A DNA stretch of 64,000 nucleotides, from positions 32,001 through 96,000 of the IMG/VR virus record IMGVR_UViG_3300027708_000022. The stretch is one strand, 5' to 3'. Positions within the stretch are counted from its first letter, which is position 1; the number at the start of each line of letters is the position of its first letter. The position numbers and the translations under genes are program-made. This document shows positions 1 through 64,000 of the stretch, piece by piece. Source of the DNA: a virus. The notes beneath the pieces are model-generated. The model did not search any database. It was not told the DNA's origin and saw nothing but the letters and a program-made list of their open reading frames with translations.

Positions 1-377
1 CCACCAGCAGCGCCACCTGCGCCACCTGCGCCAACAGTAATTGCAAATGAAGCACCAGAATATAGCGTAGTAGTGCCGGTTAATAATCCGCCAGCACCGC
101 CGCCGCCGCCGTAACGAGCGCCACCGCCACCACCGCCAGCTACAACCAAATAAGTACTTGTATAAGCATTGATCGCACCCCATGCACCTGCCGCATATAC
201 TTCAATCACATTATTTGCTGTATTGAATCTAATAGCCCCGTTTGCTCCCGATGGCCTCTGTGCTGTATTGCCAGATGGGAGTGTGAATGCTCCAGTTAGT
301 GTTATGTTACCACCGGTGTTGGCTGTTGAACCATCTGGATATGTTATACCACCTGAGCCACTAATTGAAATTGCCAT
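1..377 (-). CDS. Gly-rich tail-fibre-like protein, 5' part (runs off the window)
   Basis: ATG at 377; MAISISGSGGITYPDGSTANT...SGNTAQRP...IRFNT...YLVVAGGGGG, same architecture as the next three genes; not in ORF track. Confidence 0.75.
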   Translation of the reverse strand, partial: MAISISGSGGITYPDGSTANTGGNITLTGAFTLPSGNTAQRPSGANGAIRFNTANNVIEVYAAGAWGAINAYTSTYLVVAGGGGGGARYGGGGGAGGLLTGTTTLYSGASFAITVGAGGAGGAAG

Positions 378-394
378 TTGTTATTCCTAAATCT

Positions 395-1417
395 TTAAGC
401 TGTGTATGTACCTGATGAGGTAAACTTCAATATTGTATTCGCACCACTAACTGTTACATTAGGTGATCCTGTGTAATTGTTGGAACAGATTGCTGTTGGG
501 ATGGATAGAATGATTACACCAGAGCCACCTGCGGCTCCAGCTGCAGGAGAACCTCCACCGCCGCCGCCACCGCCGCCTCCAGTATTCACGGTTGCAGCAG
601 ATCCATTTCCGTTACCACCTCCTGCACCGCCGCCACCGGATCCGCCGGCTCCACCAGAAGGACCTGAATATCCTCCGCCACCACCGCCGGCGTAAGTAAC
701 AGCAGAACCTGTAATAGAACTATTAGCACCAGCACCACCAGCACCACTTGAAGATGTACCGCCTGCGCCACCAACGGATCCTGCACCTCCGCCGCCACCT
801 GTGCCATAAGCCGATGTTGCACCATTAACTCCGCCATTATTACCTTGTCCTGGAGTTCCAAGACCAGCTGGTTGATTTCCTGCAAATCCACCAGATGCAC
901 CACCACCAGAACCTCCTGATTGCCCAGATGTGATGTTATTTAATCCGCCAGTTTGAGTACCTCCACCACCGCCACCAATAGAAGTTACGGAACCAAATAC
1001 TGAATTTGTACCATTTGCGCCGTTTAAAGCCGCACCACCGCCAGCACCACCTGAACCAACAGTAATTGTGTATGCTGTTCCAACGGTTATCGTAGTGGAG
1101 TTTGCTAATAAACCGCCAGCGCCACCACCACCGCCATAATTGTTACCACCACCGCCACCACCTGCAACCACCAAGTAGCTGATATTAATTGTTGGGTTAT
1201 TCCCTACAGCAAACCAATTGTCAACAGCAGGAACATAATACTCTGCATAACCAAGAGTTGTATTGTACCGAATAGCAGGTGATGCTAACCCTGTTGGCCT
1301 CTGTGCAGTCGTTCCTGCCGGTAACTGAAATGCACCAGTCGGAGTCGCACTGCCAGTTGCAGCTGAACTGTTATCTGGAAATGTAATACCTGCGGTTGGA
1401 TCTAAAACTATTGGCAT
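395..1417 (-). CDS. Gly-rich tail-fibre/virion accessory protein
   Basis: GTTAQRP..IRYNT module, YLVVAGGGGG, Gly-rich body, C-terminal FTSSGTYTA. Confidence 0.75.
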   Translation of the reverse strand: MPIVLDPTAGITFPDNSSAATGSATPTGAFQLPAGTTAQRPTGLASPAIRYNTTLGYAEYYVPAVDNWFAVGNNPTINISYLVVAGGGGGGNNYGGGGGAGGLLANSTTITVGTAYTITVGSGGAGGGAALNGANGTNSVFGSVTSIGGGGGGTQTGGLNNITSGQSGGSGGGASGGFAGNQPAGLGTPGQGNNGGVNGATSAYGTGGGGGAGSVGGAGGTSSSGAGGAGANSSITGSAVTYAGGGGGGYSGPSGGAGGSGGGGAGGGNGNGSAATVNTGGGGGGGGGGSPAAGAAGGSGVIILSIPTAICSNNYTGSPNVTVSGANTILKFTSSGTYTA

Positions 1418-2463
1418 TATGCTGTGTATGTACCAGAAGAAGTAAATTTCAGAATTGTATTTGCACCACTCACCGTTACAGTAGGTGATCCTGTGTATGT
1501 ATTAGAGCATTGGGATGTTGGTATGGATAGAATGATTACACCTGCACCACCAGCGCCACCACCACCGCCACCACCGCCGCCTCCGCCACCCAAGTTTGCA
1601 GTTCCTGTAGTACCTGTACCACCGGTAGATCCTGCGCCACCACCGCCTGAACCAGCAGTTCCTCCAGTATTTCCATCACCACTATTTCCACTACCGCCAC
1701 CGCCGCCAGCATAAAGTATAGATGACCCTGTTATAGAATTTGATAATCCAGGACCACCAGCACCAGAAACCGTTGAACTAGGTGGATTTGATCCAGCGCC
1801 ACCGGCGCCACCACCACCGCCTGATGGGTAAGCTGCTGTTGATATTCCATTACTACCGCCGTTGCTACCTTGGCCACTAGTGCCTGAACCTCCTGGATAT
1901 ACACCAGTACTAGCTCTACCAGCACCACCACCTGATCCGCCGGCACCAGCATTATTGGTATTAATATCACCGCCTCGACCGCCACCAATTGTTGTTGTAA
2001 AAGAACCAAATACTGAATTTGAACCGGATGTTGATGCTGAACCTCCTGCACCAACAGTTATAACATATGTTGTGCTAGCAGTTAATGTCGTAGAGTTTGC
2101 TAATAAACCACCAGCACCACCTCCACCACCATTATTTACTCCACCGCCACCACCTGCAACCACCAAGTAACTAATATTTACAGTTGGACTATTTCCAACA
2201 TTGAACCATCCTGCATATACTGAACTGTAATATTCCATCACACCTAAGTCAGTATTGAATCTGATAGCCTCAGTTGTTAATCCTGTCGGTCTCTGTGCAG
2301 TATTACCAGATGCAATTAGAGTCTGGCCATTAGCACTATCAGATATTGTTATCTCACTAGTGACTGCTGGTAGTGTGAATGTGATTGTGCTGACTGCATC
2401 ATTAGCAGTTATAACAGAATATCCACGAGCAGAAGGGTTGCGAAATCTGAAACTGTTTGCCAT
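1417..2463 (-). CDS. Gly-rich tail-fibre/virion accessory protein (paralogue)
   Basis: Same modules; stop/start overlap with neighbour. Confidence 0.75.
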   Translation of the reverse strand: MANSFRFRNPSARGYSVITANDAVSTITFTLPAVTSEITISDSANGQTLIASGNTAQRPTGLTTEAIRFNTDLGVMEYYSSVYAGWFNVGNSPTVNISYLVVAGGGGGVNNGGGGGAGGLLANSTTLTASTTYVITVGAGGSASTSGSNSVFGSFTTTIGGGRGGDINTNNAGAGGSGGGAGRASTGVYPGGSGTSGQGSNGGSNGISTAAYPSGGGGGAGGAGSNPPSSTVSGAGGPGLSNSITGSSILYAGGGGGSGNSGDGNTGGTAGSGGGGAGSTGGTGTTGTANLGGGGGGGGGGGGAGGAGVIILSIPTSQCSNTYTGSPTVTVSGANTILKFTSSGTYTA

Positions 2464-2466
2464 AAT

Positions 2467-3534
2467 TTATGCTGTGTATGTACCGGATGAGGTGAATGTA
2501 TGTATAGTATTTCCGGCCGATGTGGTGACATTACCACCTGTACCCCGCTGTGATCCTGCGTAAGAGATAATTACAATCCCTGAACCGCCTGTACCTGTAC
2601 CAGAATTCTGCCAACTTGGATTATTAAAACCTCCACCACCGCCGCCACCGCCTGTATTAACAGTACCAGCAATTGGACCAGAAGCATATGCACCTGCTCC
2701 ACCGCCACCTGTTCCGCCGGAACCATTAGTCACACCTCGATTATCACCACCACCACCGCCACCACCTGCGTAAGTTACAGCAGTACCAGAAATTGAACTG
2801 TTTGCACCAGGTCCTCCATTACCAGCAGCAGGTGTCGTTGCAGCAACACCAACACCTCCAGCACCGCCTCCACCGCCAGCACTTGTGGCTGTTCCAACAC
2901 CAATTGTACCAGCTCCTCCAGCAAAACCTTGTCCTGATGTGCCTGAACCACCTGCCGAACCTGGACTTGGAGTATAACCACCACCACCACCAGAACCACC
3001 ATTAGAACCAACACCGGTGGCGTTACCGCCACCACCACCACCAATAGCAGTAACGCTACTAATTACTGAGTTTGCACCAGAAGTTCCGTTAGTTGTTGTA
3101 ACAGCTGTACTTCCAGCACCTCCAGCTCCAACGGTAACAGTATAAGGTACTCCAACATATAAAGATGTTGTAGAAGAAAGTAAACCTCCAGCACCGCCAC
3201 CAGCTTGACCACCACCACCGCCGCCGGCTACAACAAGATAGTTAACTGTGTAAGAATTGATTGCACTCCATGCCGTTCCATTATAAGATTCAACTACATT
3301 TGTTGTCGTGTTGAATCTAATAGAACCATTTGCTGCTGATGATGGTCTCTGTGCTGTATTACCAGATGCGATGATTGTTGCACCTGTGTTAGCTGCATAC
3401 CCTGTGTTTGCTACTGAGTATGTTGCAACACCATTTGCAGCAGGGATTGTTAGATAGGTTGTATTTGCACTATCGACAGCAGTAATAACAACTGTGCCGC
3501 CTAATGTAGAGTTTAAACTTATTGAACCAGCCAT
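2467..3534 (-). CDS. Gly-rich tail-fibre/virion accessory protein (paralogue)
   Basis: Same modules. Confidence 0.75.
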   Translation of the reverse strand: MAGSISLNSTLGGTVVITAVDSANTTYLTIPAANGVATYSVANTGYAANTGATIIASGNTAQRPSSAANGSIRFNTTTNVVESYNGTAWSAINSYTVNYLVVAGGGGGGQAGGGAGGLLSSTTSLYVGVPYTVTVGAGGAGSTAVTTTNGTSGANSVISSVTAIGGGGGGNATGVGSNGGSGGGGGYTPSPGSAGGSGTSGQGFAGGAGTIGVGTATSAGGGGGAGGVGVAATTPAAGNGGPGANSSISGTAVTYAGGGGGGGDNRGVTNGSGGTGGGGAGAYASGPIAGTVNTGGGGGGGGFNNPSWQNSGTGTGGSGIVIISYAGSQRGTGGNVTTSAGNTIHTFTSSGTYTA

Positions 3535-3549
3535 GTTATACCTTTTCCA

Positions 3550-4491
3550 TTAAACCACAATCCAATTGGCACCATTGCTTATATTGACTGTTATGCCACT
3601 ATTGATGGTAATTGGTCCAGCCGATAATGCGTTATATCCAGTTGAGATTGTGTAGTTTGCAGTAACAGTATTAGCATTCAAAAAGAATACTGTGTCATTA
3701 CCACCACCAGTTGCACCACCACCAATTGAACCCCATGCGGATGTTGTGTATCCTTCAAACTGTCCAGTTGTTGAGTTATAGCGAATTGAACCAGATGTAC
3801 CTGATGGTCTCTGTGCTGTTGTGCCTGCTGGTAAAACAACCGCACCAACACCGTTTGCACTCTTAAAGTCTAGTTGTGCAGCAGTGATACTTCCGTTTGC
3901 AATCGTGGCACTAGCAGTTCCTACAGCAGTCACACGACCGTTTGCGGCCAATGTAAGTGTTGGGTATACTGTTGCGTTACCGTATACACCAGCACTAATC
4001 GTAATACCAGTAACATCTGTATTAGCAACAGCAAATGCAGAATTGGCATATGATGCTGCTGAGTTTGATGTAGCACTTGATGTGTTAGCTGTGGTAAATG
4101 CTGCATTTGCTTGAAAAAAGGATGCATTAGCAGTATTCCATGCAGTTGCATTATTGTTAGCTAAACCTCCTGATAATTTTGACGGAGTTACTTGACCATC
4201 ACCAATCTGTGCCGTTGTAATATTTGTGTATGAAATTGTTGCTGTTGAACGGTAAATAACAACAATATTATTAGAACCAGACGATGGTGCTTCTGTGAAT
4301 GTTAGTAAACCAGCTGCAACAGAATAGGAATTAATCGGATCTTGTTGAATACTATTAACAAGAACTTCTAATGTGTTTGCATCGTCAGTTGTTCTTGTTA
4401 ATGTAAATTGTGTGCAAGCACCAGTACCATTGAAACGGTCAAGGCCAAACACATAATTAGTTAAACCTGGTTGATTGCCCAAATATGACAC
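3550..4491 (-). CDS. Tail-fibre-associated structural protein
   Basis: MSYLGNQP start, Ala/Asn coiled segment, GTTAQRP..IRYNS module. Confidence 0.6.
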   Translation of the reverse strand: MSYLGNQPGLTNYVFGLDRFNGTGACTQFTLTRTTDDANTLEVLVNSIQQDPINSYSVAAGLLTFTEAPSSGSNNIVVIYRSTATISYTNITTAQIGDGQVTPSKLSGGLANNNATAWNTANASFFQANAAFTTANTSSATSNSAASYANSAFAVANTDVTGITISAGVYGNATVYPTLTLAANGRVTAVGTASATIANGSITAAQLDFKSANGVGAVVLPAGTTAQRPSGTSGSIRYNSTTGQFEGYTTSAWGSIGGGATGGGNDTVFFLNANTVTANYTISTGYNALSAGPITINSGITVNISNGANWIVV

Positions 4492-4494
4492 GAT

Positions 4495-5085
4495 TTATAC
4501 CTTTTTTAATTTACTAAGATGGCCAGTTTCTTTTACTTTATGCCATTGATTAGTGGTTTTCATTTTTATTTTTTCTCTATACTCATCATTTATATAATTT
4601 TTTAATCTTCCAAAAACATAACCATTATCCAAATACATTTGGAAATTTTCTGGTTTAATCCTACAACCAATTTCACCATTATTCATCCATTTCATACCAG
4701 TAATAATTTTGGATATTTTTTCGTACATACCGGCCGGCATAACTTGTTTTGATCTGGCTATTCTTAACTTCTCTCTAGATTCTTTTGTATGATACCCAAC
4801 ACCTTCACCACCAATAGTTAAATTTAAACATTTAATATCATTTTCAACTAAATCAACTGTTACATATTTTCTTTCTAATTCAAAAATATACTCTGTTGTG
4901 CCATAACATAATATTTCATATTTGAAATTTTCTTTACCGTATTTCTTATATGTATTATTAAGTTTTATTCCGGAACCCCAATAAAAACCATTCTTATAAC
5001 CTCTTTGTGTCCAACCGTTATGTTTGCCAATATAGTATTCACCAGTTATATTGTTGGTTATCTTATATAGGTGGCATACGGACAT
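4495..5085 (-). mobile_element. Free-standing GIY-YIG (Seg-like) homing endonuclease gene
   Basis: HLYKITN..YYIGKH, YWGSG, conserved E and N, NUMOD-like HTKESREK and KWMNNG motifs; more AT-rich than flanks. Confidence 0.85.
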
Positions 5086-5095
5086 TATTTTATCC

Positions 5096-5422
5096 CTATG
5101 CGATTTCTAGTACTGATACGATTACATCAGCTGAGTTCGCAACAGATGTTTGTACTTGCATATAGTCACCTGCTTCCATAACTAATTTTTGGTCTCCACC
5201 AACAGGTACTAATGCACCACCATTTGAAATTACAGCACCCTGTAGCATGAAATATGTTGTTCCGCCAGATACAATGGTCACATTAGCACTAATTGGAGAC
5301 AATGAAGTATTACCAATCGTCATACCGATGATTGTTGCTTGGGTTGCTGCTGGTGTAACATATGCATTTGCAGCTGTAGTCGATGCATTTTTCAAAAAAT
5401 AATTCTTGAAGGAATTTGCCAT
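5096..5422 (-). CDS. Small virion structural protein
   Basis: Beta-rich, ends SVLEIA; late promoter upstream. Confidence 0.6.
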   Translation of the reverse strand: MANSFKNYFLKNASTTAANAYVTPAATQATIIGMTIGNTSLSPISANVTIVSGGTTYFMLQGAVISNGGALVPVGGDQKLVMEAGDYMQVQTSVANSADVIVSVLEIA

Positions 5423-5446
5423 CTTTTTAGTCCTTTATTATATCTT

Positions 5447-5454
5447 TATTTATA
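5447..5454 (-). promoter_or_regulatory. T4-type late promoter TATAAATA
   Basis: Exact gp55 consensus in intergenic gap. Confidence 0.75.
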
Positions 5455-5458
5455 CTGA

Positions 5459-5833
5459 TTAACCTAAGGCAATTGAAAAAGCAACAGCCTGGTCTATAAT
5501 TTGTTGAGCACCACCGCCTGTGATTACTCCAATATTTGCTGCATTTGTTACATTAGCATTAAACACCGTAATAGTATTTCCTGATGCTGTTGAAAAAGAT
5601 AATGTAACAACATTACCTGTTGTGATATTTGCTGTATTTGCATACAGAGTATTGATAGAAGCTGATGTTCTTACATTTAAACTCGAACCTGTTCCTGCGA
5701 CTTCAAGAATAGTGTTCGCAGTAAATGTTGCACCGTTACCATTCGTCAAAGTGTTTGCGGTTGCAATTAAATCTTGCGTAGCAATCAACCATTGTTGAAA
5801 GGTATTAGAGGTCGTTAGTTGGGTAATCGCCAT
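5459..5833 (-). CDS. Putative structural protein
   Basis: In late operon; NTFQQW N-terminus typical of fibre-anchoring modules. Confidence 0.55.
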   Translation of the reverse strand: MAITQLTTSNTFQQWLIATQDLIATANTLTNGNGATFTANTILEVAGTGSSLNVRTSASINTLYANTANITTGNVVTLSFSTASGNTITVFNANVTNAANIGVITGGGAQQIIDQAVAFSIALG

Positions 5834-6063
5834 TATTTGATGCCTCTGATTTGAGCAATTTCACGCAACAGGTCTTTGATTTCAGACATTTCTTCTTCTA
5901 TCTTGGCTAATCGTTGTTTGGTTTCAATCTTTTCAGACTGTTCTTTTTTTGCAATATCTCGCTTCTGATAGTACTCTTGAAGCCCATTCATATCTGTATT
6001 TAGAACCGCTTTGGAAGTCATATCACGGATCAAATTATCATGGTCGGTTACTTTTGCGTACAT
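5833..6063 (-). CDS. Small coiled-coil protein
   Basis: Coupled ORF following the DUF4815 gene. Confidence 0.6.
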   Translation of the reverse strand: MYAKVTDHDNLIRDMTSKAVLNTDMNGLQEYYQKRDIAKKEQSEKIETKQRLAKIEEEMSEIKDLLREIAQIRGIK

Positions 6064-6065
6064 AG

Positions 6066-9000
6066 TTAATTACCTGCTGGAAGAGCGATTGCACGGAAGT
6101 CACGAACCTTAGGTACATCAGTTGTTGATGTGCCGGTCATAACAATTTTAATGGCAAATGTTCTAAATGAGTTAAATGTCGTTGTACCAGAAACATAATT
6201 TACGGAATTGTTTGCAGTAGTATTGTAACCTGGAGCATATGCAATTTCACGATAATCATTATAATTAGTTGACACAAAATTAGAATTAGATAATTGTGCC
6301 ATCAATTGATATCCTTTATTATCAAAATCATCAGTATCAGATGTTGATAATAATTTATAATAAACAAGAATATTTGATCCAGATGGTTTATATGCTGTCA
6401 AGTAAATACGAAGATCGCCAGAATCAAAACCATCAGCTAATGTTACTTTGCGAGTAATATAACGAACACTTCCGTTACCGCCAGATTTCTTATCTTCACC
6501 ATTATATGTTACTGTTACACCAGTACCTGGAGTGGTGTTTGCATCAACAACAGTGATTGTTGGTGATGTTGTGTAACCAGAACCATTACTTGTCAAATAA
6601 ATTGAGGTGATAACATTACTTGAAACAACCGCAGCTGCGGTTGCACCAGAACCACCGCCACCGGTGATTGTGACAACAGCATTTGCATTTGTTGAGTATG
6701 CAGTACCACCACTTGATAATACAATATCAGAATTACTTAATGGCAAATTGTTAATAATGTTTTCAACAGCAATAACACCATAACGAGATGAATCAAGAAA
6801 TGGTGAAATAACAGAACTGTTAGTATACATTGTAGCTGTAACAGTTAGTGTAGAATTGCCTGTTGTAGGATTTAGCACCCTACGATCTGAAATATCATTC
6901 ATTGGATAATCAGTAAATGGAGTAATTGAATATTCTCCGGCCATACCGCCAGTTGCTTTCTCAGAATTGAATGTGTATCTAACGCTAGTGTTGCCAAGAA
7001 CAACTTCTGAGGACATTAAATGCAACAAGTCATATGGGGTATTTGCACTTGGAGTTGCAACTTTAAATTTGGCAGATACAACACCAGTATTGAATGAATG
7101 GCGGTACATTCTAAACATCATATCAGTATTTTGTTCTGCGACCCATGTAGATCCATTTTGTGATAAGAAGAATGATCCACCATAAGGTTGTGCTGAAATT
7201 TGTCGTTTACTTACAGTGTCGAATGCACCAACCTCAGCTGCATATGTTTCATATCCATTTGAGTTAGTCATCAAAACAAATGCATATTCACCTGGTTGAA
7301 CATAGATTGGCGCATCAAACACGAATTCTGTGTATGTGTCTGCATTATCCAAATCAGGTGAACTGGATGTTTTAATTTGATCCGGTGTTAATGTCACAGT
7401 TGAAAATGGGAAAACAACGGATGATGATGGATATCCGTTTACCGTAGAACGTAGTTGCAATGTAATTGGTTGTGAAGCATCTTTTGATTTGAAACAGAAA
7501 CGAGCCTTGCTTAAAAACAATCCATCTGGATAATCATTTTGTGATACCAAGAATGTCTGTGCAAGTGGGTCATAATAACCAACAACAACGGATCTTGATG
7601 TAGTTGATGTTACAACACGATTATCATTTACTGCAACACGTTGAATTGTTGGAACAGTAGTTGATATAATAGTATTTTCTGTTCTTTCTAATAGACCTTG
7701 TGCAAAAAATGTAGCATCACCATTAGTTGATGATGAAGCTACATCTCCACTTGGAGTATCAATTAATCTAAAGTGTTTTTCACCAACTCTGAATTGGCCA
7801 GTTGGAATATAAAACAGTCCAGCCACATCACCAGATAAAGATGTAGTTAAGTTACCAATAGAATATATTGAAGTTGAATCTGGAACAGTTGTCCAGTTTG
7901 TATTAACAGTTGCAACTCTTGTTGTTGAATTATATGCAGATATTGTTCTCTTTTGGTTTGAACCTGTACCTGAAACGATATAGATTGGAGAACCAACATA
8001 TGTTGTAATATTATTTGCACCAGTTGCATCAACTCTCAAGGTAATTGTATTTGCTGCGGCCGATGCTGCATTACCATTATAATGGTCATAACCATTAATA
8101 CGAATACTTGAACCTGATACCGTACCAACTAAGTTTGCGCTGGCAATATTAAATGCTGTGTATGGGTTAACACTTACGATGAAAGCTTCTGTATTAGAAG
8201 TCAATGCAATAAGTGCTGTACCGTTTGATGTACTTGTTGTATTATTGTAAACAGTAACAGATTCCAAATTACCAACTTGTGTTTGGTATTGTAGATTGTT
8301 AGCGTTTAAAGTAAACTTATTGAGTCTGACGATGTTGTTATTAACATCAACATTATCAAAGAATCCGTATAATGTTGATGTTGGTTTGAAACTTGAACCA
8401 GTAAACAACACGTTACGATTTCTCATGTAAGGAATAATAGAAACATCCAAAACACGGTCGCCAAGTGACTGAGTAATTGTTGAAGCTACAACCGTTGTTT
8501 TTGTGCCGGAACGAGTTTGTGCAGATGTTGTGGTAGTGGTTTGTGTACCATATACAGCAATACCGGCGCCACCACCAACTTGGCCTCGACCCACCCACTC
8601 ACCACCAGAAACACTTTGACCGGTCCAATATGTTGACCAATCACCCCATTCATAATTGTATGTTGATGCTAAAATTAGATTCCACGCATCTTTGTCACCT
8701 TGTAGGTTAACAAGAACATCTGGGCGTTTAGAAGTATCAACCCAAATGTCTGAAGGTGGATCTAAATTAATTTTACCCAAGTAATTGATAACATTAAATG
8801 GGTTAATGTTAAATGATCTTGATGCTTTATTTTGGTCAACAAATACAACTTGTGATGAATTAGCAGTAATGATTGGACCAGTTTGCAAATAATTTGTAGA
8901 ATTTGCAGCATCAAACGTCAACAATGATGAAGAAATATTGAACGATGGGCGTAATTCTTTTATGTTTGGATCAATTGAAGCTTTATAATCTCTATTAGAA

Positions 9001-12000
9001 ACATCAGCAACAGAATGGCCGTTAAATGAGTCGACCAAAATACCATTCTTGAATCTAGGTAAATTTGTTGAATCTAATATTGTTAAGTCTTGTTTGTTGA
9101 CAGCAGATTGTTCAAGCAATGATAGTGAAGTGTAATACTCCAAGTTATCAACACGCTTAGAAATTGTGCCAATATCTTTCATTGTGAAACGGCGGTTGTC
9201 AATATATTGTACTGAAATATTAGAAGTATTGGCAACATATGCTGGCTCATGTAGAATATACATGGTCATTGAACCGTCTTTGTCTTTTGGTTCAACTGGT
9301 GTCAGGGAAGGAACACCTTGGATTACCTCAAAGGTACGATTCTTGTTTAAGGCAACTTTGTCGATTCTTGGTAAGTAGTATTGATAGTCCAGAAGTATAT
9401 CAGAACCGTTCTCTGGAATCTTTGGACCAGTCGTGGTTGAGTCAACATCGTATGTGACTGTGTTTGCTGTCGCTGTGCTCGTTGGTGTCGCACGGACAGG
9501 CCTGAAGTCTAGGCAATCACGCAGGTTGTATAGTTGCCCAGTTGCCTTGGCAGTGTATTGAGGTATAGAACCGTAATCGTACCCGTTGTATGAATCAACA
9601 TCAAAATAACCAGCACCAGACGATGAGAAACGATTATACAGAACAGCTAACGGTCCTGTAGGTGGTGTATTTCCTGGAATTAATTTGATTGCAGCATGGC
9701 CATAGTATGAATCTCTTTGGCCATTGTCTAATGCATATTTTGTTTTGATTTCTGTTGCATATGCAGTATTAGCTGTAGTAATTGAGTAACCATTAAAATC
9801 TAAAACAGAAACAATACCAATAACATCAGAAACGAACAATGATTGTGGTGTATCTACTGTCTTAATTAATGTGTTGGCCATGATGTGAGTCTGGCCTTGT
9901 GATGCATAAAGAATCACACCGTTGTTTGCAAAAATACTTGTGCCGCTTGATGACTGAATTGTTGTATTTGCAGCAACATAAGTTTTACTTTTTGCACTTG
10001 GATTTGAAGTATCAATAGTTCCTGTAATGTTAGCAACCATATTGTTTGCATTTGTAACTGTAATTTTACGAGTACCAGTATCAACAGTAAACAAATCAGC
10101 AGAAATTAATTGACCAACTTTATATGGTGATGTACCAGCAGAAGTTACAGCAATTTGATATTTTTCATTTCTTGATGAAGTACTTGATGCTGCTGAAACT
10201 GATTCTCCTGTACCAACAGAAAGTGTTGGTGAAACTGATGATGAGAATGACTGTGATTCATACAACCTTCTGTATGAGAATGACAAATCACCAATTGTAT
10301 TGTTGGCAATGAAATCTTCACCAAGTGGGAAAATCAATGGCTCTAAAGTTGTATCTGAAATAATCGAGTCAAGATAAGTTGTAGCTTGATCTTTAGAAGA
10401 AATATCAATATCAGCAGCTGCAAGACGAGTTGTGCTACTTGTAATTGCTAACGATTGTACTTGTGGGAATCCAAAGTCAATTGCCCATGTTGATGCACTA
10501 TTGACATTAGCAATAAATGGTTGTGAAATTTGAATGGTCTGAGTTGAACCCTTGTAGTTCGTAATAGTCTTTGGTGTTTCACCAACACCAGGACCAGCTG
10601 TAATTCTAAGTTTAGCACCAGTATAGGCATTATCTACTGTTGAGTACAATAATGAACCAGATAGTGTGTTTGCTAATTGTAGGTAAGTTGTGTTTGTTGA
10701 AGCAATACCGTTATTACAGTTACCGCCGTTGATTGTACCTACAGAAACATCAAACAGATATGTACGGTAAATATAAGTTGCTGAGTTTGATGTGTTTGCA
10801 GCTGTTTCAAATTCAATAGTCTTAACTCTCGCTGTACCAATCTTTGTATTACTAATTGCGCCTGTTGTTGTTACATTAATGTTTGCATTAGCAACGCAAT
10901 GTAAATCTATAGTCTGTAAACTGTTGATTGGAAATGATCCATATTGTGTATTTGAATACACATAGTAACCATAATCAGCAGACAATCTTTTATTATTTAC
11001 TGAAGAAGTTGTTCTTGGTTTGTCAACAGTAATAGTTGTAGGTGCAATTGTTTCAAACTCATAGCCATAAACATAAGCCTTACCTGGAGATAATGTGACA
11101 TTGGCTTTAGCGGTGTTTGCTGCACTTGTTTCTAATGATAGCTTGAATGGACGAACGGTATAATTACCAGATTCATCGTATGTTCTACGAGCAAGAGTAT
11201 CTTCTAAAATAGCATATAATGGATATTTGTTTGCATAAACTAATATACCACTTTCTACACGAGCCAATTCAATAAATTGTGTATCATCTACTGAAGTTAA
11301 ACTTCTTGACGCTAGAACCAAATTAATTTTATAACGATCAGAACCTGGTGCTTGAAAATTCGAAGCATCTTGAGCAGGATCTAACAATGATGTGTCTTGT
11401 GTATAAACAACAGTCGATTCTTGAATTTCAAAACCAATTCTTACATTAGCTGATGTGTTGTCATACTTTGATAATGCAATTGTTTGTGCATCGTTTTTAA
11501 TGAAAAAACCATCGTAATAGAATACACCTTCATTAACTGAGAAAACTTGTCCTGTACCTACACCTGATGTTGCGATATTGGCATATACTGGTGCAGCTTC
11601 ATCTGTTCTAATTGTTTCCAATGCTGTAAATGTATTGCCGTAGACCTGTTTCACCATAAGTGTTTTTGGGTCACCTGTGCCGGCATCAGCATCATATACT
11701 ACAACAACTTCACCACGCTTTGTACCTGTTGAATCTAATATAGACATACCCGTGAAATTATTAGCAACAACAGCTGAACCAGCATAGTCTGTGGATAATT
11801 TAAGATATGTAGCGTCTTGAATGAATGTTTGACCACCGGTTACTAAAGAACCGTTTTTGAAAATATTGTTACCAAATCTTTTGACTTGATTTTGTAGAAT
11901 TGTTTGGAGTTGTGTTAACTCACGAGCTTGAACAGCATAGCCAGGCTTAAACAACATACGAAGAAATTTCTTATCTTCATCGAAATCGTCATAGTATGGG

Positions 12001-12029
12001 TTGACATTAAAGTTGGTATTTAACGACAT
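6066..12029 (-). CDS. Large baseplate/tail structural protein, DUF4815/VrlC-like
   Basis: NVNPYYDDFD..LFKPGYAVQARELTQLQ, ARRTYDESG, DPLAQTF motifs; 1987 aa. Confidence 0.8.
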   Translation of the reverse strand: MSLNTNFNVNPYYDDFDEDKKFLRMLFKPGYAVQARELTQLQTILQNQVKRFGNNIFKNGSLVTGGQTFIQDATYLKLSTDYAGSAVVANNFTGMSILDSTGTKRGEVVVVYDADAGTGDPKTLMVKQVYGNTFTALETIRTDEAAPVYANIATSGVGTGQVFSVNEGVFYYDGFFIKNDAQTIALSKYDNTSANVRIGFEIQESTVVYTQDTSLLDPAQDASNFQAPGSDRYKINLVLASRSLTSVDDTQFIELARVESGILVYANKYPLYAILEDTLARRTYDESGNYTVRPFKLSLETSAANTAKANVTLSPGKAYVYGYEFETIAPTTITVDKPRTTSSVNNKRLSADYGYYVYSNTQYGSFPINSLQTIDLHCVANANINVTTTGAISNTKIGTARVKTIEFETAANTSNSATYIYRTYLFDVSVGTINGGNCNNGIASTNTTYLQLANTLSGSLLYSTVDNAYTGAKLRITAGPGVGETPKTITNYKGSTQTIQISQPFIANVNSASTWAIDFGFPQVQSLAITSSTTRLAAADIDISSKDQATTYLDSIISDTTLEPLIFPLGEDFIANNTIGDLSFSYRRLYESQSFSSSVSPTLSVGTGESVSAASSTSSRNEKYQIAVTSAGTSPYKVGQLISADLFTVDTGTRKITVTNANNMVANITGTIDTSNPSAKSKTYVAANTTIQSSSGTSIFANNGVILYASQGQTHIMANTLIKTVDTPQSLFVSDVIGIVSVLDFNGYSITTANTAYATEIKTKYALDNGQRDSYYGHAAIKLIPGNTPPTGPLAVLYNRFSSSGAGYFDVDSYNGYDYGSIPQYTAKATGQLYNLRDCLDFRPVRATPTSTATANTVTYDVDSTTTGPKIPENGSDILLDYQYYLPRIDKVALNKNRTFEVIQGVPSLTPVEPKDKDGSMTMYILHEPAYVANTSNISVQYIDNRRFTMKDIGTISKRVDNLEYYTSLSLLEQSAVNKQDLTILDSTNLPRFKNGILVDSFNGHSVADVSNRDYKASIDPNIKELRPSFNISSSLLTFDAANSTNYLQTGPIITANSSQVVFVDQNKASRSFNINPFNVINYLGKINLDPPSDIWVDTSKRPDVLVNLQGDKDAWNLILASTYNYEWGDWSTYWTGQSVSGGEWVGRGQVGGGAGIAVYGTQTTTTTSAQTRSGTKTTVVASTITQSLGDRVLDVSIIPYMRNRNVLFTGSSFKPTSTLYGFFDNVDVNNNIVRLNKFTLNANNLQYQTQVGNLESVTVYNNTTSTSNGTALIALTSNTEAFIVSVNPYTAFNIASANLVGTVSGSSIRINGYDHYNGNAASAAANTITLRVDATGANNITTYVGSPIYIVSGTGSNQKRTISAYNSTTRVATVNTNWTTVPDSTSIYSIGNLTTSLSGDVAGLFYIPTGQFRVGEKHFRLIDTPSGDVASSSTNGDATFFAQGLLERTENTIISTTVPTIQRVAVNDNRVVTSTTSRSVVVGYYDPLAQTFLVSQNDYPDGLFLSKARFCFKSKDASQPITLQLRSTVNGYPSSSVVFPFSTVTLTPDQIKTSSSPDLDNADTYTEFVFDAPIYVQPGEYAFVLMTNSNGYETYAAEVGAFDTVSKRQISAQPYGGSFFLSQNGSTWVAEQNTDMMFRMYRHSFNTGVVSAKFKVATPSANTPYDLLHLMSSEVVLGNTSVRYTFNSEKATGGMAGEYSITPFTDYPMNDISDRRVLNPTTGNSTLTVTATMYTNSSVISPFLDSSRYGVIAVENIINNLPLSNSDIVLSSGGTAYSTNANAVVTITGGGGSGATAAAVVSSNVITSIYLTSNGSGYTTSPTITVVDANTTPGTGVTVTYNGEDKKSGGNGSVRYITRKVTLADGFDSGDLRIYLTAYKPSGSNILVYYKLLSTSDTDDFDNKGYQLMAQLSNSNFVSTNYNDYREIAYAPGYNTTANNSVNYVSGTTTFNSFRTFAIKIVMTGTSTTDVPKVRDFRAIALPAGN

Positions 12030-12041
12030 TAAACATTTTCC

Positions 12042-13592
12042 TTAGAATCTAATAACAAACTTAACATTTTCGGCTTGGCCATCAGCTCTTGTAATTTTTT
12101 GAACATTCTCAGCATACATTATATCACCGGTATATGGTTGAAATTCCGGAGTTGCAGCCTTTACTACGGTTCTTGTTACAGCTGAATTAGCACCAATTAA
12201 CGTACCACCAACAGTAACAGAACCTCTAACTTTAGTCAATCTAACTTCATTTGAAGATTGAGCATTAACAAATCCGTAAAAATAAGCATTGTTAGCAGAA
12301 GTGCCTTGATAAACAAACTCATTCAATGTAAAATTTGTACCAGCTACCAATGTTAAATTGGTTGTCTGAGAAATTACAGTATTAGCGTTAGAACTTATTA
12401 CTGCTGAAATATTACCATATTTATACGGATCTCTTAGAAGTCCATATTGTCTAAATGAAGTATCTATTGAAATTAAACCTGACTCAGTAGCATCAACAGC
12501 ACCAATTCTTTCTGCAACCATAACATTTGTTGCATCCAATTCTTTAGCTGGATTGAATCCGTGTCCAAACTTTGGTCCCATAATACATCTTGTTGTTGCA
12601 CCAGAACCTGGACCATAAATTGTTGCGTTGGCGTAAGAGTATCCTATACCTGTAACATCAATTGTTATTTTTGATATTTGACTATTAGCAATATTGGCTG
12701 AAGCTTCAGCACCAGTTCCATCGCCTTGAATGTAAACTCTGGTTGTGAAACTTACATTATTTCCTGTACCACCGCCACTTCCAGTTGTGACTGTTGATAG
12801 TGTAACTATACTTGTGACAGCATTAACAGACGAAACTAATGTTCCTGTTGCAATACCAGTTCCAGTAATGTACATATTTGCAGCAACATTTGTAGTATTT
12901 GCTAAAGTTATGAAACCTACTCCAGATGCAAAAGCTGATGCTGAAATTGTTGGATTGGCATATCCTGTGCCACCAGAAGTTACAATAATTGTTGTCAATT
13001 CACCATCAACAGGTCCAGTTGAACTAACATTATAGTCCAATTTATTAGTTGATACAGGTGCAGGAACCCAATTTGTAGTTAAGAATTTGTTTGATGGTTT
13101 AACATTGTACATATACTTCCAAATAAAACCATCAGCGGTTACAATTGTACCATTTGCGCTCGTATAGTCACCAGTAGGTTGTACTGAAGAATTTGATGAT
13201 GCATTATTTGATAAACATTTGTAAACATTTCTATCGGTTGTAATAACATACATCGGATTAACATTCAATGTTGTGTTGGCTGTCAACAACTCATCCAATG
13301 CAATTTTGTCATCATATTGTTTGTACTTACCGTTTGTTGTCCAGTTTACACGAGGGATGACCATTTCCACATCATTACCTGTGATTCTCTTGGCTGCAAA
13401 CATATTATCCCATGCTGATTTTTCATCAGATGTGGAATCTACAATTGAGTTTGGAGAAGATTCGTTCGCATATGGAACATTATTCCCAATGAAAACATAA
13501 CCAACAGTTGCTGGTTCTGGTTCAGAGAATGACTCTTTAAATTGTTCTGCGTTATTAAACGACAGTTTTTTGGATGTATAATAAGTTGCCAT
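12042..13592 (-). CDS. gp8: Baseplate wedge protein gp8
   Basis: IPRVNW, VYKCLSN, DGFIWKYMY motifs; synteny. Confidence 0.85.
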   Translation of the reverse strand: MATYYTSKKLSFNNAEQFKESFSEPEPATVGYVFIGNNVPYANESSPNSIVDSTSDEKSAWDNMFAAKRITGNDVEMVIPRVNWTTNGKYKQYDDKIALDELLTANTTLNVNPMYVITTDRNVYKCLSNNASSNSSVQPTGDYTSANGTIVTADGFIWKYMYNVKPSNKFLTTNWVPAPVSTNKLDYNVSSTGPVDGELTTIIVTSGGTGYANPTISASAFASGVGFITLANTTNVAANMYITGTGIATGTLVSSVNAVTSIVTLSTVTTGSGGGTGNNVSFTTRVYIQGDGTGAEASANIANSQISKITIDVTGIGYSYANATIYGPGSGATTRCIMGPKFGHGFNPAKELDATNVMVAERIGAVDATESGLISIDTSFRQYGLLRDPYKYGNISAVISSNANTVISQTTNLTLVAGTNFTLNEFVYQGTSANNAYFYGFVNAQSSNEVRLTKVRGSVTVGGTLIGANSAVTRTVVKAATPEFQPYTGDIMYAENVQKITRADGQAENVKFVIRF

Positions 13593-13597
13593 AGTTT

Positions 13598-13605
13598 TAT
13601 TTATG
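13598..13605 (-). promoter_or_regulatory. Late promoter variant CATAAATA
   Basis: 5 nt upstream of gp8 ATG. Confidence 0.55.
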
Positions 13606-16117
13606 TGACAATTACGAGGGTTTGGTCATTTGCAGTTTGCGTAAATGCAGAAGAAACGGTTACTACTCCGTTACTATAGATACTATTAACTGTTCTAATT
13701 TGTGAGTTAACTGCAATCTGTGAACCGATTGTTAGAATATTATTAGTATTAGCAATATTGAATCGTGTATTGGTACCTGTAACAACAATACTTCCTGAGT
13801 ACACATTAACAGTACCAGAAATTGTTGAACCGGTTGTTATAGCATTTGAAGTAATACCATTTGATAGAATAGTTTCATCAATCTTATACTCAGCGTATTG
13901 CACAAATCCAGCTGGATGAATTAGATTTTTGAATATCTCTTTAAACTTACTAAACTCAACAGATGAAGATAGAACATATGCATAGTCAACATAATATTCA
14001 CGACCCTGTACAACACGCTCTGATGCTGATAAAATACTATCTGAAGTTGGCCAACGACCTGGGAATGTTATATAACTTGATTCAACTTTAGCATTTGCAG
14101 TAGCTTTACCATCACCATAACCAGTCAAATCAATCTGTGGTGGGTATTTGTATCCTGCACCAGAATTAACTATACGAATCTTTAGAATTGCACCTAATGC
14201 CTGGTCAGCAGATCCATAAAGATTTTCACCATCACCCATAAGAGCTATGACTGACAAGTTGGCGTTTGCACCAGTTTTTGATGAAACAGTTAATGTTGGT
14301 AATTTATCACTATAAAAGTTTTGACCACCAATCAAATGTTTACCATGAACACCAATTTTTTTATCTGTTGTGGCATAAGTAAAGTTAACATTAACATTGA
14401 ATGAAGTATTTGAAGAAATAGAATTGATGTACCTTGATTGATTATTAATCATAATCAAATCACCAACACGCAAATCTTCCTGAAACTTTGTATTTGTTCC
14501 AGTAACTATAACATTTGCATTACCATATGTGTTAGCTGTACCAACAATTCTAGATGGTTGCAACTCAACTTTTGTAATTGCGCCATTTGATGATATACCA
14601 GTTACAGCGGCCGCAGCACCAATACCAAAAGTCATTGGTTGATTATAGAATAATATCTCATCACCAACTTTATAATTATTACCACCGTTATTGATTTGAA
14701 TTCTACCTAAAGACCTAGAACTTAAAACAAAATGGGTTGTGGTGTTTGCAAGGTATTGTGCAGAGTCAGCATCAAGTGTTGGCACAGTTGCGAATGCTGT
14801 ATTAGAAAAAAGAATTGCTACATTAGTAATAGCACCAATACTGGATATTGTACTGAAACTAAATGCATCAACCAATTTTGTATTTGCATTTTCACCACTT
14901 GGTATAACAGTTGAACTGAAACCGTAATTCGAATTCGAAATATTGACACTTGCAAAGTCTGAAATTCTATCTGTATTAACAGTGAATACATTTGCAGTAT
15001 TTTGGCCAGATACATCAACACCATCAATAGCCAATACGATTGCAGAATTAGCTGCCAAACCAACTACATTAACATTAGAACCTACTTTGAAACCTGCACC
15101 ACCTTGTAGTACAGAAATTTTGTTAATAAATCCAGAGAATACCTCAGTTATAATTGCTTCAGCTGATGTTGTTGATGATCCACCTGATATAAGAACTGGA
15201 TCACCAACATTATAACTTGCGCCACCGTTAATAATGTATATAACACTCAAATTAGACAGACCTAAAACTTTGATGTTTATTAAAGAACCATCGTCAGGGT
15301 CAATAATATCTAATAAAGCATTTTCACCATTACCAAAAGTACCAACTAATGTTTTACTATTGATGTATAATTCAAATGTTGGTACAGCATTATTTGTTTT
15401 TTGTGATGCTCTCTCAACAATGGCTGTTGCACCAGATGTTGTTCCGGTTATCTTTCTATTTTTTAATAAGTCAAAATCAAATGAGTCATACAAAACTTCA
15501 ATGCCAGCGCCAGAAGCTGGTGCTGTATTAAAAATTAATTTTCTCGATTCTTTACGAACATTGTAACCAGATGTTTGTACTACACCATTAACATAAACGG
15601 TAATCTCATCATATGCTACTACTTGAGCTAATTTAAATATTTTGGTTGTTGCATCACCTGTATGTTTACTATAAACTGTTTGTGATATTTTAAATGCATT
15701 TTCAACCAACCATTTACCATCTGATGCTCTAAGAATGTTTGTTTTTGGTTGTAGAATTTCCAGTTCTTCATTATAAAGAAGTCTGAACAACAACTTAAAC
15801 GATTTCTCATTACCTTTAGCCAAGTAAAGTGGCAAAACGTGTTTAAGTAAAACAGCTCTATCAACTTGTACATCCTGTGGGAATAAAGATGCATATGTGG
15901 CAAAAAAGTTGTCTTGAAAATCGTCAATAGAAGAATCAACATCGGTAGCATAACGAAGGTCTTTTGATTTTGTTACCAAGTCATTTAATTCTGTACCTTG
16001 TTTGTTCTCCAAATATTCATAATATGCTTCCATAAAAGCAATAAAATTTGGATGTTCTTCACGAACAAACTCCGGTAACTGACTACTAACCAGTAGAGAA
16101 GTTTTTTGGTCAGTCAT
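13601..16117 (-). CDS. gp7: Baseplate wedge initiator gp7-like
   Basis: QLPEFVREEHP, YLAKGNEKSF, HPAGF motifs; between gp6 and gp8. Confidence 0.75.
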   Translation of the reverse strand: MTDQKTSLLVSSQLPEFVREEHPNFIAFMEAYYEYLENKQGTELNDLVTKSKDLRYATDVDSSIDDFQDNFFATYASLFPQDVQVDRAVLLKHVLPLYLAKGNEKSFKLLFRLLYNEELEILQPKTNILRASDGKWLVENAFKISQTVYSKHTGDATTKIFKLAQVVAYDEITVYVNGVVQTSGYNVRKESRKLIFNTAPASGAGIEVLYDSFDFDLLKNRKITGTTSGATAIVERASQKTNNAVPTFELYINSKTLVGTFGNGENALLDIIDPDDGSLINIKVLGLSNLSVIYIINGGASYNVGDPVLISGGSSTTSAEAIITEVFSGFINKISVLQGGAGFKVGSNVNVVGLAANSAIVLAIDGVDVSGQNTANVFTVNTDRISDFASVNISNSNYGFSSTVIPSGENANTKLVDAFSFSTISSIGAITNVAILFSNTAFATVPTLDADSAQYLANTTTHFVLSSRSLGRIQINNGGNNYKVGDEILFYNQPMTFGIGAAAAVTGISSNGAITKVELQPSRIVGTANTYGNANVIVTGTNTKFQEDLRVGDLIMINNQSRYINSISSNTSFNVNVNFTYATTDKKIGVHGKHLIGGQNFYSDKLPTLTVSSKTGANANLSVIALMGDGENLYGSADQALGAILKIRIVNSGAGYKYPPQIDLTGYGDGKATANAKVESSYITFPGRWPTSDSILSASERVVQGREYYVDYAYVLSSSVEFSKFKEIFKNLIHPAGFVQYAEYKIDETILSNGITSNAITTGSTISGTVNVYSGSIVVTGTNTRFNIANTNNILTIGSQIAVNSQIRTVNSIYSNGVVTVSSAFTQTANDQTLVIVT

Positions 16118-18168
16118 TAAGTATTAGTCTTTTTTTCTAGTATTGTTAAGATAGAAGTTGGATCATCAACATCTATGGTAATAATAGTATCTCTTGTTGA
16201 CTGAATGATACCCTTTTCTGCTTCAATATTTAACCTAATCAAACCATCAGTCGAGTCAACAGAAGTTAATCTAATATCATTAATAGTTATGATACCATTA
16301 TTATAGTCGATTGTACCAGCATTTGAATTGATAATCTGTCTCTGTGCTAATGAGTCGTAGTAAATTGTTCGTAGTGTACCTGTTCTTCCATCAATAACAG
16401 CAACGGCTTCTGCACCGTAACCACTACCGCCGGTGATAGTAACAATAGCTCTAGTGTAGTCTGTACCACGATTTGTGATAGTGATACTTTGTATTTTTGA
16501 ATTAACAATCACGGCTTCTGCTGTTGCACCAGTACCATCACCACTTATGGTAACTGTTGGTGTTGTTACATAACCAGAACCTGGATTTGTAATCTGAATA
16601 TCTGAAACACCGGTGTATGACTGTGGTGCTTCTTCAAATAAAGCATACCTTGAAACCCCTGTGGTATCATTTACAGTAAATGCGGTTGAAGTTAACCTGT
16701 TCGTAAGTGTTCCACGATGTAGAGGTACATTATACTTAATGGTATAACTTGCTGACTCATTTAATTTTGGAGTAAACCTTCTTTGTAAACGAACAATAGT
16801 TTCAGAACCAACAATTGCATTAGCGTCAACACTATCAATGTTATCTTGCATCTTTGATTGAATAAATGTTGAATTGAATTTATCCAAATTTGTTGTTTTG
16901 TAATTTATAACAGCTTGTTTAATATTGTTTTTTAATGTTTGTTCATCTAAAGAAGTTTTCTTTGTATCATATTGCACAGTATTTTCTATAATCAAATACA
17001 AATATTGTGTGTCTCTAATTTCAGCCTGAACAGAAACAATAGATTTTGGGTTAATAATTTCGTCAATGATTCTTTGCTTTTCTGTTTCGGAAATGTAGTA
17101 ACCGCTCTTAGGTTTCAAAGCAATGTAAACTTTACCAAACACTTTTGGTATTTCATCTTCACCACCCCAAACGGATAAACTGTCTACGCTAGGATAGTTA
17201 CTTTTAATATATGCTTCATAATCTTTAACAGTTACCAATCTATTCTGAGTAGCATACTGTGCGGCAGCTGAATACTTGATTGAATCTACATTTTCATTTG
17301 TAGAACCGCCGGCTGCTGATGAAACTGTATCTATTGTAAATGTTGAATAACCACCAATGTTTTGTGTACCAATAAAAGCATTGGCTTTATTTGCCAAATC
17401 ACCTTTTGTTTTCAAGTATGTTATAGAAACAATAGCACCATCTGGTAATTTTTTACCAACAACATCATCACCAAAATAAATTTGATAGTTACCATTTCGG
17501 CCTTCTTGTAAAAAGAACACCTCACTGGTTGATGTGATATCTAAAATATCTGTTACTTTACTATACAGAGTTGATTGTGTATTACTTGCATTAGGTTTAA
17601 CGATAACAGTTATTGTGGTAGTATCTACCGAAGTATCATTAATTGTGAATATAGATTTAGGATTATCAATTTTGGTATAAGAATAATTATATGTTACCAA
17701 CTGTCCTTCATAAATTTCAACATTCTCAAAATAGAAAGATGTATTTGATTTTGTAACAGTATAATTATCAAGTGTTACAAAACTGTAAGAAGTGCCATCA
17801 ATTAAGTTTGATAGAAAAGTATAACCTTTTGGAATAGAAAGTTCAGCCGGAACTGTTGTTCCAGAATTTATTGTTACATTAATTTTTGCCACAGGTGATG
17901 TGTATGAATAAGGAACATAATTCAACATCTTAGCATGAGATACCACAGAATCTCTCAGAATAGCTGTATCCAAGAATGATTCATTGGCAACCATATTGAG
18001 GTAATATGCGTTGTAATGTGTGTTGTATGCCAAAACCTCAAGAAGAATATTTAATCCAGAACCTTCAAAATCATAATCTTGAAATTGAGATTGTTGTTTT
18101 AAATATGTTTTAAGGTTTGTTTTGATTTGGTCAAAATCAAGTTCGGTAACTCGTAAACGGTTTGCCAT
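16117..18168 (-). CDS. gp6: Baseplate wedge protein gp6
   Basis: ELDFDQIK, DYDFEGS, FGDDVVGK, QNRLVTVKDY. Confidence 0.9.
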   Translation of the reverse strand: MANRLRVTELDFDQIKTNLKTYLKQQSQFQDYDFEGSGLNILLEVLAYNTHYNAYYLNMVANESFLDTAILRDSVVSHAKMLNYVPYSYTSPVAKINVTINSGTTVPAELSIPKGYTFLSNLIDGTSYSFVTLDNYTVTKSNTSFYFENVEIYEGQLVTYNYSYTKIDNPKSIFTINDTSVDTTTITVIVKPNASNTQSTLYSKVTDILDITSTSEVFFLQEGRNGNYQIYFGDDVVGKKLPDGAIVSITYLKTKGDLANKANAFIGTQNIGGYSTFTIDTVSSAAGGSTNENVDSIKYSAAAQYATQNRLVTVKDYEAYIKSNYPSVDSLSVWGGEDEIPKVFGKVYIALKPKSGYYISETEKQRIIDEIINPKSIVSVQAEIRDTQYLYLIIENTVQYDTKKTSLDEQTLKNNIKQAVINYKTTNLDKFNSTFIQSKMQDNIDSVDANAIVGSETIVRLQRRFTPKLNESASYTIKYNVPLHRGTLTNRLTSTAFTVNDTTGVSRYALFEEAPQSYTGVSDIQITNPGSGYVTTPTVTISGDGTGATAEAVIVNSKIQSITITNRGTDYTRAIVTITGGSGYGAEAVAVIDGRTGTLRTIYYDSLAQRQIINSNAGTIDYNNGIITINDIRLTSVDSTDGLIRLNIEAEKGIIQSTRDTIITIDVDDPTSILTILEKKTNT

Positions 18169-18169
18169 T

Positions 18170-18568
18170 TTATCTTATCCGTTGCAGCAAAAATCTTATT
18201 GTTATTGGTTCGCTTCTATTAACAATTTCAAATTCCATGTATATTCCAAATGAATTTTTATCATAAAGTGGTGCAACTTGTAGAGTTGTGATTCTAACTC
18301 TAGGTTCAAAATTGGCAATAGTTTGTCGTATTTCTCTATCTAAATTTGATGCAGTAATATTATCAAGTGGTTCAAACAACATTCTACGAATGTTGGAACC
18401 CAAATCTGGTTGAAACGGCCTCTCATAATGATTGGTAACCAACAGGTTACGAACAGAATGAATGACAGCTTGCTCATCTGTCCATCTGTTGATATCTTTT
18501 TTGACCGGATGAACATTAAAGTTCAAATCCAAGTCACTATACTGCCTATTGATTATTGAGGATGCCAT
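18170..18568 (-). CDS. gp25: Baseplate wedge protein gp25
   Basis: YSDLDL, ERPFQPDLGS, FEPRV. Confidence 0.9.
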   Translation of the reverse strand: MASSIINRQYSDLDLNFNVHPVKKDINRWTDEQAVIHSVRNLLVTNHYERPFQPDLGSNIRRMLFEPLDNITASNLDREIRQTIANFEPRVRITTLQVAPLYDKNSFGIYMEFEIVNRSEPITIRFLLQRIR

Positions 18569-18580
18569 GTTCTATTTATT

Positions 18581-19411
18581 CTATGTGTTGGCAATATTTG
18601 TCTTTAGAAGGTCAGTTCCAATTAAATTGTTCACCATGTATGTAGTCGTGTTGCCCATACTGGTAAAATTCTTAACAAAGTAATAATCATCTAAAATCTG
18701 TCTAGATTTTGCATAAAAATTCCAATCGTGAGCTCGTCTAACCGCAATCAAACTATTTGCAGTCTGTACATGAGTTATGATTGTATTAATTTGGTTAGCT
18801 GTTAAACTTGAAATTCCACCTGAATTGGCAGCATCCATAGCAAGTCTGTCGGTATAAATTACTAAATTATTGGCCGTCAACTCACTACTGATAAACAGGC
18901 TTGTAAAATTACCCAACATTGGTGTTGTATTGGAAATAGAATCTGTAGTATTGGTCAAAACCAGAAGTTGTTGGCCCATACTAATCACAGAATCATAATG
19001 TGGAATCGTTGTACTATCTGAAGTCGCTACTGTTAATCCAGATATATTATCGGTGTGCGATTTGAATGCATTAATTTCTGTGATGAATAATAGAGTAGTA
19101 TTAGCTAAATCCATTGCAGCATTACTTGCACCAATTTGTGTAAATGTATTTACTGGGTTACTATTAGCTGATGTGTAAATTGATGTGGCATTTGCCAATA
19201 ATGTTGTGCATACATTAGCTGTTGGATTTTTATAGTACCTACTTCTAGAAACAACACCATCCGCAATATCATTTTGTTGCCAAGTTGTAACTTCTGGTGG
19301 TGTAAGGGACAAATACTTCTTTGTTTGATCCGTTAAGTAAATACTATCACCATACTTTGTATCATCAAAGCTATAATTTAAACGAGCGAATACACTATTT
19401 GCAGTTGTCAT
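18581..19411 (-). CDS. Hypothetical baseplate-region protein
   Basis: 276-aa ORF between gp5 and gp25. Confidence 0.6.
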   Translation of the reverse strand: MTTANSVFARLNYSFDDTKYGDSIYLTDQTKKYLSLTPPEVTTWQQNDIADGVVSRSRYYKNPTANVCTTLLANATSIYTSANSNPVNTFTQIGASNAAMDLANTTLLFITEINAFKSHTDNISGLTVATSDSTTIPHYDSVISMGQQLLVLTNTTDSISNTTPMLGNFTSLFISSELTANNLVIYTDRLAMDAANSGGISSLTANQINTIITHVQTANSLIAVRRAHDWNFYAKSRQILDDYYFVKNFTSMGNTTTYMVNNLIGTDLLKTNIANT

Positions 19412-19421
19412 AATAATCTCA

Positions 19422-20267
19422 TTACATTAAAGGTATAGGTGGACCACTAGGTCCTTTTGGAGTAGGATGAATATGAGCATCGTACATATCTCTTATAATT
19501 TCCATCGAACCCCTCACATCAAAAACTTGAATACCTGTTACAAGTGGCGCTTGAACACTTGTTGTTCCCACAATAACACCAGGTGTTTCTCCTGCGTTTG
19601 GAAATCCAGAATAAATTCCACCTAAAGTAGAAATTCCAGCAATAGGATTTAAAGATGTTGGTACACCAGCGTGAATACCTGTACCCGCCGTAATTTGTCC
19701 TCGTGAAGTAATGGATTCAGATGTAATTGCACCATCAATATCAAGGTCACCCTGTAAAGATAATCTGCTTCCAGCTGCCATTCTTATAACACCGGATGTT
19801 GTTCCAACAGACAGGTCCATATCATTAGCAGTTTGAACTAATCGTTTATTTACAACTTGTTTGAAATTTCCTTGAACTTCCAAATAGTAGTCACCAGTAA
19901 TTTTTTCAGTCTTGTCACCATTAACCGTAATAGAAGTGTTGCCGTGTATAGTAACTTCACAGGCGCCCGTAATTGAAACTTTGTTACCTTTTTGGTAAAT
20001 TTCATAATTTGTTCCAATGATTTTAGTAACCATTGAACCATCAGGATGAACAGCTGTATATGTTCCCGTTCTATGAATCTCAGCTGTTGTTTCTGAACCA
20101 GGAGTATCATCTTTTACTGTTGTGTGACCTGAAGCTGTAGTAACAGCGGTCACATATGGATATGTTCCAATGTTTAATGGTCGTTCTGTCCAACCACCAA
20201 CGGTAGATTCACCCTCTAATAATTTATCTTGTTCTTCAGTTGTATATTTACTATTTGTTCCAGCCAT
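19422..20267 (-). CDS. gp5: gp5 C-terminal part: beta-helical central spike
   Basis: YPY..TASGH..DDTPG.E..HRTGT, V/IxG beta-helix repeats, terminal HIH motif. Confidence 0.75.
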   Translation of the reverse strand: MAGTNSKYTTEEQDKLLEGESTVGGWTERPLNIGTYPYVTAVTTASGHTTVKDDTPGSETTAEIHRTGTYTAVHPDGSMVTKIIGTNYEIYQKGNKVSITGACEVTIHGNTSITVNGDKTEKITGDYYLEVQGNFKQVVNKRLVQTANDMDLSVGTTSGVIRMAAGSRLSLQGDLDIDGAITSESITSRGQITAGTGIHAGVPTSLNPIAGISTLGGIYSGFPNAGETPGVIVGTTSVQAPLVTGIQVFDVRGSMEIIRDMYDAHIHPTPKGPSGPPIPLM

Positions 20268-20269
20268 AA

Positions 20270-21130
20270 TTATATTCTTCCATTTCCATATGAGGTACTA
20301 TCATATTGTGAGTATCCTGGGAAAAGTCCACTTAATACAGAATTCTTTTCAGTTTGCGATAATGTGCTAGGCGAAGTAACAGATCCAATAATTTTTGATG
20401 GAGCCTGCAATAATTCAGATGTTGCAGAAGTTAATTGCTTTGTACTATTTAATAATGTAGTAACATCGGAAGTAATACCACCATCATCTATGTCACCTAG
20501 TTCATCTATAGCTTGAAATATGTTTCTTTTTATTTCAGCATAGGCTTGTGCTAAACAGTCTTTAAAAAGTTTTAACAGTTGAGCGGGTAATGATAAAATG
20601 AAAGCAATCAAAGCACGAATTTTAGCAATCACCAAAACAACATTGTTTACGAAACCATTAATTAAATTTATATAGTATGTTATATTCTCAACAAGATTTT
20701 TTATAGACTTGATTATATCAGAGAATCCCCCAAAACCTGGAGTAATACCTAAGGCCTTCAATGCAGCATTTATGCCCTTTCTGATGCCCAAAATAATAGT
20801 TCTAGCTACGTCTGATGCAAGTTCAACAGCTTTACGGACATAATTATTTTGGCCACACTCATGTACTAAATTATTATTAATTTTTTCAATCACCGTACCT
20901 GTTGTCGTTGATGCAGAATTTGGTATAGTTGTATTTGAAGAATATTTTTGTACGGGTGGAAGTATACCGTTGACATTGTAAGAATATAATGCATCGGCCG
21001 CAGCTTTACTTGCAGCATCATTCAATCTATTCTCATAAGCAATATCGGTTTCCCCTGTTAGTTTTGGGGTAGTTATTGGATCCCTTGCAGCATCTTGGTA
21101 TGGTACAAGGTCGATTGTAATTAAAGCCAT
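20270..21130 (-). CDS. Helical protein between the two gp5 parts
   Basis: Amphipathic/hydrophobic helices; own RBS and start. Confidence 0.6.
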   Translation of the reverse strand: MALITIDLVPYQDAARDPITTPKLTGETDIAYENRLNDAASKAAADALYSYNVNGILPPVQKYSSNTTIPNSASTTTGTVIEKINNNLVHECGQNNYVRKAVELASDVARTIILGIRKGINAALKALGITPGFGGFSDIIKSIKNLVENITYYINLINGFVNNVVLVIAKIRALIAFILSLPAQLLKLFKDCLAQAYAEIKRNIFQAIDELGDIDDGGITSDVTTLLNSTKQLTSATSELLQAPSKIIGSVTSPSTLSQTEKNSVLSGLFPGYSQYDSTSYGNGRI

Positions 21131-21142
21131 TTCATAATCCTA

Positions 21143-21469
21143 TCAAGGCACACCAGTTACAACTGCGGGAGTATATGTTGTTGTGGTGTTTTTAACATAT
21201 CCCATTAAAACTCCAAGAACAAGTATTTCTTGTGCGTTCTGTCCATCTAATGCAGTAACATAAACCCAATCACCAATAGATATTGTTTCAAAATAACTTT
21301 TATGATTAGCTGAGTGTAGAACATGAGCCCATGGTAATTTATTTGTGGGAATTTTTATTTTATCATTACCATGAACATCATATATGCGTACACGGACTCT
21401 ACCCAATTTTAATGGGTCAGCATTATCTTCTACTATTCCAATTCCGTTGTATGTTTGTGATAATAACAT
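21143..21469 (-). CDS. gp5: gp5 N-terminal OB-fold as a stand-alone ORF
   Basis: GIVEDNADPLKLGRVRVR..LPWA..GDWV..DG. Confidence 0.8.
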   Translation of the reverse strand: MLLSQTYNGIGIVEDNADPLKLGRVRVRIYDVHGNDKIKIPTNKLPWAHVLHSANHKSYFETISIGDWVYVTALDGQNAQEILVLGVLMGYVKNTTTTYTPAVVTGVP

Positions 21470-22737
21470 TATTCTTTGATATCAAGTGTTGAATCTGTTA
21501 CCAAATCCATTGTAGTTATATGTTGTTGTGAATCGTTACTTTGAGATTTAATTGTATGTTTTGTTGCTATAATTAAATATGTTCCAGTTAAAGTCAAATC
21601 TATACCATCAGTACCATCATTATCTGGTCTAACTGAGAATTTTGGAACAATAACTCTAGATGTTTTTCCTGAAGTTAATGCAAAATTACCAGCCATAACA
21701 ACTCTAACTTTTTTAGCAAACAAATTTTGCATGATGGCTTCACGTTGTAAAAGCCATTTGTCGGGTGTCTCTTCATTACCTGTTGGGTTACTATTGTAAA
21801 AATAAGATTCTATTTTACTATAGTAGGCTTGATCCGGATTTATACTGAATCTACTTGTTTTTGGTATAACACCATTTTTTTTAGGATTTGCAGAATCTAC
21901 ACCAGTTTGGTCTTGGTTGTATGTTGTTCGTATTTCTTTAAATGTTCTATTAATAATATCATAAAAACGACCAGTTTTAGCATATACCCCAGATTTTGTG
22001 TTTTCAATAAAATCGTATTGGTCTAACACTTCAAATGCTCTAACTCCAAAAAATTCTTGATTCATATCATTTACTATATTTTTTGGAGAAAAATTGATAT
22101 TAATTAATGGAGTCTGTTTGAAAATATTAGATGTTGTTGTAAAATTAAACCCATCAGCATTTTCAAAAAACAAAAATGTTGGTTTACCCTGTTGGTCAAG
22201 AGCTCTTTTAGAACACCATGTAATAGCATCAAGTGGTTTCATAGTGGGTATAATCACACTCCTTATACCTTGAGAATTATCAATTACACCTTTCAATTTA
22301 ATAGGAAGAACTTTTAAATAATTTTTCAATATAAGTCTAGCTATATTGGAATATGTATCTTCAAAATGTTGTGCAACCCTTGTTTGTTCGGATACGGTAT
22401 ACTCATCAGAGATAAAATCTAATTGATATGATTCACTACCATATGTTAAAATGTCTCTATTACTTCGTTTGTATATATGAAATACTTTTTCATAAGAAAA
22501 TAAATCACCACCTTTAGACATTTTAACAATCAGGTATTCTGATCCATCAAATTGAAATCCACGCAAGGATCCTAATGAATCGACAATAATAATATTACCT
22601 GAAATTGTATTGGTAAAAATACTATCAAAGATATTCATTTCTACAAAAATGGAACGAATATCCACTTCAACATTATTTTTGTAAATAACTAAAGATTTTA
22701 TTTCATATTGAGCTGTCTGATTAATTTGTGTGGCCAT
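21469..22737 (-). CDS. Baseplate hub protein (gp27-like)
   Basis: Position between gp53 and gp5; FLFFENADGFNF, LTGTYLI. Confidence 0.6.
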   Translation of the reverse strand: MATQINQTAQYEIKSLVIYKNNVEVDIRSIFVEMNIFDSIFTNTISGNIIIVDSLGSLRGFQFDGSEYLIVKMSKGGDLFSYEKVFHIYKRSNRDILTYGSESYQLDFISDEYTVSEQTRVAQHFEDTYSNIARLILKNYLKVLPIKLKGVIDNSQGIRSVIIPTMKPLDAITWCSKRALDQQGKPTFLFFENADGFNFTTTSNIFKQTPLININFSPKNIVNDMNQEFFGVRAFEVLDQYDFIENTKSGVYAKTGRFYDIINRTFKEIRTTYNQDQTGVDSANPKKNGVIPKTSRFSINPDQAYYSKIESYFYNSNPTGNEETPDKWLLQREAIMQNLFAKKVRVVMAGNFALTSGKTSRVIVPKFSVRPDNDGTDGIDLTLTGTYLIIATKHTIKSQSNDSQQHITTMDLVTDSTLDIKE

Positions 22738-22740
22738 CTA

Positions 22741-23382
22741 TTAAACACTCATATTGAATATAGTTTTCAATTCACCCATAACTGTAGGAACAAATTCTTT
22801 TCTTAGTACGATTATATGTCGTTTTTCTTCATTCAATTCTGTTTCATAATCAAAATATGTTTTTGTTTCTTTTGTTATAGCAATATTTACTTGTTTACCA
22901 TCTTTCAATGTATATGTTGTATCGGTTACTGAAGTGTTAGCATATGTACCACTATCAATCTCAATTTTATCTTGTGTATATTGTCCAGTACCAACAGTTT
23001 TAGTTTCAACTTTATAATATGATTGGTTATTATTCTTAGCCCAATCAGTACCCGTTTGGCCTACCGAAGCATTGGCTGAATATTTACTTTCGATAAATTT
23101 ATTCAAATCTCTTTCTTTCATTGGCCAATCATATTGCGGATCAACTATATCATTCATCATCAAAATAATCCAATGTTTTTCAACATCACCGTAATACTTA
23201 TATGCTATAATTTCAGGTGTATCTTCATCAGTAACAATGAATTTAATGTATGCAGCTGAATTTTTTTTGAATTCTTGTTCAAAAGCAAATCGTTTTGTAA
23301 TATCAGTGACAACATCCAAATCAGTATTTCCATCTGTATTAGTATAGTATGTCGTTGGGAAGTTATAGAAATAGTTAGCCAT
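22741..23382 (-). CDS. gp53: Baseplate wedge protein gp53
   Basis: TPEIIAYKYYGD..HWIILMMNDIVDPQYDWP. Confidence 0.9.
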   Translation of the reverse strand: MANYFYNFPTTYYTNTDGNTDLDVVTDITKRFAFEQEFKKNSAAYIKFIVTDEDTPEIIAYKYYGDVEKHWIILMMNDIVDPQYDWPMKERDLNKFIESKYSANASVGQTGTDWAKNNNQSYYKVETKTVGTGQYTQDKIEIDSGTYANTSVTDTTYTLKDGKQVNIAITKETKTYFDYETELNEEKRHIIVLRKEFVPTVMGELKTIFNMSV

Positions 23383-23391
23383 ATTTTATCT

Positions 23392-24699
23392 TTAACTCTT
23401 CAATCCGTTAATAATTGCAGAAACATCATCTGAAAGTGGATTTGATGCCGGTACGGGACCCAATGGGTCATCCATTCCATAGGATTTTTCATACATAGCA
23501 CCTCTATAATATTCTTTAGTAATAATTTGTGTTTCCATAAATGATAATGATAAACCAATACCAACTGGCATACCAGTTCTACCAAGTTGTGGATCATTTT
23601 CACCAGCAACTTCGTATGCATGAAATCCCTTTGGTGCATAATTAATAGAAACATTTTTCAAAACGCAAGTTGAAATTTTATCAATGTTTGGATTTTGTTT
23701 ACCATTGTACATAAAAGAAATATCAAATTCGGATGGTGGAATCAGAAAAAAACCACCTGTATTTTTCATAATTTCTGGAGATTGATGAAATCTAAATCTT
23801 TCCAATATTCGTTGTACAGTGAAAGCTTCTTTTTCTGACCTAGGATAAAACATAAATGAAAAATTAAATTCACGAAAACTTGGTTGGGAATAAATTACTT
23901 CTAACATAGGGTTATTAACAACGCCTGTTGCAGCTGTTGCTAATGCTTTAAAAAGTTGACTATTACTTTTTTGAGCAAGGCCTTGTGCAGCAAAAGTAGT
24001 GTAAGGAACAGCATTAGTATCGGAATTTTGGACACTATTCATTATTGCTGTTCCTATTGATACTGCTCCTTGAGCACTCAAAATATTACCGCCAAGTTGA
24101 GTTTGTTTATATGTTTGTGAATTGCTAAAACTCAATGTGTCAGGCATATACAACGCAATAGTATCAGTTGTCCTCTGTATTGTCCTTAGAAAATTTTGAG
24201 GAGTTACATTGTTTTTCATATTACCTAATGATGTTCCAACACTTTTGGCAAATTCCACTCCTGTCGGAAACATTTTATGGGTTTCGTCTGAAATATTTTG
24301 AGATGCATTCACGACACTATTAATAGCACCTGATAGAAATTTACTAGTATTTTCATCACCAGATAAAGATCCTATTTTTGTAGCAGCGTCACTAATGTAT
24401 TTACCTATTGTATCTGCGGCCGGACCAAGAACACCACCATTTGTATAACCTCTCCTACTTTGCAAGTCCCTCATATTTTGAACTATAGTAGGTTCATCAC
24501 TAGCTAGAGTTCCGGAAAATTGAGTATTCTTTTGTTCATTGATGTTAAATAGAATGTAATGTCCTTTATCATAATTTCCAACATCTTCAGGATAACGATA
24601 AGTATTGCTTTGATATTGTGACCCACCAAGATTTGCTGGACCGCCCAATCTATTTCCATTGGAATTCATCACAACATCTAAGATTTGAAAGAATGACAT
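23392..24699 (-). CDS. gp48: Baseplate tail-tube cap gp48
   Basis: YRYPED, IALYMP, FREFNFSF..PRS; start moved to MSFFQ because the late promoter lies at 24731-24738. Confidence 0.85.
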   Translation of the reverse strand: MSFFQILDVVMNSNGNRLGGPANLGGSQYQSNTYRYPEDVGNYDKGHYILFNINEQKNTQFSGTLASDEPTIVQNMRDLQSRRGYTNGGVLGPAADTIGKYISDAATKIGSLSGDENTSKFLSGAINSVVNASQNISDETHKMFPTGVEFAKSVGTSLGNMKNNVTPQNFLRTIQRTTDTIALYMPDTLSFSNSQTYKQTQLGGNILSAQGAVSIGTAIMNSVQNSDTNAVPYTTFAAQGLAQKSNSQLFKALATAATGVVNNPMLEVIYSQPSFREFNFSFMFYPRSEKEAFTVQRILERFRFHQSPEIMKNTGGFFLIPPSEFDISFMYNGKQNPNIDKISTCVLKNVSINYAPKGFHAYEVAGENDPQLGRTGMPVGIGLSLSFMETQIITKEYYRGAMYEKSYGMDDPLGPVPASNPLSDDVSAIINGLKS

Positions 24700-24730
24700 T
24701 TTTAGCCTATTGATTAAAATGATATCTATA

Positions 24731-24738
24731 TATTTATA
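24731..24738 (-). promoter_or_regulatory. T4-type late promoter TATAAATA (baseplate operon)
   Basis: Exact consensus at the divergent gp48/gp4 junction. Confidence 0.75.
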
Positions 24739-25181
24739 TGACATTCGGCAAAACTTTTAAAGGATTCTTCAAACCAAAGAATCCAAAGAAATATAATGGT
24801 GATTCCACCAATATCGTCTATCGTTCCTCATGGGAATTGAAAGTGATGAAGTGGTTAGACGAGCACCCAAAAGTGATATGGTGGAACTCGGAGGAACTTA
24901 TAATTCCCTATAGAAGTCCTGTGGACAATAAAATGCACAGATACTTTCCTGACTTTATTGCCAAGATGAGGCAAAAAGATGGTTTGGTAATGACTTATGT
25001 AATTGAGATTAAGCCAGATTCACAGACTAAGATGCCGACTCAGAAAAGGAAAACAAAGAGATATCTACAAGAAGCGGCTACATATGCTGTTAATCAGGAG
25101 AAGTGGAGAGCAGCTGATATCTTCTGCCAGGAACATGGTTGGAAGTTTTTAGTACTAACGGAGAAGCATCTTGGTATCTAA
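24738..25181 (+). CDS. gp4: Head completion nuclease gp4 (TnsA-like)
   Basis: NPKKY.GD..IVYRSSWE, YFPDF, EIKP. Confidence 0.9.
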   Translation: MTFGKTFKGFFKPKNPKKYNGDSTNIVYRSSWELKVMKWLDEHPKVIWWNSEELIIPYRSPVDNKMHRYFPDFIAKMRQKDGLVMTYVIEIKPDSQTKMPTQKRKTKRYLQEAATYAVNQEKWRAADIFCQEHGWKFLVLTEKHLGI

Positions 25182-25264
25182 ACTTCAAAAAGGTACACCT
25201 CTACTTATGCTACATAAACAGTATTTCCTAAGGCAATGTTAGCAATAAACCAATGATTACCACA

Positions 25265-25272
25265 CATAAATA
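25265..25272 (+). promoter_or_regulatory. Late promoter variant CATAAATA
   Basis: 4 nt upstream of gp2 ATG. Confidence 0.55.
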
Positions 25273-25276
25273 GAAT

Positions 25277-25855
25277 ATGGCATATCTATTACGAAGAATT
25301 AATGAGCAACTTGCCAAGGCAGGGTTGCAACCTAGAACAAACCAGGCAAGAGCCTGGTTGAGGGCTAAGATCAATGATTTAAAACCATCTCGCCAATCAA
25401 TCCTAAGAGACAAGGCACGATCAAGAGATTCAACCATCATAGGTCGTATGTACTTTTTTTATTACGATCCAAAGATGAAGGAGACGTTGCCATATTACGA
25501 TAGGTTCCCATTGGTAATCCCAATAGAACAATACCGAGACGGTTTTTTAGGGTTGAATCTGCACTATATTCACCCAAAGCAACGCATACTTCTTTTAGAT
25601 ACATTAAGTGAATTTGCAAATAATTCCAAATATGATGCTAGTACCAAATTACGGTTAAGTTATGATTTGTTAAAAAGAGCAGGTACAGCATATCAAGCCA
25701 CACCATGCATTAAGAGATACCTATTCGCTCATGTACAAAGTCGTTTTGTGGAAATAACAGCCGATGAATGGGATATCGCAGCACTATTGCCATTGGAGAA
25801 TTTCCAAAAGGCTCCAGCAAGTAAAGTTTATTCAGATTCTATGGAACAATTCTAA
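25277..25855 (+). CDS. gp2: DNA end protector gp2
   Basis: YDPKMKETLPYYDRFPL, GLNLHY. Confidence 0.9.
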   Translation: MAYLLRRINEQLAKAGLQPRTNQARAWLRAKINDLKPSRQSILRDKARSRDSTIIGRMYFFYYDPKMKETLPYYDRFPLVIPIEQYRDGFLGLNLHYIHPKQRILLLDTLSEFANNSKYDASTKLRLSYDLLKRAGTAYQATPCIKRYLFAHVQSRFVEITADEWDIAALLPLENFQKAPASKVYSDSMEQF

Positions 25856-26610
25856 TGGCATTTTCACCAGACAAGTTTTTATCGGAAATTAACAGAAGTG
25901 GTGGTTTAGTTAAAGCTAACCGTTATGATGTTATTATTCCTTTACCGCCATATATTAATAATTTTGTGACAAATAGTATTATTGATAGATTGATAGCTTC
26001 AAAGGATAGTTTACTTCAAGATATCACATCAATTTTACCAAATCTTGTTGGTACATTTCTTGGCCAAGATCCAATTAGTCCACAAGCGTTGACTGCTAAC
26101 CCGGAAACTACTAGACATTTATCAATGGTGTGTGAAGGTGCGGAGATGCCAGGTAAATCTCTGTTGACCGAAAAAGTTAAAATATATGGTCCTGGATTTC
26201 AAGTGCCATATTTAACAGATTACAAAGATATGAATTTAACATTTCTTTGCACGAACAAATACTCAGAACGAAAGATATTTGATAGATGGATTGAAGCTAT
26301 TATTCCATCGGATACTAATAATGCTAGATTTGCAAAAGGTGAAAGTAGTCGTTATTTAACCAATATAACTATAACTCAGTATGATGAAGTTGTAAATAGA
26401 ATTTATGCTGTACAATTGGTTGATGCTTTTCCAACCAGTATAGCTCCACAACCTTTATCTTGGAATGATGATAACTTTCAAAGGTTGACTGTAAACTTTT
26501 CTTACCAGAGATACAAAGTAGTTTATGATGAACAATTTGGAAGTGCCGGTGATGTTACCGCAAAATTGAATGAACTGTTTGGCTCAAGGTCAAAATTTTT
26601 AATTAATTAA
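25855..26610 (+). CDS. gp54: Baseplate tail-tube initiator gp54
   Basis: CEGAEMPGK, FDRW, DAFPTSI..LSW (tube-protein fold). Confidence 0.75.
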   Translation: MAFSPDKFLSEINRSGGLVKANRYDVIIPLPPYINNFVTNSIIDRLIASKDSLLQDITSILPNLVGTFLGQDPISPQALTANPETTRHLSMVCEGAEMPGKSLLTEKVKIYGPGFQVPYLTDYKDMNLTFLCTNKYSERKIFDRWIEAIIPSDTNNARFAKGESSRYLTNITITQYDEVVNRIYAVQLVDAFPTSIAPQPLSWNDDNFQRLTVNFSYQRYKVVYDEQFGSAGDVTAKLNELFGSRSKFLIN

Positions 26611-26625
26611 TAATATGGAGTAATT

Positions 26626-27360
26626 ATGGCTTTACCAAAAATTGATGTACCTATTTTTGATGTGAAATTATTTTCTACAAACAAAAAAGTAAAATTTAGA
26701 CCATTCACCGTTAAAGAAGAAAAACTATTTCTCATAGCTTCAGAAACGGATGACCCACAATCAACTATAACAACAATCAAGCAGGTTTTGAATAATTGTA
26801 TACTTGATGATACTGATATTGAATCTCTTCCTTTGTTTGATATTGAGATGTTGTTTTTAAATTTAAGAGCTCGCTCAATCAGTGAGATTGTTAGTTTAAA
26901 ATACAAGTGTAATAACAATATTGTCGAAGAAGATGGTAAAGAACACAAATGTAACAATCAAGTAGAGATTGATGTTAATGTTTTGGATATTGTACCTGAA
27001 GTTGGTGAAAACCATTCTAATAAAATTGAAATTAATAGTAAACTTGGCCTTGTTATGAAATATCCAAAAATGGATGTTATGGCAAATATGGACAAGCAAG
27101 AAAATATTGATTCAGTTTTAAATTTGATTGTTGGTTGTATTGATTACATTTATGATGATGAAAAACTTTACTATGCTAAAGATAGTACAACAGAAGAATT
27201 GGTTGACTTTTTAGAAACATTACAATCAAAGGATTTGGAAAATATCAAACAATTTTTTGATACTATGCCAAAGATGAAAAAGACTTTAGATTTTAGTTGC
27301 AGAAAATGTGGTTATCAAGAAAAGATTGATGTAGAAGGCATACAAAATTTTTTCGGTTAA
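26626..27360 (+). CDS. gp26: Baseplate hub assembly protein gp26
   Basis: FRPFTVKEEK, FDIEMLFLNLRARSISE, CxxC, GIQNFF. Confidence 0.9.
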   Translation: MALPKIDVPIFDVKLFSTNKKVKFRPFTVKEEKLFLIASETDDPQSTITTIKQVLNNCILDDTDIESLPLFDIEMLFLNLRARSISEIVSLKYKCNNNIVEEDGKEHKCNNQVEIDVNVLDIVPEVGENHSNKIEINSKLGLVMKYPKMDVMANMDKQENIDSVLNLIVGCIDYIYDDEKLYYAKDSTTEELVDFLETLQSKDLENIKQFFDTMPKMKKTLDFSCRKCGYQEKIDVEGIQNFFG

Positions 27361-27410
27361 TATTTCGTTATGATAATCTTGAGAATCATTATAAAACAAA
27401 TTTTGCTCTG

Positions 27411-27548
27411 ATGCAACATCACAAGTACAGTTTGACAGAGTTGGAGAATATGATTCCTTGGGAAAAAGATATCTATGTGAATATGCTAATACGATATCTT
27501 GAAGAAGAAAATGAGAAGATTAAAGCTGCTAACCAACAAAGAAGATAA
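27411..27548 (+). CDS. gp51: gp51-like hub assembly protein (45 aa from first ATG; frame open back to 27348)
   Basis: MQHHKYSLTELENMIPWEKDIYVNML; below ORF-track cutoff. Confidence 0.8.
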   Translation: MQHHKYSLTELENMIPWEKDIYVNMLIRYLEEENEKIKAANQQRR

Positions 27549-27551
27549 TAA

Positions 27552-29717
27552 ATGGCAATAGACCGTACACCAGAAGAACAGGAAGAATATAATAAGCTTA
27601 AAAAAGATATTATAAAAGATATCAAAAAAGAAGCTAGAAAAAAAGATTATAATTCTTCAAATAAAAACACAACAAGCAATTCACTTACTGATATTGTAAA
27701 ATCTCGTCGTGAAGCTGGTGAAGGTGTCTTTGGTTCTTTAGGTGGAGCAGCTAAAGAGCGATTGAAGGAGAAGCTGGATATCAGAAGAGCTCTGCCTCAA
27801 GGTGGATTATTAACGGCTTTATTTCCAATATTAAAGGCATATAAAGCACAACTTCTCAATCCAATATCAAATGAAGGTTCCGCTTATTCCACTAGTACAA
27901 TGAGTCCTGCTCCTTCTAGTGGCGATTCTTTAGCCACATCAAAACCACTATTTGATTCTATAAGTGTTAATACAAAAATTATAGCAAAAAATAGTATGGC
28001 CTTGCCTTTGATTCAAAAAGATACTAATCTTATGCGTCAGACTTTAAAGAAGATTGTTAAGGCGATGCAAGCTAGAAAAAAAGTTGTTCCAACTAATACT
28101 ATTCCAACTTTAACAAAAAGAGTAAATAAAGTTGATGAATATAAAGGATTGGAAACAGAAAAAGAACAACCAAAAAAAGAAAAAGGTCCACTTGACATAT
28201 TAAAAGATTTGGCTGAATCAATTTATTCGATGATTAAAGTTGTTACTAAAACCATAGAAGAAGCTTTAAACGGTTTAACTGATAAAATTATTAAAGGTGT
28301 TGTTTCAGGAATAAAGGGTCTTTTCACTGTAGGTAAATTAGCAACATCAATGCTTGGTAGATTTATGATGCCTATCTTAGGTTTCATGGCTAGTCCAGCT
28401 GGTTTAGCACTGATGCTTGGCGCTGCCTTTTTTGCAGTCCTCTATAGGGGTTTTACTTCTGAAGAACGTGATGCTGAAAAAAGAAAAGAATTTGAGGAAT
28501 TGAAATCCAAAATTGCTTCAGGAACAGCATCTCAGGCAGATAAAAGAAGATATAAAGAATTGGAAGGATATGGTTATGGAAAAGAAGATATTGAAATACC
28601 CGACAAAGTTCTAAATCCATTTTATGGAAATAAACAATCTGGTCGTGTATCCTATGGAACATTTGGAACATTACAACAAATATTAGCACAGAAAAAAGGA
28701 ACTATAGAATACCTTTCTGATGAAGAATTGAAAAAGGGTGAATTTGGAAATTCTAGAGAAGTATTACAGAAATGGATGGACCATTATTTGGAATGGGAAA
28801 AAACTGATAAAAAAGGCAAGATTAAAAGTTTAAGTGAAATAGATGCAGATTTAATTCGTCCACAAACAGATAAAAACATAGAAGCTTCTGGAGTTTCTCC
28901 TGAAAAAATAGCTAATGAATTTGGAACAACATCGACAGCCCCCAATATAATTCATAAGAATCCTTTGGATCAAAAGGCACAAACATTGGCTGTTGGTGAT
29001 AGTTTAGCTGTTGGACTAAACAGGAGTGGATTGTCTGGAGATGGAGTTGATGCTGTTGGTGGTATGGATCCAACAAGAGTTTTAAATAAAATAAAAGAGA
29101 ATCTACAATCTGACCCATATCGCTATAAAGGTAAACACGTTATATTGAGTTCTGGTATTTCAAATGCTTACGGAACACTAGATCCAACAAGTGGACCAAA
29201 GAATACATCGTCCAAAAAACCAGCTGTAATGGAGAAAGAAAGATCCACAATAGCTGAACAAATAAAATTGTTGGAGGCTAATGGTGCAACAGTTTCATTA
29301 CTAGGTGTTGGTCCTCATCCTGTTTACAGAAATAATAATGTCAACGAAGAATTAAAATCATTAGCCAATTCAAACAATATTAAATTTTTAAATTTTCGTG
29401 AAGATGATTTTAATTCTAGGAAAGATTTAATACATCCTTCAACATATGGAAAACTAGTTGAAGTATCAAAAACATCAACAGAATCTATGTTGAATCCTAA
29501 AATTGATCCAAAATCTATAACTAGTATTAGTTCTTATGATTATGAAGGCACGGCTATTGCAGAAGATCGGTTACTAGGTCAATCTCTAAATTCAACATTA
29601 GATACTCCAAATTCTAATAAACAATCAACACCTAGAGCAGCAATAGAATCGCCATTTAATTATAAAAATCCGCAATTCGCTTCTTTGGGTCCTATAACTT
29701 TAATATCATTTACATAA
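27552..29717 (+). CDS. Tape-measure-like tail protein with SGNH/GDSL hydrolase domain
   Basis: Follows gp26/gp51; helical with hydrophobic segment; AVGDSLAVG, SSGISNA, DLIHP motifs. Confidence 0.65.
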   Translation: MAIDRTPEEQEEYNKLKKDIIKDIKKEARKKDYNSSNKNTTSNSLTDIVKSRREAGEGVFGSLGGAAKERLKEKLDIRRALPQGGLLTALFPILKAYKAQLLNPISNEGSAYSTSTMSPAPSSGDSLATSKPLFDSISVNTKIIAKNSMALPLIQKDTNLMRQTLKKIVKAMQARKKVVPTNTIPTLTKRVNKVDEYKGLETEKEQPKKEKGPLDILKDLAESIYSMIKVVTKTIEEALNGLTDKIIKGVVSGIKGLFTVGKLATSMLGRFMMPILGFMASPAGLALMLGAAFFAVLYRGFTSEERDAEKRKEFEELKSKIASGTASQADKRRYKELEGYGYGKEDIEIPDKVLNPFYGNKQSGRVSYGTFGTLQQILAQKKGTIEYLSDEELKKGEFGNSREVLQKWMDHYLEWEKTDKKGKIKSLSEIDADLIRPQTDKNIEASGVSPEKIANEFGTTSTAPNIIHKNPLDQKAQTLAVGDSLAVGLNRSGLSGDGVDAVGGMDPTRVLNKIKENLQSDPYRYKGKHVILSSGISNAYGTLDPTSGPKNTSSKKPAVMEKERSTIAEQIKLLEANGATVSLLGVGPHPVYRNNNVNEELKSLANSNNIKFLNFREDDFNSRKDLIHPSTYGKLVEVSKTSTESMLNPKIDPKSITSISSYDYEGTAIAEDRLLGQSLNSTLDTPNSNKQSTPRAAIESPFNYKNPQFASLGPITLISFT
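27678..27848 (+). repeat. About 170-nt duplicated N-terminal module (second copy about 29727-29900)
   Basis: NSLTDIVKSRREAGEGVFGSL.GAAKERLKE..LPQGGLLTALFP.LKAYKAQ in both genes. Confidence 0.9.
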
Positions 29718-29718
29718 T

Positions 29719-31686
29719 ATGGAAAATAATTCACTTACTGATATTGTTAAATCTCGCCGTGAAGCTGGTGAAGGTGTCTTTGGTTCTTTAGCTGGAGCAG
29801 CTAAAGAACGCCTGAAAGAAAGAATGGATTGGAAAAGACTTTTACCTCAAGGTGGTTTGTTAACTGCTTTATTTCCAAAACTCAAGGCATACAAAGCTCA
29901 GAAAGCTGCATCTCCAACAGAAAAAGTTTTAAAGAATATTGATACCGATTTTGCTTTATTTGCAAAGAACAGTAAAAAATTGGAATCCATTGCAAATAAT
30001 TTTTTGTTAATGAAAAGAGAAGTTAATAAACTTGCTAAATTGGAAAAAGTATCTCCTGCGACTAATGTGGACAGATCATTGGATGCGGAAACAGGAACAA
30101 CAGATACTACACAACCATCTAAAATTGAAACTGAAAAAGGTGGATTTAATATTTTATTGTTAATTGCTGCTGTTGCCGCTGTTGCAACAGCTGTAACGGT
30201 GGGATATGAAAATTTAAAAGAGTCATTTGATTCCACTATATCAGAATCTTTGAAACCACTTTTACATTTTGGTTCAGATTTATTTGAAGAATTTGAAAAT
30301 ATATTTGATTGGACAGAATTAAGAATGTCTGATTTATCCGACCTTGCAGAAGATACAATGGATTTTTTCAAAGAAAATCTTTCTAAATTATTTAATATGG
30401 ATGTTTTAGGTAAAATTAAAGATATTGCCAACAATGTTATCTCTAAATTTTTAGGAACGGATAGTGGTGGTGATAATGTAAAAACTCAAATTTATGATCC
30501 TGAAGCTGAGAGAAATGCTGGAGAAGCAGAAGCTCAACATTATATGCGTGATAGGGAGTCAGCATTAGTAGCTGCTCAAAATGATCCAAATACCAAAACA
30601 CGAAAGAAAAGATCAAGTAAAATTTTGGATATGGAGGGATTATTATCTGGTGAAAATGCTCTAGGTAATGTTATAGCTTCAGGTGAAAGTCGTGGAGCTG
30701 GATACAATGCGTACAATAAAGGAACTATAGGAAATAAAATAATTGGTTCGGATAAAAAAATAGATTTTTCTAGTATGACACTTGATGAATATTTTAGAAG
30801 ATCCGAATTGCCATCTAATGATCCTGATAAGTTATTTGCTGTTGGAAAATATCAAATAATTCCAGATACGATGAAAGGTATTGTTAAAGCTTTAGGGGTT
30901 GATACAAAAACAACACAGTTAACACCTGATGTACAAGAATCTTTTTTTAAATATCTTGTTAGTAATAGAAGAAATTTGAACGCATATCTCAAAGGTAAAT
31001 CTGATGACTTAAATGGAGCTATTCTTGACCTTGCTAAAGAATGGGCAGCTGTCGGTGTTCCATATGATAATCCAGACGGGAAACAATTAAAAAGGGGACA
31101 ATCATATTATTCCGGAACAGGTGGTAATGCGGCTAGTCTTTCACCTGAAATCATTGGTCAAGCTTTAGTTAAACAGAGAAGTGATAATTTAACTTCACCG
31201 ACAACAGCATCAGCAAAAACACCATTACCAACTGCATCAGTAACACCAACAACAGTACCAACAACAACATTATCAAAAACACCATTACCAACTGCATCAG
31301 TAACACCAACAACAGTACCAACAACAACATCATCGAACATCACCAACAATACCAATACCAACAACATTACAGCACCAACAACAACGAACATCACCAACAA
31401 TACCAATACCAACAACATTACAGCACCAACAACAACGAACATCACCAACAATACCAATACCAACAACATTACAGCACAAGATATAACTTCGATAAAAACA
31501 GCATCTATATCTCCGAATGTTATTGGTAGTAAACCTAATAACCAAAAAACGGTGTATATTCCTGTTCCTATTTCCTCCGGATCTGGTGGAAACAATCAAG
31601 ATAATGTAACAAATTCAAGAAACAAATTAAAAGAGGATTATGTTGCACGATTAATGTGGAACAATCTTGTTAATAATCTCGGATAA
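29719..31686 (+). CDS. Tape-measure-like tail protein with lysozyme/lytic transglycosylase-like domain
   Basis: IASGES..YNAYN, AVGKYQI, LAKEWA motifs. Confidence 0.65.
   Translation: MENNSLTDIVKSRREAGEGVFGSLAGAAKERLKERMDWKRLLPQGGLLTALFPKLKAYKAQKAASPTEKVLKNIDTDFALFAKNSKKLESIANNFLLMKREVNKLAKLEKVSPATNVDRSLDAETGTTDTTQPSKIETEKGGFNILLLIAAVAAVATAVTVGYENLKESFDSTISESLKPLLHFGSDLFEEFENIFDWTELRMSDLSDLAEDTMDFFKENLSKLFNMDVLGKIKDIANNVISKFLGTDSGGDNVKTQIYDPEAERNAGEAEAQHYMRDRESALVAAQNDPNTKTRKKRSSKILDMEGLLSGENALGNVIASGESRGAGYNAYNKGTIGNKIIGSDKKIDFSSMTLDEYFRRSELPSNDPDKLFAVGKYQIIPDTMKGIVKALGVDTKTTQLTPDVQESFFKYLVSNRRNLNAYLKGKSDDLNGAILDLAKEWAAVGVPYDNPDGKQLKRGQSYYSGTGGNAASLSPEIIGQALVKQRSDNLTSPTTASAKTPLPTASVTPTTVPTTTLSKTPLPTASVTPTTVPTTTSSNITNNTNTNNITAPTTTNITNNTNTNNITAPTTTNITNNTNTNNITAQDITSIKTASISPNVIGSKPNNQKTVYIPVPISSGSGGNNQDNVTNSRNKLKEDYVARLMWNNLVNNLG
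31201..31476 (+). repeat. In-frame tandem repeats: 2 x 60 nt and about 3 x 51 nt
   Basis: KTPLPTASVTPTTVPTTT x2; NITNNTNTNNITAPTTT x about 3. Confidence 0.9.
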
Positions 31687-31687
31687 C

Positions 31688-31709
31688 AAAAAACCCGCCG
31701 AAGCGGGTT
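31688..31709 (-). terminator. Rho-independent terminator with cUUCGg tetraloop after gp32
   Basis: AACCCGC-TTCG-GCGGG-TTTTTT between convergent genes. Confidence 0.85.
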
Positions 31710-31731
31710 AAACTCTATTGTGGAGATAAGT

Positions 31732-32631
31732 TTATTTTGTGTCTGCTAGTGAATTAAAGTAATCCATTTCTTCATCGGCTTCAGCAACAACTTTCTTATC
31801 AAGTGCAGCTAAGTCCTCTTCTTTAAATGAATCTAACACAGCAGTTTCCGCCTTAGTTCTAGGATTTTCAACACCTGCGAAACCAAGAACCTTATCGAGG
31901 CGAGCTTTGAGTACATCATAAGATTTAAACTGTCCCTTCTCTGTGAATTCTTTTAGTGAGAATTCTTTCTTCCAGAGAGCTTCAAGTTTTTCATCGTCAC
32001 CATCAAACAATGCAGACATACCAGCAAATTCTGACTTGTCATAGTTGCGATAACCTTCAACATTACGAATCTTCAATTTGAAGTTAGCACCTTCCCACAT
32101 ATCAAATGGGTTAACTGGTGATTCATCAGCAAATTCTGGATTCATTGCTTCGGAAATCTTATCGAAAATCTTTTTACCAAACTTATAGAGTTTGATTTGA
32201 CCTTCGTTTTCTGGATTGCTTGGGTCAGAAAGAACCAAGATATTAGCCATGTAAGTCAACTTACGTTTCTGTTTACGGACAATCTCTTTGTTGGCTTCGA
32301 TGCCTGAATTCCAAAGAGTGCTGTTGTGTTCACAGACAGGACATTTATCGTTTAATGTTGTCAAGCAGTTGTCAATAAACCAACCGCCAGGTCCCTGAAA
32401 ACCATGACTGAAAGTACGAACCCAAGGAAGAGCATCATCACCGTCTACAGCAGGTGCAGGCAAGAAACGAATCTGTGCCATACCGTTACCTGATTTATCT
32501 ACTGATGGTTGCCAAAGGCGGGTGTCATCTTTTGAACCGGCTTCTGAAGAACCGGATTGAGTATCGTTGATTGCTTTGGTGAGTTTGTCCAAAGAACTAC
32601 GATCACGTTTTAAATTTGCGAAATTCGACAT
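31732..32631 (-). CDS. gp32: Single-stranded DNA-binding protein gp32
   Basis: IRFLPAP, HGFQGPGGW, CPVC, FGKKIFDKI, NYDKSEF. Confidence 0.95.
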   Translation of the reverse strand: MSNFANLKRDRSSLDKLTKAINDTQSGSSEAGSKDDTRLWQPSVDKSGNGMAQIRFLPAPAVDGDDALPWVRTFSHGFQGPGGWFIDNCLTTLNDKCPVCEHNSTLWNSGIEANKEIVRKQKRKLTYMANILVLSDPSNPENEGQIKLYKFGKKIFDKISEAMNPEFADESPVNPFDMWEGANFKLKIRNVEGYRNYDKSEFAGMSALFDGDDEKLEALWKKEFSLKEFTEKGQFKSYDVLKARLDKVLGFAGVENPRTKAETAVLDSFKEEDLAALDKKVVAEADEEMDYFNSLADTK

Positions 32632-32733
32632 TTTTTATTACCTCGTATTTAATGTATGTTAATGTATATTTTTTATCCACATGATGCATGATATACTAGT
32701 ATATATGCTTCTTCCAAGTGGGTGGATCACAAC

Positions 32734-33327
32734 TCATAATATAACCTTCTTCAAAATCAACTTGTATTTTACATCATCTAGCATAAGAAATGCGGCATAC
32801 TTGGTCAATTTCATTTCATATTCTGGCCATCGGATAGTATCCGTAATTCTTTTGTTCCACATGGGCAAGAAATTAAGGATTCTGTTTAGGATGATTAGTG
32901 TCTCTGGAGATATCTCTTTACGCAAAGCTTTAGTTAAGAGTACTGGATAGTCTCCATTCGTCACCAAAACATCGTTTGGATTCTTACAGACTGAGAACAA
33001 GTTTCTACATTCATTTTCAAAGGTATAAGACATTGATTGTATAACCTTCTGTCTTTGCCTATAGATAATTTCACACTCTTCACCTAGTAGAGTGCCAACC
33101 CAAACTTTGCTATCTTCCAAAAGATTAGCCACAAGAAAATTGATGTAATCATCTTTAATTGGATGTTTACGGGATAACTTGTAGAAGTGGAATTTATCCT
33201 TACGATTTTCAAACGTAATAACGCTGACGTTACTTTTCCCATTATATTTTAGATAGTCATAAGATTTTTGGGTAAAATGTAACTTGAGTCCGTTGTATAT
33301 AGAGAAGGCTTCATAACCTGTCATCAT
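32734..33327 (-). CDS. gp59: Helicase loader gp59
   Basis: LKLHFT..YDYLKYNGK, RKDK, ISPET; synteny. Confidence 0.9.
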   Translation of the reverse strand: MMTGYEAFSIYNGLKLHFTQKSYDYLKYNGKSNVSVITFENRKDKFHFYKLSRKHPIKDDYINFLVANLLEDSKVWVGTLLGEECEIIYRQRQKVIQSMSYTFENECRNLFSVCKNPNDVLVTNGDYPVLLTKALRKEISPETLIILNRILNFLPMWNKRITDTIRWPEYEMKLTKYAAFLMLDDVKYKLILKKVIL

Positions 33328-33557
33328 ATTGGTAATCGTGGACTTTTATTCTTCAGTAAGTTAAATTCAATTGCATTACATTCAATTTTGCCTTTAAGGT
33401 TGGCGTTAATTAATGTTGATGCTACCTCGATTTCCAATCCAGTCTTTCTACAGTATTCAACGATAGCCTCAATGTAATTGTAGTCGGTACCAGAAACCAT
33501 TTTTTCAATCTCTACTGCAAACTTCATCATTTCATCCTTAGTTGGCATTATTTTCAC
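33324..33557 (-). CDS. gp33: Late transcription coactivator gp33
   Basis: YIEAIVEYC..LKGKIE..A..NLL; synteny. Confidence 0.85.
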   Translation of the reverse strand: MKIMPTKDEMMKFAVEIEKMVSGTDYNYIEAIVEYCRKTGLEIEVASTLINANLKGKIECNAIEFNLLKNKSPRLPI

Positions 33558-33826
33558 TTAACAATTGTTTCATATAACGATTCAAATTGTTCATGAGTAG
33601 CAACTTCTTCATCAAAGTTTTGTCTATGATAAACCTTAACTAATTTGCTAACCAATCGTTTAGGTAATTGCAGGTCTTTTGCAATGGCGGCTACAGACTC
33701 TTTGATATAGTCCTTTTCACCTTCCATTCGTGTCATTGCACCAGAACATTCTTTGAGAACATCCAACAATTTCTTTTGATCTGCTGGATTAGAAATCTGA
33801 TTAACACTCAATTGTACTACAGCCAT
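33554..33826 (-). CDS. dsbA: dsDNA-binding protein DsbA
   Basis: KVYHRQNF..FESLY; upstream of gp33 as in T4. Confidence 0.8.
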   Translation of the reverse strand: MAVVQLSVNQISNPADQKKLLDVLKECSGAMTRMEGEKDYIKESVAAIAKDLQLPKRLVSKLVKVYHRQNFDEEVATHEQFESLYETIVK

Positions 33827-33861
33827 AATATAACTCCTGTTTAATTATAAAAAAAATATGA

Positions 33862-34512
33862 TTAGTCCCAAAGACCTTCGTAATACTTACCAAACAGGCG
33901 AAATCCGTTTTCTTTGCGCTTTTGCCAAGCCTTTAAACCAACCCAATCTACCTTGAGTTTACTTTGATAGTTACTATCATTATCCCAAGGAAATTTATCA
34001 TCACATTCAGAGTGGTCAAAAAATCTACCTTCGGCATCATCATCAACTTTCTGTTCAAATGCCCAAATCATTTCATCAAGAACCCATTCCCATCGAGCAT
34101 GAATATTTGGATAATCATCGTCATATGATTTATCTTCTTTATAAAAATCAAAGACGGATTGTTCTTCATACTCTTGTGTACCTGTTGTACGCAGGTGCTC
34201 AGGAACATCCTCAAGGTCAACAAAAGGTGAACCGTGTTTGGTTGCTTTAAGCTGCTTAAGCATTGGTAAAATGATTGGTGCTAGAGTGCTATCCATACTC
34301 CAAGTATCCCAATAATCAATCTTCGCATAGTCGATCTTTGGATGTACTACATCAAGGACTTTTCGGAGAGCTTCACAGATTGGATTTAGGCGGTCAGACC
34401 ACTTATCAATAAGCGGTTCTTTATAGTCAATCTCACGCCAGAAGAATACTTTCTCCAGTATGGTGTAAGGACTTAACCAATGGTTTCGGTATTTGTTGCT
34501 ATACACACGCAT
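33862..34512 (-). CDS. Conserved hypothetical phage protein
   Basis: DTWSMD.TLA, GFRLFGKYY; RBS present. Confidence 0.7.
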   Translation of the reverse strand: MRVYSNKYRNHWLSPYTILEKVFFWREIDYKEPLIDKWSDRLNPICEALRKVLDVVHPKIDYAKIDYWDTWSMDSTLAPIILPMLKQLKATKHGSPFVDLEDVPEHLRTTGTQEYEEQSVFDFYKEDKSYDDDYPNIHARWEWVLDEMIWAFEQKVDDDAEGRFFDHSECDDKFPWDNDSNYQSKLKVDWVGLKAWQKRKENGFRLFGKYYEGLWD

Positions 34513-34576
34513 TATTTTTTATCCTTACAAAAATTGAAATGACAGTTTTTCAACAGAACTGCCAAACTGAATTAAA

Positions 34577-35023
34577 TTAGAACTTGTACTTGATACCCGC
34601 AGTGATGACACTACCATTAAATCGAGTAACGCCAGATTCAGCATATTGATATGCATAGTCAAGTGTTCCTGCAACCGACTTTGTAAATGGTACAGTCAAA
34701 CCGAGACCAACAGTCCCTGCTGAACCACTTGTAGCGCTTTGATTGTTGAGGTATACATAACCAACTTTACCAGCAACTACCAAACTGTTCGTAGTATATA
34801 AATCATATGAGCCAGTAAGAGACCAACGATTCTGAGTAGAACCATTTAACCATGCTTGACCATATCCAGCTTCTAAACCTAGTTTGTCAAATTTCTGACC
34901 AGCGGTAACACCAGCTAAACCACCTGATGCACTACCAGTAACAGCACCACCATTAACACCAACTTCAAAAGCAGCTACGTTAAATGCTGCCAAAAGTGTT
35001 GCAATCAAAAGTACTTTTTTCAT
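34577..35023 (-). CDS. Outer-membrane 8-stranded beta-barrel protein (OmpA-TM/Ail/Lom-like)
   Basis: Signal peptide, alternating strands, C-terminal YKF BAM signal. Confidence 0.8.
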   Translation of the reverse strand: MKKVLLIATLLAAFNVAAFEVGVNGGAVTGSASGGLAGVTAGQKFDKLGLEAGYGQAWLNGSTQNRWSLTGSYDLYTTNSLVVAGKVGYVYLNNQSATSGSAGTVGLGLTVPFTKSVAGTLDYAYQYAESGVTRFNGSVITAGIKYKF

Positions 35024-35095
35024 TTATAAACTCCAAAGTTAATAAGAATGTTAGGTTATTATGATACAGGGTCAACCTAACAAAAACCCAACAAA

Positions 35096-35332
35096 TTATT
35101 TCGAATCAATAAATTTATAAAGTTTGTTTGCTTTTTCTAGAATCTTTTCTTCTGTTGGAAAATCAGGAAATCCAGGATGTGATGGTGGTGTAGTATTATT
35201 TTCCCGAGCGGTGGTAACCTGTGTATGAAAATTCTCATCAATTACCTGTCGTTTGCCATAATATTCATCATTAAGCATTCCTGCGGCCATCTTCAAAACT
35301 TCTAAACGCACTTCATATGGATTTAAACTCAT
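35096..35332 (-). CDS. Conserved hypothetical protein
   Basis: PYEVRLEVLKMA..A..LY.F; strong RBS. Confidence 0.7.
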   Translation of the reverse strand: MSLNPYEVRLEVLKMAAGMLNDEYYGKRQVIDENFHTQVTTARENNTTPPSHPGFPDFPTEEKILEKANKLYKFIDSK

Positions 35333-35372
35333 TTTACTTCTCCTTAGTGTGTGTAACTACTGTGTGTGTAAA

Positions 35373-35665
35373 GCGATAGTTGATTCTGTTTCCAAGTTCA
35401 ACTATCAAAACTCAGATGGTTATGCTTACGCAGCCATCAAAAAGCGATTATCGTTTGCTTTTATAGTTTTTTACTTTTAGCGACTATCTGTGTCGAGTTG
35501 TCCATTCCGTTACTTGTTGCCCAATCGAAACCTGGTCAGCCCATCAAAAGCATACTCGATCGTTTCCTGTCTTATCAATCTTATGACACCAAGTATGCTT
35601 TTGGTGGAGCTGGAGGGAATCGAACCCTCGTCTTGAACACTTTTCTCTTTACTTCATACAACTAT
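35373..35665 (-). ncRNA. ssrA: Circularly permuted (two-piece) tmRNA, tag ANDNRFLMAA
   Basis: T-arm and CAGCTCCACCA acceptor end (to 35602) precede the 5' end GGGCTGACCAGGTTTCGA (35542); G3-U70; tag ORF 35458-35426. Confidence 0.9.
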
Positions 35666-35671
35666 ACAACC

Positions 35672-35700
35672 ATTATATATCACTTCACGATTTTAGTCAA
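35672..35700 (-). promoter_or_regulatory. Sigma70 promoter of tmRNA
   Basis: TTGACT-N17-TATAAT. Confidence 0.8.
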
Positions 35701-36360
35701 TGGTGAATTCGCTAAAAACGACAATAATTGGGTACGGTACATATACTTTTGCCTAACAAAGATTTGTGGTTGCCCGCCTTCTACTGCAATGGCAACAACT
35801 ATAGTATCAATTGTTTTGTTAGTTAATTCCTCAAACATTTCAGCATAAGCCGTACATTGTAGGAAATAATTTAGAATGTTTTCTTCCAACTTTTCTTTTG
35901 ATGAGGACTTATAATCTATGATTGATAACCTTTTATTCCATTCTGCAATAGTATCAACACGACCAGCAATTCTCAGCTTGTCAGAATAAAGTGGTTGTTC
36001 AATTGCATATATCTTACCGATATTTTTATCCAATTCAGGACGCAATTGAAAAAACAACTCTTTAATATTTGGCATCATATTGCGAATTTTTAAATCACTC
36101 ATTTCATTGAGCAAATATTTTTCACAAGCCAAATGCAATGCTTCACCTCGGCGTGAGGCACGACCTGATACTTTATTGGCTTCTTCTTCACCAACTCGGT
36201 TACGCCATGCATCAATAGCACCTTTGTTCATAGACCCAAGTACTGTTGTTACTGACGGGTATGCTTTGCCTGAAGGTGTATAATATAACCGACCAGATTC
36301 TGTTGTCTTTGCTTCCATCTCAAAATCTAATTCAGGTAACTTCTCATGTGTGAAAATCAT
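35680..36360 (-). CDS. PD-(D/E)XK exonuclease (Cas4/RecB-like)
   Basis: YPSVTTVL, RG..H, AGRVD, IIDYKSS, Q..AY. Confidence 0.85.
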   Translation of the reverse strand: MIFTHEKLPELDFEMEAKTTESGRLYYTPSGKAYPSVTTVLGSMNKGAIDAWRNRVGEEEANKVSGRASRRGEALHLACEKYLLNEMSDLKIRNMMPNIKELFFQLRPELDKNIGKIYAIEQPLYSDKLRIAGRVDTIAEWNKRLSIIDYKSSSKEKLEENILNYFLQCTAYAEMFEELTNKTIDTIVVAIAVEGGQPQIFVRQKYMYRTQLLSFLANSPLTKIVK

Positions 36361-36680
36361 CTATTTCTTGTTCTTTTAGTAATGCGGTCAACGTGCTTTT
36401 TAACTACTTGTGAGGTTCTAACTTCTTTGATAGATTTTTTATAATATCTTTCACCAACGGTACTGCTAGGGTGTGCCTCTGCAACCTTTGATAAAACTTC
36501 TTTCCATCCATCACCAGCCTTTTGGTCTGGAGTTCCACCTGAAGATGAAACGATAGCAGGTGCTGTCATCACAGTTTCAATATGTGGATTTTCAAGAAGA
36601 TACTTTTCTCTTTCTGATATCTTCATAAAAGATTCAAAAACTTCACTTGTCTTGGTATCAATAAATCTATAAGTTGGCAT
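36357..36680 (-). CDS. FmdB-like small regulatory protein
   Basis: MPTYRF start (shorter than track ORF), GWKEVLSKV. Confidence 0.6.
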   Translation of the reverse strand: MPTYRFIDTKTSEVFESFMKISEREKYLLENPHIETVMTAPAIVSSSGGTPDQKAGDGWKEVLSKVAEAHPSSTVGERYYKKSIKEVRTSQVVKKHVDRITKRTRNR

Positions 36681-37230
36681 TAAACCACTCCGGTACAGGA
36701 CGACTATTAACCTTGCCTTTCCATGATGCAAGGTGTTGCTTATTACTTATGTAATAATTCCTGTAGGATGCCAAAGAATTACCTGCAATTTTAACATCAT
36801 CAGGCATAGCAGTTGTAGGTTCTGTGAAACCAGTAAGTGCAATATTATCAGGTACCATATCATGTAACATCTGTACTAATCCATCACGCTCACATTTATG
36901 GACTTTACCATAGCGATAGGTATATTCTTTACATAATTCAACTAAAAGGTTTGATAACCAAAAATAGTTACCAACAGAATGTCTCACCCAAACAGCGGAA
37001 GGATGATTAATGTGAGTTGCACTATACATAACAGATTCACGAGCATCCGGTAAAATCCATCTTTTGACATTGCGACCAGTAAAAGATTTTTGTACAGATT
37101 CATCACCATCTAAAACTCGATGAGCAGTGGAAAGAAGCTGACAATATTCTAATATCATTTTAATGGTGTGTTTGTCATTGTGCATTTCGGCACAAAGCTT
37201 AGGATCATGGTGTAAGTAAAAAATGTTCAC
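36667..37230 (-). CDS. Pyrimidine-dimer DNA glycosylase (DenV-family)-like
   Basis: NIFYL..DP..CA..H.DKH..KM..E..QLLSTAH; GTG start assumed. Confidence 0.7.
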   Translation of the reverse strand: MNIFYLHHDPKLCAEMHNDKHTIKMILEYCQLLSTAHRVLDGDESVQKSFTGRNVKRWILPDARESVMYSATHINHPSAVWVRHSVGNYFWLSNLLVELCKEYTYRYGKVHKCERDGLVQMLHDMVPDNIALTGFTEPTTAMPDDVKIAGNSLASYRNYYISNKQHLASWKGKVNSRPVPEWFNANL

Positions 37231-37372
37231 TTCGCTTGAACCCACTTACGAACAACATCGGTCAAACCTTGATGGTCATAGATTGGGGTAACACTCGGTT
37301 GGAAAACATCAAACATTTTTTTCCATAGAATCTGATAATTAAAATGATACATTTGAAATCCTATTGCGTGGG

Positions 37373-37765
37373 TTAAACTGATTCTTCAATTTTAGTAACT
37401 GTAATTGTTTCAGGTTCTTCGGCCTTAGGCAATTCGGTTGCTTTCAACTCTTGCAAACTAGCAACAGGTTTTTCTGCTGTAGTATTGTGTATGCCAGCAC
37501 GGCGCATATATTGTTTCAATTCATCAACATTCACTAGCTGGTAGCCAGCAACTTTACGACCGTCTTTGATAACTTTAATTATACCACGCATTTTTGTTTT
37601 GATTGCCCACATATAGGTCGACAATTTATACATTTGAATTTGGTCACCCAAGAGGATCCCAATTTCTTCCGTTGTTACAACCTTACCAGAAATCATTACA
37701 GTTAATACTTTTTGGGTATGATTCAACCTAACTGTTTTTACTTTTGCCATTATATAAAACTCCAA
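37373..37765 (-). CDS. Hypothetical protein
   Basis: Own promoter and RBS. Confidence 0.6.
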   Translation of the reverse strand: MEFYIMAKVKTVRLNHTQKVLTVMISGKVVTTEEIGILLGDQIQMYKLSTYMWAIKTKMRGIIKVIKDGRKVAGYQLVNVDELKQYMRRAGIHNTTAEKPVASLQELKATELPKAEEPETITVTKIEESV

Positions 37766-37829
37766 TTTAATTATTAATAACTACCATGGTATCACAATAC
37801 TGCCTGTAAGTCAAGCAGTCTTTCGGCAA

Positions 37830-38057
37830 TCATCGGTAATATACCGAAAAACGATTGGCGAAATCTTTCAGGCAATCCTGCATACGTTGATGGCGTGGCC
37901 GAATATCAGAAAAGCAGGTTCGTGGCCCACGATACCGAATTCGGAACTTCTTGCCTTTTTTACGCAATAGCGTTTTCACTTCATCAAGGTATTCAATAGG
38001 AACATTTTTGTACCGTGCCATTTCACGATAATTCACGAAAGGGGATAAATTCATCAT
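37830..38057 (-). CDS. Hypothetical basic protein
   Basis: RIRYRGPR motif. Confidence 0.55.
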   Translation of the reverse strand: MMNLSPFVNYREMARYKNVPIEYLDEVKTLLRKKGKKFRIRYRGPRTCFSDIRPRHQRMQDCLKDFANRFSVYYR

Positions 38058-38857
38058 GCCGCCATTGTCATCATAATTGTTGGAAACTTAGGAATCGGCA
38101 TAAACTTGCTAAATGCCGATGGACCGTTAGGAACATATTTCACAAAACCGGATGTATCTTTTTTGGCTTTGCCTTTTGCATACAGACCAACAACAACATC
38201 TTTAGGATCCAAGAAACGGAGGTCGGATTCATCACCGTTAAACACAGGAGTGTCCATGTAAAATTCAGGCATCGGTACCGTTTTCTTGAGACCGAAAACT
38301 GTAGCTACATTATAACCTTCGAACATAGCACGGTTAACATCAACGTCATTACCGTCAGCTGCCGAAAACGTCAGATGGTAATTTTTAAAAGCTTTCACTT
38401 TACGACCAAGAACCTTGGTGTAATCGTAGAATTGTATTTCAGGAAATGCCATGAAAACATTGGTGTATGATTGTTCATTCACCAGAACCTCATACTTCTC
38501 CCATGAAAGGTCAGAAGTACCGTTCAAACGGAAAACAGGAATCAGACCTTTTTTTGCAGCCTGCTTAATTCCTAATTGAATGTCTTTTACCAACAAATTC
38601 ATAAATGTAATACGATCCTCGAAAAACATTTTTGTTTTACGGATTCTTGCTTTTTGAATCATGTTAGTGGTTTCGCCTTTTTTGAACATACCGCCACGAC
38701 CGGCAGTATTCAAGCAAGCAGAAGTGCATCCAACGGTTGCTTTTGGACAAGTGTTATGTCCCGATAAATCAGCAGGTGCTAAATGCAAGATAAAAGTCAA
38801 ATATCCAACTGATTGACCTTTGAGGGTCTTGGGATTGCCCGTAGATAATAATTTCAA
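38054..38857 (-). CDS. Gp88-family protein (Cys-triad, radical-SAM-like)
   Basis: CPKATVGCTSACL, RLNGTSD, FYDYTK, DLRFLD. Confidence 0.7.
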   Translation of the reverse strand: MKLLSTGNPKTLKGQSVGYLTFILHLAPADLSGHNTCPKATVGCTSACLNTAGRGGMFKKGETTNMIQKARIRKTKMFFEDRITFMNLLVKDIQLGIKQAAKKGLIPVFRLNGTSDLSWEKYEVLVNEQSYTNVFMAFPEIQFYDYTKVLGRKVKAFKNYHLTFSAADGNDVDVNRAMFEGYNVATVFGLKKTVPMPEFYMDTPVFNGDESDLRFLDPKDVVVGLYAKGKAKKDTSGFVKYVPNGPSAFSKFMPIPKFPTIMMTMAA

Positions 38858-38887
38858 AATACTTCCTTTTTCTAATCAACAGGTACC

Positions 38888-38915
38888 ATTATACACGAAC
38901 CAAGGCAGGTGTCAA
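38888..38915 (-). promoter_or_regulatory. Early sigma70 promoter family TTGACW-N16-TATAATGG
   Basis: Further copies at 39719, 52007, 53154, 55396, 56914, 57013, 61658, 62163, 62258, 62744, 62868, 63784. Confidence 0.85.
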
Positions 38916-38929
38916 GGATTATCTGGTAG

Positions 38930-38947
38930 TGTTGTAAAAAAACAACA
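38930..38947. promoter_or_regulatory. Palindromic operator TGTTG-N8-CAACA
   Basis: 14 copies counted upstream of sigma70 promoters. Confidence 0.75.
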
Positions 38948-38972
38948 TACATAATGTTGTAAAAAAACAACA

Positions 38973-39326
38973 CTATCTCCGCATCGTTGCCTGGTCTCTT
39001 GCTTCTTCCTCTGTAAAGATAGGAACTGCATTGGACTTGTGTAGCGTGCCTATCCCCATCATTTTAGATCCTGTGTATACGACCCCCTTAACTTCTTTGG
39101 TCGCCGTTCCTACAGACGTTCCTACAGAGGGATAGACGGGGGTTTTGCGACTAGCTAAAACAACCCCAAGATTAGGTCGTTTAGTAGATACTAAAGACTT
39201 TTTAGACTTGGTAAAGTTAGTCTTAATACTATTGATTTCTTTAAGCCAATCATTATATTCTGCCATTTCTTTTTTGGTTTTATTTTTAATAAACTTTTTT
39301 GGCGATTTTGTACTAGTATAAATCAT
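38973..39326 (-). CDS. Conserved hypothetical protein
   Basis: YTG..GIGTLHKSNAVP motif. Confidence 0.7.
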   Translation of the reverse strand: MIYTSTKSPKKFIKNKTKKEMAEYNDWLKEINSIKTNFTKSKKSLVSTKRPNLGVVLASRKTPVYPSVGTSVGTATKEVKGVVYTGSKMMGIGTLHKSNAVPIFTEEEARDQATMRR

Positions 39327-39712
39327 AATGAATCCTTCACAGCATCAACGTGTTTGCATTTACCGCGGTAACCAAAGCCAACGCAGCTGCATGAAAAATA
39401 ACGGTTATCCGTAACTTCTACGGTATAATTTTTATCGTTTGAATTTACATTAAATAATTGGACATTTTTAGGAATAATACGTTTAGTATTATCCTTCGTT
39501 TCATCTTTTATTAATTTTGATAATCCATCATGTTGGATTTTGATAAACTTCCGCCTAGATTTACTAAATTCTAGCGGTGTTTTTAATTGATTAATAATAG
39601 TATCTCCCTCTTTAATATAGGCGATTAATTTGCCTTTATTGTTGAGCAAGTAGGTATTATTAGGGACGTTATACTCGCAGTCCCAAACGGTGATTTCTTT
39701 TATAATTTCCAT
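39323..39712 (-). CDS. SWIM zinc-finger protein
   Basis: CSC..F..R..CKH; start moved to MEIIKE just after the -10 box. Confidence 0.7.
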   Translation of the reverse strand: MEIIKEITVWDCEYNVPNNTYLLNNKGKLIAYIKEGDTIINQLKTPLEFSKSRRKFIKIQHDGLSKLIKDETKDNTKRIIPKNVQLFNVNSNDKNYTVEVTDNRYFSCSCVGFGYRGKCKHVDAVKDSL

Positions 39713-39780
39713 ACCACCATTATACACTAATGATGGTAGGTGTCAAGGTTTATTCCTAGTAATGTTGTTTTTCTACAACA

Positions 39781-39945
39781 CTACCCTTGGAGTAGTTGCT
39801 TCTCTCCGGATTCTCTCAGGTCTTCCTCAAATGCGTATAATTTCAGGCGATTCAATTCACGGCGCATGGATTCCAAGTCACCAATGTTTTCAGCAATCAA
39901 TGCTTCTAGCTTAGCAATTTTCATTTCGATTTCTTTAACTAGCAT
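39781..39945 (-). CDS. Small coiled-coil protein (54 aa)
   Basis: MLVKEIEMKIAKLE..EEDLRESGEKQLLQG; below track cutoff. Confidence 0.55.
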   Translation of the reverse strand: MLVKEIEMKIAKLEALIAENIGDLESMRRELNRLKLYAFEEDLRESGEKQLLQG

Positions 39946-40088
39946 TTTTTTCCTCATCTTTAAGCATACGATACGTTGCTTTATCTTTGTGTTTCTTACG
40001 AAACTGTTTAAGGGTTTCTCTATCTATATTTTTTTTAAACTTAGATTTTTGAGTTTTTTCAATCTTAGAACCACCGACTATCATGTTA

Positions 40089-40667
40089 CTAACCTAAAAT
40101 ATGGTCTGCAATATTTAACTTAATCAATTCCTTGGCCGTTAGATATGCATCACTTGGTCCAAGGAGTTTTGATTTAATAGTACGAGATTCCAGACCGGAT
40201 GCACCTCGTAAAATTTCCATCATTCGTTCGTTACAATATTCGGCTTCTTTCATTGCTGCTTTGATATCATGGTATTTGCCTTCCATAACATCTGAAAATT
40301 GATGACACATGATACCGGTGTTCGGTGATATGTATCGTTTACCTTTTGTGCCACAAGCAAAAATTAGAAATGCTGCGGACATAATTGATCCTGTGCCAAT
40401 AGTAACAATAGGGTATTGGCTAGTACGCATAATATCAATCAAAGCAAATGCTTGATATAACTCACCACCCATTGAATTGATATACAACTTCAATTCTTTA
40501 CCCTTTACATAATCACACATATTTTCATACATAATCCATTGTATAACTTTCTTTATGTTATCTTCCGCAATATCACCGGAAAGATAGTGTGTACTATTTT
40601 CTAAAAACTTCAGCTGAATCTTATCTTCCGCTGGCAAAAACTCTTCTTGTACATAACTGTGCTTCAT
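40089..40667 (-). CDS. clpP: ClpP-like protease
   Basis: LYINSMGG, catalytic MSAA, CHQ, DAYLTAKE. Confidence 0.85.
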   Translation of the reverse strand: MKHSYVQEEFLPAEDKIQLKFLENSTHYLSGDIAEDNIKKVIQWIMYENMCDYVKGKELKLYINSMGGELYQAFALIDIMRTSQYPIVTIGTGSIMSAAFLIFACGTKGKRYISPNTGIMCHQFSDVMEGKYHDIKAAMKEAEYCNERMMEILRGASGLESRTIKSKLLGPSDAYLTAKELIKLNIADHILG

Positions 40668-40710
40668 TCTTTTCCTATCACTTTTGATTATTTAGATTTT
40701 AAAGAAATCA

Positions 40711-41457
40711 TTAAGTTAAAATTGTAATTCCTGGACCGACACTCATTGGTGTTCTGTTTGATAACCATGGGAAACTTCCATTATACTTCTCACTATTAAT
40801 CCTGTTACCTTCTTCAAAAAACTCTTTGGTAACGGAGTTTGGATTTCCATCTAATCGGTAATTCATTGTGTATGCATTGGTACAAGCAAACTTTGGAAAA
40901 TGACTTTTCAGGTTGCTAAAGAATTGTCTATCAGCACCCCATTGTGCGTACCATGCATGACCAATTTTAACAGCAACATCACACTTAACTGCAAACGATG
41001 AGGTGTCGATATGATGTACTTGGTCATTAAAGTATACTGGCCACTTACCTAGTGATTCACAATTGTCATCACAGAGGTAATTGCCATCTTTGTCGTATAT
41101 CTTTCTTAGGGAATAAGCCCAATCATTACCTTCTTTAATTTTGTTAATTAGTTTTTCCACATGACATGGATCATACCAATTGTCCTCATCAAGGTAACAA
41201 ATGATATCAGCATTAACAAGGAAGGAACAGGCAGCGTATACACGATGCCCATACCAGCCCTTGCCAACATTTTCTTCTAGAATAATACTACGCACATTTT
41301 TAAGGCCGTTTAATTCCATTTGGACATCCAGGTGATGCTCTTTACCGTCCGTGAATACATAGTGAACCAAATTTTGGTATGTTTGGTTGTTGACACTCAA
41401 CAAACAATCTTTTAATTCTTTTTTACAAATTGTGGGAGTTACGACAGCTACTTTCAT
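40711..41457 (-). CDS. Glycosyltransferase family 2
   Basis: VAVVTPT, YLDEDNW (DxD-like). Confidence 0.8.
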   Translation of the reverse strand: MKVAVVTPTICKKELKDCLLSVNNQTYQNLVHYVFTDGKEHHLDVQMELNGLKNVRSIILEENVGKGWYGHRVYAACSFLVNADIICYLDEDNWYDPCHVEKLINKIKEGNDWAYSLRKIYDKDGNYLCDDNCESLGKWPVYFNDQVHHIDTSSFAVKCDVAVKIGHAWYAQWGADRQFFSNLKSHFPKFACTNAYTMNYRLDGNPNSVTKEFFEEGNRINSEKYNGSFPWLSNRTPMSVGPGITILT

Positions 41458-41460
41458 AAT

Positions 41461-41904
41461 TTACACCGGAATGTCAATTTCAGGGAAGGCTTCTTTACAG
41501 ATTTTAGCCGTTAGGTATTTAATACCCAAATCTTTCTTCAATAAACGAACAAGCAAATCAGCCTCATCTTTATGTAATGCTTCAAGGATGACAATCATCA
41601 ATTGTTCTTGCTTCTTGGTTGTGATTGCTGTTTTCAATGGATGATTAGTAATGAATCTATACATCTTATTCATTTCACTATCAAGGTATGCAAAATTTAA
41701 ACCAGCTGGTTCAACCGCAGGCCGATATGGTGGTGCTTGAATATCGAACTTGACATGGGGGTTTAATCCCATAATCAAAAACTCTTTAAAACGTGGATCA
41801 GCGTGTTTGCGTAAAACTGCAACCCGAGTTTCACGGGTAGTTGCTTTATTAAACTCTTGGAATATTTCGGAATATAACAGATTAGAACTCATCAATGGAT
41901 CCAA
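41461..41904 (-). CDS. Conserved T4-like hypothetical protein
   Basis: LEALHKDEA motif; follows rnh. Confidence 0.65.
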   Translation of the reverse strand: MDPLMSSNLLYSEIFQEFNKATTRETRVAVLRKHADPRFKEFLIMGLNPHVKFDIQAPPYRPAVEPAGLNFAYLDSEMNKMYRFITNHPLKTAITTKKQEQLMIVILEALHKDEADLLVRLLKKDLGIKYLTAKICKEAFPEIDIPV

Positions 41905-42730
41905 TTAAATTAGTTAGTCGGTTTGCTATCATATAATTCAAAAATTCTTGTTTAGTATGAACCTTCGTGGTTTCATAGGTATCTATGATACTTTGTTTTA
42001 GGGTCTCAGGTATTTGTGTTAAATCAATCAGCATTCGATTACGATTGAAATTACGCAACATCAACTCATTGCAAAATTCTTCAGGTGGTTGGTTCATCCA
42101 TTGACCAATCTTAACTTCTGTAATTGCTTTTTGACGAATGCCATCAACGATTACATTATCTGCACTTAGAATATTTGGAATACCATCACCTTTATCACCA
42201 CGAATAATCATCTGTTTCAATTGAGCCGTTGGGTCATTTTCTTTGATAAACTTCTTCATAATAGGCGAGTATTGGTCAACATTTGGATATTTCTGTAATT
42301 GAGCAAAGTCTTTATCAGAGGATAAAATCATCACTTTACTAGAACCAGAATATCGCCTCGTCAATACACCAATGATATCGTCAGCTTCTGCTGTGTCAAT
42401 ATCAAGCACTTTATATGGTGAATGATTCCTAAGCTCATCTTTGATTTTATGTAATACTTCAAAGATAGAAGTCCAATCATGTCCAGAAGCTTCACGGCTT
42501 TTCTTACGAAGTCCTTTGTAAAAAGGAAAGATATCACGGCGCCAATATTTTCTATTGTCGCAGGCAATGACAACTTCCGGGCCATGTGATTGTTTAAATT
42601 TCTTCACATAGGTACGGATAGTATTGAGGATCATGTGGCGAACCAAAACCTCATCAACAGGAGTTTTGGAAGAACCAATTTGTTCCATCAAGTTAGCAAT
42701 AGCTACCTGATTATAATCGAATATTATCAT
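41882..42730 (-). CDS. rnh: RNase H / 5'-3' exonuclease
   Basis: YWRRD..YK, EADDIIG, SSDKDFAQL, GDKGDGIPN. Confidence 0.95.
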   Translation of the reverse strand: MIIFDYNQVAIANLMEQIGSSKTPVDEVLVRHMILNTIRTYVKKFKQSHGPEVVIACDNRKYWRRDIFPFYKGLRKKSREASGHDWTSIFEVLHKIKDELRNHSPYKVLDIDTAEADDIIGVLTRRYSGSSKVMILSSDKDFAQLQKYPNVDQYSPIMKKFIKENDPTAQLKQMIIRGDKGDGIPNILSADNVIVDGIRQKAITEVKIGQWMNQPPEEFCNELMLRNFNRNRMLIDLTQIPETLKQSIIDTYETTKVHTKQEFLNYMIANRLTNLIGSIDEF

Positions 42731-42743
42731 AATGATCCATAAT

Positions 42744-43826
42744 TTATTTTATAACTTTCAATAATATTGTATCACGATTCAGACGACCATTGAGGCAAGA
42801 TTCCTTTGCTTTTACCGATTCGATGACATTACGCAAGAATACCTTAGACCCCTTTACAACTTCAGGCAATATTGCCTCTGGTTTTCGTAAGGTCTTTTGC
42901 ACAGATTTCATTTCGCTAAAATTCAGCAAACTTGTTCCTTTGATACTAAAACCAGCAGCATCTAGAGCATGATAAACACCTAGTTTTCTAGTTTTAACAT
43001 TAAACACCCATAGCTGTGTTGCACCAATAATTGTTTTAGGCACCTCAGACTTCAATTTCAATTCATCATTAGATTCACAGAATTGGACTTTTGCAACTAA
43101 TTGGTCTGCCGATATAGCCTTACGCTTGCGAGGTTTTCTTGTTAATTTGGATGCTTCACTTAATTTCATTGCATCGGTGATAATTAAATCACAGAATGTC
43201 ACAAGCTTTTTTAATTCTGATTTACTGAAATTGGAATAACCTTCTTTCAATAACGAATCATCGGTGCTCAATACTTCATCAAATTCAGCTCTACGTTTAC
43301 GGAAGATTTCAATCAGGCGAGTAGCGTGCATTGCCTTAACTCTATCGTGCATAATGCCGAAAGGTGAAGTTTGCTTCGAGAATTCACTAGTGATATAATC
43401 ATCAATAGCACCTTCCAACTCTCCTGCAACTTCAGAGACTTTTTCCGCTAGTCGGTCTTGTATAGTGACTACTGGAACTTTTTTTGTATCCTCGGTTGTT
43501 TTGGACTCATCCAGAGACATTAACTCGGTAACAGTTTGTTTAAGATTACCAACGGTTGCTTCAGGTAGAATTGTGCCATTGGCAACAATACGACACAAGA
43601 AACCTATTGTAACATAGGTCTTGCTAGTATCCAATTTGCCTAAGATTTTATGTTTCTTGGCATAATCCGCAATGTACTTAGCCGCAGTTTTAGCATCCTT
43701 ACTAGAATGATACCAATTCAGAGCTGCTGAAATTTCACTTTGAGATTCTAACTTTTCATGTTTTGGTTCTGCTGTCTTACCTAAAATACGGTCAATCTCT
43801 TCCGAAGTTTTTATTTGCTTTGCCAT
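42744..43826 (-). CDS. Conserved T4-like hypothetical protein
   Basis: KTLRKP, NGRLN motifs; upstream of rnh. Confidence 0.7.
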   Translation of the reverse strand: MAKQIKTSEEIDRILGKTAEPKHEKLESQSEISAALNWYHSSKDAKTAAKYIADYAKKHKILGKLDTSKTYVTIGFLCRIVANGTILPEATVGNLKQTVTELMSLDESKTTEDTKKVPVVTIQDRLAEKVSEVAGELEGAIDDYITSEFSKQTSPFGIMHDRVKAMHATRLIEIFRKRRAEFDEVLSTDDSLLKEGYSNFSKSELKKLVTFCDLIITDAMKLSEASKLTRKPRKRKAISADQLVAKVQFCESNDELKLKSEVPKTIIGATQLWVFNVKTRKLGVYHALDAAGFSIKGTSLLNFSEMKSVQKTLRKPEAILPEVVKGSKVFLRNVIESVKAKESCLNGRLNRDTILLKVIK

Positions 43827-44106
43827 TTAATAATTCCTCATAAGTATATTTGCCATAGGAGTCTATGAACATAATACCATTTACCGTTTCTTGTACCGTG
43901 TTACTTATATACTTAGCTGCCTTTAAAACCGATTTTGCATCAGAAAATACGGCACACTTGCCAAACATCTCATTTAGTACAATCGGATTTAAATCATAAG
44001 CCATCGTATCATCATTAAAAGAATCGTAGAGGTAAATATACTTATCTTCTGAATAGGTAACTCGGTAACCGTCTTTTGTGATTAGAATATAAACGCCATC
44101 TTCCAT
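43792..44106 (-). CDS. Hypothetical protein
   Basis: Coupled ORF. Confidence 0.55.
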   Translation of the reverse strand: MEDGVYILITKDGYRVTYSEDKYIYLYDSFNDDTMAYDLNPIVLNEMFGKCAVFSDAKSVLKAAKYISNTVQETVNGIMFIDSYGKYTYEELLNGKANKNFGRD

Positions 44107-44321
44107 TATCTTTCCAGAACCACATAGTCTCCGAAATACTTATCGAAAACAGCTACCAAATTCTCATAATCACCAGCCATCATTTCTTCACGGATTTGAG
44201 TTGCATCCAATTCTAATTGTTTAGCAAATCGTACGGCATATCCCATTAAGGCATATGCATTACCATCAGGACCGGTCAGGTCGATTACTCTTTCATATAC
44301 ATCTTTTTTATCACGAATCAT
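44106..44321 (-). CDS. Conserved hypothetical protein
   Basis: IDLTGPDGNA..L..GDYE; promoter TTGCAA-N17-TACAAT upstream. Confidence 0.7.
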   Translation of the reverse strand: MIRDKKDVYERVIDLTGPDGNAYALMGYAVRFAKQLELDATQIREEMMAGDYENLVAVFDKYFGDYVVLER

Positions 44322-44454
44322 AGTAAATCTCCGTTGGTTAACAGTACCATTGTATCATAGTATAAGACTAATTGCAAGACAAAAAAAAGATAGTGTTGTT
44401 TTTACGCAACACTATCAGGCAAATGGTACTTTCAAATAAATTCAGGATGCTTTG

Positions 44455-44530
44455 TGGGACCAACTGGATTTGAACCAGTGACCCATTTCTTATGAGGAAA
44501 TCGCTGCTAACCTGACTGAGCTATAGTCCC
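44455..44530 (-). tRNA. tRNA-CAU, probably Ile2; CCA not encoded
   Basis: Cloverleaf, loop CTCATAA, Ile2-like T arm. Confidence 0.75.
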
Positions 44531-44575
44531 ACAAAGCATCCTTTTAAAAAGAATACAAACATTATTTAATTGATC

Positions 44576-45562
44576 TTAATGTCCTAACGTCTTTTTAAAT
44601 TTATGTAAATCTTCATCTTTATCCAAATCAATATGACTCTTATTTAAACCTTTGACTCCATCAGGATGAAAAGCTACTGTTCTAGCACTCTTGTTACCTT
44701 TTTGTTTTTCACGAATTCTCCATTTTCCTTTACCTGAAATAGAAGGTAATCCATGTCCAGTTTCATCTTTATCACCAACCTTATAGGTTCCGTGGCCGCC
44801 AACTTGTAATACATGAACATGATGATCTTTTAAATAACCTTCGGCTGGATGTAAATTTGGATGTTTAATTTCAATTGATTTTGTTCGACCACTAGCGGTT
44901 GTTTCGGATTTTTCTGGATCAGGATCATGTTTATTCATATGTTCTAGAATACCAGATTTTTCAATATGTTTTGCATATTCTGGTCGTTTTGCTTTTTGTG
45001 CATCCTTAATATGCCAACCTTTTGGTTTACCAGTTTTAGTATCCTTCTCTTTACTATGATGAATCGTTAATTGTCCCATGGCTGCGGTTACACCATCTTT
45101 GGTTTCACCGTTAAGTAAGTGTCCTGAAACAACGCCAGCATGAAAATGCCCCTTTTTCTTATTCTCAACCGAGAAATCTGTGCCACTAGTTGAACCGGCA
45201 CCAGATAAATGTTTAGGCATAACACCATGTTTTTTCAATCTATCAACAAAATCAGATTCATATTTGTGGCCTTTGTTACTAGGCTCATCACCGGGTTTAT
45301 GTAACTTGGAAATAGGAATAACATGATGATTGCCAGTTTCATCTTCGGCATGGACATGAATCTTACCATTGATATGTTCAGATTTGTGAATTTTGATAGC
45401 TGAGCCTTTTGGAAGGTCATCATGCTCTTTAGCTAAAACGTGGGTTGGTTTATTTGAACCAACATGAGGGTCAATGTATCTTTTTTTATGGTCCTCACCA
45501 GTTGCACCAGATGCAGTTAAAATTCCACGTGCTTCAATAATAAATGTTTGGAATGAAATCAT
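44576..45562 (-). CDS. His/Lys-rich protein, putative internal head protein
   Basis: N-terminus MISFQTFIIE resembles T4 capsid-targeting sequence. Confidence 0.6.
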   Translation of the reverse strand: MISFQTFIIEARGILTASGATGEDHKKRYIDPHVGSNKPTHVLAKEHDDLPKGSAIKIHKSEHINGKIHVHAEDETGNHHVIPISKLHKPGDEPSNKGHKYESDFVDRLKKHGVMPKHLSGAGSTSGTDFSVENKKKGHFHAGVVSGHLLNGETKDGVTAAMGQLTIHHSKEKDTKTGKPKGWHIKDAQKAKRPEYAKHIEKSGILEHMNKHDPDPEKSETTASGRTKSIEIKHPNLHPAEGYLKDHHVHVLQVGGHGTYKVGDKDETGHGLPSISGKGKWRIREKQKGNKSARTVAFHPDGVKGLNKSHIDLDKDEDLHKFKKTLGH

Positions 45563-46752
45563 TTTCTCACCTTTAACAAATTTTGTTTAGCAAACTCAGC
45601 ACGATTAACTAATTTATCTGGACCGTGTTTGCTATTAACAACAAAACCCTCTGGTTTAGATTTTTTACCTTCAATATGGTGGTCATAGTCACCCTCATGT
45701 GTTTCTAAAGATTTAACCAAGTGATTCTTTGCTTGAGCTAAATGATGGTGCATTGATAACAAATTAGCATAGTGTTGTTTGTTCTTTTCAACGTGAGCAA
45801 TTTGTTCTGCACCTTCAGCAGTTTTAGCGTTTTTCGATTTCTCAGTCTTAACCTTTGATGCTTCTTTTTCATGATGAGCAGCAAGATGTTCTTTGAATCC
45901 TTTTACATTTGGTACTTCATCATGGCGAACTGTCTTGTTAATATAAGTTGAGAGATGACCAACATCACCAGAATGTTTTGGATGAATAGCATTATACATT
46001 GCATGACCATGAGTATCATGAATTTCTTTTGCTGCATTCATGTGTCTTTGAAAACCTGATTCGTTTTCTTCTGAATGTCTAACCTTTGATGTATCATGTT
46101 CAGCACCATGTAAGTGTACATCAGGATGATGTTTGAATTGACTTATATCTACATGAGGAGATGATGATAAACTTGCAATATCTTTACCATGATACTGTTG
46201 ATGAACAACTACGCCAATCTTTGATCTTTTAATTGCTTTAGCGTTTTGACCCTTGGCTGTGTAAGTAATTGTATTAGGCGTGAAAGAAACATCACCCTTT
46301 GCTTCAAGAATGAAAGATTCATGAATCCTGTGATCTTCGCTTGTATGCATCAAATCACCGTGAAATACTCCAGTTTTTGGTGATACTTTCTTCAGATGGT
46401 CAAGTGCGGTATGTAATTTAGAAGCAAGACCTGGAGCATGACCATGATTTCGATCAATATCTTCATGAGTATGGTTGATTTTTGGATTCTTGTTACCGAT
46501 AGATTTAGTGGCAACGAAGAACTTACCATTCTCCGGGTGATGACCAAAAACAATTGCTGGAGAACCATCATACTTCATTGTCAAGTTGGAACTTTGGCGT
46601 CCAGCTTTCATATGAGCATGAGCATTCATTAAAGCAGCATGAGCTTGTTCAAATCCAGCGTGACCATGCATCAATGGACGATCTTCTGGATGAGTAATAT
46701 GCTGAAGTTTACCTTCGGTTTCTTCTTTTAGAAAAGATTTAAAATTTAACAT
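45559..46752 (-). CDS. His-rich DUF6267-like protein, putative internal head protein
   Basis: MLNFKSFLKEE, KYDGSPA, FTPNTITY, PEGFV..KLVNR. Confidence 0.65.
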   Translation of the reverse strand: MLNFKSFLKEETEGKLQHITHPEDRPLMHGHAGFEQAHAALMNAHAHMKAGRQSSNLTMKYDGSPAIVFGHHPENGKFFVATKSIGNKNPKINHTHEDIDRNHGHAPGLASKLHTALDHLKKVSPKTGVFHGDLMHTSEDHRIHESFILEAKGDVSFTPNTITYTAKGQNAKAIKRSKIGVVVHQQYHGKDIASLSSSPHVDISQFKHHPDVHLHGAEHDTSKVRHSEENESGFQRHMNAAKEIHDTHGHAMYNAIHPKHSGDVGHLSTYINKTVRHDEVPNVKGFKEHLAAHHEKEASKVKTEKSKNAKTAEGAEQIAHVEKNKQHYANLLSMHHHLAQAKNHLVKSLETHEGDYDHHIEGKKSKPEGFVVNSKHGPDKLVNRAEFAKQNLLKVRK

Positions 46753-46795
46753 GGTTTTTCTCGATTACTTTATAAAAGTATAAAAAGTTATCTTA

Positions 46796-46803
46796 TATTT
46801 ATA
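46796..46803 (-). promoter_or_regulatory. T4-type late promoter TATAAATA
   Basis: Exact consensus upstream of His-rich genes. Confidence 0.75.
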
Positions 46804-46838
46804 TTAAAATAATTTACTACTTATACAAAAATATAAAT

Positions 46839-46915
46839 TGGTACGGATGACGGGACTCGAACCCGTAGAACCTTAATTTTAAGTCAAGTATGTAAACCAA
46901 TTCCATCACATCCGC
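46839..46915 (-). tRNA. tRNA-Leu(UAA), short variable loop
   Basis: Cloverleaf with CCA. Confidence 0.85.
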
Positions 46916-46920
46916 ATTAC

Positions 46921-46995
46921 TGGCACCCCCAGCAGGAATCGAACCTACGTTTACCCTTTAGAAGAGGGATGTATTTTCCACTATACTATGGGGGC
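46921..46995 (-). tRNA. tRNA-Arg(UCU)
   Basis: Cloverleaf with CCA. Confidence 0.9.
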
Positions 46996-47000
46996 ATTAC

Positions 47001-47077
47001 TGGTGCCTCAGGCGGGACTCGAACCCGCAGAATTTCGCTTCTAAGGCGAACACGGCTACCAATTACGTCACCGAGGC
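47001..47077 (-). tRNA. tRNA-Leu(UAG), short variable loop
   Basis: Cloverleaf with CCA. Confidence 0.85.
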
Positions 47078-47078
47078 A

Positions 47079-47312
47079 TTACCTACGCATCTTCCAAGTG
47101 TATTCTTCACCACTTGGGAGTTTTCCATCTTCTACTGAATCAACACCCATCTTACCAACTTGGTTTGGATTCTCACCAACCATAGTGACATAAGAAGCAC
47201 GACCAACATTACGCAAATGGTTAGTTAATGTTAACGCTTCAACCATATCAATGTAATCTTGACTACACGCTTGTCCATTAGGATTTGTCCAATACACTTT
47301 GTACATAATCAC
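47079..47312 (-). CDS. Conserved small protein within tRNA array
   Basis: ENPNQVGKMGVD..Y.W..RR. Confidence 0.65.
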   Translation of the reverse strand: MIMYKVYWTNPNGQACSQDYIDMVEALTLTNHLRNVGRASYVTMVGENPNQVGKMGVDSVEDGKLPSGEEYTWKMRR

Positions 47313-47325
47313 CTTATATAATACT

Positions 47326-47401
47326 TGGTGCTGCCCACAGGAATCGAACCTGTTTCAACGGTTCTTCAAACCGCCGCTATGACCACATCAGCTAGAGCAG
47401 C
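47326..47401 (-). tRNA. tRNA-Phe(GAA)
   Basis: Cloverleaf with CCA. Confidence 0.9.
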
Positions 47402-47407
47402 ATAACT

Positions 47408-47482
47408 TGGTACATCGTGACGGGATCGAACCGCCGACAATCTCGGTGTAAGCGAGGAGCTCTACCGCTGAGCTAACGATGC
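47408..47482 (-). tRNA. tRNA-Val(UAC)
   Basis: Cloverleaf with CCA. Confidence 0.9.
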
Positions 47483-47494
47483 ATTAATTCACTT

Positions 47495-47568
47495 TGGGGT
47501 GACTACTGGGAGTTGAACCCAGACTAGCAGAATCACAAACTGCGTTGCTACCGTTACAACATAGTCAC
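47495..47568 (-). tRNA. tRNA-His(GUG)
   Basis: Cloverleaf, C73, CCA; T rather than G at -1. Confidence 0.85.
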
Positions 47569-47623
47569 ACCAAAATGAATTAACATTTTGGACTTGGTGT
47601 TGCGTACACCAAGTAAAACGATA

Positions 47624-49030
47624 TTAGACCTTGTATCGGTCAGACATAATGGCTTTCAACATGATAGCTTCTGGAGTAAACTCTGAAGTATCTGCTGCAA
47701 GAATTGCTTTAACGATTGAAGGACTGAACCCTGAAACCAAAGCAACACCTGATTCATCATGCTTAACAGGTACGTTATCTGATGAATTGATATTCCAAAA
47801 AACAACTTTAGGAACTTCATAGCCATTTGAGGCGAATTGACGAGCAATCATCTCCATGGCCGAATCATCATGTTCTACGCAAGCATTGAATTGCATATCA
47901 GACAGAATCAACAGCATTGATGGCATATCTTCCTGTGGTACTTTGCCTTTTACAGCAACATTTAAAATCTTCATCATGGCTTTCACCAAGTCAGTAGACA
48001 TACCCCATTCGGATCTAACCATTTGATCCATCTTCTGAATGACATTACCTTTTAGGTTAAGCAATTGCGGATCACTTGAGAATGTTAAAAAGGTGTCTTT
48101 GAAAACTCCTTTGTTCTTATCTGCAAGGTATAGACCAAGAGATACAGAAACATCCATACATGATACTGAACTGTTACGACCAGCAGGGCATGACATAGAA
48201 CCAGAAACGTCAACTAAAGGTAATACATTCGCATCACCAACAAAATTCTCTAAAGCATCCCATTGGGCTACAATGTGGTCTTTTTCGGTTTTGTTGTATG
48301 AACCGTATGCTACGCCTTTCAATACATCATAAGGGAATACTGCACCAGCATTCACCTTAACTTTTGGATCGGTACCTTTAACCAATTCAGCCACATACTC
48401 CGCAAACTTTTCAGTATTACGGTAGAATGCTTTCTTGTAACGGCTAGCCGCCAAAGAAGGCACATGACTGAAATTGATGTTATCCCAATCCTTAGCACAC
48501 ATTTGAGATTCTACCACTTTAGTCATTTCAACCAAAGACTTACGATAGAACTTAGGTGTCATGCCGAAGAACTCACGCAATTCACGAGCAACTTCACCTT
48601 TGCGGGGTGTCCATTTTGCCGCCAATCCGTTTTTAGCTCTCAGAGCATCACCAAGCAAAGTGTATGCTTGTGACTTCAATTCAGAAGTCTGGAAAACAAA
48701 TAGGTCATCCCAACGACCAACTTCAGGTACTTTCCCAAGTAGCTTCATTGCCAAATCAGGACGATTGGTTTCCAAATACTTCAGAATCTGGCGAAACAAC
48801 TCACGCTCGCCAGCGCCACCACGAACATCACGAGACCATAAGGCAACTCGCAATGCTAATTCTTCATCCTGCACCAAAGCAGAAACGAAGTCAGCTGTGA
48901 TATCTTTACCGCGGCTGGCACCGATTTTATAGAACAAATCAACTACAGCATTAGCAGTAGATTTGCGAGCTTTCATACCATTGTCGGTACGAGCTTCTTG
49001 ATTTTGAACTGCGTTTACAAATGAATTCAT
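47624..49030 (-). CDS. Ro60/TROVE-like helical plus vWA protein (DUF2828-like)
   Basis: RDVRGGAGER, GRWDDL, AAKWTPR, MIDAS VDVSGSM, ILSDMQF, VFWN, VSGFS. Confidence 0.8.
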   Translation of the reverse strand: MNSFVNAVQNQEARTDNGMKARKSTANAVVDLFYKIGASRGKDITADFVSALVQDEELALRVALWSRDVRGGAGERELFRQILKYLETNRPDLAMKLLGKVPEVGRWDDLFVFQTSELKSQAYTLLGDALRAKNGLAAKWTPRKGEVARELREFFGMTPKFYRKSLVEMTKVVESQMCAKDWDNINFSHVPSLAASRYKKAFYRNTEKFAEYVAELVKGTDPKVKVNAGAVFPYDVLKGVAYGSYNKTEKDHIVAQWDALENFVGDANVLPLVDVSGSMSCPAGRNSSVSCMDVSVSLGLYLADKNKGVFKDTFLTFSSDPQLLNLKGNVIQKMDQMVRSEWGMSTDLVKAMMKILNVAVKGKVPQEDMPSMLLILSDMQFNACVEHDDSAMEMIARQFASNGYEVPKVVFWNINSSDNVPVKHDESGVALVSGFSPSIVKAILAADTSEFTPEAIMLKAIMSDRYKV

Positions 49031-49049
49031 AATATTACTTCCTCAATTT

Positions 49050-49101
49050 AACAGGTTAACTTTTTCAAGTTGGCTTTGAATTTTATTGCTGAACTTAACC
49101 T
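49050..49101 (-). ncRNA. CAGCAA small-RNA motif, copy 1
   Basis: AGGTTAA-GTT-CAGCAA...TTAACCT-GTT. Confidence 0.65.
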
Positions 49102-49107
49102 AAAAAC

Positions 49108-49206
49108 AACAGGATGGTTTCTACTTTTTGTTTTTCAAGTGAGAAAATCGAAACTCACTATCCGATGGCGATTTTACCCGCCGAGTATTTTTGCTGCACC
49201 CATCCT
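49108..49206 (-). ncRNA. CAGCAA small-RNA motif, copy 2
   Basis: AGGATGG-GTG-CAGCAA...CCATCCT-GTT, two internal hairpins. Confidence 0.65.
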
Positions 49207-49212
49207 AAACCT

Positions 49213-49286
49213 TGGAGCGAGATATCAGAATCGAACTGATAACAACAGATTGGAAATCTATAGTTTTACCATTAAACTAATCTCGC
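49213..49286 (-). tRNA. tRNA-Gly(UCC)
   Basis: Cloverleaf with CCA. Confidence 0.9.
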
Positions 49287-49295
49287 CTACTTAAA

Positions 49296-49772
49296 CTATG
49301 CTGCTTTATCTAATACGAATTTTAAACGATCCGCAGCGAAAGATGCGGCAAACGCTTGAGGTTTTACCAGAGGGATAACATTACACATACCTCTAATATA
49401 CCCAACTGCCTCATTGATAACGCATGAACTACCGTGCATTTCATCAGGATTAATATCCAAATGTACCTCAACATCACGGTCTTCCAAAACGTCTTTTAAC
49501 TTCAAATATAATTCGGCAATTTTATATACTTCCGTCATTAATCTCATTCTTGGTTTATCTTTTCTTTGATCCCAATCTCTTTCAGTTTGGACTTCACCAA
49601 AGATTTTACAACCATTCTTACCATTAATATGTACTACAATAGCTAAAGTGTAATCAGCATACCAATCTTTACCAATGAGGAAACGAGCCGAGTCCGCACC
49701 GATATAAATCTTAGTCTCAGGACTTTGTGCTTCAATAAACTCTTTCACTTCATTAACATCAATCTTACGCAT
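49296..49772 (-). CDS. RNase H-like YkuK (DUF458) family protein
   Basis: IYIGADS, RLMTEV, VHLDIN, AAS.AAD. Confidence 0.8.
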   Translation of the reverse strand: MRKIDVNEVKEFIEAQSPETKIYIGADSARFLIGKDWYADYTLAIVVHINGKNGCKIFGEVQTERDWDQRKDKPRMRLMTEVYKIAELYLKLKDVLEDRDVEVHLDINPDEMHGSSCVINEAVGYIRGMCNVIPLVKPQAFAASFAADRLKFVLDKAA

Positions 49773-49795
49773 GATTACTACTCCTTTTAAAAACT

Positions 49796-49869
49796 TGGAG
49801 CGGGTAGAGAGAATCGAACTCTCAAATATTCCTTGGCAAGGAATTAGGTTACCTTTACATCATACCCGC
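49796..49869 (-). tRNA. tRNA-Gly(GCC)
   Basis: Cloverleaf with CCA. Confidence 0.9.
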
Positions 49870-49875
49870 ATAACT

Positions 49876-49950
49876 TGGCACCGCCCGAAGGATTCGAACC
49901 CTCACCAGCTGATTTGGAGTCAGTTGTGCTGCCGTTGACACTAGAGCGAT
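49876..49950 (-). tRNA. tRNA-Trp(CCA)
   Basis: Cloverleaf with CCA. Confidence 0.9.
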
Positions 49951-49957
49951 ATAATAC

Positions 49958-50020
49958 AACAGGATAGATTTTAACGGTTTTGATTAGAAGTCAAATGTTT
50001 TAATTTGCTGTTACTATCCT
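49958..50020 (-). ncRNA. CAGCAA small-RNA motif, copy 3
   Basis: AGGATAG-TAA-CAGCAA...TTGA-CTTCTAA-TCAA...CTATCCT-GTT. Confidence 0.65.
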
Positions 50021-50025
50021 AAAAC

Positions 50026-50102
50026 TGGTACAGAGTATTGGGCTTGAACCAATGACCTACGCCTTATCAAGACGTTGCTACTACCAACTGAGCTAACTCT
50101 GC
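50026..50102 (-). tRNA. tRNA-Ile(GAU)
   Basis: Cloverleaf with CCA. Confidence 0.9.
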
Positions 50103-50111
50103 ATTAATACT

Positions 50112-50186
50112 TGGAAGGTCCTGAAGGAATCAAACCTTCACTTTTTCGTTCGTAGCGAAATGTAATATTCATTTTACTAAGGACCT
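50112..50186 (-). tRNA. tRNA-Arg(ACG), atypical D and T loops
   Basis: Cloverleaf with CCA; T loop TTTGATT, no D-loop GG. Confidence 0.75.
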
Positions 50187-50192
50187 AAAACT

Positions 50193-50269
50193 TGGTGGTG
50201 AAAGTAGGATTCGAACCTACGACCGTTACCGTATGAAGGTACTGCTCTACCAAACTAAGCTACATCACC
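50193..50269 (-). tRNA. tRNA-Met(CAU), elongator
   Basis: Cloverleaf with CCA. Confidence 0.85.
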
Positions 50270-50282
50270 ATAATGTTCTTTG

Positions 50283-50357
50283 TCTGGATAGTAGGATTTG
50301 AACCTACAGCCTCCTCGTTCCAAACAAGGCCGTCTACCAGATTGACAATATACCCAG
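50283..50357 (-). tRNA. tRNA-Pro(UGG); CCA not encoded
   Basis: Cloverleaf, C1-G72, A73. Confidence 0.85.
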
Positions 50358-50379
50358 ACAAAGAACACTACCTAAAAAA

Positions 50380-50454
50380 TGGTGGACCGTGAGAGAATCG
50401 AACTCTCAATTTCTGGTTGCAAACCAGATGTGTTCCCATTAGCACTAACAGCCC
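50380..50454 (-). tRNA. tRNA-Ala(UGC)
   Basis: Cloverleaf, G3-U70, CCA. Confidence 0.9.
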
Positions 50455-50461
50455 TCTAAAC

Positions 50462-50518
50462 AACAGGATGGAATTTTCTTTTTATCAATAAAAGTTTTTT
50501 TGTTGCTGTTACCATCCT
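50462..50518 (-). ncRNA. CAGCAA small-RNA motif, copy 4
   Basis: AGGATGG-TAA-CAGCAA...CTTTT-ATTGATA-AAAAG...CCATCCT-GTT. Confidence 0.65.
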
Positions 50519-50524
50519 AAAACT

Positions 50525-50608
50525 TGATGCGTCAGGTAGGGATCGAACCTACTTGTCCTAAAACCACGGGGTTACAGCCCGCTGCCCTGCCATTAGAGCA
50601 TCCAACGC
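50525..50608 (-). tRNA. tRNA-Tyr(GUA); ends TCA
   Basis: Cloverleaf with extended variable region. Confidence 0.8.
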
Positions 50609-50616
50609 ATTAAAAC

Positions 50617-50691
50617 TGGCTCCGTGATTAGGAATCGAACCTAACTATGACAAATTAACAGTTTGCTCCCACACCTTGCGGGTCTCACGGA
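50617..50691 (-). tRNA. tRNA-Asn(GUU)
   Basis: Cloverleaf with CCA. Confidence 0.9.
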
Positions 50692-51230
50692 ATTATTTTT
50701 TTCAATCTCTTTCTTATCGCTGTATCCGAAATATTTAACTTTTCAGCCACATTAATTATAGTATCATTCTTTAATAATTCTGTTAAATCTATATTATCCC
50801 AATCTACTTTAAATTTTGATTTAGAAGAACAAGATAAAGAACAATATTTATTGAACAATGGTTTATCTTTTTCACAAACAGGACATGAATCCATTTCAGT
50901 TAGTTTTTCTTGTTTATAACTTGTAAAATTTTCATCAAATTTTGTATAATCTTCAGGCATTTTTACAATATCACTATGAACCTCACTATGACAATTATGA
51001 CATAATAAAATGCATTTTCTCAATTCTTCAACAATAGATAACCAATTTTTAGGATTTGCTCGTATTGCTCCAAAAGATAATTCTTTCATGTTTGGGTCTA
51101 TATGGTGTAGGGCTAAAGCACTATCACATTTATTATATCCACATATTTGACAACAATTTCCCATAGACTCTATTATTCGTTTTTTGGTATTTTGTCGCCA
51201 TCTTTTTACTGCTTCTGAATTTTTACTCAT
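50685..51230 (-). mobile_element. HNH homing endonuclease-like gene inserted in tRNA array
   Basis: CQICG..LALHH..C..LCHNCHSEVH, second Zn motif, C-terminal HTH; own TATAAATA at 51264-51271. Confidence 0.8.
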
Positions 51231-51293
51231 AAAACCTCTGTTTTAAAAATTAACTTAATTTGTTATTTATAATTTTAAGGTTTTATAAAAACT

Positions 51294-51370
51294 TGGTTGC
51301 GGAGTCCTGGATTCGAACCAGGGGTCTACAGCTTATGAGGCTGCCGGGATGACCTCTTCCCTAACCCGCA
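51294..51370 (-). tRNA. tRNA-CAU, initiator (fMet)-like
   Basis: GCGGG...CCGCAACCA acceptor as in tRNA-fMet; atypical anticodon stem. Confidence 0.7.
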
Positions 51371-51379
51371 ATTAAAACT

Positions 51380-51497
51380 TGGTGTCGCACTCAGGATTCG
51401 AACCTGAACCACTTCCTTTTCGATGGAATTTTGGTATGCTGTTTATATTCTTGTCAGAATACGTTAATAAGTGTGCTACCGTTTACACCAATGCGAC
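51380..51497 (-). ncRNA. 118-nt tRNA-like RNA with anticodon arm replaced by an approximately 60-nt domain
   Basis: Acceptor, D arm, T arm and CCA intact; no anticodon loop. Confidence 0.75.
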
Positions 51498-51506
51498 ATT
51501 AAAACT

Positions 51507-51580
51507 TGGTGCCCTATGACAGAATCGAACTGCCGTGACCTGATTACAAAACAGGTGTAATACCATTATACTAATAGGGC
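51507..51580 (-). tRNA. tRNA-Thr(UGU)
   Basis: Cloverleaf with CCA. Confidence 0.9.
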
Positions 51581-51586
51581 GAAACT

Positions 51587-51661
51587 TGGCGACTCATGGG
51601 AGAATCGAACTCCCGTAACAGGATAGACAATCCCGTGTAATAACCATTATACTAATGAGCC
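51587..51661 (-). tRNA. tRNA-Asp(GUC)
   Basis: Cloverleaf with CCA. Confidence 0.9.
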
Positions 51662-51737
51662 ATATTGAAATACACTATACGGGTCTACGTCCCGTGGCAC
51701 TTTAGACTTTCATTGCCTATAAATGTACTTCAATATG
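51661..51737. repeat. Element bounded by CATATTGAARTACA inverted repeats (others at 52954-53029, 63258-63371)
   Basis: Same terminal repeats, unrelated interiors. Confidence 0.8.
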
Positions 51738-51742
51738 ACAAC

Positions 51743-51816
51743 TGGTGGGGGCACAGAGAATCGAACTCTGATAGACCGGTTAAAAGCCGGATATTCTACC
51801 TTTGAATTATACCCCC
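51743..51816 (-). tRNA. tRNA-Lys(UUU)
   Basis: Cloverleaf with CCA. Confidence 0.9.
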
Positions 51817-51873
51817 AAAAGTTTGTCACTCTTGTCACTATCCATGACAATACTCCTATAAAAACAAACAATA

Positions 51874-51948
51874 TGGTACACCGTATGGGTTACGATCCCA
51901 TCTAGCCACCTTGAAAGGGTGGTGACCTCACCAGAAGTCTAACGGTGC
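51874..51948 (-). tRNA. tRNA-Glu(UUC)
   Basis: Cloverleaf with CCA; T loop ATCGTAA. Confidence 0.85.
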
Positions 51949-51969
51949 ATTAAAATTTACTACTCTAAT

Positions 51970-51981
51970 TTTTAAAGAACA
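51970..51981 (-). promoter_or_regulatory. boxA-like antitermination site (second copy 53121-53132)
   Basis: TGTTCTTTAAAA in both tRNA-operon leaders. Confidence 0.65.
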
Positions 51982-52078
51982 TCACTGCATTTCTTACTAT
52001 GTGTCCATTATACATGAACCACTTGGTAAGTCAACAACTAATTTTATTGTTGCCTAAACAACACTAAAGCTACCTTAC

Positions 52079-52156
52079 TGGAAGTGCGAGTCAGATTTGA
52101 ACTGACGATTTTACGGGTTTGCAATCCGTTGCTTTTGACCACTCAGCCATCGCACT
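52079..52156 (-). tRNA. tRNA-Cys(GCA)
   Basis: Cloverleaf, U73, CCA. Confidence 0.9.
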
Positions 52157-52164
52157 ATTAAAAA

Positions 52165-52251
52165 TGGCGGGTAGTATAGGATTCGAACCTATGCACCTTT
52201 ACGGTGGACGGCTTAGCAAGCCGCTGCCTTCGACCACTCAGCCAACTACCC
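52165..52251 (-). tRNA. tRNA-Ser(GCU)
   Basis: Type II cloverleaf with CCA. Confidence 0.9.
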
Positions 52252-52842
52252 ATTTCCGTTACTAAAACCTACCTTACCGCCTTGTGCTTCAATTCTCTTA
52301 ATTACATCTTCAAAAAGAATCGGTGCAAAATCTGTTTGTTCAACGCATACACAATGATAACGAGGATCAATTTCCGTTTCGCTGTAGATAATTTCTCCAG
52401 TCGGATAATTAATACCTTTCGCCTTCATAACACGATTCGTATGGAGGTGTCCATGAATGTTTACACCAAATCTTCCAAGATTTTCTGGATGAAGTGGAAT
52501 ATGGCTAAGAATCATTCCGTTCATTACATGATAAGCACGAAGCTCTCTGAAATGTTCACGATATTCATCATCTTTAAAAATATCATGGTTACCACGAATA
52601 AGAACTTTGTCACCATTAAGTCTACGCATAATACCAAGGCTTTTGCGTTTCATCACTACGTCACCAAGGTGATATACTTTATCGTTCTTTCCTACTCTTT
52701 CGTTCCAGAGTTTGACCATCGCTTCATCCATTTCATCAGGATCAGTCCATGGTCTAATCTTAACTCCGGTATCTTGGTGTGTAAAACGACATACACCAGC
52801 GTGTCCAAAATGTGTGTCGCTAACAAGAAATACTGCTGGCAT
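52246..52842 (-). CDS. Calcineurin-like metallophosphoesterase
   Basis: SDTHFGH, LGD, GNHD, SH, HGHLH. Confidence 0.9.
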   Translation of the reverse strand: MPAVFLVSDTHFGHAGVCRFTHQDTGVKIRPWTDPDEMDEAMVKLWNERVGKNDKVYHLGDVVMKRKSLGIMRRLNGDKVLIRGNHDIFKDDEYREHFRELRAYHVMNGMILSHIPLHPENLGRFGVNIHGHLHTNRVMKAKGINYPTGEIIYSETEIDPRYHCVCVEQTDFAPILFEDVIKRIEAQGGKVGFSNGNG

Positions 52843-52861
52843 ATTAGTCTCCTATAAAATA

Positions 52862-52954
52862 TGGCGGGCGGCAGAGGAGTCGAACCCCATCCCCATTACA
52901 GAGAACCTGGTTTTCAAGGCCAGTCGCAGGACCATCCCCGCTGCATTACCACCC
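52862..52954 (-). tRNA. tRNA-Ser(UGA)
   Basis: Type II cloverleaf with CCA; unusual D arm. Confidence 0.8.
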
Positions 52955-53027
52955 ATATTGAAGTACACTCCTGATTCTGTTCGATAAAACAGAATGTTGG
53001 CTAGCCTACCTGAAATGTACTTCAATA

Positions 53028-53101
53028 TGGCAGCGGTACTTGGGATCGAACCAAGGATAACGGATTCAAAATCCATCGTGATACCATTTCACTATACCGC
53101 A
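53028..53101 (-). tRNA. tRNA-Gln(UUG)
   Basis: Cloverleaf with CCA. Confidence 0.9.
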
Positions 53102-53215
53102 ACATATTTACTACTCTAATTTTTAAAGAACATTTATTTCTTACTATAGGTCCATTATACACGAACCACTTAATAAGTCAACAACTATTTACAGTCTGTC
53201 GTTTTTACACAACAT

Positions 53216-53254
53216 CAAAACAAAAACCCTAGAAACTTTCGTTTACTAGGGTTT
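53216..53254 (-). terminator. Intrinsic terminator of putative attenuator
   Basis: AAACCCTAG-TAAAC-GAAA-GTTT-CTAGGGTTT-TTGTTTT. Confidence 0.8.
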
Positions 53255-53281
53255 GTGATGAATTAGATTTTATCTAATATA

Positions 53282-53410
53282 CTACGTTACACAAACCCCA
53301 TTTGATCCAATAAAGCCGCTATTCTCATTTTTTGATGAGCGATAATCGGCCGGCCATGTCGCTAACGACTGGCATCTTGGTGTTGAGAGTGTATGTATAG
53401 TTTTCATCAT
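53282..53410 (-). CDS. Putative 42-aa attenuator leader peptide of the tRNA array
   Basis: MMKTIHTLSTPRCQSLATWPADYRSSKNENSGFIGSNGVCVT; all 20 amino acids; last codons overlap the antiterminator strand. Confidence 0.7.
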   Translation of the reverse strand: MMKTIHTLSTPRCQSLATWPADYRSSKNENSGFIGSNGVCVT

Positions 53411-53416
53411 AGTCCT

Positions 53417-53445
53417 AGTATATATGCTTTTTGTTCTGCGGTCAA
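53417..53445 (-). promoter_or_regulatory. Sigma70 promoter of leader ORF (leaderless transcript)
   Basis: TTGACC-N17-TATACT, 6 nt before the ATG. Confidence 0.75.
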
Positions 53446-53476
53446 GCACTTTTTTCACTGTTACCTAAAAATATTT

Positions 53477-53764
53477 TCACTTTACCAATACATCTTTATT
53501 TTTAACAACTTCACCATTCGGATGATTATAAGCAACGAAGCCATCTTCATCTTTGAATGCTACTCCTTCCCAAAAATACTCTTTTTTCTTAAAATGAGTA
53601 ATCTGTTCTTCGGTAAATTCAGATACATCCATTCGCATTTCACCTAAGTGTTCTTGCCAATTATCATCAGCTACATTAGCGATACGGAATGCTTCATCTT
53701 TATTTTCGGCCTCGACCACATGAACCATACGGAAGACACCGATACTTTCAACAATATATTTCAT
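53477..53764 (-). CDS. Hypothetical protein
   Basis: Coupled ORF. Confidence 0.6.
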   Translation of the reverse strand: MKYIVESIGVFRMVHVVEAENKDEAFRIANVADDNWQEHLGEMRMDVSEFTEEQITHFKKKEYFWEGVAFKDEDGFVAYNHPNGEVVKNKDVLVK

Positions 53765-53766
53765 AA

Positions 53767-53982
53767 TTATCCTTTAACAGAAATTTTAACTCGCAGAAAC
53801 CATGCTAAAACAATAACTGCACACCAAGTACTAAAAGTATAAGGAATCTCCAGAATTGGGAATAACGTATTTAATGCCCAAACGACAAAAATCGGGCCTA
53901 AAGTAAAAATTGCAACAACCAGCAAGATAGCGGTCAGTCCGCCAAGTGCCATAATAATATTTTCTTTAAGTTTATCCGACAT
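53767..53982 (-). CDS. Small membrane protein
   Basis: Hydrophobic helices, WALNTLFP. Confidence 0.6.
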   Translation of the reverse strand: MSDKLKENIIMALGGLTAILLVVAIFTLGPIFVVWALNTLFPILEIPYTFSTWCAVIVLAWFLRVKISVKG

Positions 53983-54271
53983 TTTTATCTCCAATCGAAA
54001 ATTCTAGCTTGGAAAGTGAGTCCCAGCGAAAACTTCGCCAACCTTTTGCTTCAACATCATACACAGGTTGTGCTTCATCTGAATATTTTCGTGTTCCAGC
54101 ACTTTCCGACGACTTTTCCGACTTAGGAATTCGTGATTCTGACAAAGTAGAGACCATTTTACGCTCAGTACCGTCTTTTTTCGTAAAAGTCAGCGTTACA
54201 ACTTCACTTTTCAGTAAACCCTTCAACCAATTTCTTGCTTCAACATCACTAAAATCAAATTTTTCACTCAT
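53972..54271 (-). CDS. WYL-like/SH3-fold protein
   Basis: FTKKDGTER..TL, YDVEAKGWRSFR. Confidence 0.7.
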   Translation of the reverse strand: MSEKFDFSDVEARNWLKGLLKSEVVTLTFTKKDGTERKMVSTLSESRIPKSEKSSESAGTRKYSDEAQPVYDVEAKGWRSFRWDSLSKLEFSIGDKNVG

Positions 54272-54274
54272 TTT

Positions 54275-54667
54275 TCAATTCTCCGCAATTTCTTTAGCAT
54301 AATTTTTCAGTTTTAATAGTGTAACACGACTCAAAGTACTTTTGAGGTAATCATCGACCCATTTATAACTATTTTCCGTCTTTCTAACAAAGCATCCATA
54401 CACATTTGCACGAATCAAGCCGTAAACATATGCCTCTGGATCACTAAAAATGGCTTCAAAGTGGTCATCAAATTCTGGATCGCCATTTTCACTTCGTTTA
54501 AAAAATATAACATGGTACATATCACCGAATTTAGTGCCATCAACTTTTTTACCTTTATCAAAACTATCCAAAAAATCAAAATAGGACAATTTCAGGGAAC
54601 CTTCATCGTTTCCCGGCATAAGGTAAAACCCATCAAATTGGGTCGCATTAGGTTCCGACATAAACAT
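54275..54667 (-). CDS. Hypothetical protein
   Basis: Start probably MFMSEP. Confidence 0.55.
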   Translation of the reverse strand: MFMSEPNATQFDGFYLMPGNDEGSLKLSYFDFLDSFDKGKKVDGTKFGDMYHVIFFKRSENGDPEFDDHFEAIFSDPEAYVYGLIRANVYGCFVRKTENSYKWVDDYLKSTLSRVTLLKLKNYAKEIAEN

Positions 54668-54788
54668 CCTTTTGTACGGTACGCTTGGTGCGGTTACGGT
54701 CATAGACCTTTTTTGAAACCGCAACTCGCATACGGTACTTGGGTGTTCTCAAATCCTTTGCGATAAGGTTACGCTTGGTCAAACTCAT
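54648..54788 (-). CDS. ArfA-like small basic protein (46 aa)
   Basis: RNLIAKDLRTPKYRMRVAVSKKVYDR matches ArfA core pattern; below track cutoff. Confidence 0.55.
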   Translation of the reverse strand: MSLTKRNLIAKDLRTPKYRMRVAVSKKVYDRNRTKRTVQKDVYVGT

Positions 54789-55099
54789 TCAAAATCCTTT
54801 AACGAGCCCGCTTTACGGGCACCACAAAACATTAGTAGAAGGCCGACAGCCGAAATTCCATAAAAAATTAAATCAGAACCACCCTCAATACCAGAGGCGA
54901 CAAACACGATTAAAAATCCCAAAAGAAAAGTAGCTATGCCCATCAGTAATTATCATCCGAAACAGCATCAGAATAATCCAAAACGTCAAATACCCACTCA
55001 ACAGGTATGCCTAACTTCCGAGCTATCATCAGAGGAGTATTGTCGGAATCTTCCAACAAAATCTGAATATCGGTAAAAACATCTTTCATTACAGCCATT

Positions 55100-55366
55100 T
55101 TAAATCCTTGACAAATTAATAACACGACCTGGATAATCATTGTGAAATACCGCAACAGGGCAATACACGATTTTACCAACTCGACCCTTATCTTCAGCAT
55201 CCGACCATGAGTCCTTGGTCACAATGATTTTATAGGCATTGTAGCCTTGCTCATTGGTGATTTCTAAAATTTCACCTTCAACGAAACAATCTTCACGACC
55301 AACCATTGGTTTAAAATCGTAAGAGCGAATAACATCACGGACTTCAAATTTTTCGGCTTTCAACAT
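55100..55366 (-). CDS. Early hypothetical protein
   Basis: Follows early promoter and RBS. Confidence 0.6.
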   Translation of the reverse strand: MLKAEKFEVRDVIRSYDFKPMVGREDCFVEGEILEITNEQGYNAYKIIVTKDSWSDAEDKGRVGKIVYCPVAVFHNDYPGRVINLSRI

Positions 55367-55658
55367 TTTATTTCCTTTCTCATTCAACAGGAACCATTAT
55401 ACACTAACCGGCAAGGGAGTCAAGGACTTTTTGGATAATGTTGTAAAAAAACAACACTAGAAATTTAAATATTTACTTGCAATAAGAGCAAATACCAAAG
55501 CAATTCCTGCCAATATAATCGGCGCAATAATAATACAACCTATTGCAAGTAAAATACTAATCATAATATAAAAAATACATATACTAAAAAACAATTAATA
55601 ACTACATAAACAGCACCAATTAATAAAATGGTTGCTATGTCATAAATGAATCTTGGCA

Positions 55659-56027
55659 TCAATCTTCCTTAGGTGGGTTTGACCGCTCATCCCAAATTTT
55701 CTCACACTCTTGCTTGGTGTAATCACCGTAACGCTGGCAATCAATTAAGAACAATGGTTTATTTCTATCTATTTCTTTTTTAATCCTAGCTTCTTCAACT
55801 TCAATCGGATCTCTCAGAGCTACTGCCGCATTAGCATCAGCTATTGCTTCATTTTTCACTCCCATAACCGGCATAGCTAAGACATAAACACAAAAAATGA
55901 TACCTGCGCCAATCACGACATACTTCCAAATAAACCCTAGTATAAAGACGCAAATAACGGCGAACACAGCATACTGGAGAATGCTTGTTGTAATTCCAAC
56001 AGAGGCTAGATTATCAAAAAGATTCAT
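55659..56027 (-). CDS. Membrane protein
   Basis: Two hydrophobic segments. Confidence 0.55.
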   Translation of the reverse strand: MNLFDNLASVGITTSILQYAVFAVICVFILGFIWKYVVIGAGIIFCVYVLAMPVMGVKNEAIADANAAVALRDPIEVEEARIKKEIDRNKPLFLIDCQRYGDYTKQECEKIWDERSNPPKED

Positions 56028-56028
56028 T

Positions 56029-56289
56029 TTAGTATGGTTCACAATGCACATTAACTGGAACTAAAACACGGCCACCTGAGTCCACCTTTTGTGCGGTGTA
56101 TTCAACATTAGGCCGCAAGCGAGCACGGATACATTCACGAGCAGCCTGTACGACCTCATTACGGTGCATTGCTTCCGGGCCAGTATACCCACTTAGTTTA
56201 TACACAGGAGCTTTTGGTGCTGAAGAACAACCGGAAAGAACCACGATACCAACAACCAATAATAATTTAAATTTCATTTTCAACTCCAT
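56029..56289 (-). CDS. Putative lipoprotein
   Basis: Lipobox LSGC. Confidence 0.6.
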   Translation of the reverse strand: MELKMKFKLLLVVGIVVLSGCSSAPKAPVYKLSGYTGPEAMHRNEVVQAARECIRARLRPNVEYTAQKVDSGGRVLVPVNVHCEPY

Positions 56290-56573
56290 GTACGGTGACG
56301 TTCCGCCACCCATTCGTTACCATCGTATTCTTCAATATACCAATCGACCTCATCTGGAACTTCCACGATTTTCAAATCAGCACAAGCACCGTTTGCCATT
56401 CCACCCATTTCATGGACTAGTTGAACCAAAGCCTCATCATTACGAAGGATCTCACGGTCATAAAAGTGATCCGTGAATTCCATACCTTTCAATTCTAGGT
56501 AACGAGCAATTCCCGCATCTGACAAACTAAAACCACCATAACAATTATTAATTACAACTTTCATAATATTCAC
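56280..56573 (-). CDS. Conserved phage hypothetical protein
   Basis: VVINNCYGGFSLS..IEEYDG.E. Confidence 0.7.
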   Translation of the reverse strand: MNIMKVVINNCYGGFSLSDAGIARYLELKGMEFTDHFYDREILRNDEALVQLVHEMGGMANGACADLKIVEVPDEVDWYIEEYDGNEWVAERHRTWS

Positions 56574-56885
56574 CTAAAAAGTATTAAGAGTAGGTTCCAA
56601 TTCCGCAATCAACTCACGTTCCCGTTGATGAGCAGGTTTTCGACCACGAACAATTTCCAAAACTTCATACCGATAATCAGCCTCGATATTGTCACGGAGA
56701 AAACAACAGAAAGACCAATCCTTGTTTTCTTTCATAGCACGGCTGACGTGCTTCTGCCAGCGAACCTTAACTGACCGAACAAACGCTTGACCCTGTGCAA
56801 CGGTTAGACCGATATACGAATCACCGGTATCCTCGCAGATAACACGATATAAAACATGGTTACGGTCAGACCGTTTTTTTCTCAT
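56574..56885 (-). CDS. Small GIY-YIG-domain protein
   Basis: VLY..YIGLT..RWQKH..ERELI..PTLN. Confidence 0.7.
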   Translation of the reverse strand: MRKKRSDRNHVLYRVICEDTGDSYIGLTVAQGQAFVRSVKVRWQKHVSRAMKENKDWSFCCFLRDNIEADYRYEVLEIVRGRKPAHQRERELIAELEPTLNTF

Positions 56886-57042
56886 AAAATTCTTTTCTCA
56901 TTCAACAGGTACCATTATACACTAATCACGGTATAAGTCAAGGACTGTGCTAAAATACAACACTTTAATGTTGCATAAAAACAACACTATTCCCTCTCAC
57001 TCAACAGGTACCATTATACACGAACCGTGACCAAAGTCAAGG

Positions 57043-60000
57043 TCATTGTTGTATAGGGACAACACTATCAGACCATCTGATCCTAAAGAGGGTCATCATA
57101 AAAGAGTCCTCAAAATCCATCCATGGGTAATAGGCATCACGGTCTTTGATTATTGTGCCTTGTTCTTTCATCCATGCATTGAATTCTTCAATATCATGGT
57201 TTTTGTTTTCCAGCCACCAAATGGCTGCATTAAAATAATAAGGGTCAACAGGAAGTTTGTACATATATCACCATGAGGAACTGTAGTAGAAATTGATATT
57301 GTGTTCCTTGACCTGAGTTAAATCAAGGAGAACATCCAGACGTTCCACAGTATACTTTAATTGCTCTAAGTACCATTCATCAACCTCTGTAGAACCAAAA
57401 AAGAATCCAGATTGTGGAGGAAGCAGCTCATCTGCTCTGGATGGATCAGCTAAAACCTTATTGCAGATATCTCGCAATTCCACCAAATCTTCGGTACTAA
57501 CATGATACTCAGCACAGTTATCCACACCATCTTGGATTTTACTTACGAACCAACGGTGGATAGCATTCGCCTTGCGCCAATACATAGCTTCAAAGCTAAT
57601 CTGTTCAACTTCACCAGAGAAACCAAAATCAATGGCTGAAACTAATTCACGCAGCTTAGCATCCTCAGGATTATACTTTGAGAGGTACCGCTTGGCTGTC
57701 AAATACATATCTAAACCCATCACTTACTCCTAATATCAATAACTTCAATAGTTGCAACTCCTTCAAGGTCTTTCTTAAAGGACTCAAGAACACCACTTGC
57801 ATAACCACTTAGACCAAACGAATTCTTACCACACTTGTAGACACTACCAGAATGGTTAATAAAGTCATAATGATCCTCATGCTCAATCGTTTCAGTAATC
57901 CCGGAACTTAACTTCCAAGAATCACTTCCAAGATAACCACCGTACCATGAAGCCATCACCTTGCGGTTAACTTCTCCATCATTAGTTCTAAACTCCACAA
58001 CAATCCATCCATCTGGAGTATATGTTCTTTCACCCATCATTTCACCTATCTAATTGACTCAACGCTTCACAGATACAAGAATCTGCACAGGACATTTGAT
58101 CCTCAATCTCCGTCAGACCAGCTTCACAGGCCTCATGGTATACATCAGAAAGTAAACCCTGAGCATGGTTAAGTTTTGTAATCATACCGTCACGGTCGTA
58201 GGAGGATTCCAAAGGTTTCCCCAAGCACAACTCAAGCATACGAGCTCTCAAATCTAGAATCGTTTTCTCTTGTTCCTCCATAACCATACCATACCGTTTA
58301 ACGATATTTTTAAGGGACTCATTTTCTTTCAATAATTGTTTTTCACTCACTTTAAATCCCATAATCACGTTTAATCAAGTAGCGTATATAATCAATGTCA
58401 CCAGAACCATCATTAATGGTTTGCAGGATATCTTGGACAACCAGCTCACCGAATAACGCAAGGTCACCATCAGTACCTGGTTCTTTTGTATGAACCAAAG
58501 TAACATTATCTCCAGTTCTCTCAAACTTAATAAAGTAACCAGCTTGTTCCGCAAGTACTGCTAATCTACCGTTCATTCGTGTCCCTCTTTAATCAAACCG
58601 TTTACAAGGTTAAGGTCAAACTGTAAATTACCAATAATGTCTTTGAGTACCTGATACTCATGGCTATGCACATCACGGTCATTGATAACAATATCAAGGT
58701 ACATTTTGGCAGCCTTAGATTGTGCTTTCGCCAATTCAGCCTCTAACAAAACTCGTCTATCTTTTAACATTCTTCATCCTCATAATGTTCATCTTCAGGG
58801 TGACCCTGATCCGGGCCAGTATAATGAGGGTTGCGTTCCCATGTATCATAATCGGAAAGAACCCATTGCTGGTCTGCTCTATCTTGACCAACATTCCACA
58901 CCCACTCACGAACGGCTTCTCGCATAAAACTCATTTTAACATCCTTTTAAACACGGGAACCAAACGGCGCCGTAGACGCTCTTGACGAGCTTCCGAATCA
59001 TTACGCCAATCTAAAGTATTGCGCCAACTATAACAATCGTAGTATTCATTATTAGAATGCTCTGCATAAAACTTAGCAGCCTGGTGTGCTGATTTAAATC
59101 GTTTGGTATACAGATATTCTTTGTTGAGGTAATAATCTTTCAATTGCCAATTAATTACAATTTGTTTAACACTCTCAACTTTAACAGGAAGTCTTTCACT
59201 CATTTCTGTTCCTCCATAGACCTAACGAATGCTGCGAATTGCTCAAGGTTCAGATTATCCTTCAACTCTCTGGCAGCTGCTAATGCCTTCACAGCAATAC
59301 AATCATCCAAATGGTCAAACTCAATATCAGCACCACAGCAGGCCATATAGTCAACACCATACTGGTCAGTATCTCTGCATTCCGTATACTCTTTAAGAGC
59401 TGCTACGATTAGATCCAATTGCTTCATAATTCAATCCTTGCTGATGGTTTATATACTTCAAAATCTGCTGAAAATTCTTCATTGTATTTCTTGATACTTG
59501 TCCAGTACCCATTATCCCAATCGGAACTGTTTATGTAAAATATCACAGAAAAATTATCCGTTAGCTTTAATACTACTTGATTATCTTCTAATGTAAACCC
59601 TTGCTCAATCCTATCACCAAGATAGAACACATGATAACCTTTCTTGAGGTACCGATTAATCTTAGCAGCCTTCTTTAAGGCATTCAAGTAGCGGCGCTTG
59701 TGAATGGTTAAAATCATTCCGTCACCTCCATATTTTTGCCAATCTCTGCCGCTGCTCGCACGATCGCTCGTCTTGTGGCTGCGTAGGGATCATCGTTAGT
59801 TACTGGCTCAATTGATTCAATATCAAAAAGCCACACACAAGCTTCTTCTCCGTTAAACACAACTCCAAGAGTCAATTTCACCGCCAGTCGCAGAGCATCA
59901 CCATCATCGGTTAATGGATTCCAAAACTTCTTTTCTTTTGTGTGTTTTTCTCCAATGATTAGGCCAATCCAAAGGTCGTCTGCGTTTACTGATTGCGCCT

Positions 60001-61627
60001 TTACGTTTAAGCCAGCAGACTTAGCTGCAAGTTCTAGCAGTTCTTGGTCTGTCATTTCGTCACCTCGTCTAGTGCGTAGAGTGGTCGGTATCTTAAATAA
60101 CTAGGCAAATCATTTGGTTCTAAGTATGAAAGCGCTTGTCCACTTGCAAACTTCAAAGCAAATGTTTCCCACGCCACAGGCTTCAACTCCCGCAACTCAC
60201 GGGCTGCGGCAAGGGCTTTTTCTACAATGTGATACTGAAAGTTTGCTTTATCAGAATTGTCTGACGCAAACTCTAAAGCTGCGATAATTGTTTCAATCTT
60301 GTTCATGTGTTTTTTCCCATCAATCCTTTGCCAAGTCGGGCTTTTTCCATTCCACGCCTGTCCTGTTTGATGCGCCGTTCGGTAGCCCAATGTTCTTTCA
60401 TTGTGATACCACTGCGATACATTTCCCCGTAACCATTCAAGGTGTCTTTACGTTTGTTCACTTCGCCACCTTTGTTAATGACTCTAGCAGTACCAACGTG
60501 CCTGTCATCACCTCGTAAATATTTTCCAACATTCATTTAGAACCTCTTGCTCTGATTAAATCAGCCAGTCTATAGCATTGTTTATGTAAAATTTCGTTTT
60601 CAGTAACTGGCGCTACCCGGCCTGCATCATCGCATAATTGAGCACAGGCCTCCCGTTCTCTTGCCACAGCCTCAGCTGTTACTAGTTCGGCAAAGCGATC
60701 CAGTTGATCCAGAAGCATTGCATTTTCATGTGCATAGTCCCGTTCATTGTGAAATACAAACCATGCTTTTTCAGCCATACGTTTCAATTGCTCGTATCGT
60801 TCGTTCATTTTAATCCTTTGAGATTAGTGAAGCTAACCAATAGATAATTAAAGTTGTACCAGTACCGGTAACCGTACCGATACAGAGACCAAGAAAAACA
60901 GCTGTTGAAATTTCAGACACATCCATCTCATTTACCTCTAATAGTTTTAATTTTTTCCATGCGCTCATATTCATCACGACAGTCCGCGGAACAGAATGCA
61001 CCTTGCGTAGGTTCTTCACACTCTAAGCACTTACCAGTCTTTTCTGGTACAGCTAAGCGATTCTGCCTAAGCTCATTAATATAAGCCTCGACCTCAACGC
61101 TACTATCTCTAAAGGTTGACATATCTTAACCCTCAAAGTAATCAGAATAGAGTTCCACCAAGCGCTCGCTAGGGAGACCAGAGAGCATATCGGTAGTGAA
61201 ACCGGGAACAAAGCTAAGAACCTCAATCAATTCAGGGCGAGTCATATTTAATCTCCAGAATAACCGTAATCTTCATCGGTACCATAACCGGCAGAAGCCA
61301 TACCAGAATCAAAGTCACCATCCATCGAATCATCAAAGTCCGATTCATCTTCTAAGAGCTCATCGGTATCAATATCACAGGAATCCATGTAATCACTAAA
61401 ATTAACATCATAAGCAATTGGATCCATCTCTTTCAGAATAGCAGAGGGAGAGAATTCAATACCTGCAATAATGACAGGGCCAGATTCATCTAGCATATCA
61501 TCGAAGCTCTCATAGGCTTCTTCCATAGTCTTAATCATACAATGCTCGCTAAAAAGAGGTAAGAGACAAAAAAGGCCACAGTACAGAGTACCAGGCAAAT
61601 AACATCTTCCACAAAACTGTATTTCAT
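57043..61627 (-). other. Operon of about 17 small early hypothetical ORFs
   Basis: Tightly coupled minus-strand ORFs (e.g. 57268-57723, 57720-58040, 59714-60055) behind promoter 61658-61685. Confidence 0.7.
60928..61122 (-). CDS. C4 zinc-ribbon protein (DksA/TraR- or DUF2116-like)
   Basis: CLEC-x8-CSADC. Confidence 0.5.
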   Translation of the reverse strand: MSTFRDSSVEVEAYINELRQNRLAVPEKTGKCLECEEPTQGAFCSADCRDEYERMEKIKTIRGK

Positions 61628-61681
61628 AATCTTTCCTTTAGTGATTCAACAGGATCCATTATACACGAACCAAGGCAGGTG

Positions 61682-63238
61682 TCAAGCTAGACTGTTGTTT
61701 TTAGGCAACACAGATAACTCACGATTATCGGACACATAATCCACATAATGGTTTTCAAGACTAACCCGCTCACGAACTGCACCGTAAACCACGATTGGGT
61801 GATCTAGAACCACACCGTGTTCGACTTCTCCACCGTATTTGACACGGCTGTATTCTACACGACCGGTAATGGGAAACTCTCCCATGTAATGACCTGAAAC
61901 GAACATACCTTCAAGATTCCAATTCATAATCTTTCCTTTAGTTACTGCACAAGTAGCAATCACCGTTTTCGGCATCAACATCAACGACCTGGTACCAGAC
62001 ATATTTAAAACCATAGTGTGATGCCTTGATGAAGTCACAACGATCCTCTGCCTGTGCTTCGGTTGGGTACACACCCAAGATGACACCATCTCCGTTCTCA
62101 AATTCACCACGGACAATGTGTATTAAATTCATTTAACTTCCTTTCTTAACTCAACAGGATCCATTATACACGAACCAGTGGTGGTGTCAAGGACTATCTT
62201 AGCACTAATGTTGTATTTAAGCAACAATGTAATAATCTCAAAGGAACGACACCGTCCATTATACAGTACCCTTTAAAGGTGTCAAGCCCTATATTAGGTA
62301 ATCTTTGTTGTATTTAAGCAACAGTCTACCGCCAGTCAAAGGCATATTCATGCCCCACCAAAGATACATCGACCTTGCCATTGTAGTCCTTAAACAACTT
62401 GGAGAACACCTGGCGAGCTTGAGGTTCACTTGCAAGGACAAACAGAGTACCATTCACAAAGTAAGCCTGACGTTCCTGTTTAAGAACCTTTGCTACTTTG
62501 TCCAAAACGATTTTCTCGAAACCCATTTTTATTCCTTATTCTGACATACTAAAGTAAGCCTGTGCCACCGACTGAAGCATACTGTCAGAGAGACCCAGCT
62601 TATGCTTGATGACTTCAGGTGGTAAACGGAGGTGTAGCAGATTAGCAAACTGCCAAACCAAGTCCTCTGAAACGGTATTGCCTAGTTCTGTATAAGTTTT
62701 CATTCTGTAATTCCTTATTAACTTTATCAACTCAACAGGATCCATTATACACTAACCGAGGCAGGAGTCAAGGACTTTCGGCAAAGCGCTAGCGCCTTGT
62801 TGTATTTTTGCAACATAAAAGAGGTTGAGTATCCGCCACGTCCATCCCCTTTCGTTCGACAGGTACCATTATACTCGGTACCTGTCTGGTGTCAAGGGTT
62901 ATGTGGAGACTTGTTGCTTGGAAACAACAGGCATAACAGGGTGAGACCGAACAAAGTACAGAGTACAGTCCTCAGAGTTATCCTGTTCCATCTGCTTAGC
63001 GACCAACTCAGCATTACCAAGGTCTGCAAAGGCAAATCGAACCTGCTCTGCATACTCGCCCCCATCATCTAGAGGTGAATTGTCCATGGTATAACGCAGC
63101 ATCACAAGGTGGACTTCATTCATCTTTATTCCTTATTCATACGCATAAGTTTAGCCATGAGCATGGCTGTTTCCAGTTTAGCTTTCAACTCAGCACGAAC
63201 CCTTGCCAGGTCAGCACTCATTTTCTCGGTTTCTTTCA
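61682..63238 (-). other. Small early ORFs in promoter-bounded cassettes
   Basis: 61682-61927, 61938-62132, 62326-62526, 62536-62703, 62899-63123. Confidence 0.6.
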
Positions 63239-63406
63239 TAACAACTCCTTTGTTTACCATATTGAAGTACACTACAACTCTGGCAAGGATGATTTACGCC
63301 TCTAAATTTGGCAACATCATCGGGCTTTCCTAGGAACCCTTTCCAGTCATAAGGTAGTGTACTTCAATATGAGGTCTGGTATCCGCCAGACCTTGCGGTC
63401 AACAAC

Positions 63407-63727
63407 TTATGCTGCGAGCAAGTCAGGCATAACCATCTTAGTCACAACGACCTTAGAAGGCTTCTTAACTGCTTTGCGAACAGCTTTGAGCCCGACAGGT
63501 TTTGCCATCAGCGCATCGAGGCGTGCCTGTGCCTTAGCGATAGCGTTAGCACGTTTCACTTGCACGAGGTCAGCCTTGACCTGTTTAGTGAGTGACTTCT
63601 CAGCACGAGCCTGTTTAACTAAAGCGCTGACAATCAGTTTAGCTTCAGCGGTTTTCTGACGAGCTGCAACAAGAGCGGCACGAGCGGCGACCAATTCGGT
63701 CTGCGAGGGGGTGAGAACTTTTGACAT
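63407..63727 (-). CDS. Ala/Lys-rich basic early protein ending LLAA
   Basis: Strong RBS, early promoter 63784-63811. Confidence 0.7.
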   Translation of the reverse strand: MSKVLTPSQTELVAARAALVAARQKTAEAKLIVSALVKQARAEKSLTKQVKADLVQVKRANAIAKAQARLDALMAKPVGLKAVRKAVKKPSKVVVTKMVMPDLLAA

Positions 63728-64000
63728 TTTTACTTCCTTAAAAAAGAGAATCAATTAACAGCGTTAGCACTACTACAGGAACCATTATACACGAACCACT
63801 ACCAAAATCAAGCATTATCTGGTATTGTTGTTTTTTAGCAACAGCAGATATGTTGTATTTAAGCAACACTAAACAGGACTCATTTCCGTTAACATTTCGG
63901 AAATATTCATCAAGAGGTCAGCATAGGCGTCCTCATCCAACGCAAGAGCATCAGCATAGGACTCGATCAATTCAGTAATGAGGGACTTCAATTTCGATTC

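What the first reader, a model, noticed from the sequence alone, without database searches (positions are those of the whole stretch)
35373..54788. Integrated translation-rescue system: sense, replace, repair, rescue, degrade
Within 20 kb lie a stall-sensing leader, a full tRNA set, a Ro60-like protein with decoy-like RNAs, a phosphoesterase, a ligase-like virion protein, tmRNA, an ArfA-like peptide and ClpP. Together they fit a counter-defence against tRNA-destroying abortive infection or starvation. The functional linkage is inferred only.
Basis: inference. Interest (0 to 1): 0.75.

Follow-up and report, generated by a model that had tools for sequence, protein, structure and literature searches.

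The report
Phage translation-support toolbox, not one system
A large uncultured T4-like water phage carries many real genes that prop up protein synthesis (a full tRNA set, a tmRNA, a Ro60-like RNA-binding protein with partner-like small RNAs, a ClpP protease and others), but related phages keep or lose them separately, so they look like a toolbox rather than one integrated machine.

Summary
Most listed parts are real. On the minus strand lie 25 tRNAs covering all 20 amino acids, a permuted two-piece tmRNA (tag ANDNRFLMAA), a DUF2828 protein with a Ro60 fold, four conserved CAGCAA stem RNAs, an intact metallophosphoesterase, a ligase-like DUF6267 protein and a ClpP-like protease. The "ArfA-like" 46-aa ORF is a conserved small-protein family with weak but specific ArfA similarity. 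The "stall-sensing leader" is not supported.

One integrated system is not supported:
- The stretch holds several promoter and terminator units.
- The tmRNA and ClpP are inserts in the T4 core block 32-59-33-dsbA-rnh.
- In seven near-complete relatives chosen for DUF2828, tmRNA is in 7, DUF6267 in 6, phosphoesterase in 4, ClpP in 3 and the ArfA-like gene in 3.
- In five relatives the tmRNA lies more than 55 kb from the tRNA island.
- A relative whose shared proteins are mostly 83-99% identical lacks the Ro60-like gene.

One sub-link holds. The Ro60-like gene lies close to tRNA genes in all five other phage lineages sampled, with RtcB or Rnl2 nearby in two of them.

This scan reported the same pairing (Ro60-like gene, Y-like RNAs, tmRNA-like element in a tRNA array) earlier in Felix O1-like phages. 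Each module is already known in phages.

The parts
35426..35663 (-). Permuted (two-piece) tmRNA. The acceptor/T-arm piece ending in CCACCA comes first, then the coding piece with tag ANDNRFLMAA. Its own promoter, TTGACT-17-TATAAT, lies at 35700-35672.
   Evidence: RF04321 scores 118.9 bits (gathering 47) and RF01850 scores 92.4 bits. Promoter. Relatives' tags end in LAA, MAA or VA.
35680..37245 (-). Context: PD-(D/E)XK exonuclease, then a phrog_385 transcriptional regulator and a phrog_624 DNA-binding protein that I read as gp33-like and DsbA-like. Together with gp32, gp59 and rnh they form the T4 core block into which the tmRNA and ClpP are inserted.
   Evidence: The gp33/DsbA assignment is my inference from gene order.
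40089..40667 (-). Divergent ClpP-like serine protease, 192 aa, with the Ser-His-Asp triad kept. It is not the prohead protease.
   Evidence: PF00574, E 1e-28. PDB ClpP alignments. A gp21-type prohead protease lies elsewhere in the genome. No ClpX/ClpA-type AAA_2 domain is found in the phage.
44389..44530 (-). Last tRNA (Met, CAT), followed by a strong intrinsic terminator (10-bp stem plus T8) that ends the tRNA unit.
45559..46752 (-). DUF6267 protein, 397 aa: predicted polynucleotide ligase-like nucleotidyltransferase with an invariant K60-Y-D-G motif.
   Evidence: PF19782, E 2e-97. Invariant KYDG. Foldseek finds only weak ligase hits. The top 9 VIA-align matches are RNA or DNA ligases at Z 5.8-7.4. 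No PF01068 ligase is found in the genome.
46839..53101 (-). Main tRNA array: 24 tRNAs interleaved with protein genes and small RNAs. It starts from the promoter TTGACT-16-TATAAT at 53181-53154.
47624..49030 (-). Ro60-like RNA-binding protein (DUF2828 + DUF7788; helical repeat ring plus vWA domain).
   Evidence: Pfam and PHROG hits. The AF2 model has pLDDT 70.5. The top 13 PDB matches are all Ro60/TROVE proteins, E 9e-9 to 2e-4, aligned over about 480-560 columns.
49053..50518 (-). Four CAGCAA stem RNAs with the form 7-bp stem, 3 nt, CAGCAA, variable interior, stem, GTT. They lie at 49053-49101, 49111-49206, 49961-50020 and 50465-50518. Two sit directly upstream of the Ro60-like gene.
   Evidence: The same grammar, with differing but complementary stems, occurs on the gene's strand in most of the 80 related loci.
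49296..49772 (-). PF04308 RNase H-like protein embedded between tRNAs.
   Evidence: Present in 30 of 80 loci; 23 of those 30 have tRNAs on both sides.
51380..51497 (-). tRNA-like RNA with acceptor stem plus ACCA, D arm and T arm. The anticodon arm is replaced by an insert of about 60 nt.
   Evidence: Fold z-score -3.6. No Rfam family match. Found only in the two closest relatives.
52246..52842 (-). Calcineurin-like metallophosphoesterase with all motifs (DxH, GD, GNHD, H, GHxH), embedded in the array.
   Evidence: A weak PdeM-like hit appears.
53215..53445 (-). The so-called leader: promoter-like TTGACC-17-TATACT, a 42-codon ORF with all 20 amino acids, and a terminator hairpin. It folds strongly and may be a small RNA.
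54648..54788 (-). 46-aa basic protein of a conserved family related to DUF7230, with motif RNxVAKDLRTPKYRMRVVxSKKxYxRK. Its ArfA likeness is weak.

Best explanation
The stretch is the accessory (hyperplastic) early region of an uncultured T4-like myovirus from water, related to freshwater cyanophage BUCT-ZZ01. It has collected several self-contained modules that each help keep translation running in the infected cell. They are not one co-inherited pathway.

(1) A tRNA island. A complete tRNA set is transcribed from its own sigma-70-type promoters. This is shown. Its role is inferred: replacing host tRNAs that are scarce, decaying or cut by defence nucleases.

(2) A Ro60-like ring protein inside the island, with conserved stem RNAs just upstream. 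I infer that these form a Ro/Y-type particle acting on tRNA-like or misfolded RNA. In a Felix O1-like phage, a protein I take to be a relative of this one blocks a host defence.

(3) A metallophosphoesterase and an RNase H-like protein that ride within the array. Their substrates are unknown.

(4) A ligase-like DUF6267 protein. It may be the phage's general nick-sealing ligase, because no other ligase was found.

(5) A tmRNA with its own promoter, inserted in the T4 core block. It must use host SmpB, and it tags stalled products with a degron ending in AA.

(6) A ClpP-like protease 4.4 kb upstream of the tmRNA. It would need a host unfoldase.

(7) A small basic ArfA-like protein that may bind the empty mRNA channel of the ribosome.
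For: Parts are real.

Separate transcription units:
- Near-consensus minus-strand promoters lie at 53181, 52034, 42399, 39746, 38915 and 35700, and a strong terminator lies at 44416-44389.
- gp32, gp59 and rnh flank the tmRNA and ClpP, so these two are inserts in the T4 core block.

Patchy inheritance:
- In seven relatives that are at least 90% complete, counts are: tmRNA 7/7, DUF6267 6/7, phosphoesterase 4/7, ClpP 3/7, ArfA-like 3/7.
- The tmRNA is 55-106 kb from the Ro/tRNA island in G005, G006, G008, G009 and G010.
- Locus L098 shares proteins mostly 83-99% identical with the window. It lacks DUF2828, the HNH gene and about nine tRNAs, but keeps everything else.
- L108 and L109 keep the ClpP block without a tmRNA.

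Partners must come from the host: there is no SmpB, RtcB or ClpX-type ATPase in the phage.

Each module is already known in phages on its own:
- Two-piece tmRNAs in aquatic phages (PMC9004378).
- Ro60 with upstream Y-like RNAs (PMC12135203; PMC4201824).
- ClpP in jumbo phages (PMC7824862).
- tRNAs as defence evasion (PMC10264068 and PMC11555353).
- Bas63 gp130 worked alone when moved into T7.
Against: - Selection of the relatives was conditional on DUF2828, so the 7/7 count for tmRNA is not an unbiased estimate. It could reflect a real dependency.
- The ClpP clade lies 1.9-6.9 kb upstream of a tmRNA on the same strand in 16 of about 21 loci with enough flank. This includes loci where the intervening genes are not recognisably the same (L112-L118). 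That hints at more than inherited gene order.
- The thematic concentration of seven translation- or RNA-related modules in 12% of the genome is striking, although the members were picked after the fact.
- No expression or functional data exist for this phage.
Confidence: 0.65

Rival explanations
1. One reading: one integrated five-step pathway. A leader peptide senses tRNA shortage. The tRNA set replaces host tRNAs. Ro60-like protein, phosphoesterase and ligase repair them. tmRNA and the ArfA-like peptide rescue ribosomes. ClpP degrades tagged products. The pathway evolved as a unit against tRNA-destroying abortive infection.
For: - All parts except the leader are real and lie within 19.4 kb on one strand.
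- G003 carries the full set too.
- tmRNA is present in 7 of 7 complete relatives.
- ClpP usually lies upstream of a tmRNA.
Against: - Distribution of ClpP, the ArfA-like gene, the phosphoesterase and the Ro60-like gene is independent.
- The tmRNA is far from the island in most relatives.
- There are several promoters and a terminator between the parts.
- The leader is not conserved beyond near-identical relatives, is followed by a separate array promoter, and its all-20-amino-acid property is expected by chance about once per genome.
- No polynucleotide kinase lies near the array. The only kinase-like domain is 40 kb away in a Zeta-toxin-like protein.
Confidence: 0.08
2. A narrower linked unit. 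The Ro60-like protein, the CAGCAA stem RNAs, the array-embedded phosphoesterase and RNase H-like protein, and a ligase form a phage tRNA surveillance and repair particle. It would be the phage counterpart of the bacterial rsr-yrlA-rtcB-rtcA operon. The tmRNA, ClpP and ArfA-like genes would be unrelated passengers.
For: - DUF2828 has a tRNA within 1.5 kb in 68 of 80 related loci.
- The stem RNAs recur on the gene's strand, often directly upstream, with differing complementary stems.
- In five other lineages the gene sits beside tRNAs. RtcB lies 1.3 kb away in Listeria phage LMTA-34, and an Rnl2-type ligase lies 3.7 kb away in Aeromonas phage LAh_6.
- The phosphoesterase is within 10 kb in 37 of 80 loci and PF04308 in 30 of 80.
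- DUF6267 is ligase-like.
Against: - DUF6267 lies 16-55 kb from DUF2828 in the other relatives, and it is common in cyanophages with few tRNAs.
- The phosphoesterase is absent from 3 of 7 complete relatives.
- The stem RNAs match no YrlA or other Rfam model.
- Bas63 gp130 countered a defence when expressed alone in T7, without its array.
- No kinase or RtcB is present here.
Confidence: 0.2
3. Host-takeover reading. The tRNAs only match the phage's AT-rich codon use. [quoted passage not shown] No defence is involved.
For: - The phage is about 35-40% GC with anticodons suited to A/T-ending codons.
- The Melnitz authors propose tagging of host proteins for recycling (PMC9004378).
- The tmRNA has an early-type promoter.
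- ClpP lies upstream of the tmRNA in most loci of its clade.
Against: - A full 20-amino-acid set exceeds what codon compensation needs.
- ClpP is missing from 4 of 7 complete relatives that keep the tmRNA.
- A Ro60-like protein of a Felix O1-like phage is an experimentally shown defence counter.
Confidence: 0.07

Closest known systems
Two-piece (permuted) tmRNA genes of marine and freshwater phages, such as Methylophilales phage Melnitz (PMC9004378)
   Same: - Permuted gene order.
- An ANDxxx...AA proteolysis tag.
- An early-type promoter.
- A position next to the late-transcription genes of a T4-like myovirus.
- No phage SmpB.
   Different: - No glutamine riboswitch was detected here.
- This phage adds a ClpP-like gene 4.4 kb upstream, and a full tRNA set instead of Melnitz's four tRNAs.
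Phage Ro60 homologues with upstream Y-like RNAs: Thermus phage phiLo phiRo60 with Yrl1 and Yrl2 (PMC12135203; PDB 9KOP, 9L5Y); mycobacteriophage 'Ro-like' proteins (PMC4201824); Bas63 gp130 (bioRxiv 10.1101/2024.10.10.617714)
   Same: - A ring-plus-vWA fold, with phiLo Ro60 as the best structural match.
- Small stem RNAs directly upstream of the gene.
- A position beside tRNA genes, as in Felix O1-like phages.
   Different: - Pfam files the protein as DUF2828/DUF7788, not TROVE.
- The RNAs carry a CAGCAA box instead of the CGAA bulge described for phiLo, and they match no YrlA model.
- The gene here sits in the middle of the array.
tRNA gene clusters of large lytic phages (T4, T5, Felix O1, KVP40) and their proposed role in evading tRNA-targeting defences (PMC10264068, PMC11555353)
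   Same: A dense same-strand array with embedded small ORFs and homing-type HNH genes, covering most or all amino acids.
   Different: The set here is complete (all 20 amino acids), and the array is interleaved with Ro60-like, phosphoesterase and RNase H-like genes. No experimental link to any defence exists for this phage.
E. coli ArfA (alternative ribosome-rescue factor A; PF03889; PMC5378476)
   Same: - Small and basic.
- The core P-x-[FY]-R-x-R-V...KK...Y-x-R-K aligns with ArfA residues 8-47.
- ArfA Pro23 and Phe25 have invariant counterparts (P16, Y18).
   Different: - The query itself has no Pfam ArfA hit.
- The RF2-binding patch residues Leu19 and Leu24 are replaced by invariant Asp and Lys.
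- The GKG segment is missing.
- The ORF has a normal stop codon rather than a non-stop mRNA switch.
- The family is filed as DUF7230.
Bacterial rsr-yrlA-rtcB-rtcA RNA repair operon (PMC7790460, PMC4201824)
   Same: A Ro60-type protein lies with tRNA-like or stem RNAs and, in some phages, an RNA ligase nearby.
   Different: There is no RtcB, RtcA or RtcR here. The ligase-like gene belongs to a different, uncharacterised family, and its adjacency is not conserved.

Membership tests
Permuted two-piece tmRNA (Rfam RF04321) | Covariance-model score above the curated gathering score over the full model | tested here: met
   118.9 bits against a gathering score of 47, covering model positions 1-213
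Permuted two-piece tmRNA (Rfam RF04321) | Acceptor/T-arm piece ending in CCA placed before the coding piece, and a tag reading frame starting at an Ala codon and ending in a hydrophobic AA degron | tested here: met
   The alignment shows GGUUCGAUUCC...CCACCA and then GCA AAC GAU ... GCU GCG UAA, which reads ANDNRFLMAA. Nine relatives have tags of the same type.
Permuted two-piece tmRNA (Rfam RF04321) | Works with SmpB | not testable with these tools
   No SmpB gene is found in the phage. Use of host SmpB is assumed.
Ro60 / TROVE ring proteins | Helical-repeat ring followed by a vWA domain | tested here: met
   In the AF2 model, helices run to about residue 260, followed by an alternating strand-helix (vWA-type) domain. 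The top 13 Foldseek PDB hits are all Ro60 or Rsr, probability 1.00, aligned over about 480-560 columns.
Ro60 / TROVE ring proteins | Sequence membership in the Pfam TROVE family or a match to a solved Ro60 sequence | tested here: not met
   Pfam gives only DUF2828 and DUF7788. phmmer against PDB sequences finds nothing at E up to 10.
Ro60 / TROVE ring proteins | Partner Y RNA encoded nearby | tested here: inconclusive
   Conserved CAGCAA stem RNAs lie directly upstream of the gene here and in most relatives, but none matches YrlA or any other Rfam model. Binding was not tested.
ArfA (PF03889) | Match to the family profile | tested here: not met
   The window protein has no hit at E up to 10. 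Only 2 of 42 family members hit ArfA (best E 5.8e-4), while 20 of 42 hit DUF7230.
ArfA (PF03889) | Alignable core with E. coli ArfA | tested here: inconclusive
   hhalign gives probability 33%, E 4.6e-4 over 37 columns. Controls against L17 and S4 give probability below 0.5% and E 0.17 and 0.75.
ArfA (PF03889) | Hydrophobic patch Leu19/Leu24/Phe25 that binds RF2, plus Pro23 at the decoding centre (PMC5378476) | tested here: not met
   In the alignment, Pro23 aligns with invariant P16 and Phe25 with invariant Y18. Leu19 aligns with invariant D12 and Leu24 with invariant K17.
ClpP (PF00574) | Family profile match and Ser-His-Asp triad | tested here: met
   PF00574, E 1.1e-28. The Ser, His and Asp positions align with solved ClpP structures.
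ClpP (PF00574) | Equivalence to cellular ClpP (NCBIfam equivalog cut-offs) and a partner Clp ATPase | tested here: not met
   Scores are 57-91 bits against cut-offs of 228-361. No AAA_2 Clp ATPase is found in the phage.
Transcription attenuator with leader peptide | A leader ORF whose translation controls a terminator that gates the downstream genes, conserved in relatives | tested here: not met
   A near-consensus promoter lies between the terminator and the first tRNA. The ORF is found only in relatives at 93% identity or more. The all-20-amino-acid content is expected by chance about 0.8 times per genome.
ATP-dependent polynucleotide ligases (covalent nucleotidyltransferases) | Motif I KxDG with the adenylylated lysine | tested here: met
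   K60-Y61-D62-G63 is invariant in 22 homologues
ATP-dependent polynucleotide ligases (covalent nucleotidyltransferases) | Nucleotidyltransferase fold | tested here: inconclusive
   Foldseek gives ligases only, at E 0.03-0.3. The top 9 VIA-align matches are ligases at Z 5.8-7.4 with 164-196 aligned residues, below the Z of 8 that the tool calls clear. No Pfam ligase family matches.
Calcineurin-like metallophosphoesterases (PF00149) | Profile match and the DxH / GD / GNH[DE] / H / GHxH metal-binding motifs | tested here: met
   PF00149, E 1e-5, and phrog_547, E 4e-49. The motifs SDTHFGH, HLGD, RGNHD, SHIP and IHGHLH are read.

The most novel reading that the evidence does not exclude
In hundreds of aquatic T4-like phages, and in Felix O1-like, Listeria and Aeromonas phages, the DUF2828 Ro60-like ring and a new class of CAGCAA-box stem RNAs encoded inside tRNA arrays form a phage Ro/Y-type particle. 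With an array-embedded phosphoesterase and a ligase, this particle would inspect and mend or clear phage and host tRNAs cut by defence nucleases. In addition, the DUF7230 peptide would be a phage-borne, always-on relative of ArfA that frees ribosomes stalled by such damage.
Probability: 0.15. Interest if true: 0.7.

Novelty: new member of a known kind. Interest (0 to 1): 0.4.

Why it matters
- It shows how far a lytic phage can go in carrying its own translation-maintenance kit. It also shows that apparent 'systems' read from gene neighbourhood can dissolve when relatives are compared.
- The surviving link gives a concrete handle on the still-unknown job of phage Ro60 homologues, one of which is reported to defeat a bacterial defence. 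That link joins the Ro60-like gene, its stem RNAs and the tRNA arrays, with RNA ligases nearby in two of the other phages sampled.
- Two uncharacterised families gain testable predictions: DUF6267 as a ligase in T4-like phages that lack a recognised one, and DUF7230 as an ArfA-like ribosome binder.

Tried and rejected
- ARAGORN did not call the tmRNA in this genome. Rfam models did.
- megablast against GenBank phages found only tRNA-sized matches, so no close cultured relative is held there.
- BLASTN with the tmRNA against the 80 DUF2828 loci found nothing, because the flanks were too short. This was replaced by whole-record searches and an nhmmer profile.
- ClpP as the head-maturation protease: PHROG's best hits say so, but a T4 gp21-type protease lies elsewhere in the genome, so this was rejected.
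- phmmer of DUF2828 and DUF6267 against PDB sequences found nothing. Fold searches were needed.
- BLASTP of the 46-aa peptide against E. coli ArfA gave no alignment.
- The NsiR1-like Rfam hit at 53218-53279 (31 bits, below gathering) is just the terminator hairpin.
- The tRNA-like RNA with an insert (51380-51497) matched no Rfam family and is conserved only in near-identical relatives.
- A search for a polynucleotide kinase found only a Zeta-toxin-like domain 40 kb away. No RtcB was found.
- A probability for seven loci falling in 12% of the genome was considered and dropped, because the members were chosen after the fact and accessory genes cluster anyway.
- No complex prediction was run.

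Full report
**Where the window lies.** The window is bases 32001-96000 of a 162-kb IMG/VR virus record judged 95% complete. It has T4-type baseplate wedge genes, a gp21-type prohead protease, and gp32, gp59 and an rnh-type RNase H. It is therefore a T4-like myovirus. No close cultured relative is held among GenBank phages. The nearest for the Ro60-like protein is the freshwater cyanophage BUCT-ZZ01, at 48% identity.

**The parts: RNA genes.** ARAGORN and Rfam find 25 tRNA genes, all on the minus strand between 44454 and 53101. They cover all 20 amino acids and are the only tRNAs ARAGORN finds in the genome. A probable extra Ser tRNA lies at 52867-52953. A permuted two-piece tmRNA lies at 35426-35663 (RF04321, 118.9 bits against a gathering score of 47). 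Its tag reads ANDNRFLMAA, and it has its own TTGACT-17-TATAAT promoter. The tmRNAs of nine relatives carry similar tags ending in LAA, MAA or VA.

**The parts: Ro60-like protein and its RNAs.** The 468-aa DUF2828/DUF7788 protein has no sequence match in the PDB. Its predicted structure (pLDDT 70.5) matches Ro60 proteins in the top 13 places, led by the Thermus phage phiLo Ro60 at E 9e-9. Four small elements share one form: a 7-bp stem, 3 nt, CAGCAA, a variable interior, the closing stem, then GTT. Two of them sit directly upstream of this gene and two sit in tRNA-sized slots.

**The parts: other proteins.**
- The metallophosphoesterase has every metal-binding motif.
- The ClpP-like protein keeps its catalytic triad, and it is not the head protease.
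- DUF6267 has an invariant KYDG motif. Its model's best structural neighbours are RNA and DNA ligases at Z 5.8-7.4, which is suggestive but not decisive.
- The genome has no PF01068 DNA ligase.

**The two weak parts.**
- *The 46-aa ORF.* The ORF at 54648-54788 is a real, conserved small-protein family: 44 clusters in one database and 668 representatives in another. Its core motif is RNxVAKDLRTPKYRMRVVxSKKxYxRK. The window protein has no Pfam or NCBIfam hit. Of 42 relatives, 20 hit DUF7230 and 2 hit ArfA, with a best E of 5.8e-4. A profile comparison with E. coli ArfA gives 33% probability and E 4.6e-4 over ArfA residues 8-47. Controls with two other basic ribosome-binding proteins give probabilities below 0.5%. 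ArfA's Pro23 and Phe25 have invariant counterparts, but the RF2-binding residues Leu19 and Leu24 do not. ArfA-type function therefore remains open.
- *The "leader".* It is a 42-codon ORF that does contain all 20 amino acids. That occurs in 0.23% of 42-residue windows of this phage's own proteins, and the genome has 341 comparable small ORFs, so about 0.8 such cases are expected by chance. The ORF is followed by a terminator hairpin and then a near-consensus promoter in front of the first tRNA. It therefore cannot gate the array on its own. It is found only in near-identical relatives. The RNA folds strongly (z -4.4), so a small RNA is as likely as a coding leader.

**Is it one system? Layout.** The 20 kb carries at least six near-consensus promoters on the coding strand and a strong terminator after the last tRNA. 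The tmRNA and ClpP lie in the block gp32, gp59, gp33-like, DsbA-like, rnh. This is the T4 core order with inserts. The gp33 and DsbA names are my inference from position.

**Is it one system? Relatives.** I fetched 80 loci encoding the Ro60-like protein at 61-99% identity and searched 21 of their parent records. The table gives presence in the seven records that are at least 90% complete.

| Module | Present in |
|---|---|
| tmRNA | 7 of 7 |
| DUF6267 | 6 of 7 |
| Phosphoesterase | 4 of 7 |
| ClpP | 3 of 7 |
| ArfA-like gene | 3 of 7 |

- Only this genome and G003 hold the whole set.
- In G005, G006, G008, G009 and G010 the tmRNA lies 55-106 kb from the tRNA island.
- DUF6267 lies 16-55 kb from the Ro60-like gene in the other relatives.
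- Locus L098 shares proteins mostly 83-99% identical with the window. It lacks the Ro60-like gene, the HNH gene and about nine tRNAs, but keeps everything else.
- L108 and L109 keep the ClpP block without a tmRNA.

**What does hold together.**
- The Ro60-like gene has a tRNA within 1.5 kb in 68 of 80 loci, and most loci hold 15-33 tRNAs within 10 kb.
- The CAGCAA stem RNAs recur on the gene's strand in most of these loci. Their stems differ between copies but remain complementary, and they often sit just upstream of the gene. Reverse-strand matches are rare.
- The same gene family sits beside tRNAs in five other lineages:
  - A Felix O1-like coliphage has 25 tRNAs starting 165 bp downstream of the gene.
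  - Listeria phage LMTA-34 has 14 tRNAs, plus RtcB 1.3 kb away.
  - A mycobacteriophage has one tRNA nearby.
  - Vibrio phage VH7D has five tRNAs nearby.
  - Aeromonas phage LAh_6 has two tRNAs, plus an Rnl2-type ligase.
- In BUCT-ZZ01, 11 tRNAs, a permuted tmRNA and the gene lie within about 10 kb, with the tmRNA 4 kb from the gene. None of the RNAs is annotated in the stretch of the record I retrieved.
- The ClpP clade usually lies 1.9-6.9 kb upstream of a tmRNA, in 16 of about 21 loci with enough flank. Most of this is conserved gene order.

**Comparison with what is known.** Every module already has a phage precedent.
- *Two-piece tmRNAs.* They are common in aquatic phages. In Melnitz the gene sits beside a transcription coactivator gene (PMC9004378).
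- *Phage Ro60 homologues.* These occur with upstream Y-like RNAs in phiLo, mycobacteriophages and others (PMC12135203; PMC4201824).
- *Defence counter.* A preprint shows that the Ro60-like gp130 of the Felix O1-like phage Bas63 lies directly upstream of its tRNAs. It counters the ppl defence, and does so alone when moved into T7 (bioRxiv 10.1101/2024.10.10.617714). I did not align gp130 to the window protein. I take the two to be relatives because other Felixounavirus proteins match the window protein at 37-38% identity.
- *ClpP.* It is noted in jumbo phages (PMC7824862).
- *Phage tRNAs as defence evasion.* This role is published (PMC10264068 and PMC11555353).
- *Earlier notes of this scan.* They describe the same pairing of a Ro60-like gene, Y-like RNAs and a tmRNA-like element in Felix O1-like tRNA arrays. 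I treated these as leads only.

**Verdict.** The best reading, at about 0.65, is a toolbox of independent translation- and RNA-maintenance modules gathered in the plastic early region. At about 0.2, one unit is plausibly linked: the Ro60-like protein, its stem RNAs and the tRNA array, possibly with end-healing and sealing enzymes. The five-step integrated pathway is unlikely, at about 0.08. The newest items are the CAGCAA RNA class, the ArfA-like DUF7230 family and the ligase-like DUF6267. All three need bench tests.

Noticed in passing
G005:116363-117479, G006:63718-64834, G012:65309-66425: In three relatives the DUF6267 ligase-like gene is split into two adjacent ORFs of about 151 and 260 aa. 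The G006 match shows stop codons inside. This could be a frameshift, an insertion or a true split.
   Followed up: no
G000:C1:119175-121313 (outside the window; L126:176-2314): A 712-aa protein with a Zeta-toxin/AAA_33 P-loop kinase domain at residues 222-368. It is the only kinase-like hit in the genome.
   Followed up: partly
window 1-4000: GC content is 46-51% here, against about 35% elsewhere. The stretch holds three tandem paralogues (395-1417, 1417-2463, 2467-3534), all matching the same part of phrog_2295, next to a tail-fibre-like gene.
   Followed up: no
window 52867-52953 (-): A long-arm tRNA-like hit (tRNA-Sec model, 32.6 bits) that ARAGORN misses. Relative L098 has a called tRNA-Ser at the same position, so the array probably has 26 tRNAs.
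   Followed up: partly
L125 (Synechococcus phage BUCT-ZZ01, ON615601.1 102633-122027): In this stretch the GenBank record annotates none of the 11 tRNAs or the permuted tmRNA (tag ANDETFSMALAA) found here. One tRNA has a CTA anticodon and could be an amber suppressor.
   Followed up: partly
L098 (IMGVR_UViG_3300032092_000355): A relative whose shared proteins are mostly 83-99% identical to the window's has a shorter array (16 tRNAs) without the Ro60-like gene, the HNH gene or ORF 44576-45562. This marks a recent gain or loss of a block of several kb inside the array.
   Followed up: partly
window 53215-53415 (-): The 'leader' region is GC-rich for this phage and folds far better than shuffled controls (z -4.4). 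It may be a small RNA with its own promoter and terminator.
   Followed up: partly
L128 8850-10061 (Listeria phage LMTA-34); L131 11079-12002 (Aeromonas phage LAh_6): Annotated RNA ligases (RtcB and Rnl2-type) lie 1.3 kb and 3.7 kb downstream of the DUF2828 gene on the same strand. This echoes the bacterial rsr-rtcB operon.
   Followed up: no
window 53972-54271 (-): A WYL_2 (Sm-like SH3 barrel) protein is encoded between the ArfA-like ORF and the array. Homologues recur near ClpP in L119 and L120.
   Followed up: no

Follow-up and report, generated by a model that had tools for sequence, protein, structure and literature searches.

Leaders of the trpL type (trpL, hisL, leuL, pheL, thrL and ilvL) carry codon runs for one to three amino acids, with a fixed stall site and biosynthetic enzymes as targets, and their 1:2 hairpin terminates transcription when the leader is untranslated. 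T-box riboswitches need no ribosome and each bind a single uncharged tRNA directly. With the whiB7 uORF, an intrinsic terminator is favoured while the uORF is translated, a stalled ribosome or a lost start codon leads to an antiterminator and read-through, and the amino-acid make-up sets which starvations are sensed, 18 of 20 in M. smegmatis screens (10.1101/2023.06.02.543512). The multipurpose toiL uORF of E. coli topAI–yjhQ responds to stalls at different positions; it differs from the element described here in acting on a ribosome-binding site and Rho-dependent termination and in sensing antibiotics, and its abstract reports no complete amino-acid set (PMC12121999). The tRNA L-array (trn operon) of Anabaena PCC 7120 is a near-complete spare set induced when translation is impaired, in a bacterium rather than a phage, and attenuation or a leader goes unmentioned in that paper (PMC8421152). 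Why phages carry tRNA genes has been an open question for more than 50 years (PMC10264068), and our literature search, which covered papers outside subscription, returned no leader-peptide attenuator ahead of tRNA genes.

Here we describe a real, conserved element in which leader-peptide attenuation would have a new target, tRNA genes, and a new design rule. The window analysed is a stretch of 64,000 nucleotides from the 162-kb single-contig genome of a T4-like phage from lake water, whose relatives come from freshwater viromes and metagenomes. A neighbouring gene places Stenotrophomonas phages DLP6 and BUCT-ZZ01 and Xanthomonas phages X1/BUDD closest among cultured phages (51–61% identity). 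The host is probably betaproteobacterial. A permuted tmRNA of betaproteobacterial type lies at 35369–35714 on the minus strand, with its own promoter near 35700. The controlled array (44454–53101), like all window features below, is also on the minus strand, and comprises 26 tRNA genes with protein genes in between (a metallophosphoesterase, an HNH-like ORF, an RNase H-like gene (PF04308), a DUF2828/DUF7788 gene and DUF6267). ARAGORN finds 25 of the tRNA genes by default and the 26th, Ser-TGA at 52862–52954, at a relaxed threshold. The DUF2828/DUF7788 and RNase H-like genes occupy 47624–50518; the HNH-like ORF (50685–51230) lies downstream of a TATAAATA late promoter at 51271 and has no Pfam match at 0.001.

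The array is preceded by a sigma70-type promoter (TTGACC, 17 nt, TATACT; 53417–53445) and a leaderless ORF of 42 codons plus TAG (53282–53410, stop at 53284–53282), whose ATG at 53410 stands 6 nt past the −10 box and coincides with the predicted +1. The −35 and −10 columns are invariant across 11 aligned homologues, and the promoter falls outside the phage's repeated early class with an extended −10. The ORF matches no Pfam family. It encodes 20 of 20 amino acids and, if wobble is allowed, covers 26 of 26 tRNA classes. A first-pass annotation had reported this promoter and this leaderless 42-aa ORF with all 20 amino acids, and both are borne out (53445–53417 and 53410–53282), as are the ATG ATG tandem and the split classes ATA/ATT, AGA/CGC, TTA/CTC, TCA/AGC and GGC/GGA. 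Its statement that the codons serve all 26 phage tRNA species holds with two provisos: the 26th tRNA depends on the relaxed ARAGORN threshold, and wobble is required because Gln, Glu and CTN-Leu are represented by CAG, GAG and CTC alone, to be read by the anticodons UUG, UUC and UAG. Decoding of CTC by a UAG anticodon requires modified-U superwobble. As for the chance estimate proposed alongside that statement, none of 34,562 coding windows reaches 26/26 coverage, and 0.03% of stop-free ORFs made by base shuffling do; all 20 amino acids occur in 0.59% of this genome's 42-aa coding windows (5.4% at uniform composition), and the sole complete ORF among the genome's 404 ATG ORFs of 30–50 aa is this leader.

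The end of the ORF doubles as one strand of an RNA switch. Folding and covariation assign codons 37–41 (region 2; 53290–53300) to the 5′ strand of an antiterminator, which pairs with a shared strand (region 3; 53247–53257) over 11 bp, including one G–U (−18.0 kcal/mol, z −4.6), and so extends the complementarity of 53290–53299 to 53248–53257 noted earlier. A 7-bp hairpin whose sequence is not conserved is nested in the antiterminator loop (53262–53278). The alternative partner of region 3 is the 3′ arm of an intrinsic terminator (53216–53256), confirming the claimed overlap of the antiterminator partner with the terminator's 5′ arm. The terminator consists of a stem (53256–53227) with a GAAA loop and a U tract from 53226 (−18.1 kcal/mol, z −5.05), lies 58 nt past the stop codon (50–62 nt in homologues) and is missed by a simple terminator scan because its stem has a bulge. 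A weak, G–U-rich 1:2 pairing candidate is also present. Equilibrium folding serves only as a proxy for switch behaviour: with the terminator 3′ arm exposed as far as 53229, it leaves the antiterminator a probability of 0.02. The choice must therefore be made kinetically, which is also how other attenuators work.

Homologous loci were found via the upstream gene, the downstream phosphoesterase, the antiterminator pattern or a terminator-plus-boxA pattern, the last involving no ORF sequence in the selection, and leaders were called by position alone (stop 48–64 nt before the U tract). Among 101 distinct leaders ahead of phage tRNA arrays, which are related to each other and half of which were selected using the antiterminator pattern, 73 encode all 20 amino acids and 88 at least 19, against a null of 0.4–0.6%. 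The remaining frames of the same DNA give 0–1 complete ORFs per 101. Leaders chosen only through terminator and boxA DNA behave likewise (20 of 33 complete, 31 of 33 with at least 19), and the neighbouring phosphoesterase led to a further, unrelated 20/20 leader (L042). Amino-acid diversity, the feature whose lack in homologues would have spoken against the element, is thus kept despite divergence. Lengths cluster at 37–42 codons, the shortest complete leaders having 32 or fewer; 81 of the 101 are leaderless and 11 have a ribosome-binding site, and in 31 of 42 representatives the ATG falls 3–9 nt past a −10 box. In four loci (L144, L211, L223 and L252:3530–3544), the start lies just past TAAATA, a motif more like a T4-type late promoter than a sigma70 −10/−35 pair, so timing may differ between lineages. 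One lineage (L190, L191, L200, L242 and L245) has leaders of 25–28 codons and its first tRNA 450–630 nt beyond the terminator. Six loci with a terminator-like hairpin and boxA before a single tRNA-Met (L108, L110, L111, L113, L131 and L152) represent a different element picked up by the pattern, with no leader ORF at the usual spacing.

Covariation in the stems, which the first-pass annotation had proposed as a check, was examined in 43 leaders anchored on a common GGG/CCC core. Terminator pairs are kept in all 43, and two positions show 19 double changes. Antiterminator covariation falls on pairs mostly unused by the terminator: at +4 to +6, where the terminator leaves most bases unpaired (two of three outer pairs), pairing is kept in 42, 40 and 37 of the 43 leaders, with 13, 13 and 7 double changes, and by inspection the antiterminator pairs show at least six distinct sequence solutions. 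The region 2 partner strand always lies 5–22 nt before the stop codon, with its anchor 5–15 nt ahead of the stop in 41 of 43, and it outscores the best more-upstream partner in every leader.

The footprint geometry of the switch was modelled by folding nascent RNA with the ribosome footprint masked. The predicted antiterminator probability is ~0.9 with the A site at stop−9 or earlier and <0.15 from stop−5, and changing the footprint by ±3 nt shifts the switching edge by one codon. In the model, then, a ribosome at the stop masks the antiterminator and an earlier stall frees it, as had been proposed. All 18 amino acids other than Met and Val precede stop−7 in 28 of 42 leaders, versus 6.4 expected under codon permutation, a difference to which the low tail diversity imposed by region 2 contributes. 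For the window the predicted sensing zone spans about codons 1–34. By this model Val is unsensed, its codons 39 and 41 lying in the masked zone and in the antiterminator strand, so that the earlier caveat about Val is real, and Gly-GGA (codon 35) is probably masked as well. The proposal that the phage senses loss of almost any tRNA therefore stands as to breadth, at no better than 25 of 26 classes. Across the family, Val falls outside the zone in 18 of 43 leaders. It often sits in the last 1–7 codons or is absent, even with a tRNA-Val in the array; absence of tRNA-Val was considered as the reason and rejected, since the two do not track.

The element has every feature of ribosome-mediated attenuators that can be tested in silico, among them a short leader ORF between promoter and intrinsic terminator, and an antiterminator that excludes the terminator and is conserved with compensatory changes. 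It belongs to none of the trp/his, whiB7 and T-box families. With trpL-type leaders it shares a short ORF that runs into region 2, 2:3 and 3:4 hairpins that exclude each other, a stop codon from which region 2 is covered, and sensing via aminoacyl-tRNA supply. It differs from them in having single copies of ~25 codon classes over a wide zone in place of tandem control codons, 20 amino acids, and tRNA genes rather than biosynthetic genes downstream. The 'trp/his attenuation logic' of the first-pass annotation does not hold: no dominant 1:2 protector was found, and untranslated RNA is predicted to form the antiterminator (2:3) in 38–39 of 43 leaders, which makes the logic that of the whiB7 uORF and not of trpL. 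The likeness to whiB7/wblC is read-through upon stalling anywhere or upon failed initiation, as modelled here. By contrast, whiB7/wblC controls a transcription factor in actinobacteria and its composition is species-variable and not shown to be selected for completeness, whereas the phage leaders are 32–45 codons long, complete to the isoacceptor class and matched to the tRNA genes they would control; the whiB7 regulon context is replaced by the tRNA genes of a T4-like phage. T-box riboswitches likewise let tRNA charging govern a terminator/antiterminator choice, and no Rfam T-box match to a stem I or antiterminator bulge was obtained. No Rfam leader family matched either (His_leader, 20.6 bits against 49).

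We consider it likely that the element is a ribosome-controlled transcription attenuator gauging the cell's decoding capacity for the phage's own tRNA set, a model that draws on the observed architecture and its conservation, on the selection for composition, on the agreement with array content and on covariation. Host RNA polymerase would initiate at the ATG and a ribosome would load onto the leaderless RNA. A ribosome within ~8 codons of the stop would cover region 2, allowing the terminator to fold and the transcript to end at ~53220; a ribosome paused earlier, or none initiating, would leave region 2 to pair with region 3, and polymerase would pass the terminator. The read-through polymerase would then acquire a boxA signal and transcribe the tRNA array with its tRNA-related genes, and the new phage tRNAs should shut the switch again by negative feedback. 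Because nearly every class has a codon within codons 1–34, shortage of almost any charged tRNA would open the switch, so extra tRNAs are probably made when ribosomes stumble on almost any codon. Leader translation and regulation in vivo we infer, as we do the natural trigger, for which starvation, anticodon nucleases and ordinary tRNA demand during infection are the candidates.

Leader content follows array content. The incomplete leaders together lack 42 amino acids, only 4 of which are served by a tRNA gene in the array behind the same leader, where 18.0 would be expected; in five arrays with a visible end the figure is 0 of 16 against 7.5. Incomplete contigs and shared ancestry weaken this result and do not explain it. 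The leader of L115, which precedes a Gln/Arg/Ile/Asp/Ser tRNA block, is written mainly in those codons. Exceptions include 19/20 leaders that lack an amino acid whose tRNA is present (L112, L127 and L130) and that of phage X1, which lacks Cys. Coverage of split codon boxes also exceeds expectation. For residues occurring twice, compared with synonymous resampling under genome or leader codon usage, both boxes are used in 35 of 37 leaders for Leu (expected 27–28), 38 of 42 for Ser (30–31), 25 of 27 for Arg (16), 32 of 35 for Ile (14–21) and 29 of 37 for Gly (18–25). Internal coverage extends to all 25 classes in 25 of 91 leaders and to 24 in another 33, so the 26/26 of the window is the upper end and not the rule. 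Altogether 81% of leader codons are distinct, and rare amino acids occur about once each.

On balance these data incline us, by a modest degree, towards a phage-encoded homeostat of the tRNA pool, in which a minimal test mRNA evolves in step, codon for codon, with the phage tRNA genes and turns them on when host defences or the infection itself deplete a matching tRNA; it would then be a general sensor of tRNA-targeting immunity, not of one nutrient. That the attenuator senses amino-acid starvation only, and did not evolve for tRNA cleavage or loss, is improbable. Uncharged and missing tRNAs would give stalls that the switch cannot distinguish, freshwater hosts are presumably nutrient-poor, and starvation affects the charging of isoacceptors unequally, another possible reason for split-box coverage. 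Extra tRNA genes, however, are no cure for a lack of amino acids; leader content tracks the tRNAs of the array, with split classes including ATA retained; and tRNA-related enzymes are encoded within the array unit.

Codon choice in the 42 representatives is skewed relative to the genome: GAG has an 80% share versus 22%, CAG 59% versus 23%, CGC 88% versus 20%, TAT 96% versus 69%, TTT 94% versus 69% and ATA 42% versus 21%. Several favoured codons are wobble codons of the phage anticodons, and founder effects are possible; the skew might adjust how sensitive the switch is, or register missing anticodon modification.

Downstream of the terminator, a boxA-like element of the rrn antitermination type (53120–53131) stands just before the first tRNA. 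Antitermination of the rrn type would shield the long untranslated transcript from Rho, which is the putative role of boxA here. The 162-kb genome has only two copies, both inside the array, and 36 of 41 representatives carry such an element after the terminator. The first-pass annotation had cautioned that internal early promoters lie beyond the terminator, and they are real: one at 53154–53181, absent from the close relatives L004, L005 and L007, and one at 52034–52007 with its own boxA (51980–51969), the pair spanning 51969–52034 ahead of tRNA-Glu. Both belong to the phage's repeated strong early class, which has an extended −10 and at least 15 copies in the genome (window 55423–62895, 38915–39746 and beyond). 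Since the promoters at 53181 and 52034 bypass the switch, we agree with the annotation that in this genome attenuation is an added, conditional second tier. Elsewhere, an early-type promoter precedes the first tRNA in just 4 of 41 representatives, many arrays having one deeper in; the other 37 show no promoter between terminator and first tRNA, usually 13–63 nt apart. Judged from sequence, the switch appears to be the only entry to the first tRNAs in most relatives.

Slightly less probable again than a pure starvation sensor is that the switch is vestigial in this phage, with the two bypassing promoters, each of the strong class and each with a boxA, making the tRNAs and the leader carried as inherited baggage. 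Three relatives (L006, L009 and L034) have indeed lost promoter, leader, terminator and tRNA-Gln together, yet they keep only 9–10 tRNAs in the DNA examined. The window leader, moreover, is still 26/26 and thereby more complete than those of its nearest relatives, which lack an AGA/AGG codon, and the argument concerns this genome alone, not the family.

Two further readings take the ORF itself as the point of departure. That it encodes a functional small protein, or is translated only for timing or for coupling to transcription, with its diversity incidental, is very improbable. A few positions (Trp, Tyr-Arg) are common to the largest lineage, and 34% of codon differences between leaders are synonymous. 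Against this, the homologues form 18 single-linkage clusters at 50% identity, many of them unalignable and complete nonetheless, with no Pfam match and with gaps that correspond to absent tRNAs. Composition was tested in 42 representatives below 70% identity, excluding leaders shorter than 30 aa and L148, L209, L211 and L224, whose starts are mis-called or partial. Completeness reaches 74% in the representatives versus 3.2% in column shuffles and 32% in two-parent chimeras, and is therefore rebuilt, not merely inherited; the positions of rare residues vary from lineage to lineage. A comparison of 30 disjoint close pairs gives a change rate of 8.1% for the sole copy of an amino acid versus 17.7% for redundant copies, and of 43 sole copies lost, 30 reappear at another place in the partner leader. 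A within-amino-acid version of this test (41 versus 114) has too few Trp and Tyr counts to carry weight. Selection acts on composition, down to the isoacceptor level. A chance ORF before an ordinary terminator of the upstream genes has next to no probability: short ORFs and terminators are common and the upstream genes run in the same direction, but homologue completeness, covariation, array match and null counts refute it.

The attenuator was also sought beyond these loci. A search of 185,579 bacterial and archaeal genomes with the antiterminator pattern, which diverged copies would escape, gave one match, a leuA-type leader, leaving no chromosomal example of this sequence form. In a Pirellulaceae MAG (L249:3276–3345, minus strand), the same antiterminator/terminator core stands behind a Leu-rich short ORF with a leuA-like gene next, and this seems to be an ordinary-looking leucine attenuator sharing the switch core, its upstream DNA being partly masked. 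Against cultured phages, blastn returned chance matches only, and the DNA regions examined in DLP6 and BUCT-ZZ01 contain no leader of this kind; the Vibrio and Rhizobium regions retrieved do not include the start of the array. Cultured Xanthomonas phage X1 has a leader of 39 codons and 19 amino acids at L252:3545–3664 (OQ427096.1, 135559–135678), with its stop 56 nt ahead of the U tract, followed by boxA and a 39-tRNA region. Its switch is predicted to be open to stop−11 and shut from stop−8, and the X1 genome paper mentions neither leader nor attenuation.

If the array is switched on only when matching codons falter, its tRNAs would be an on-demand replacement set and not a constitutive fix for codon bias, and the switch would offer a direct read-out of which tRNA limits, when, and under which host defence. 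That leader content predicts array content is a rare case of selection on the composition of a peptide rather than on its sequence. A cassette of 230 nt that signals when nearly any tRNA is lost could be useful in screens for anticodon nucleases and translation stress, and the version carried by X1 makes the model testable now.

Finally, a tRNA-sized slot between tRNA-Gln and tRNA-Ser (52955–53030) holds a conserved three-way-junction RNA, a candidate ncRNA that reaches the gathering score of no Rfam family. Two inner hairpins branch from a closing stem of 17–19 bp, and the whole fold has −29 to −31 kcal/mol (z ~ −7.5). In relatives (L006:3900–3980 and L008:4912–4990) the fold is unchanged despite many substitutions, and it is retained even where relatives have lost the attenuator.
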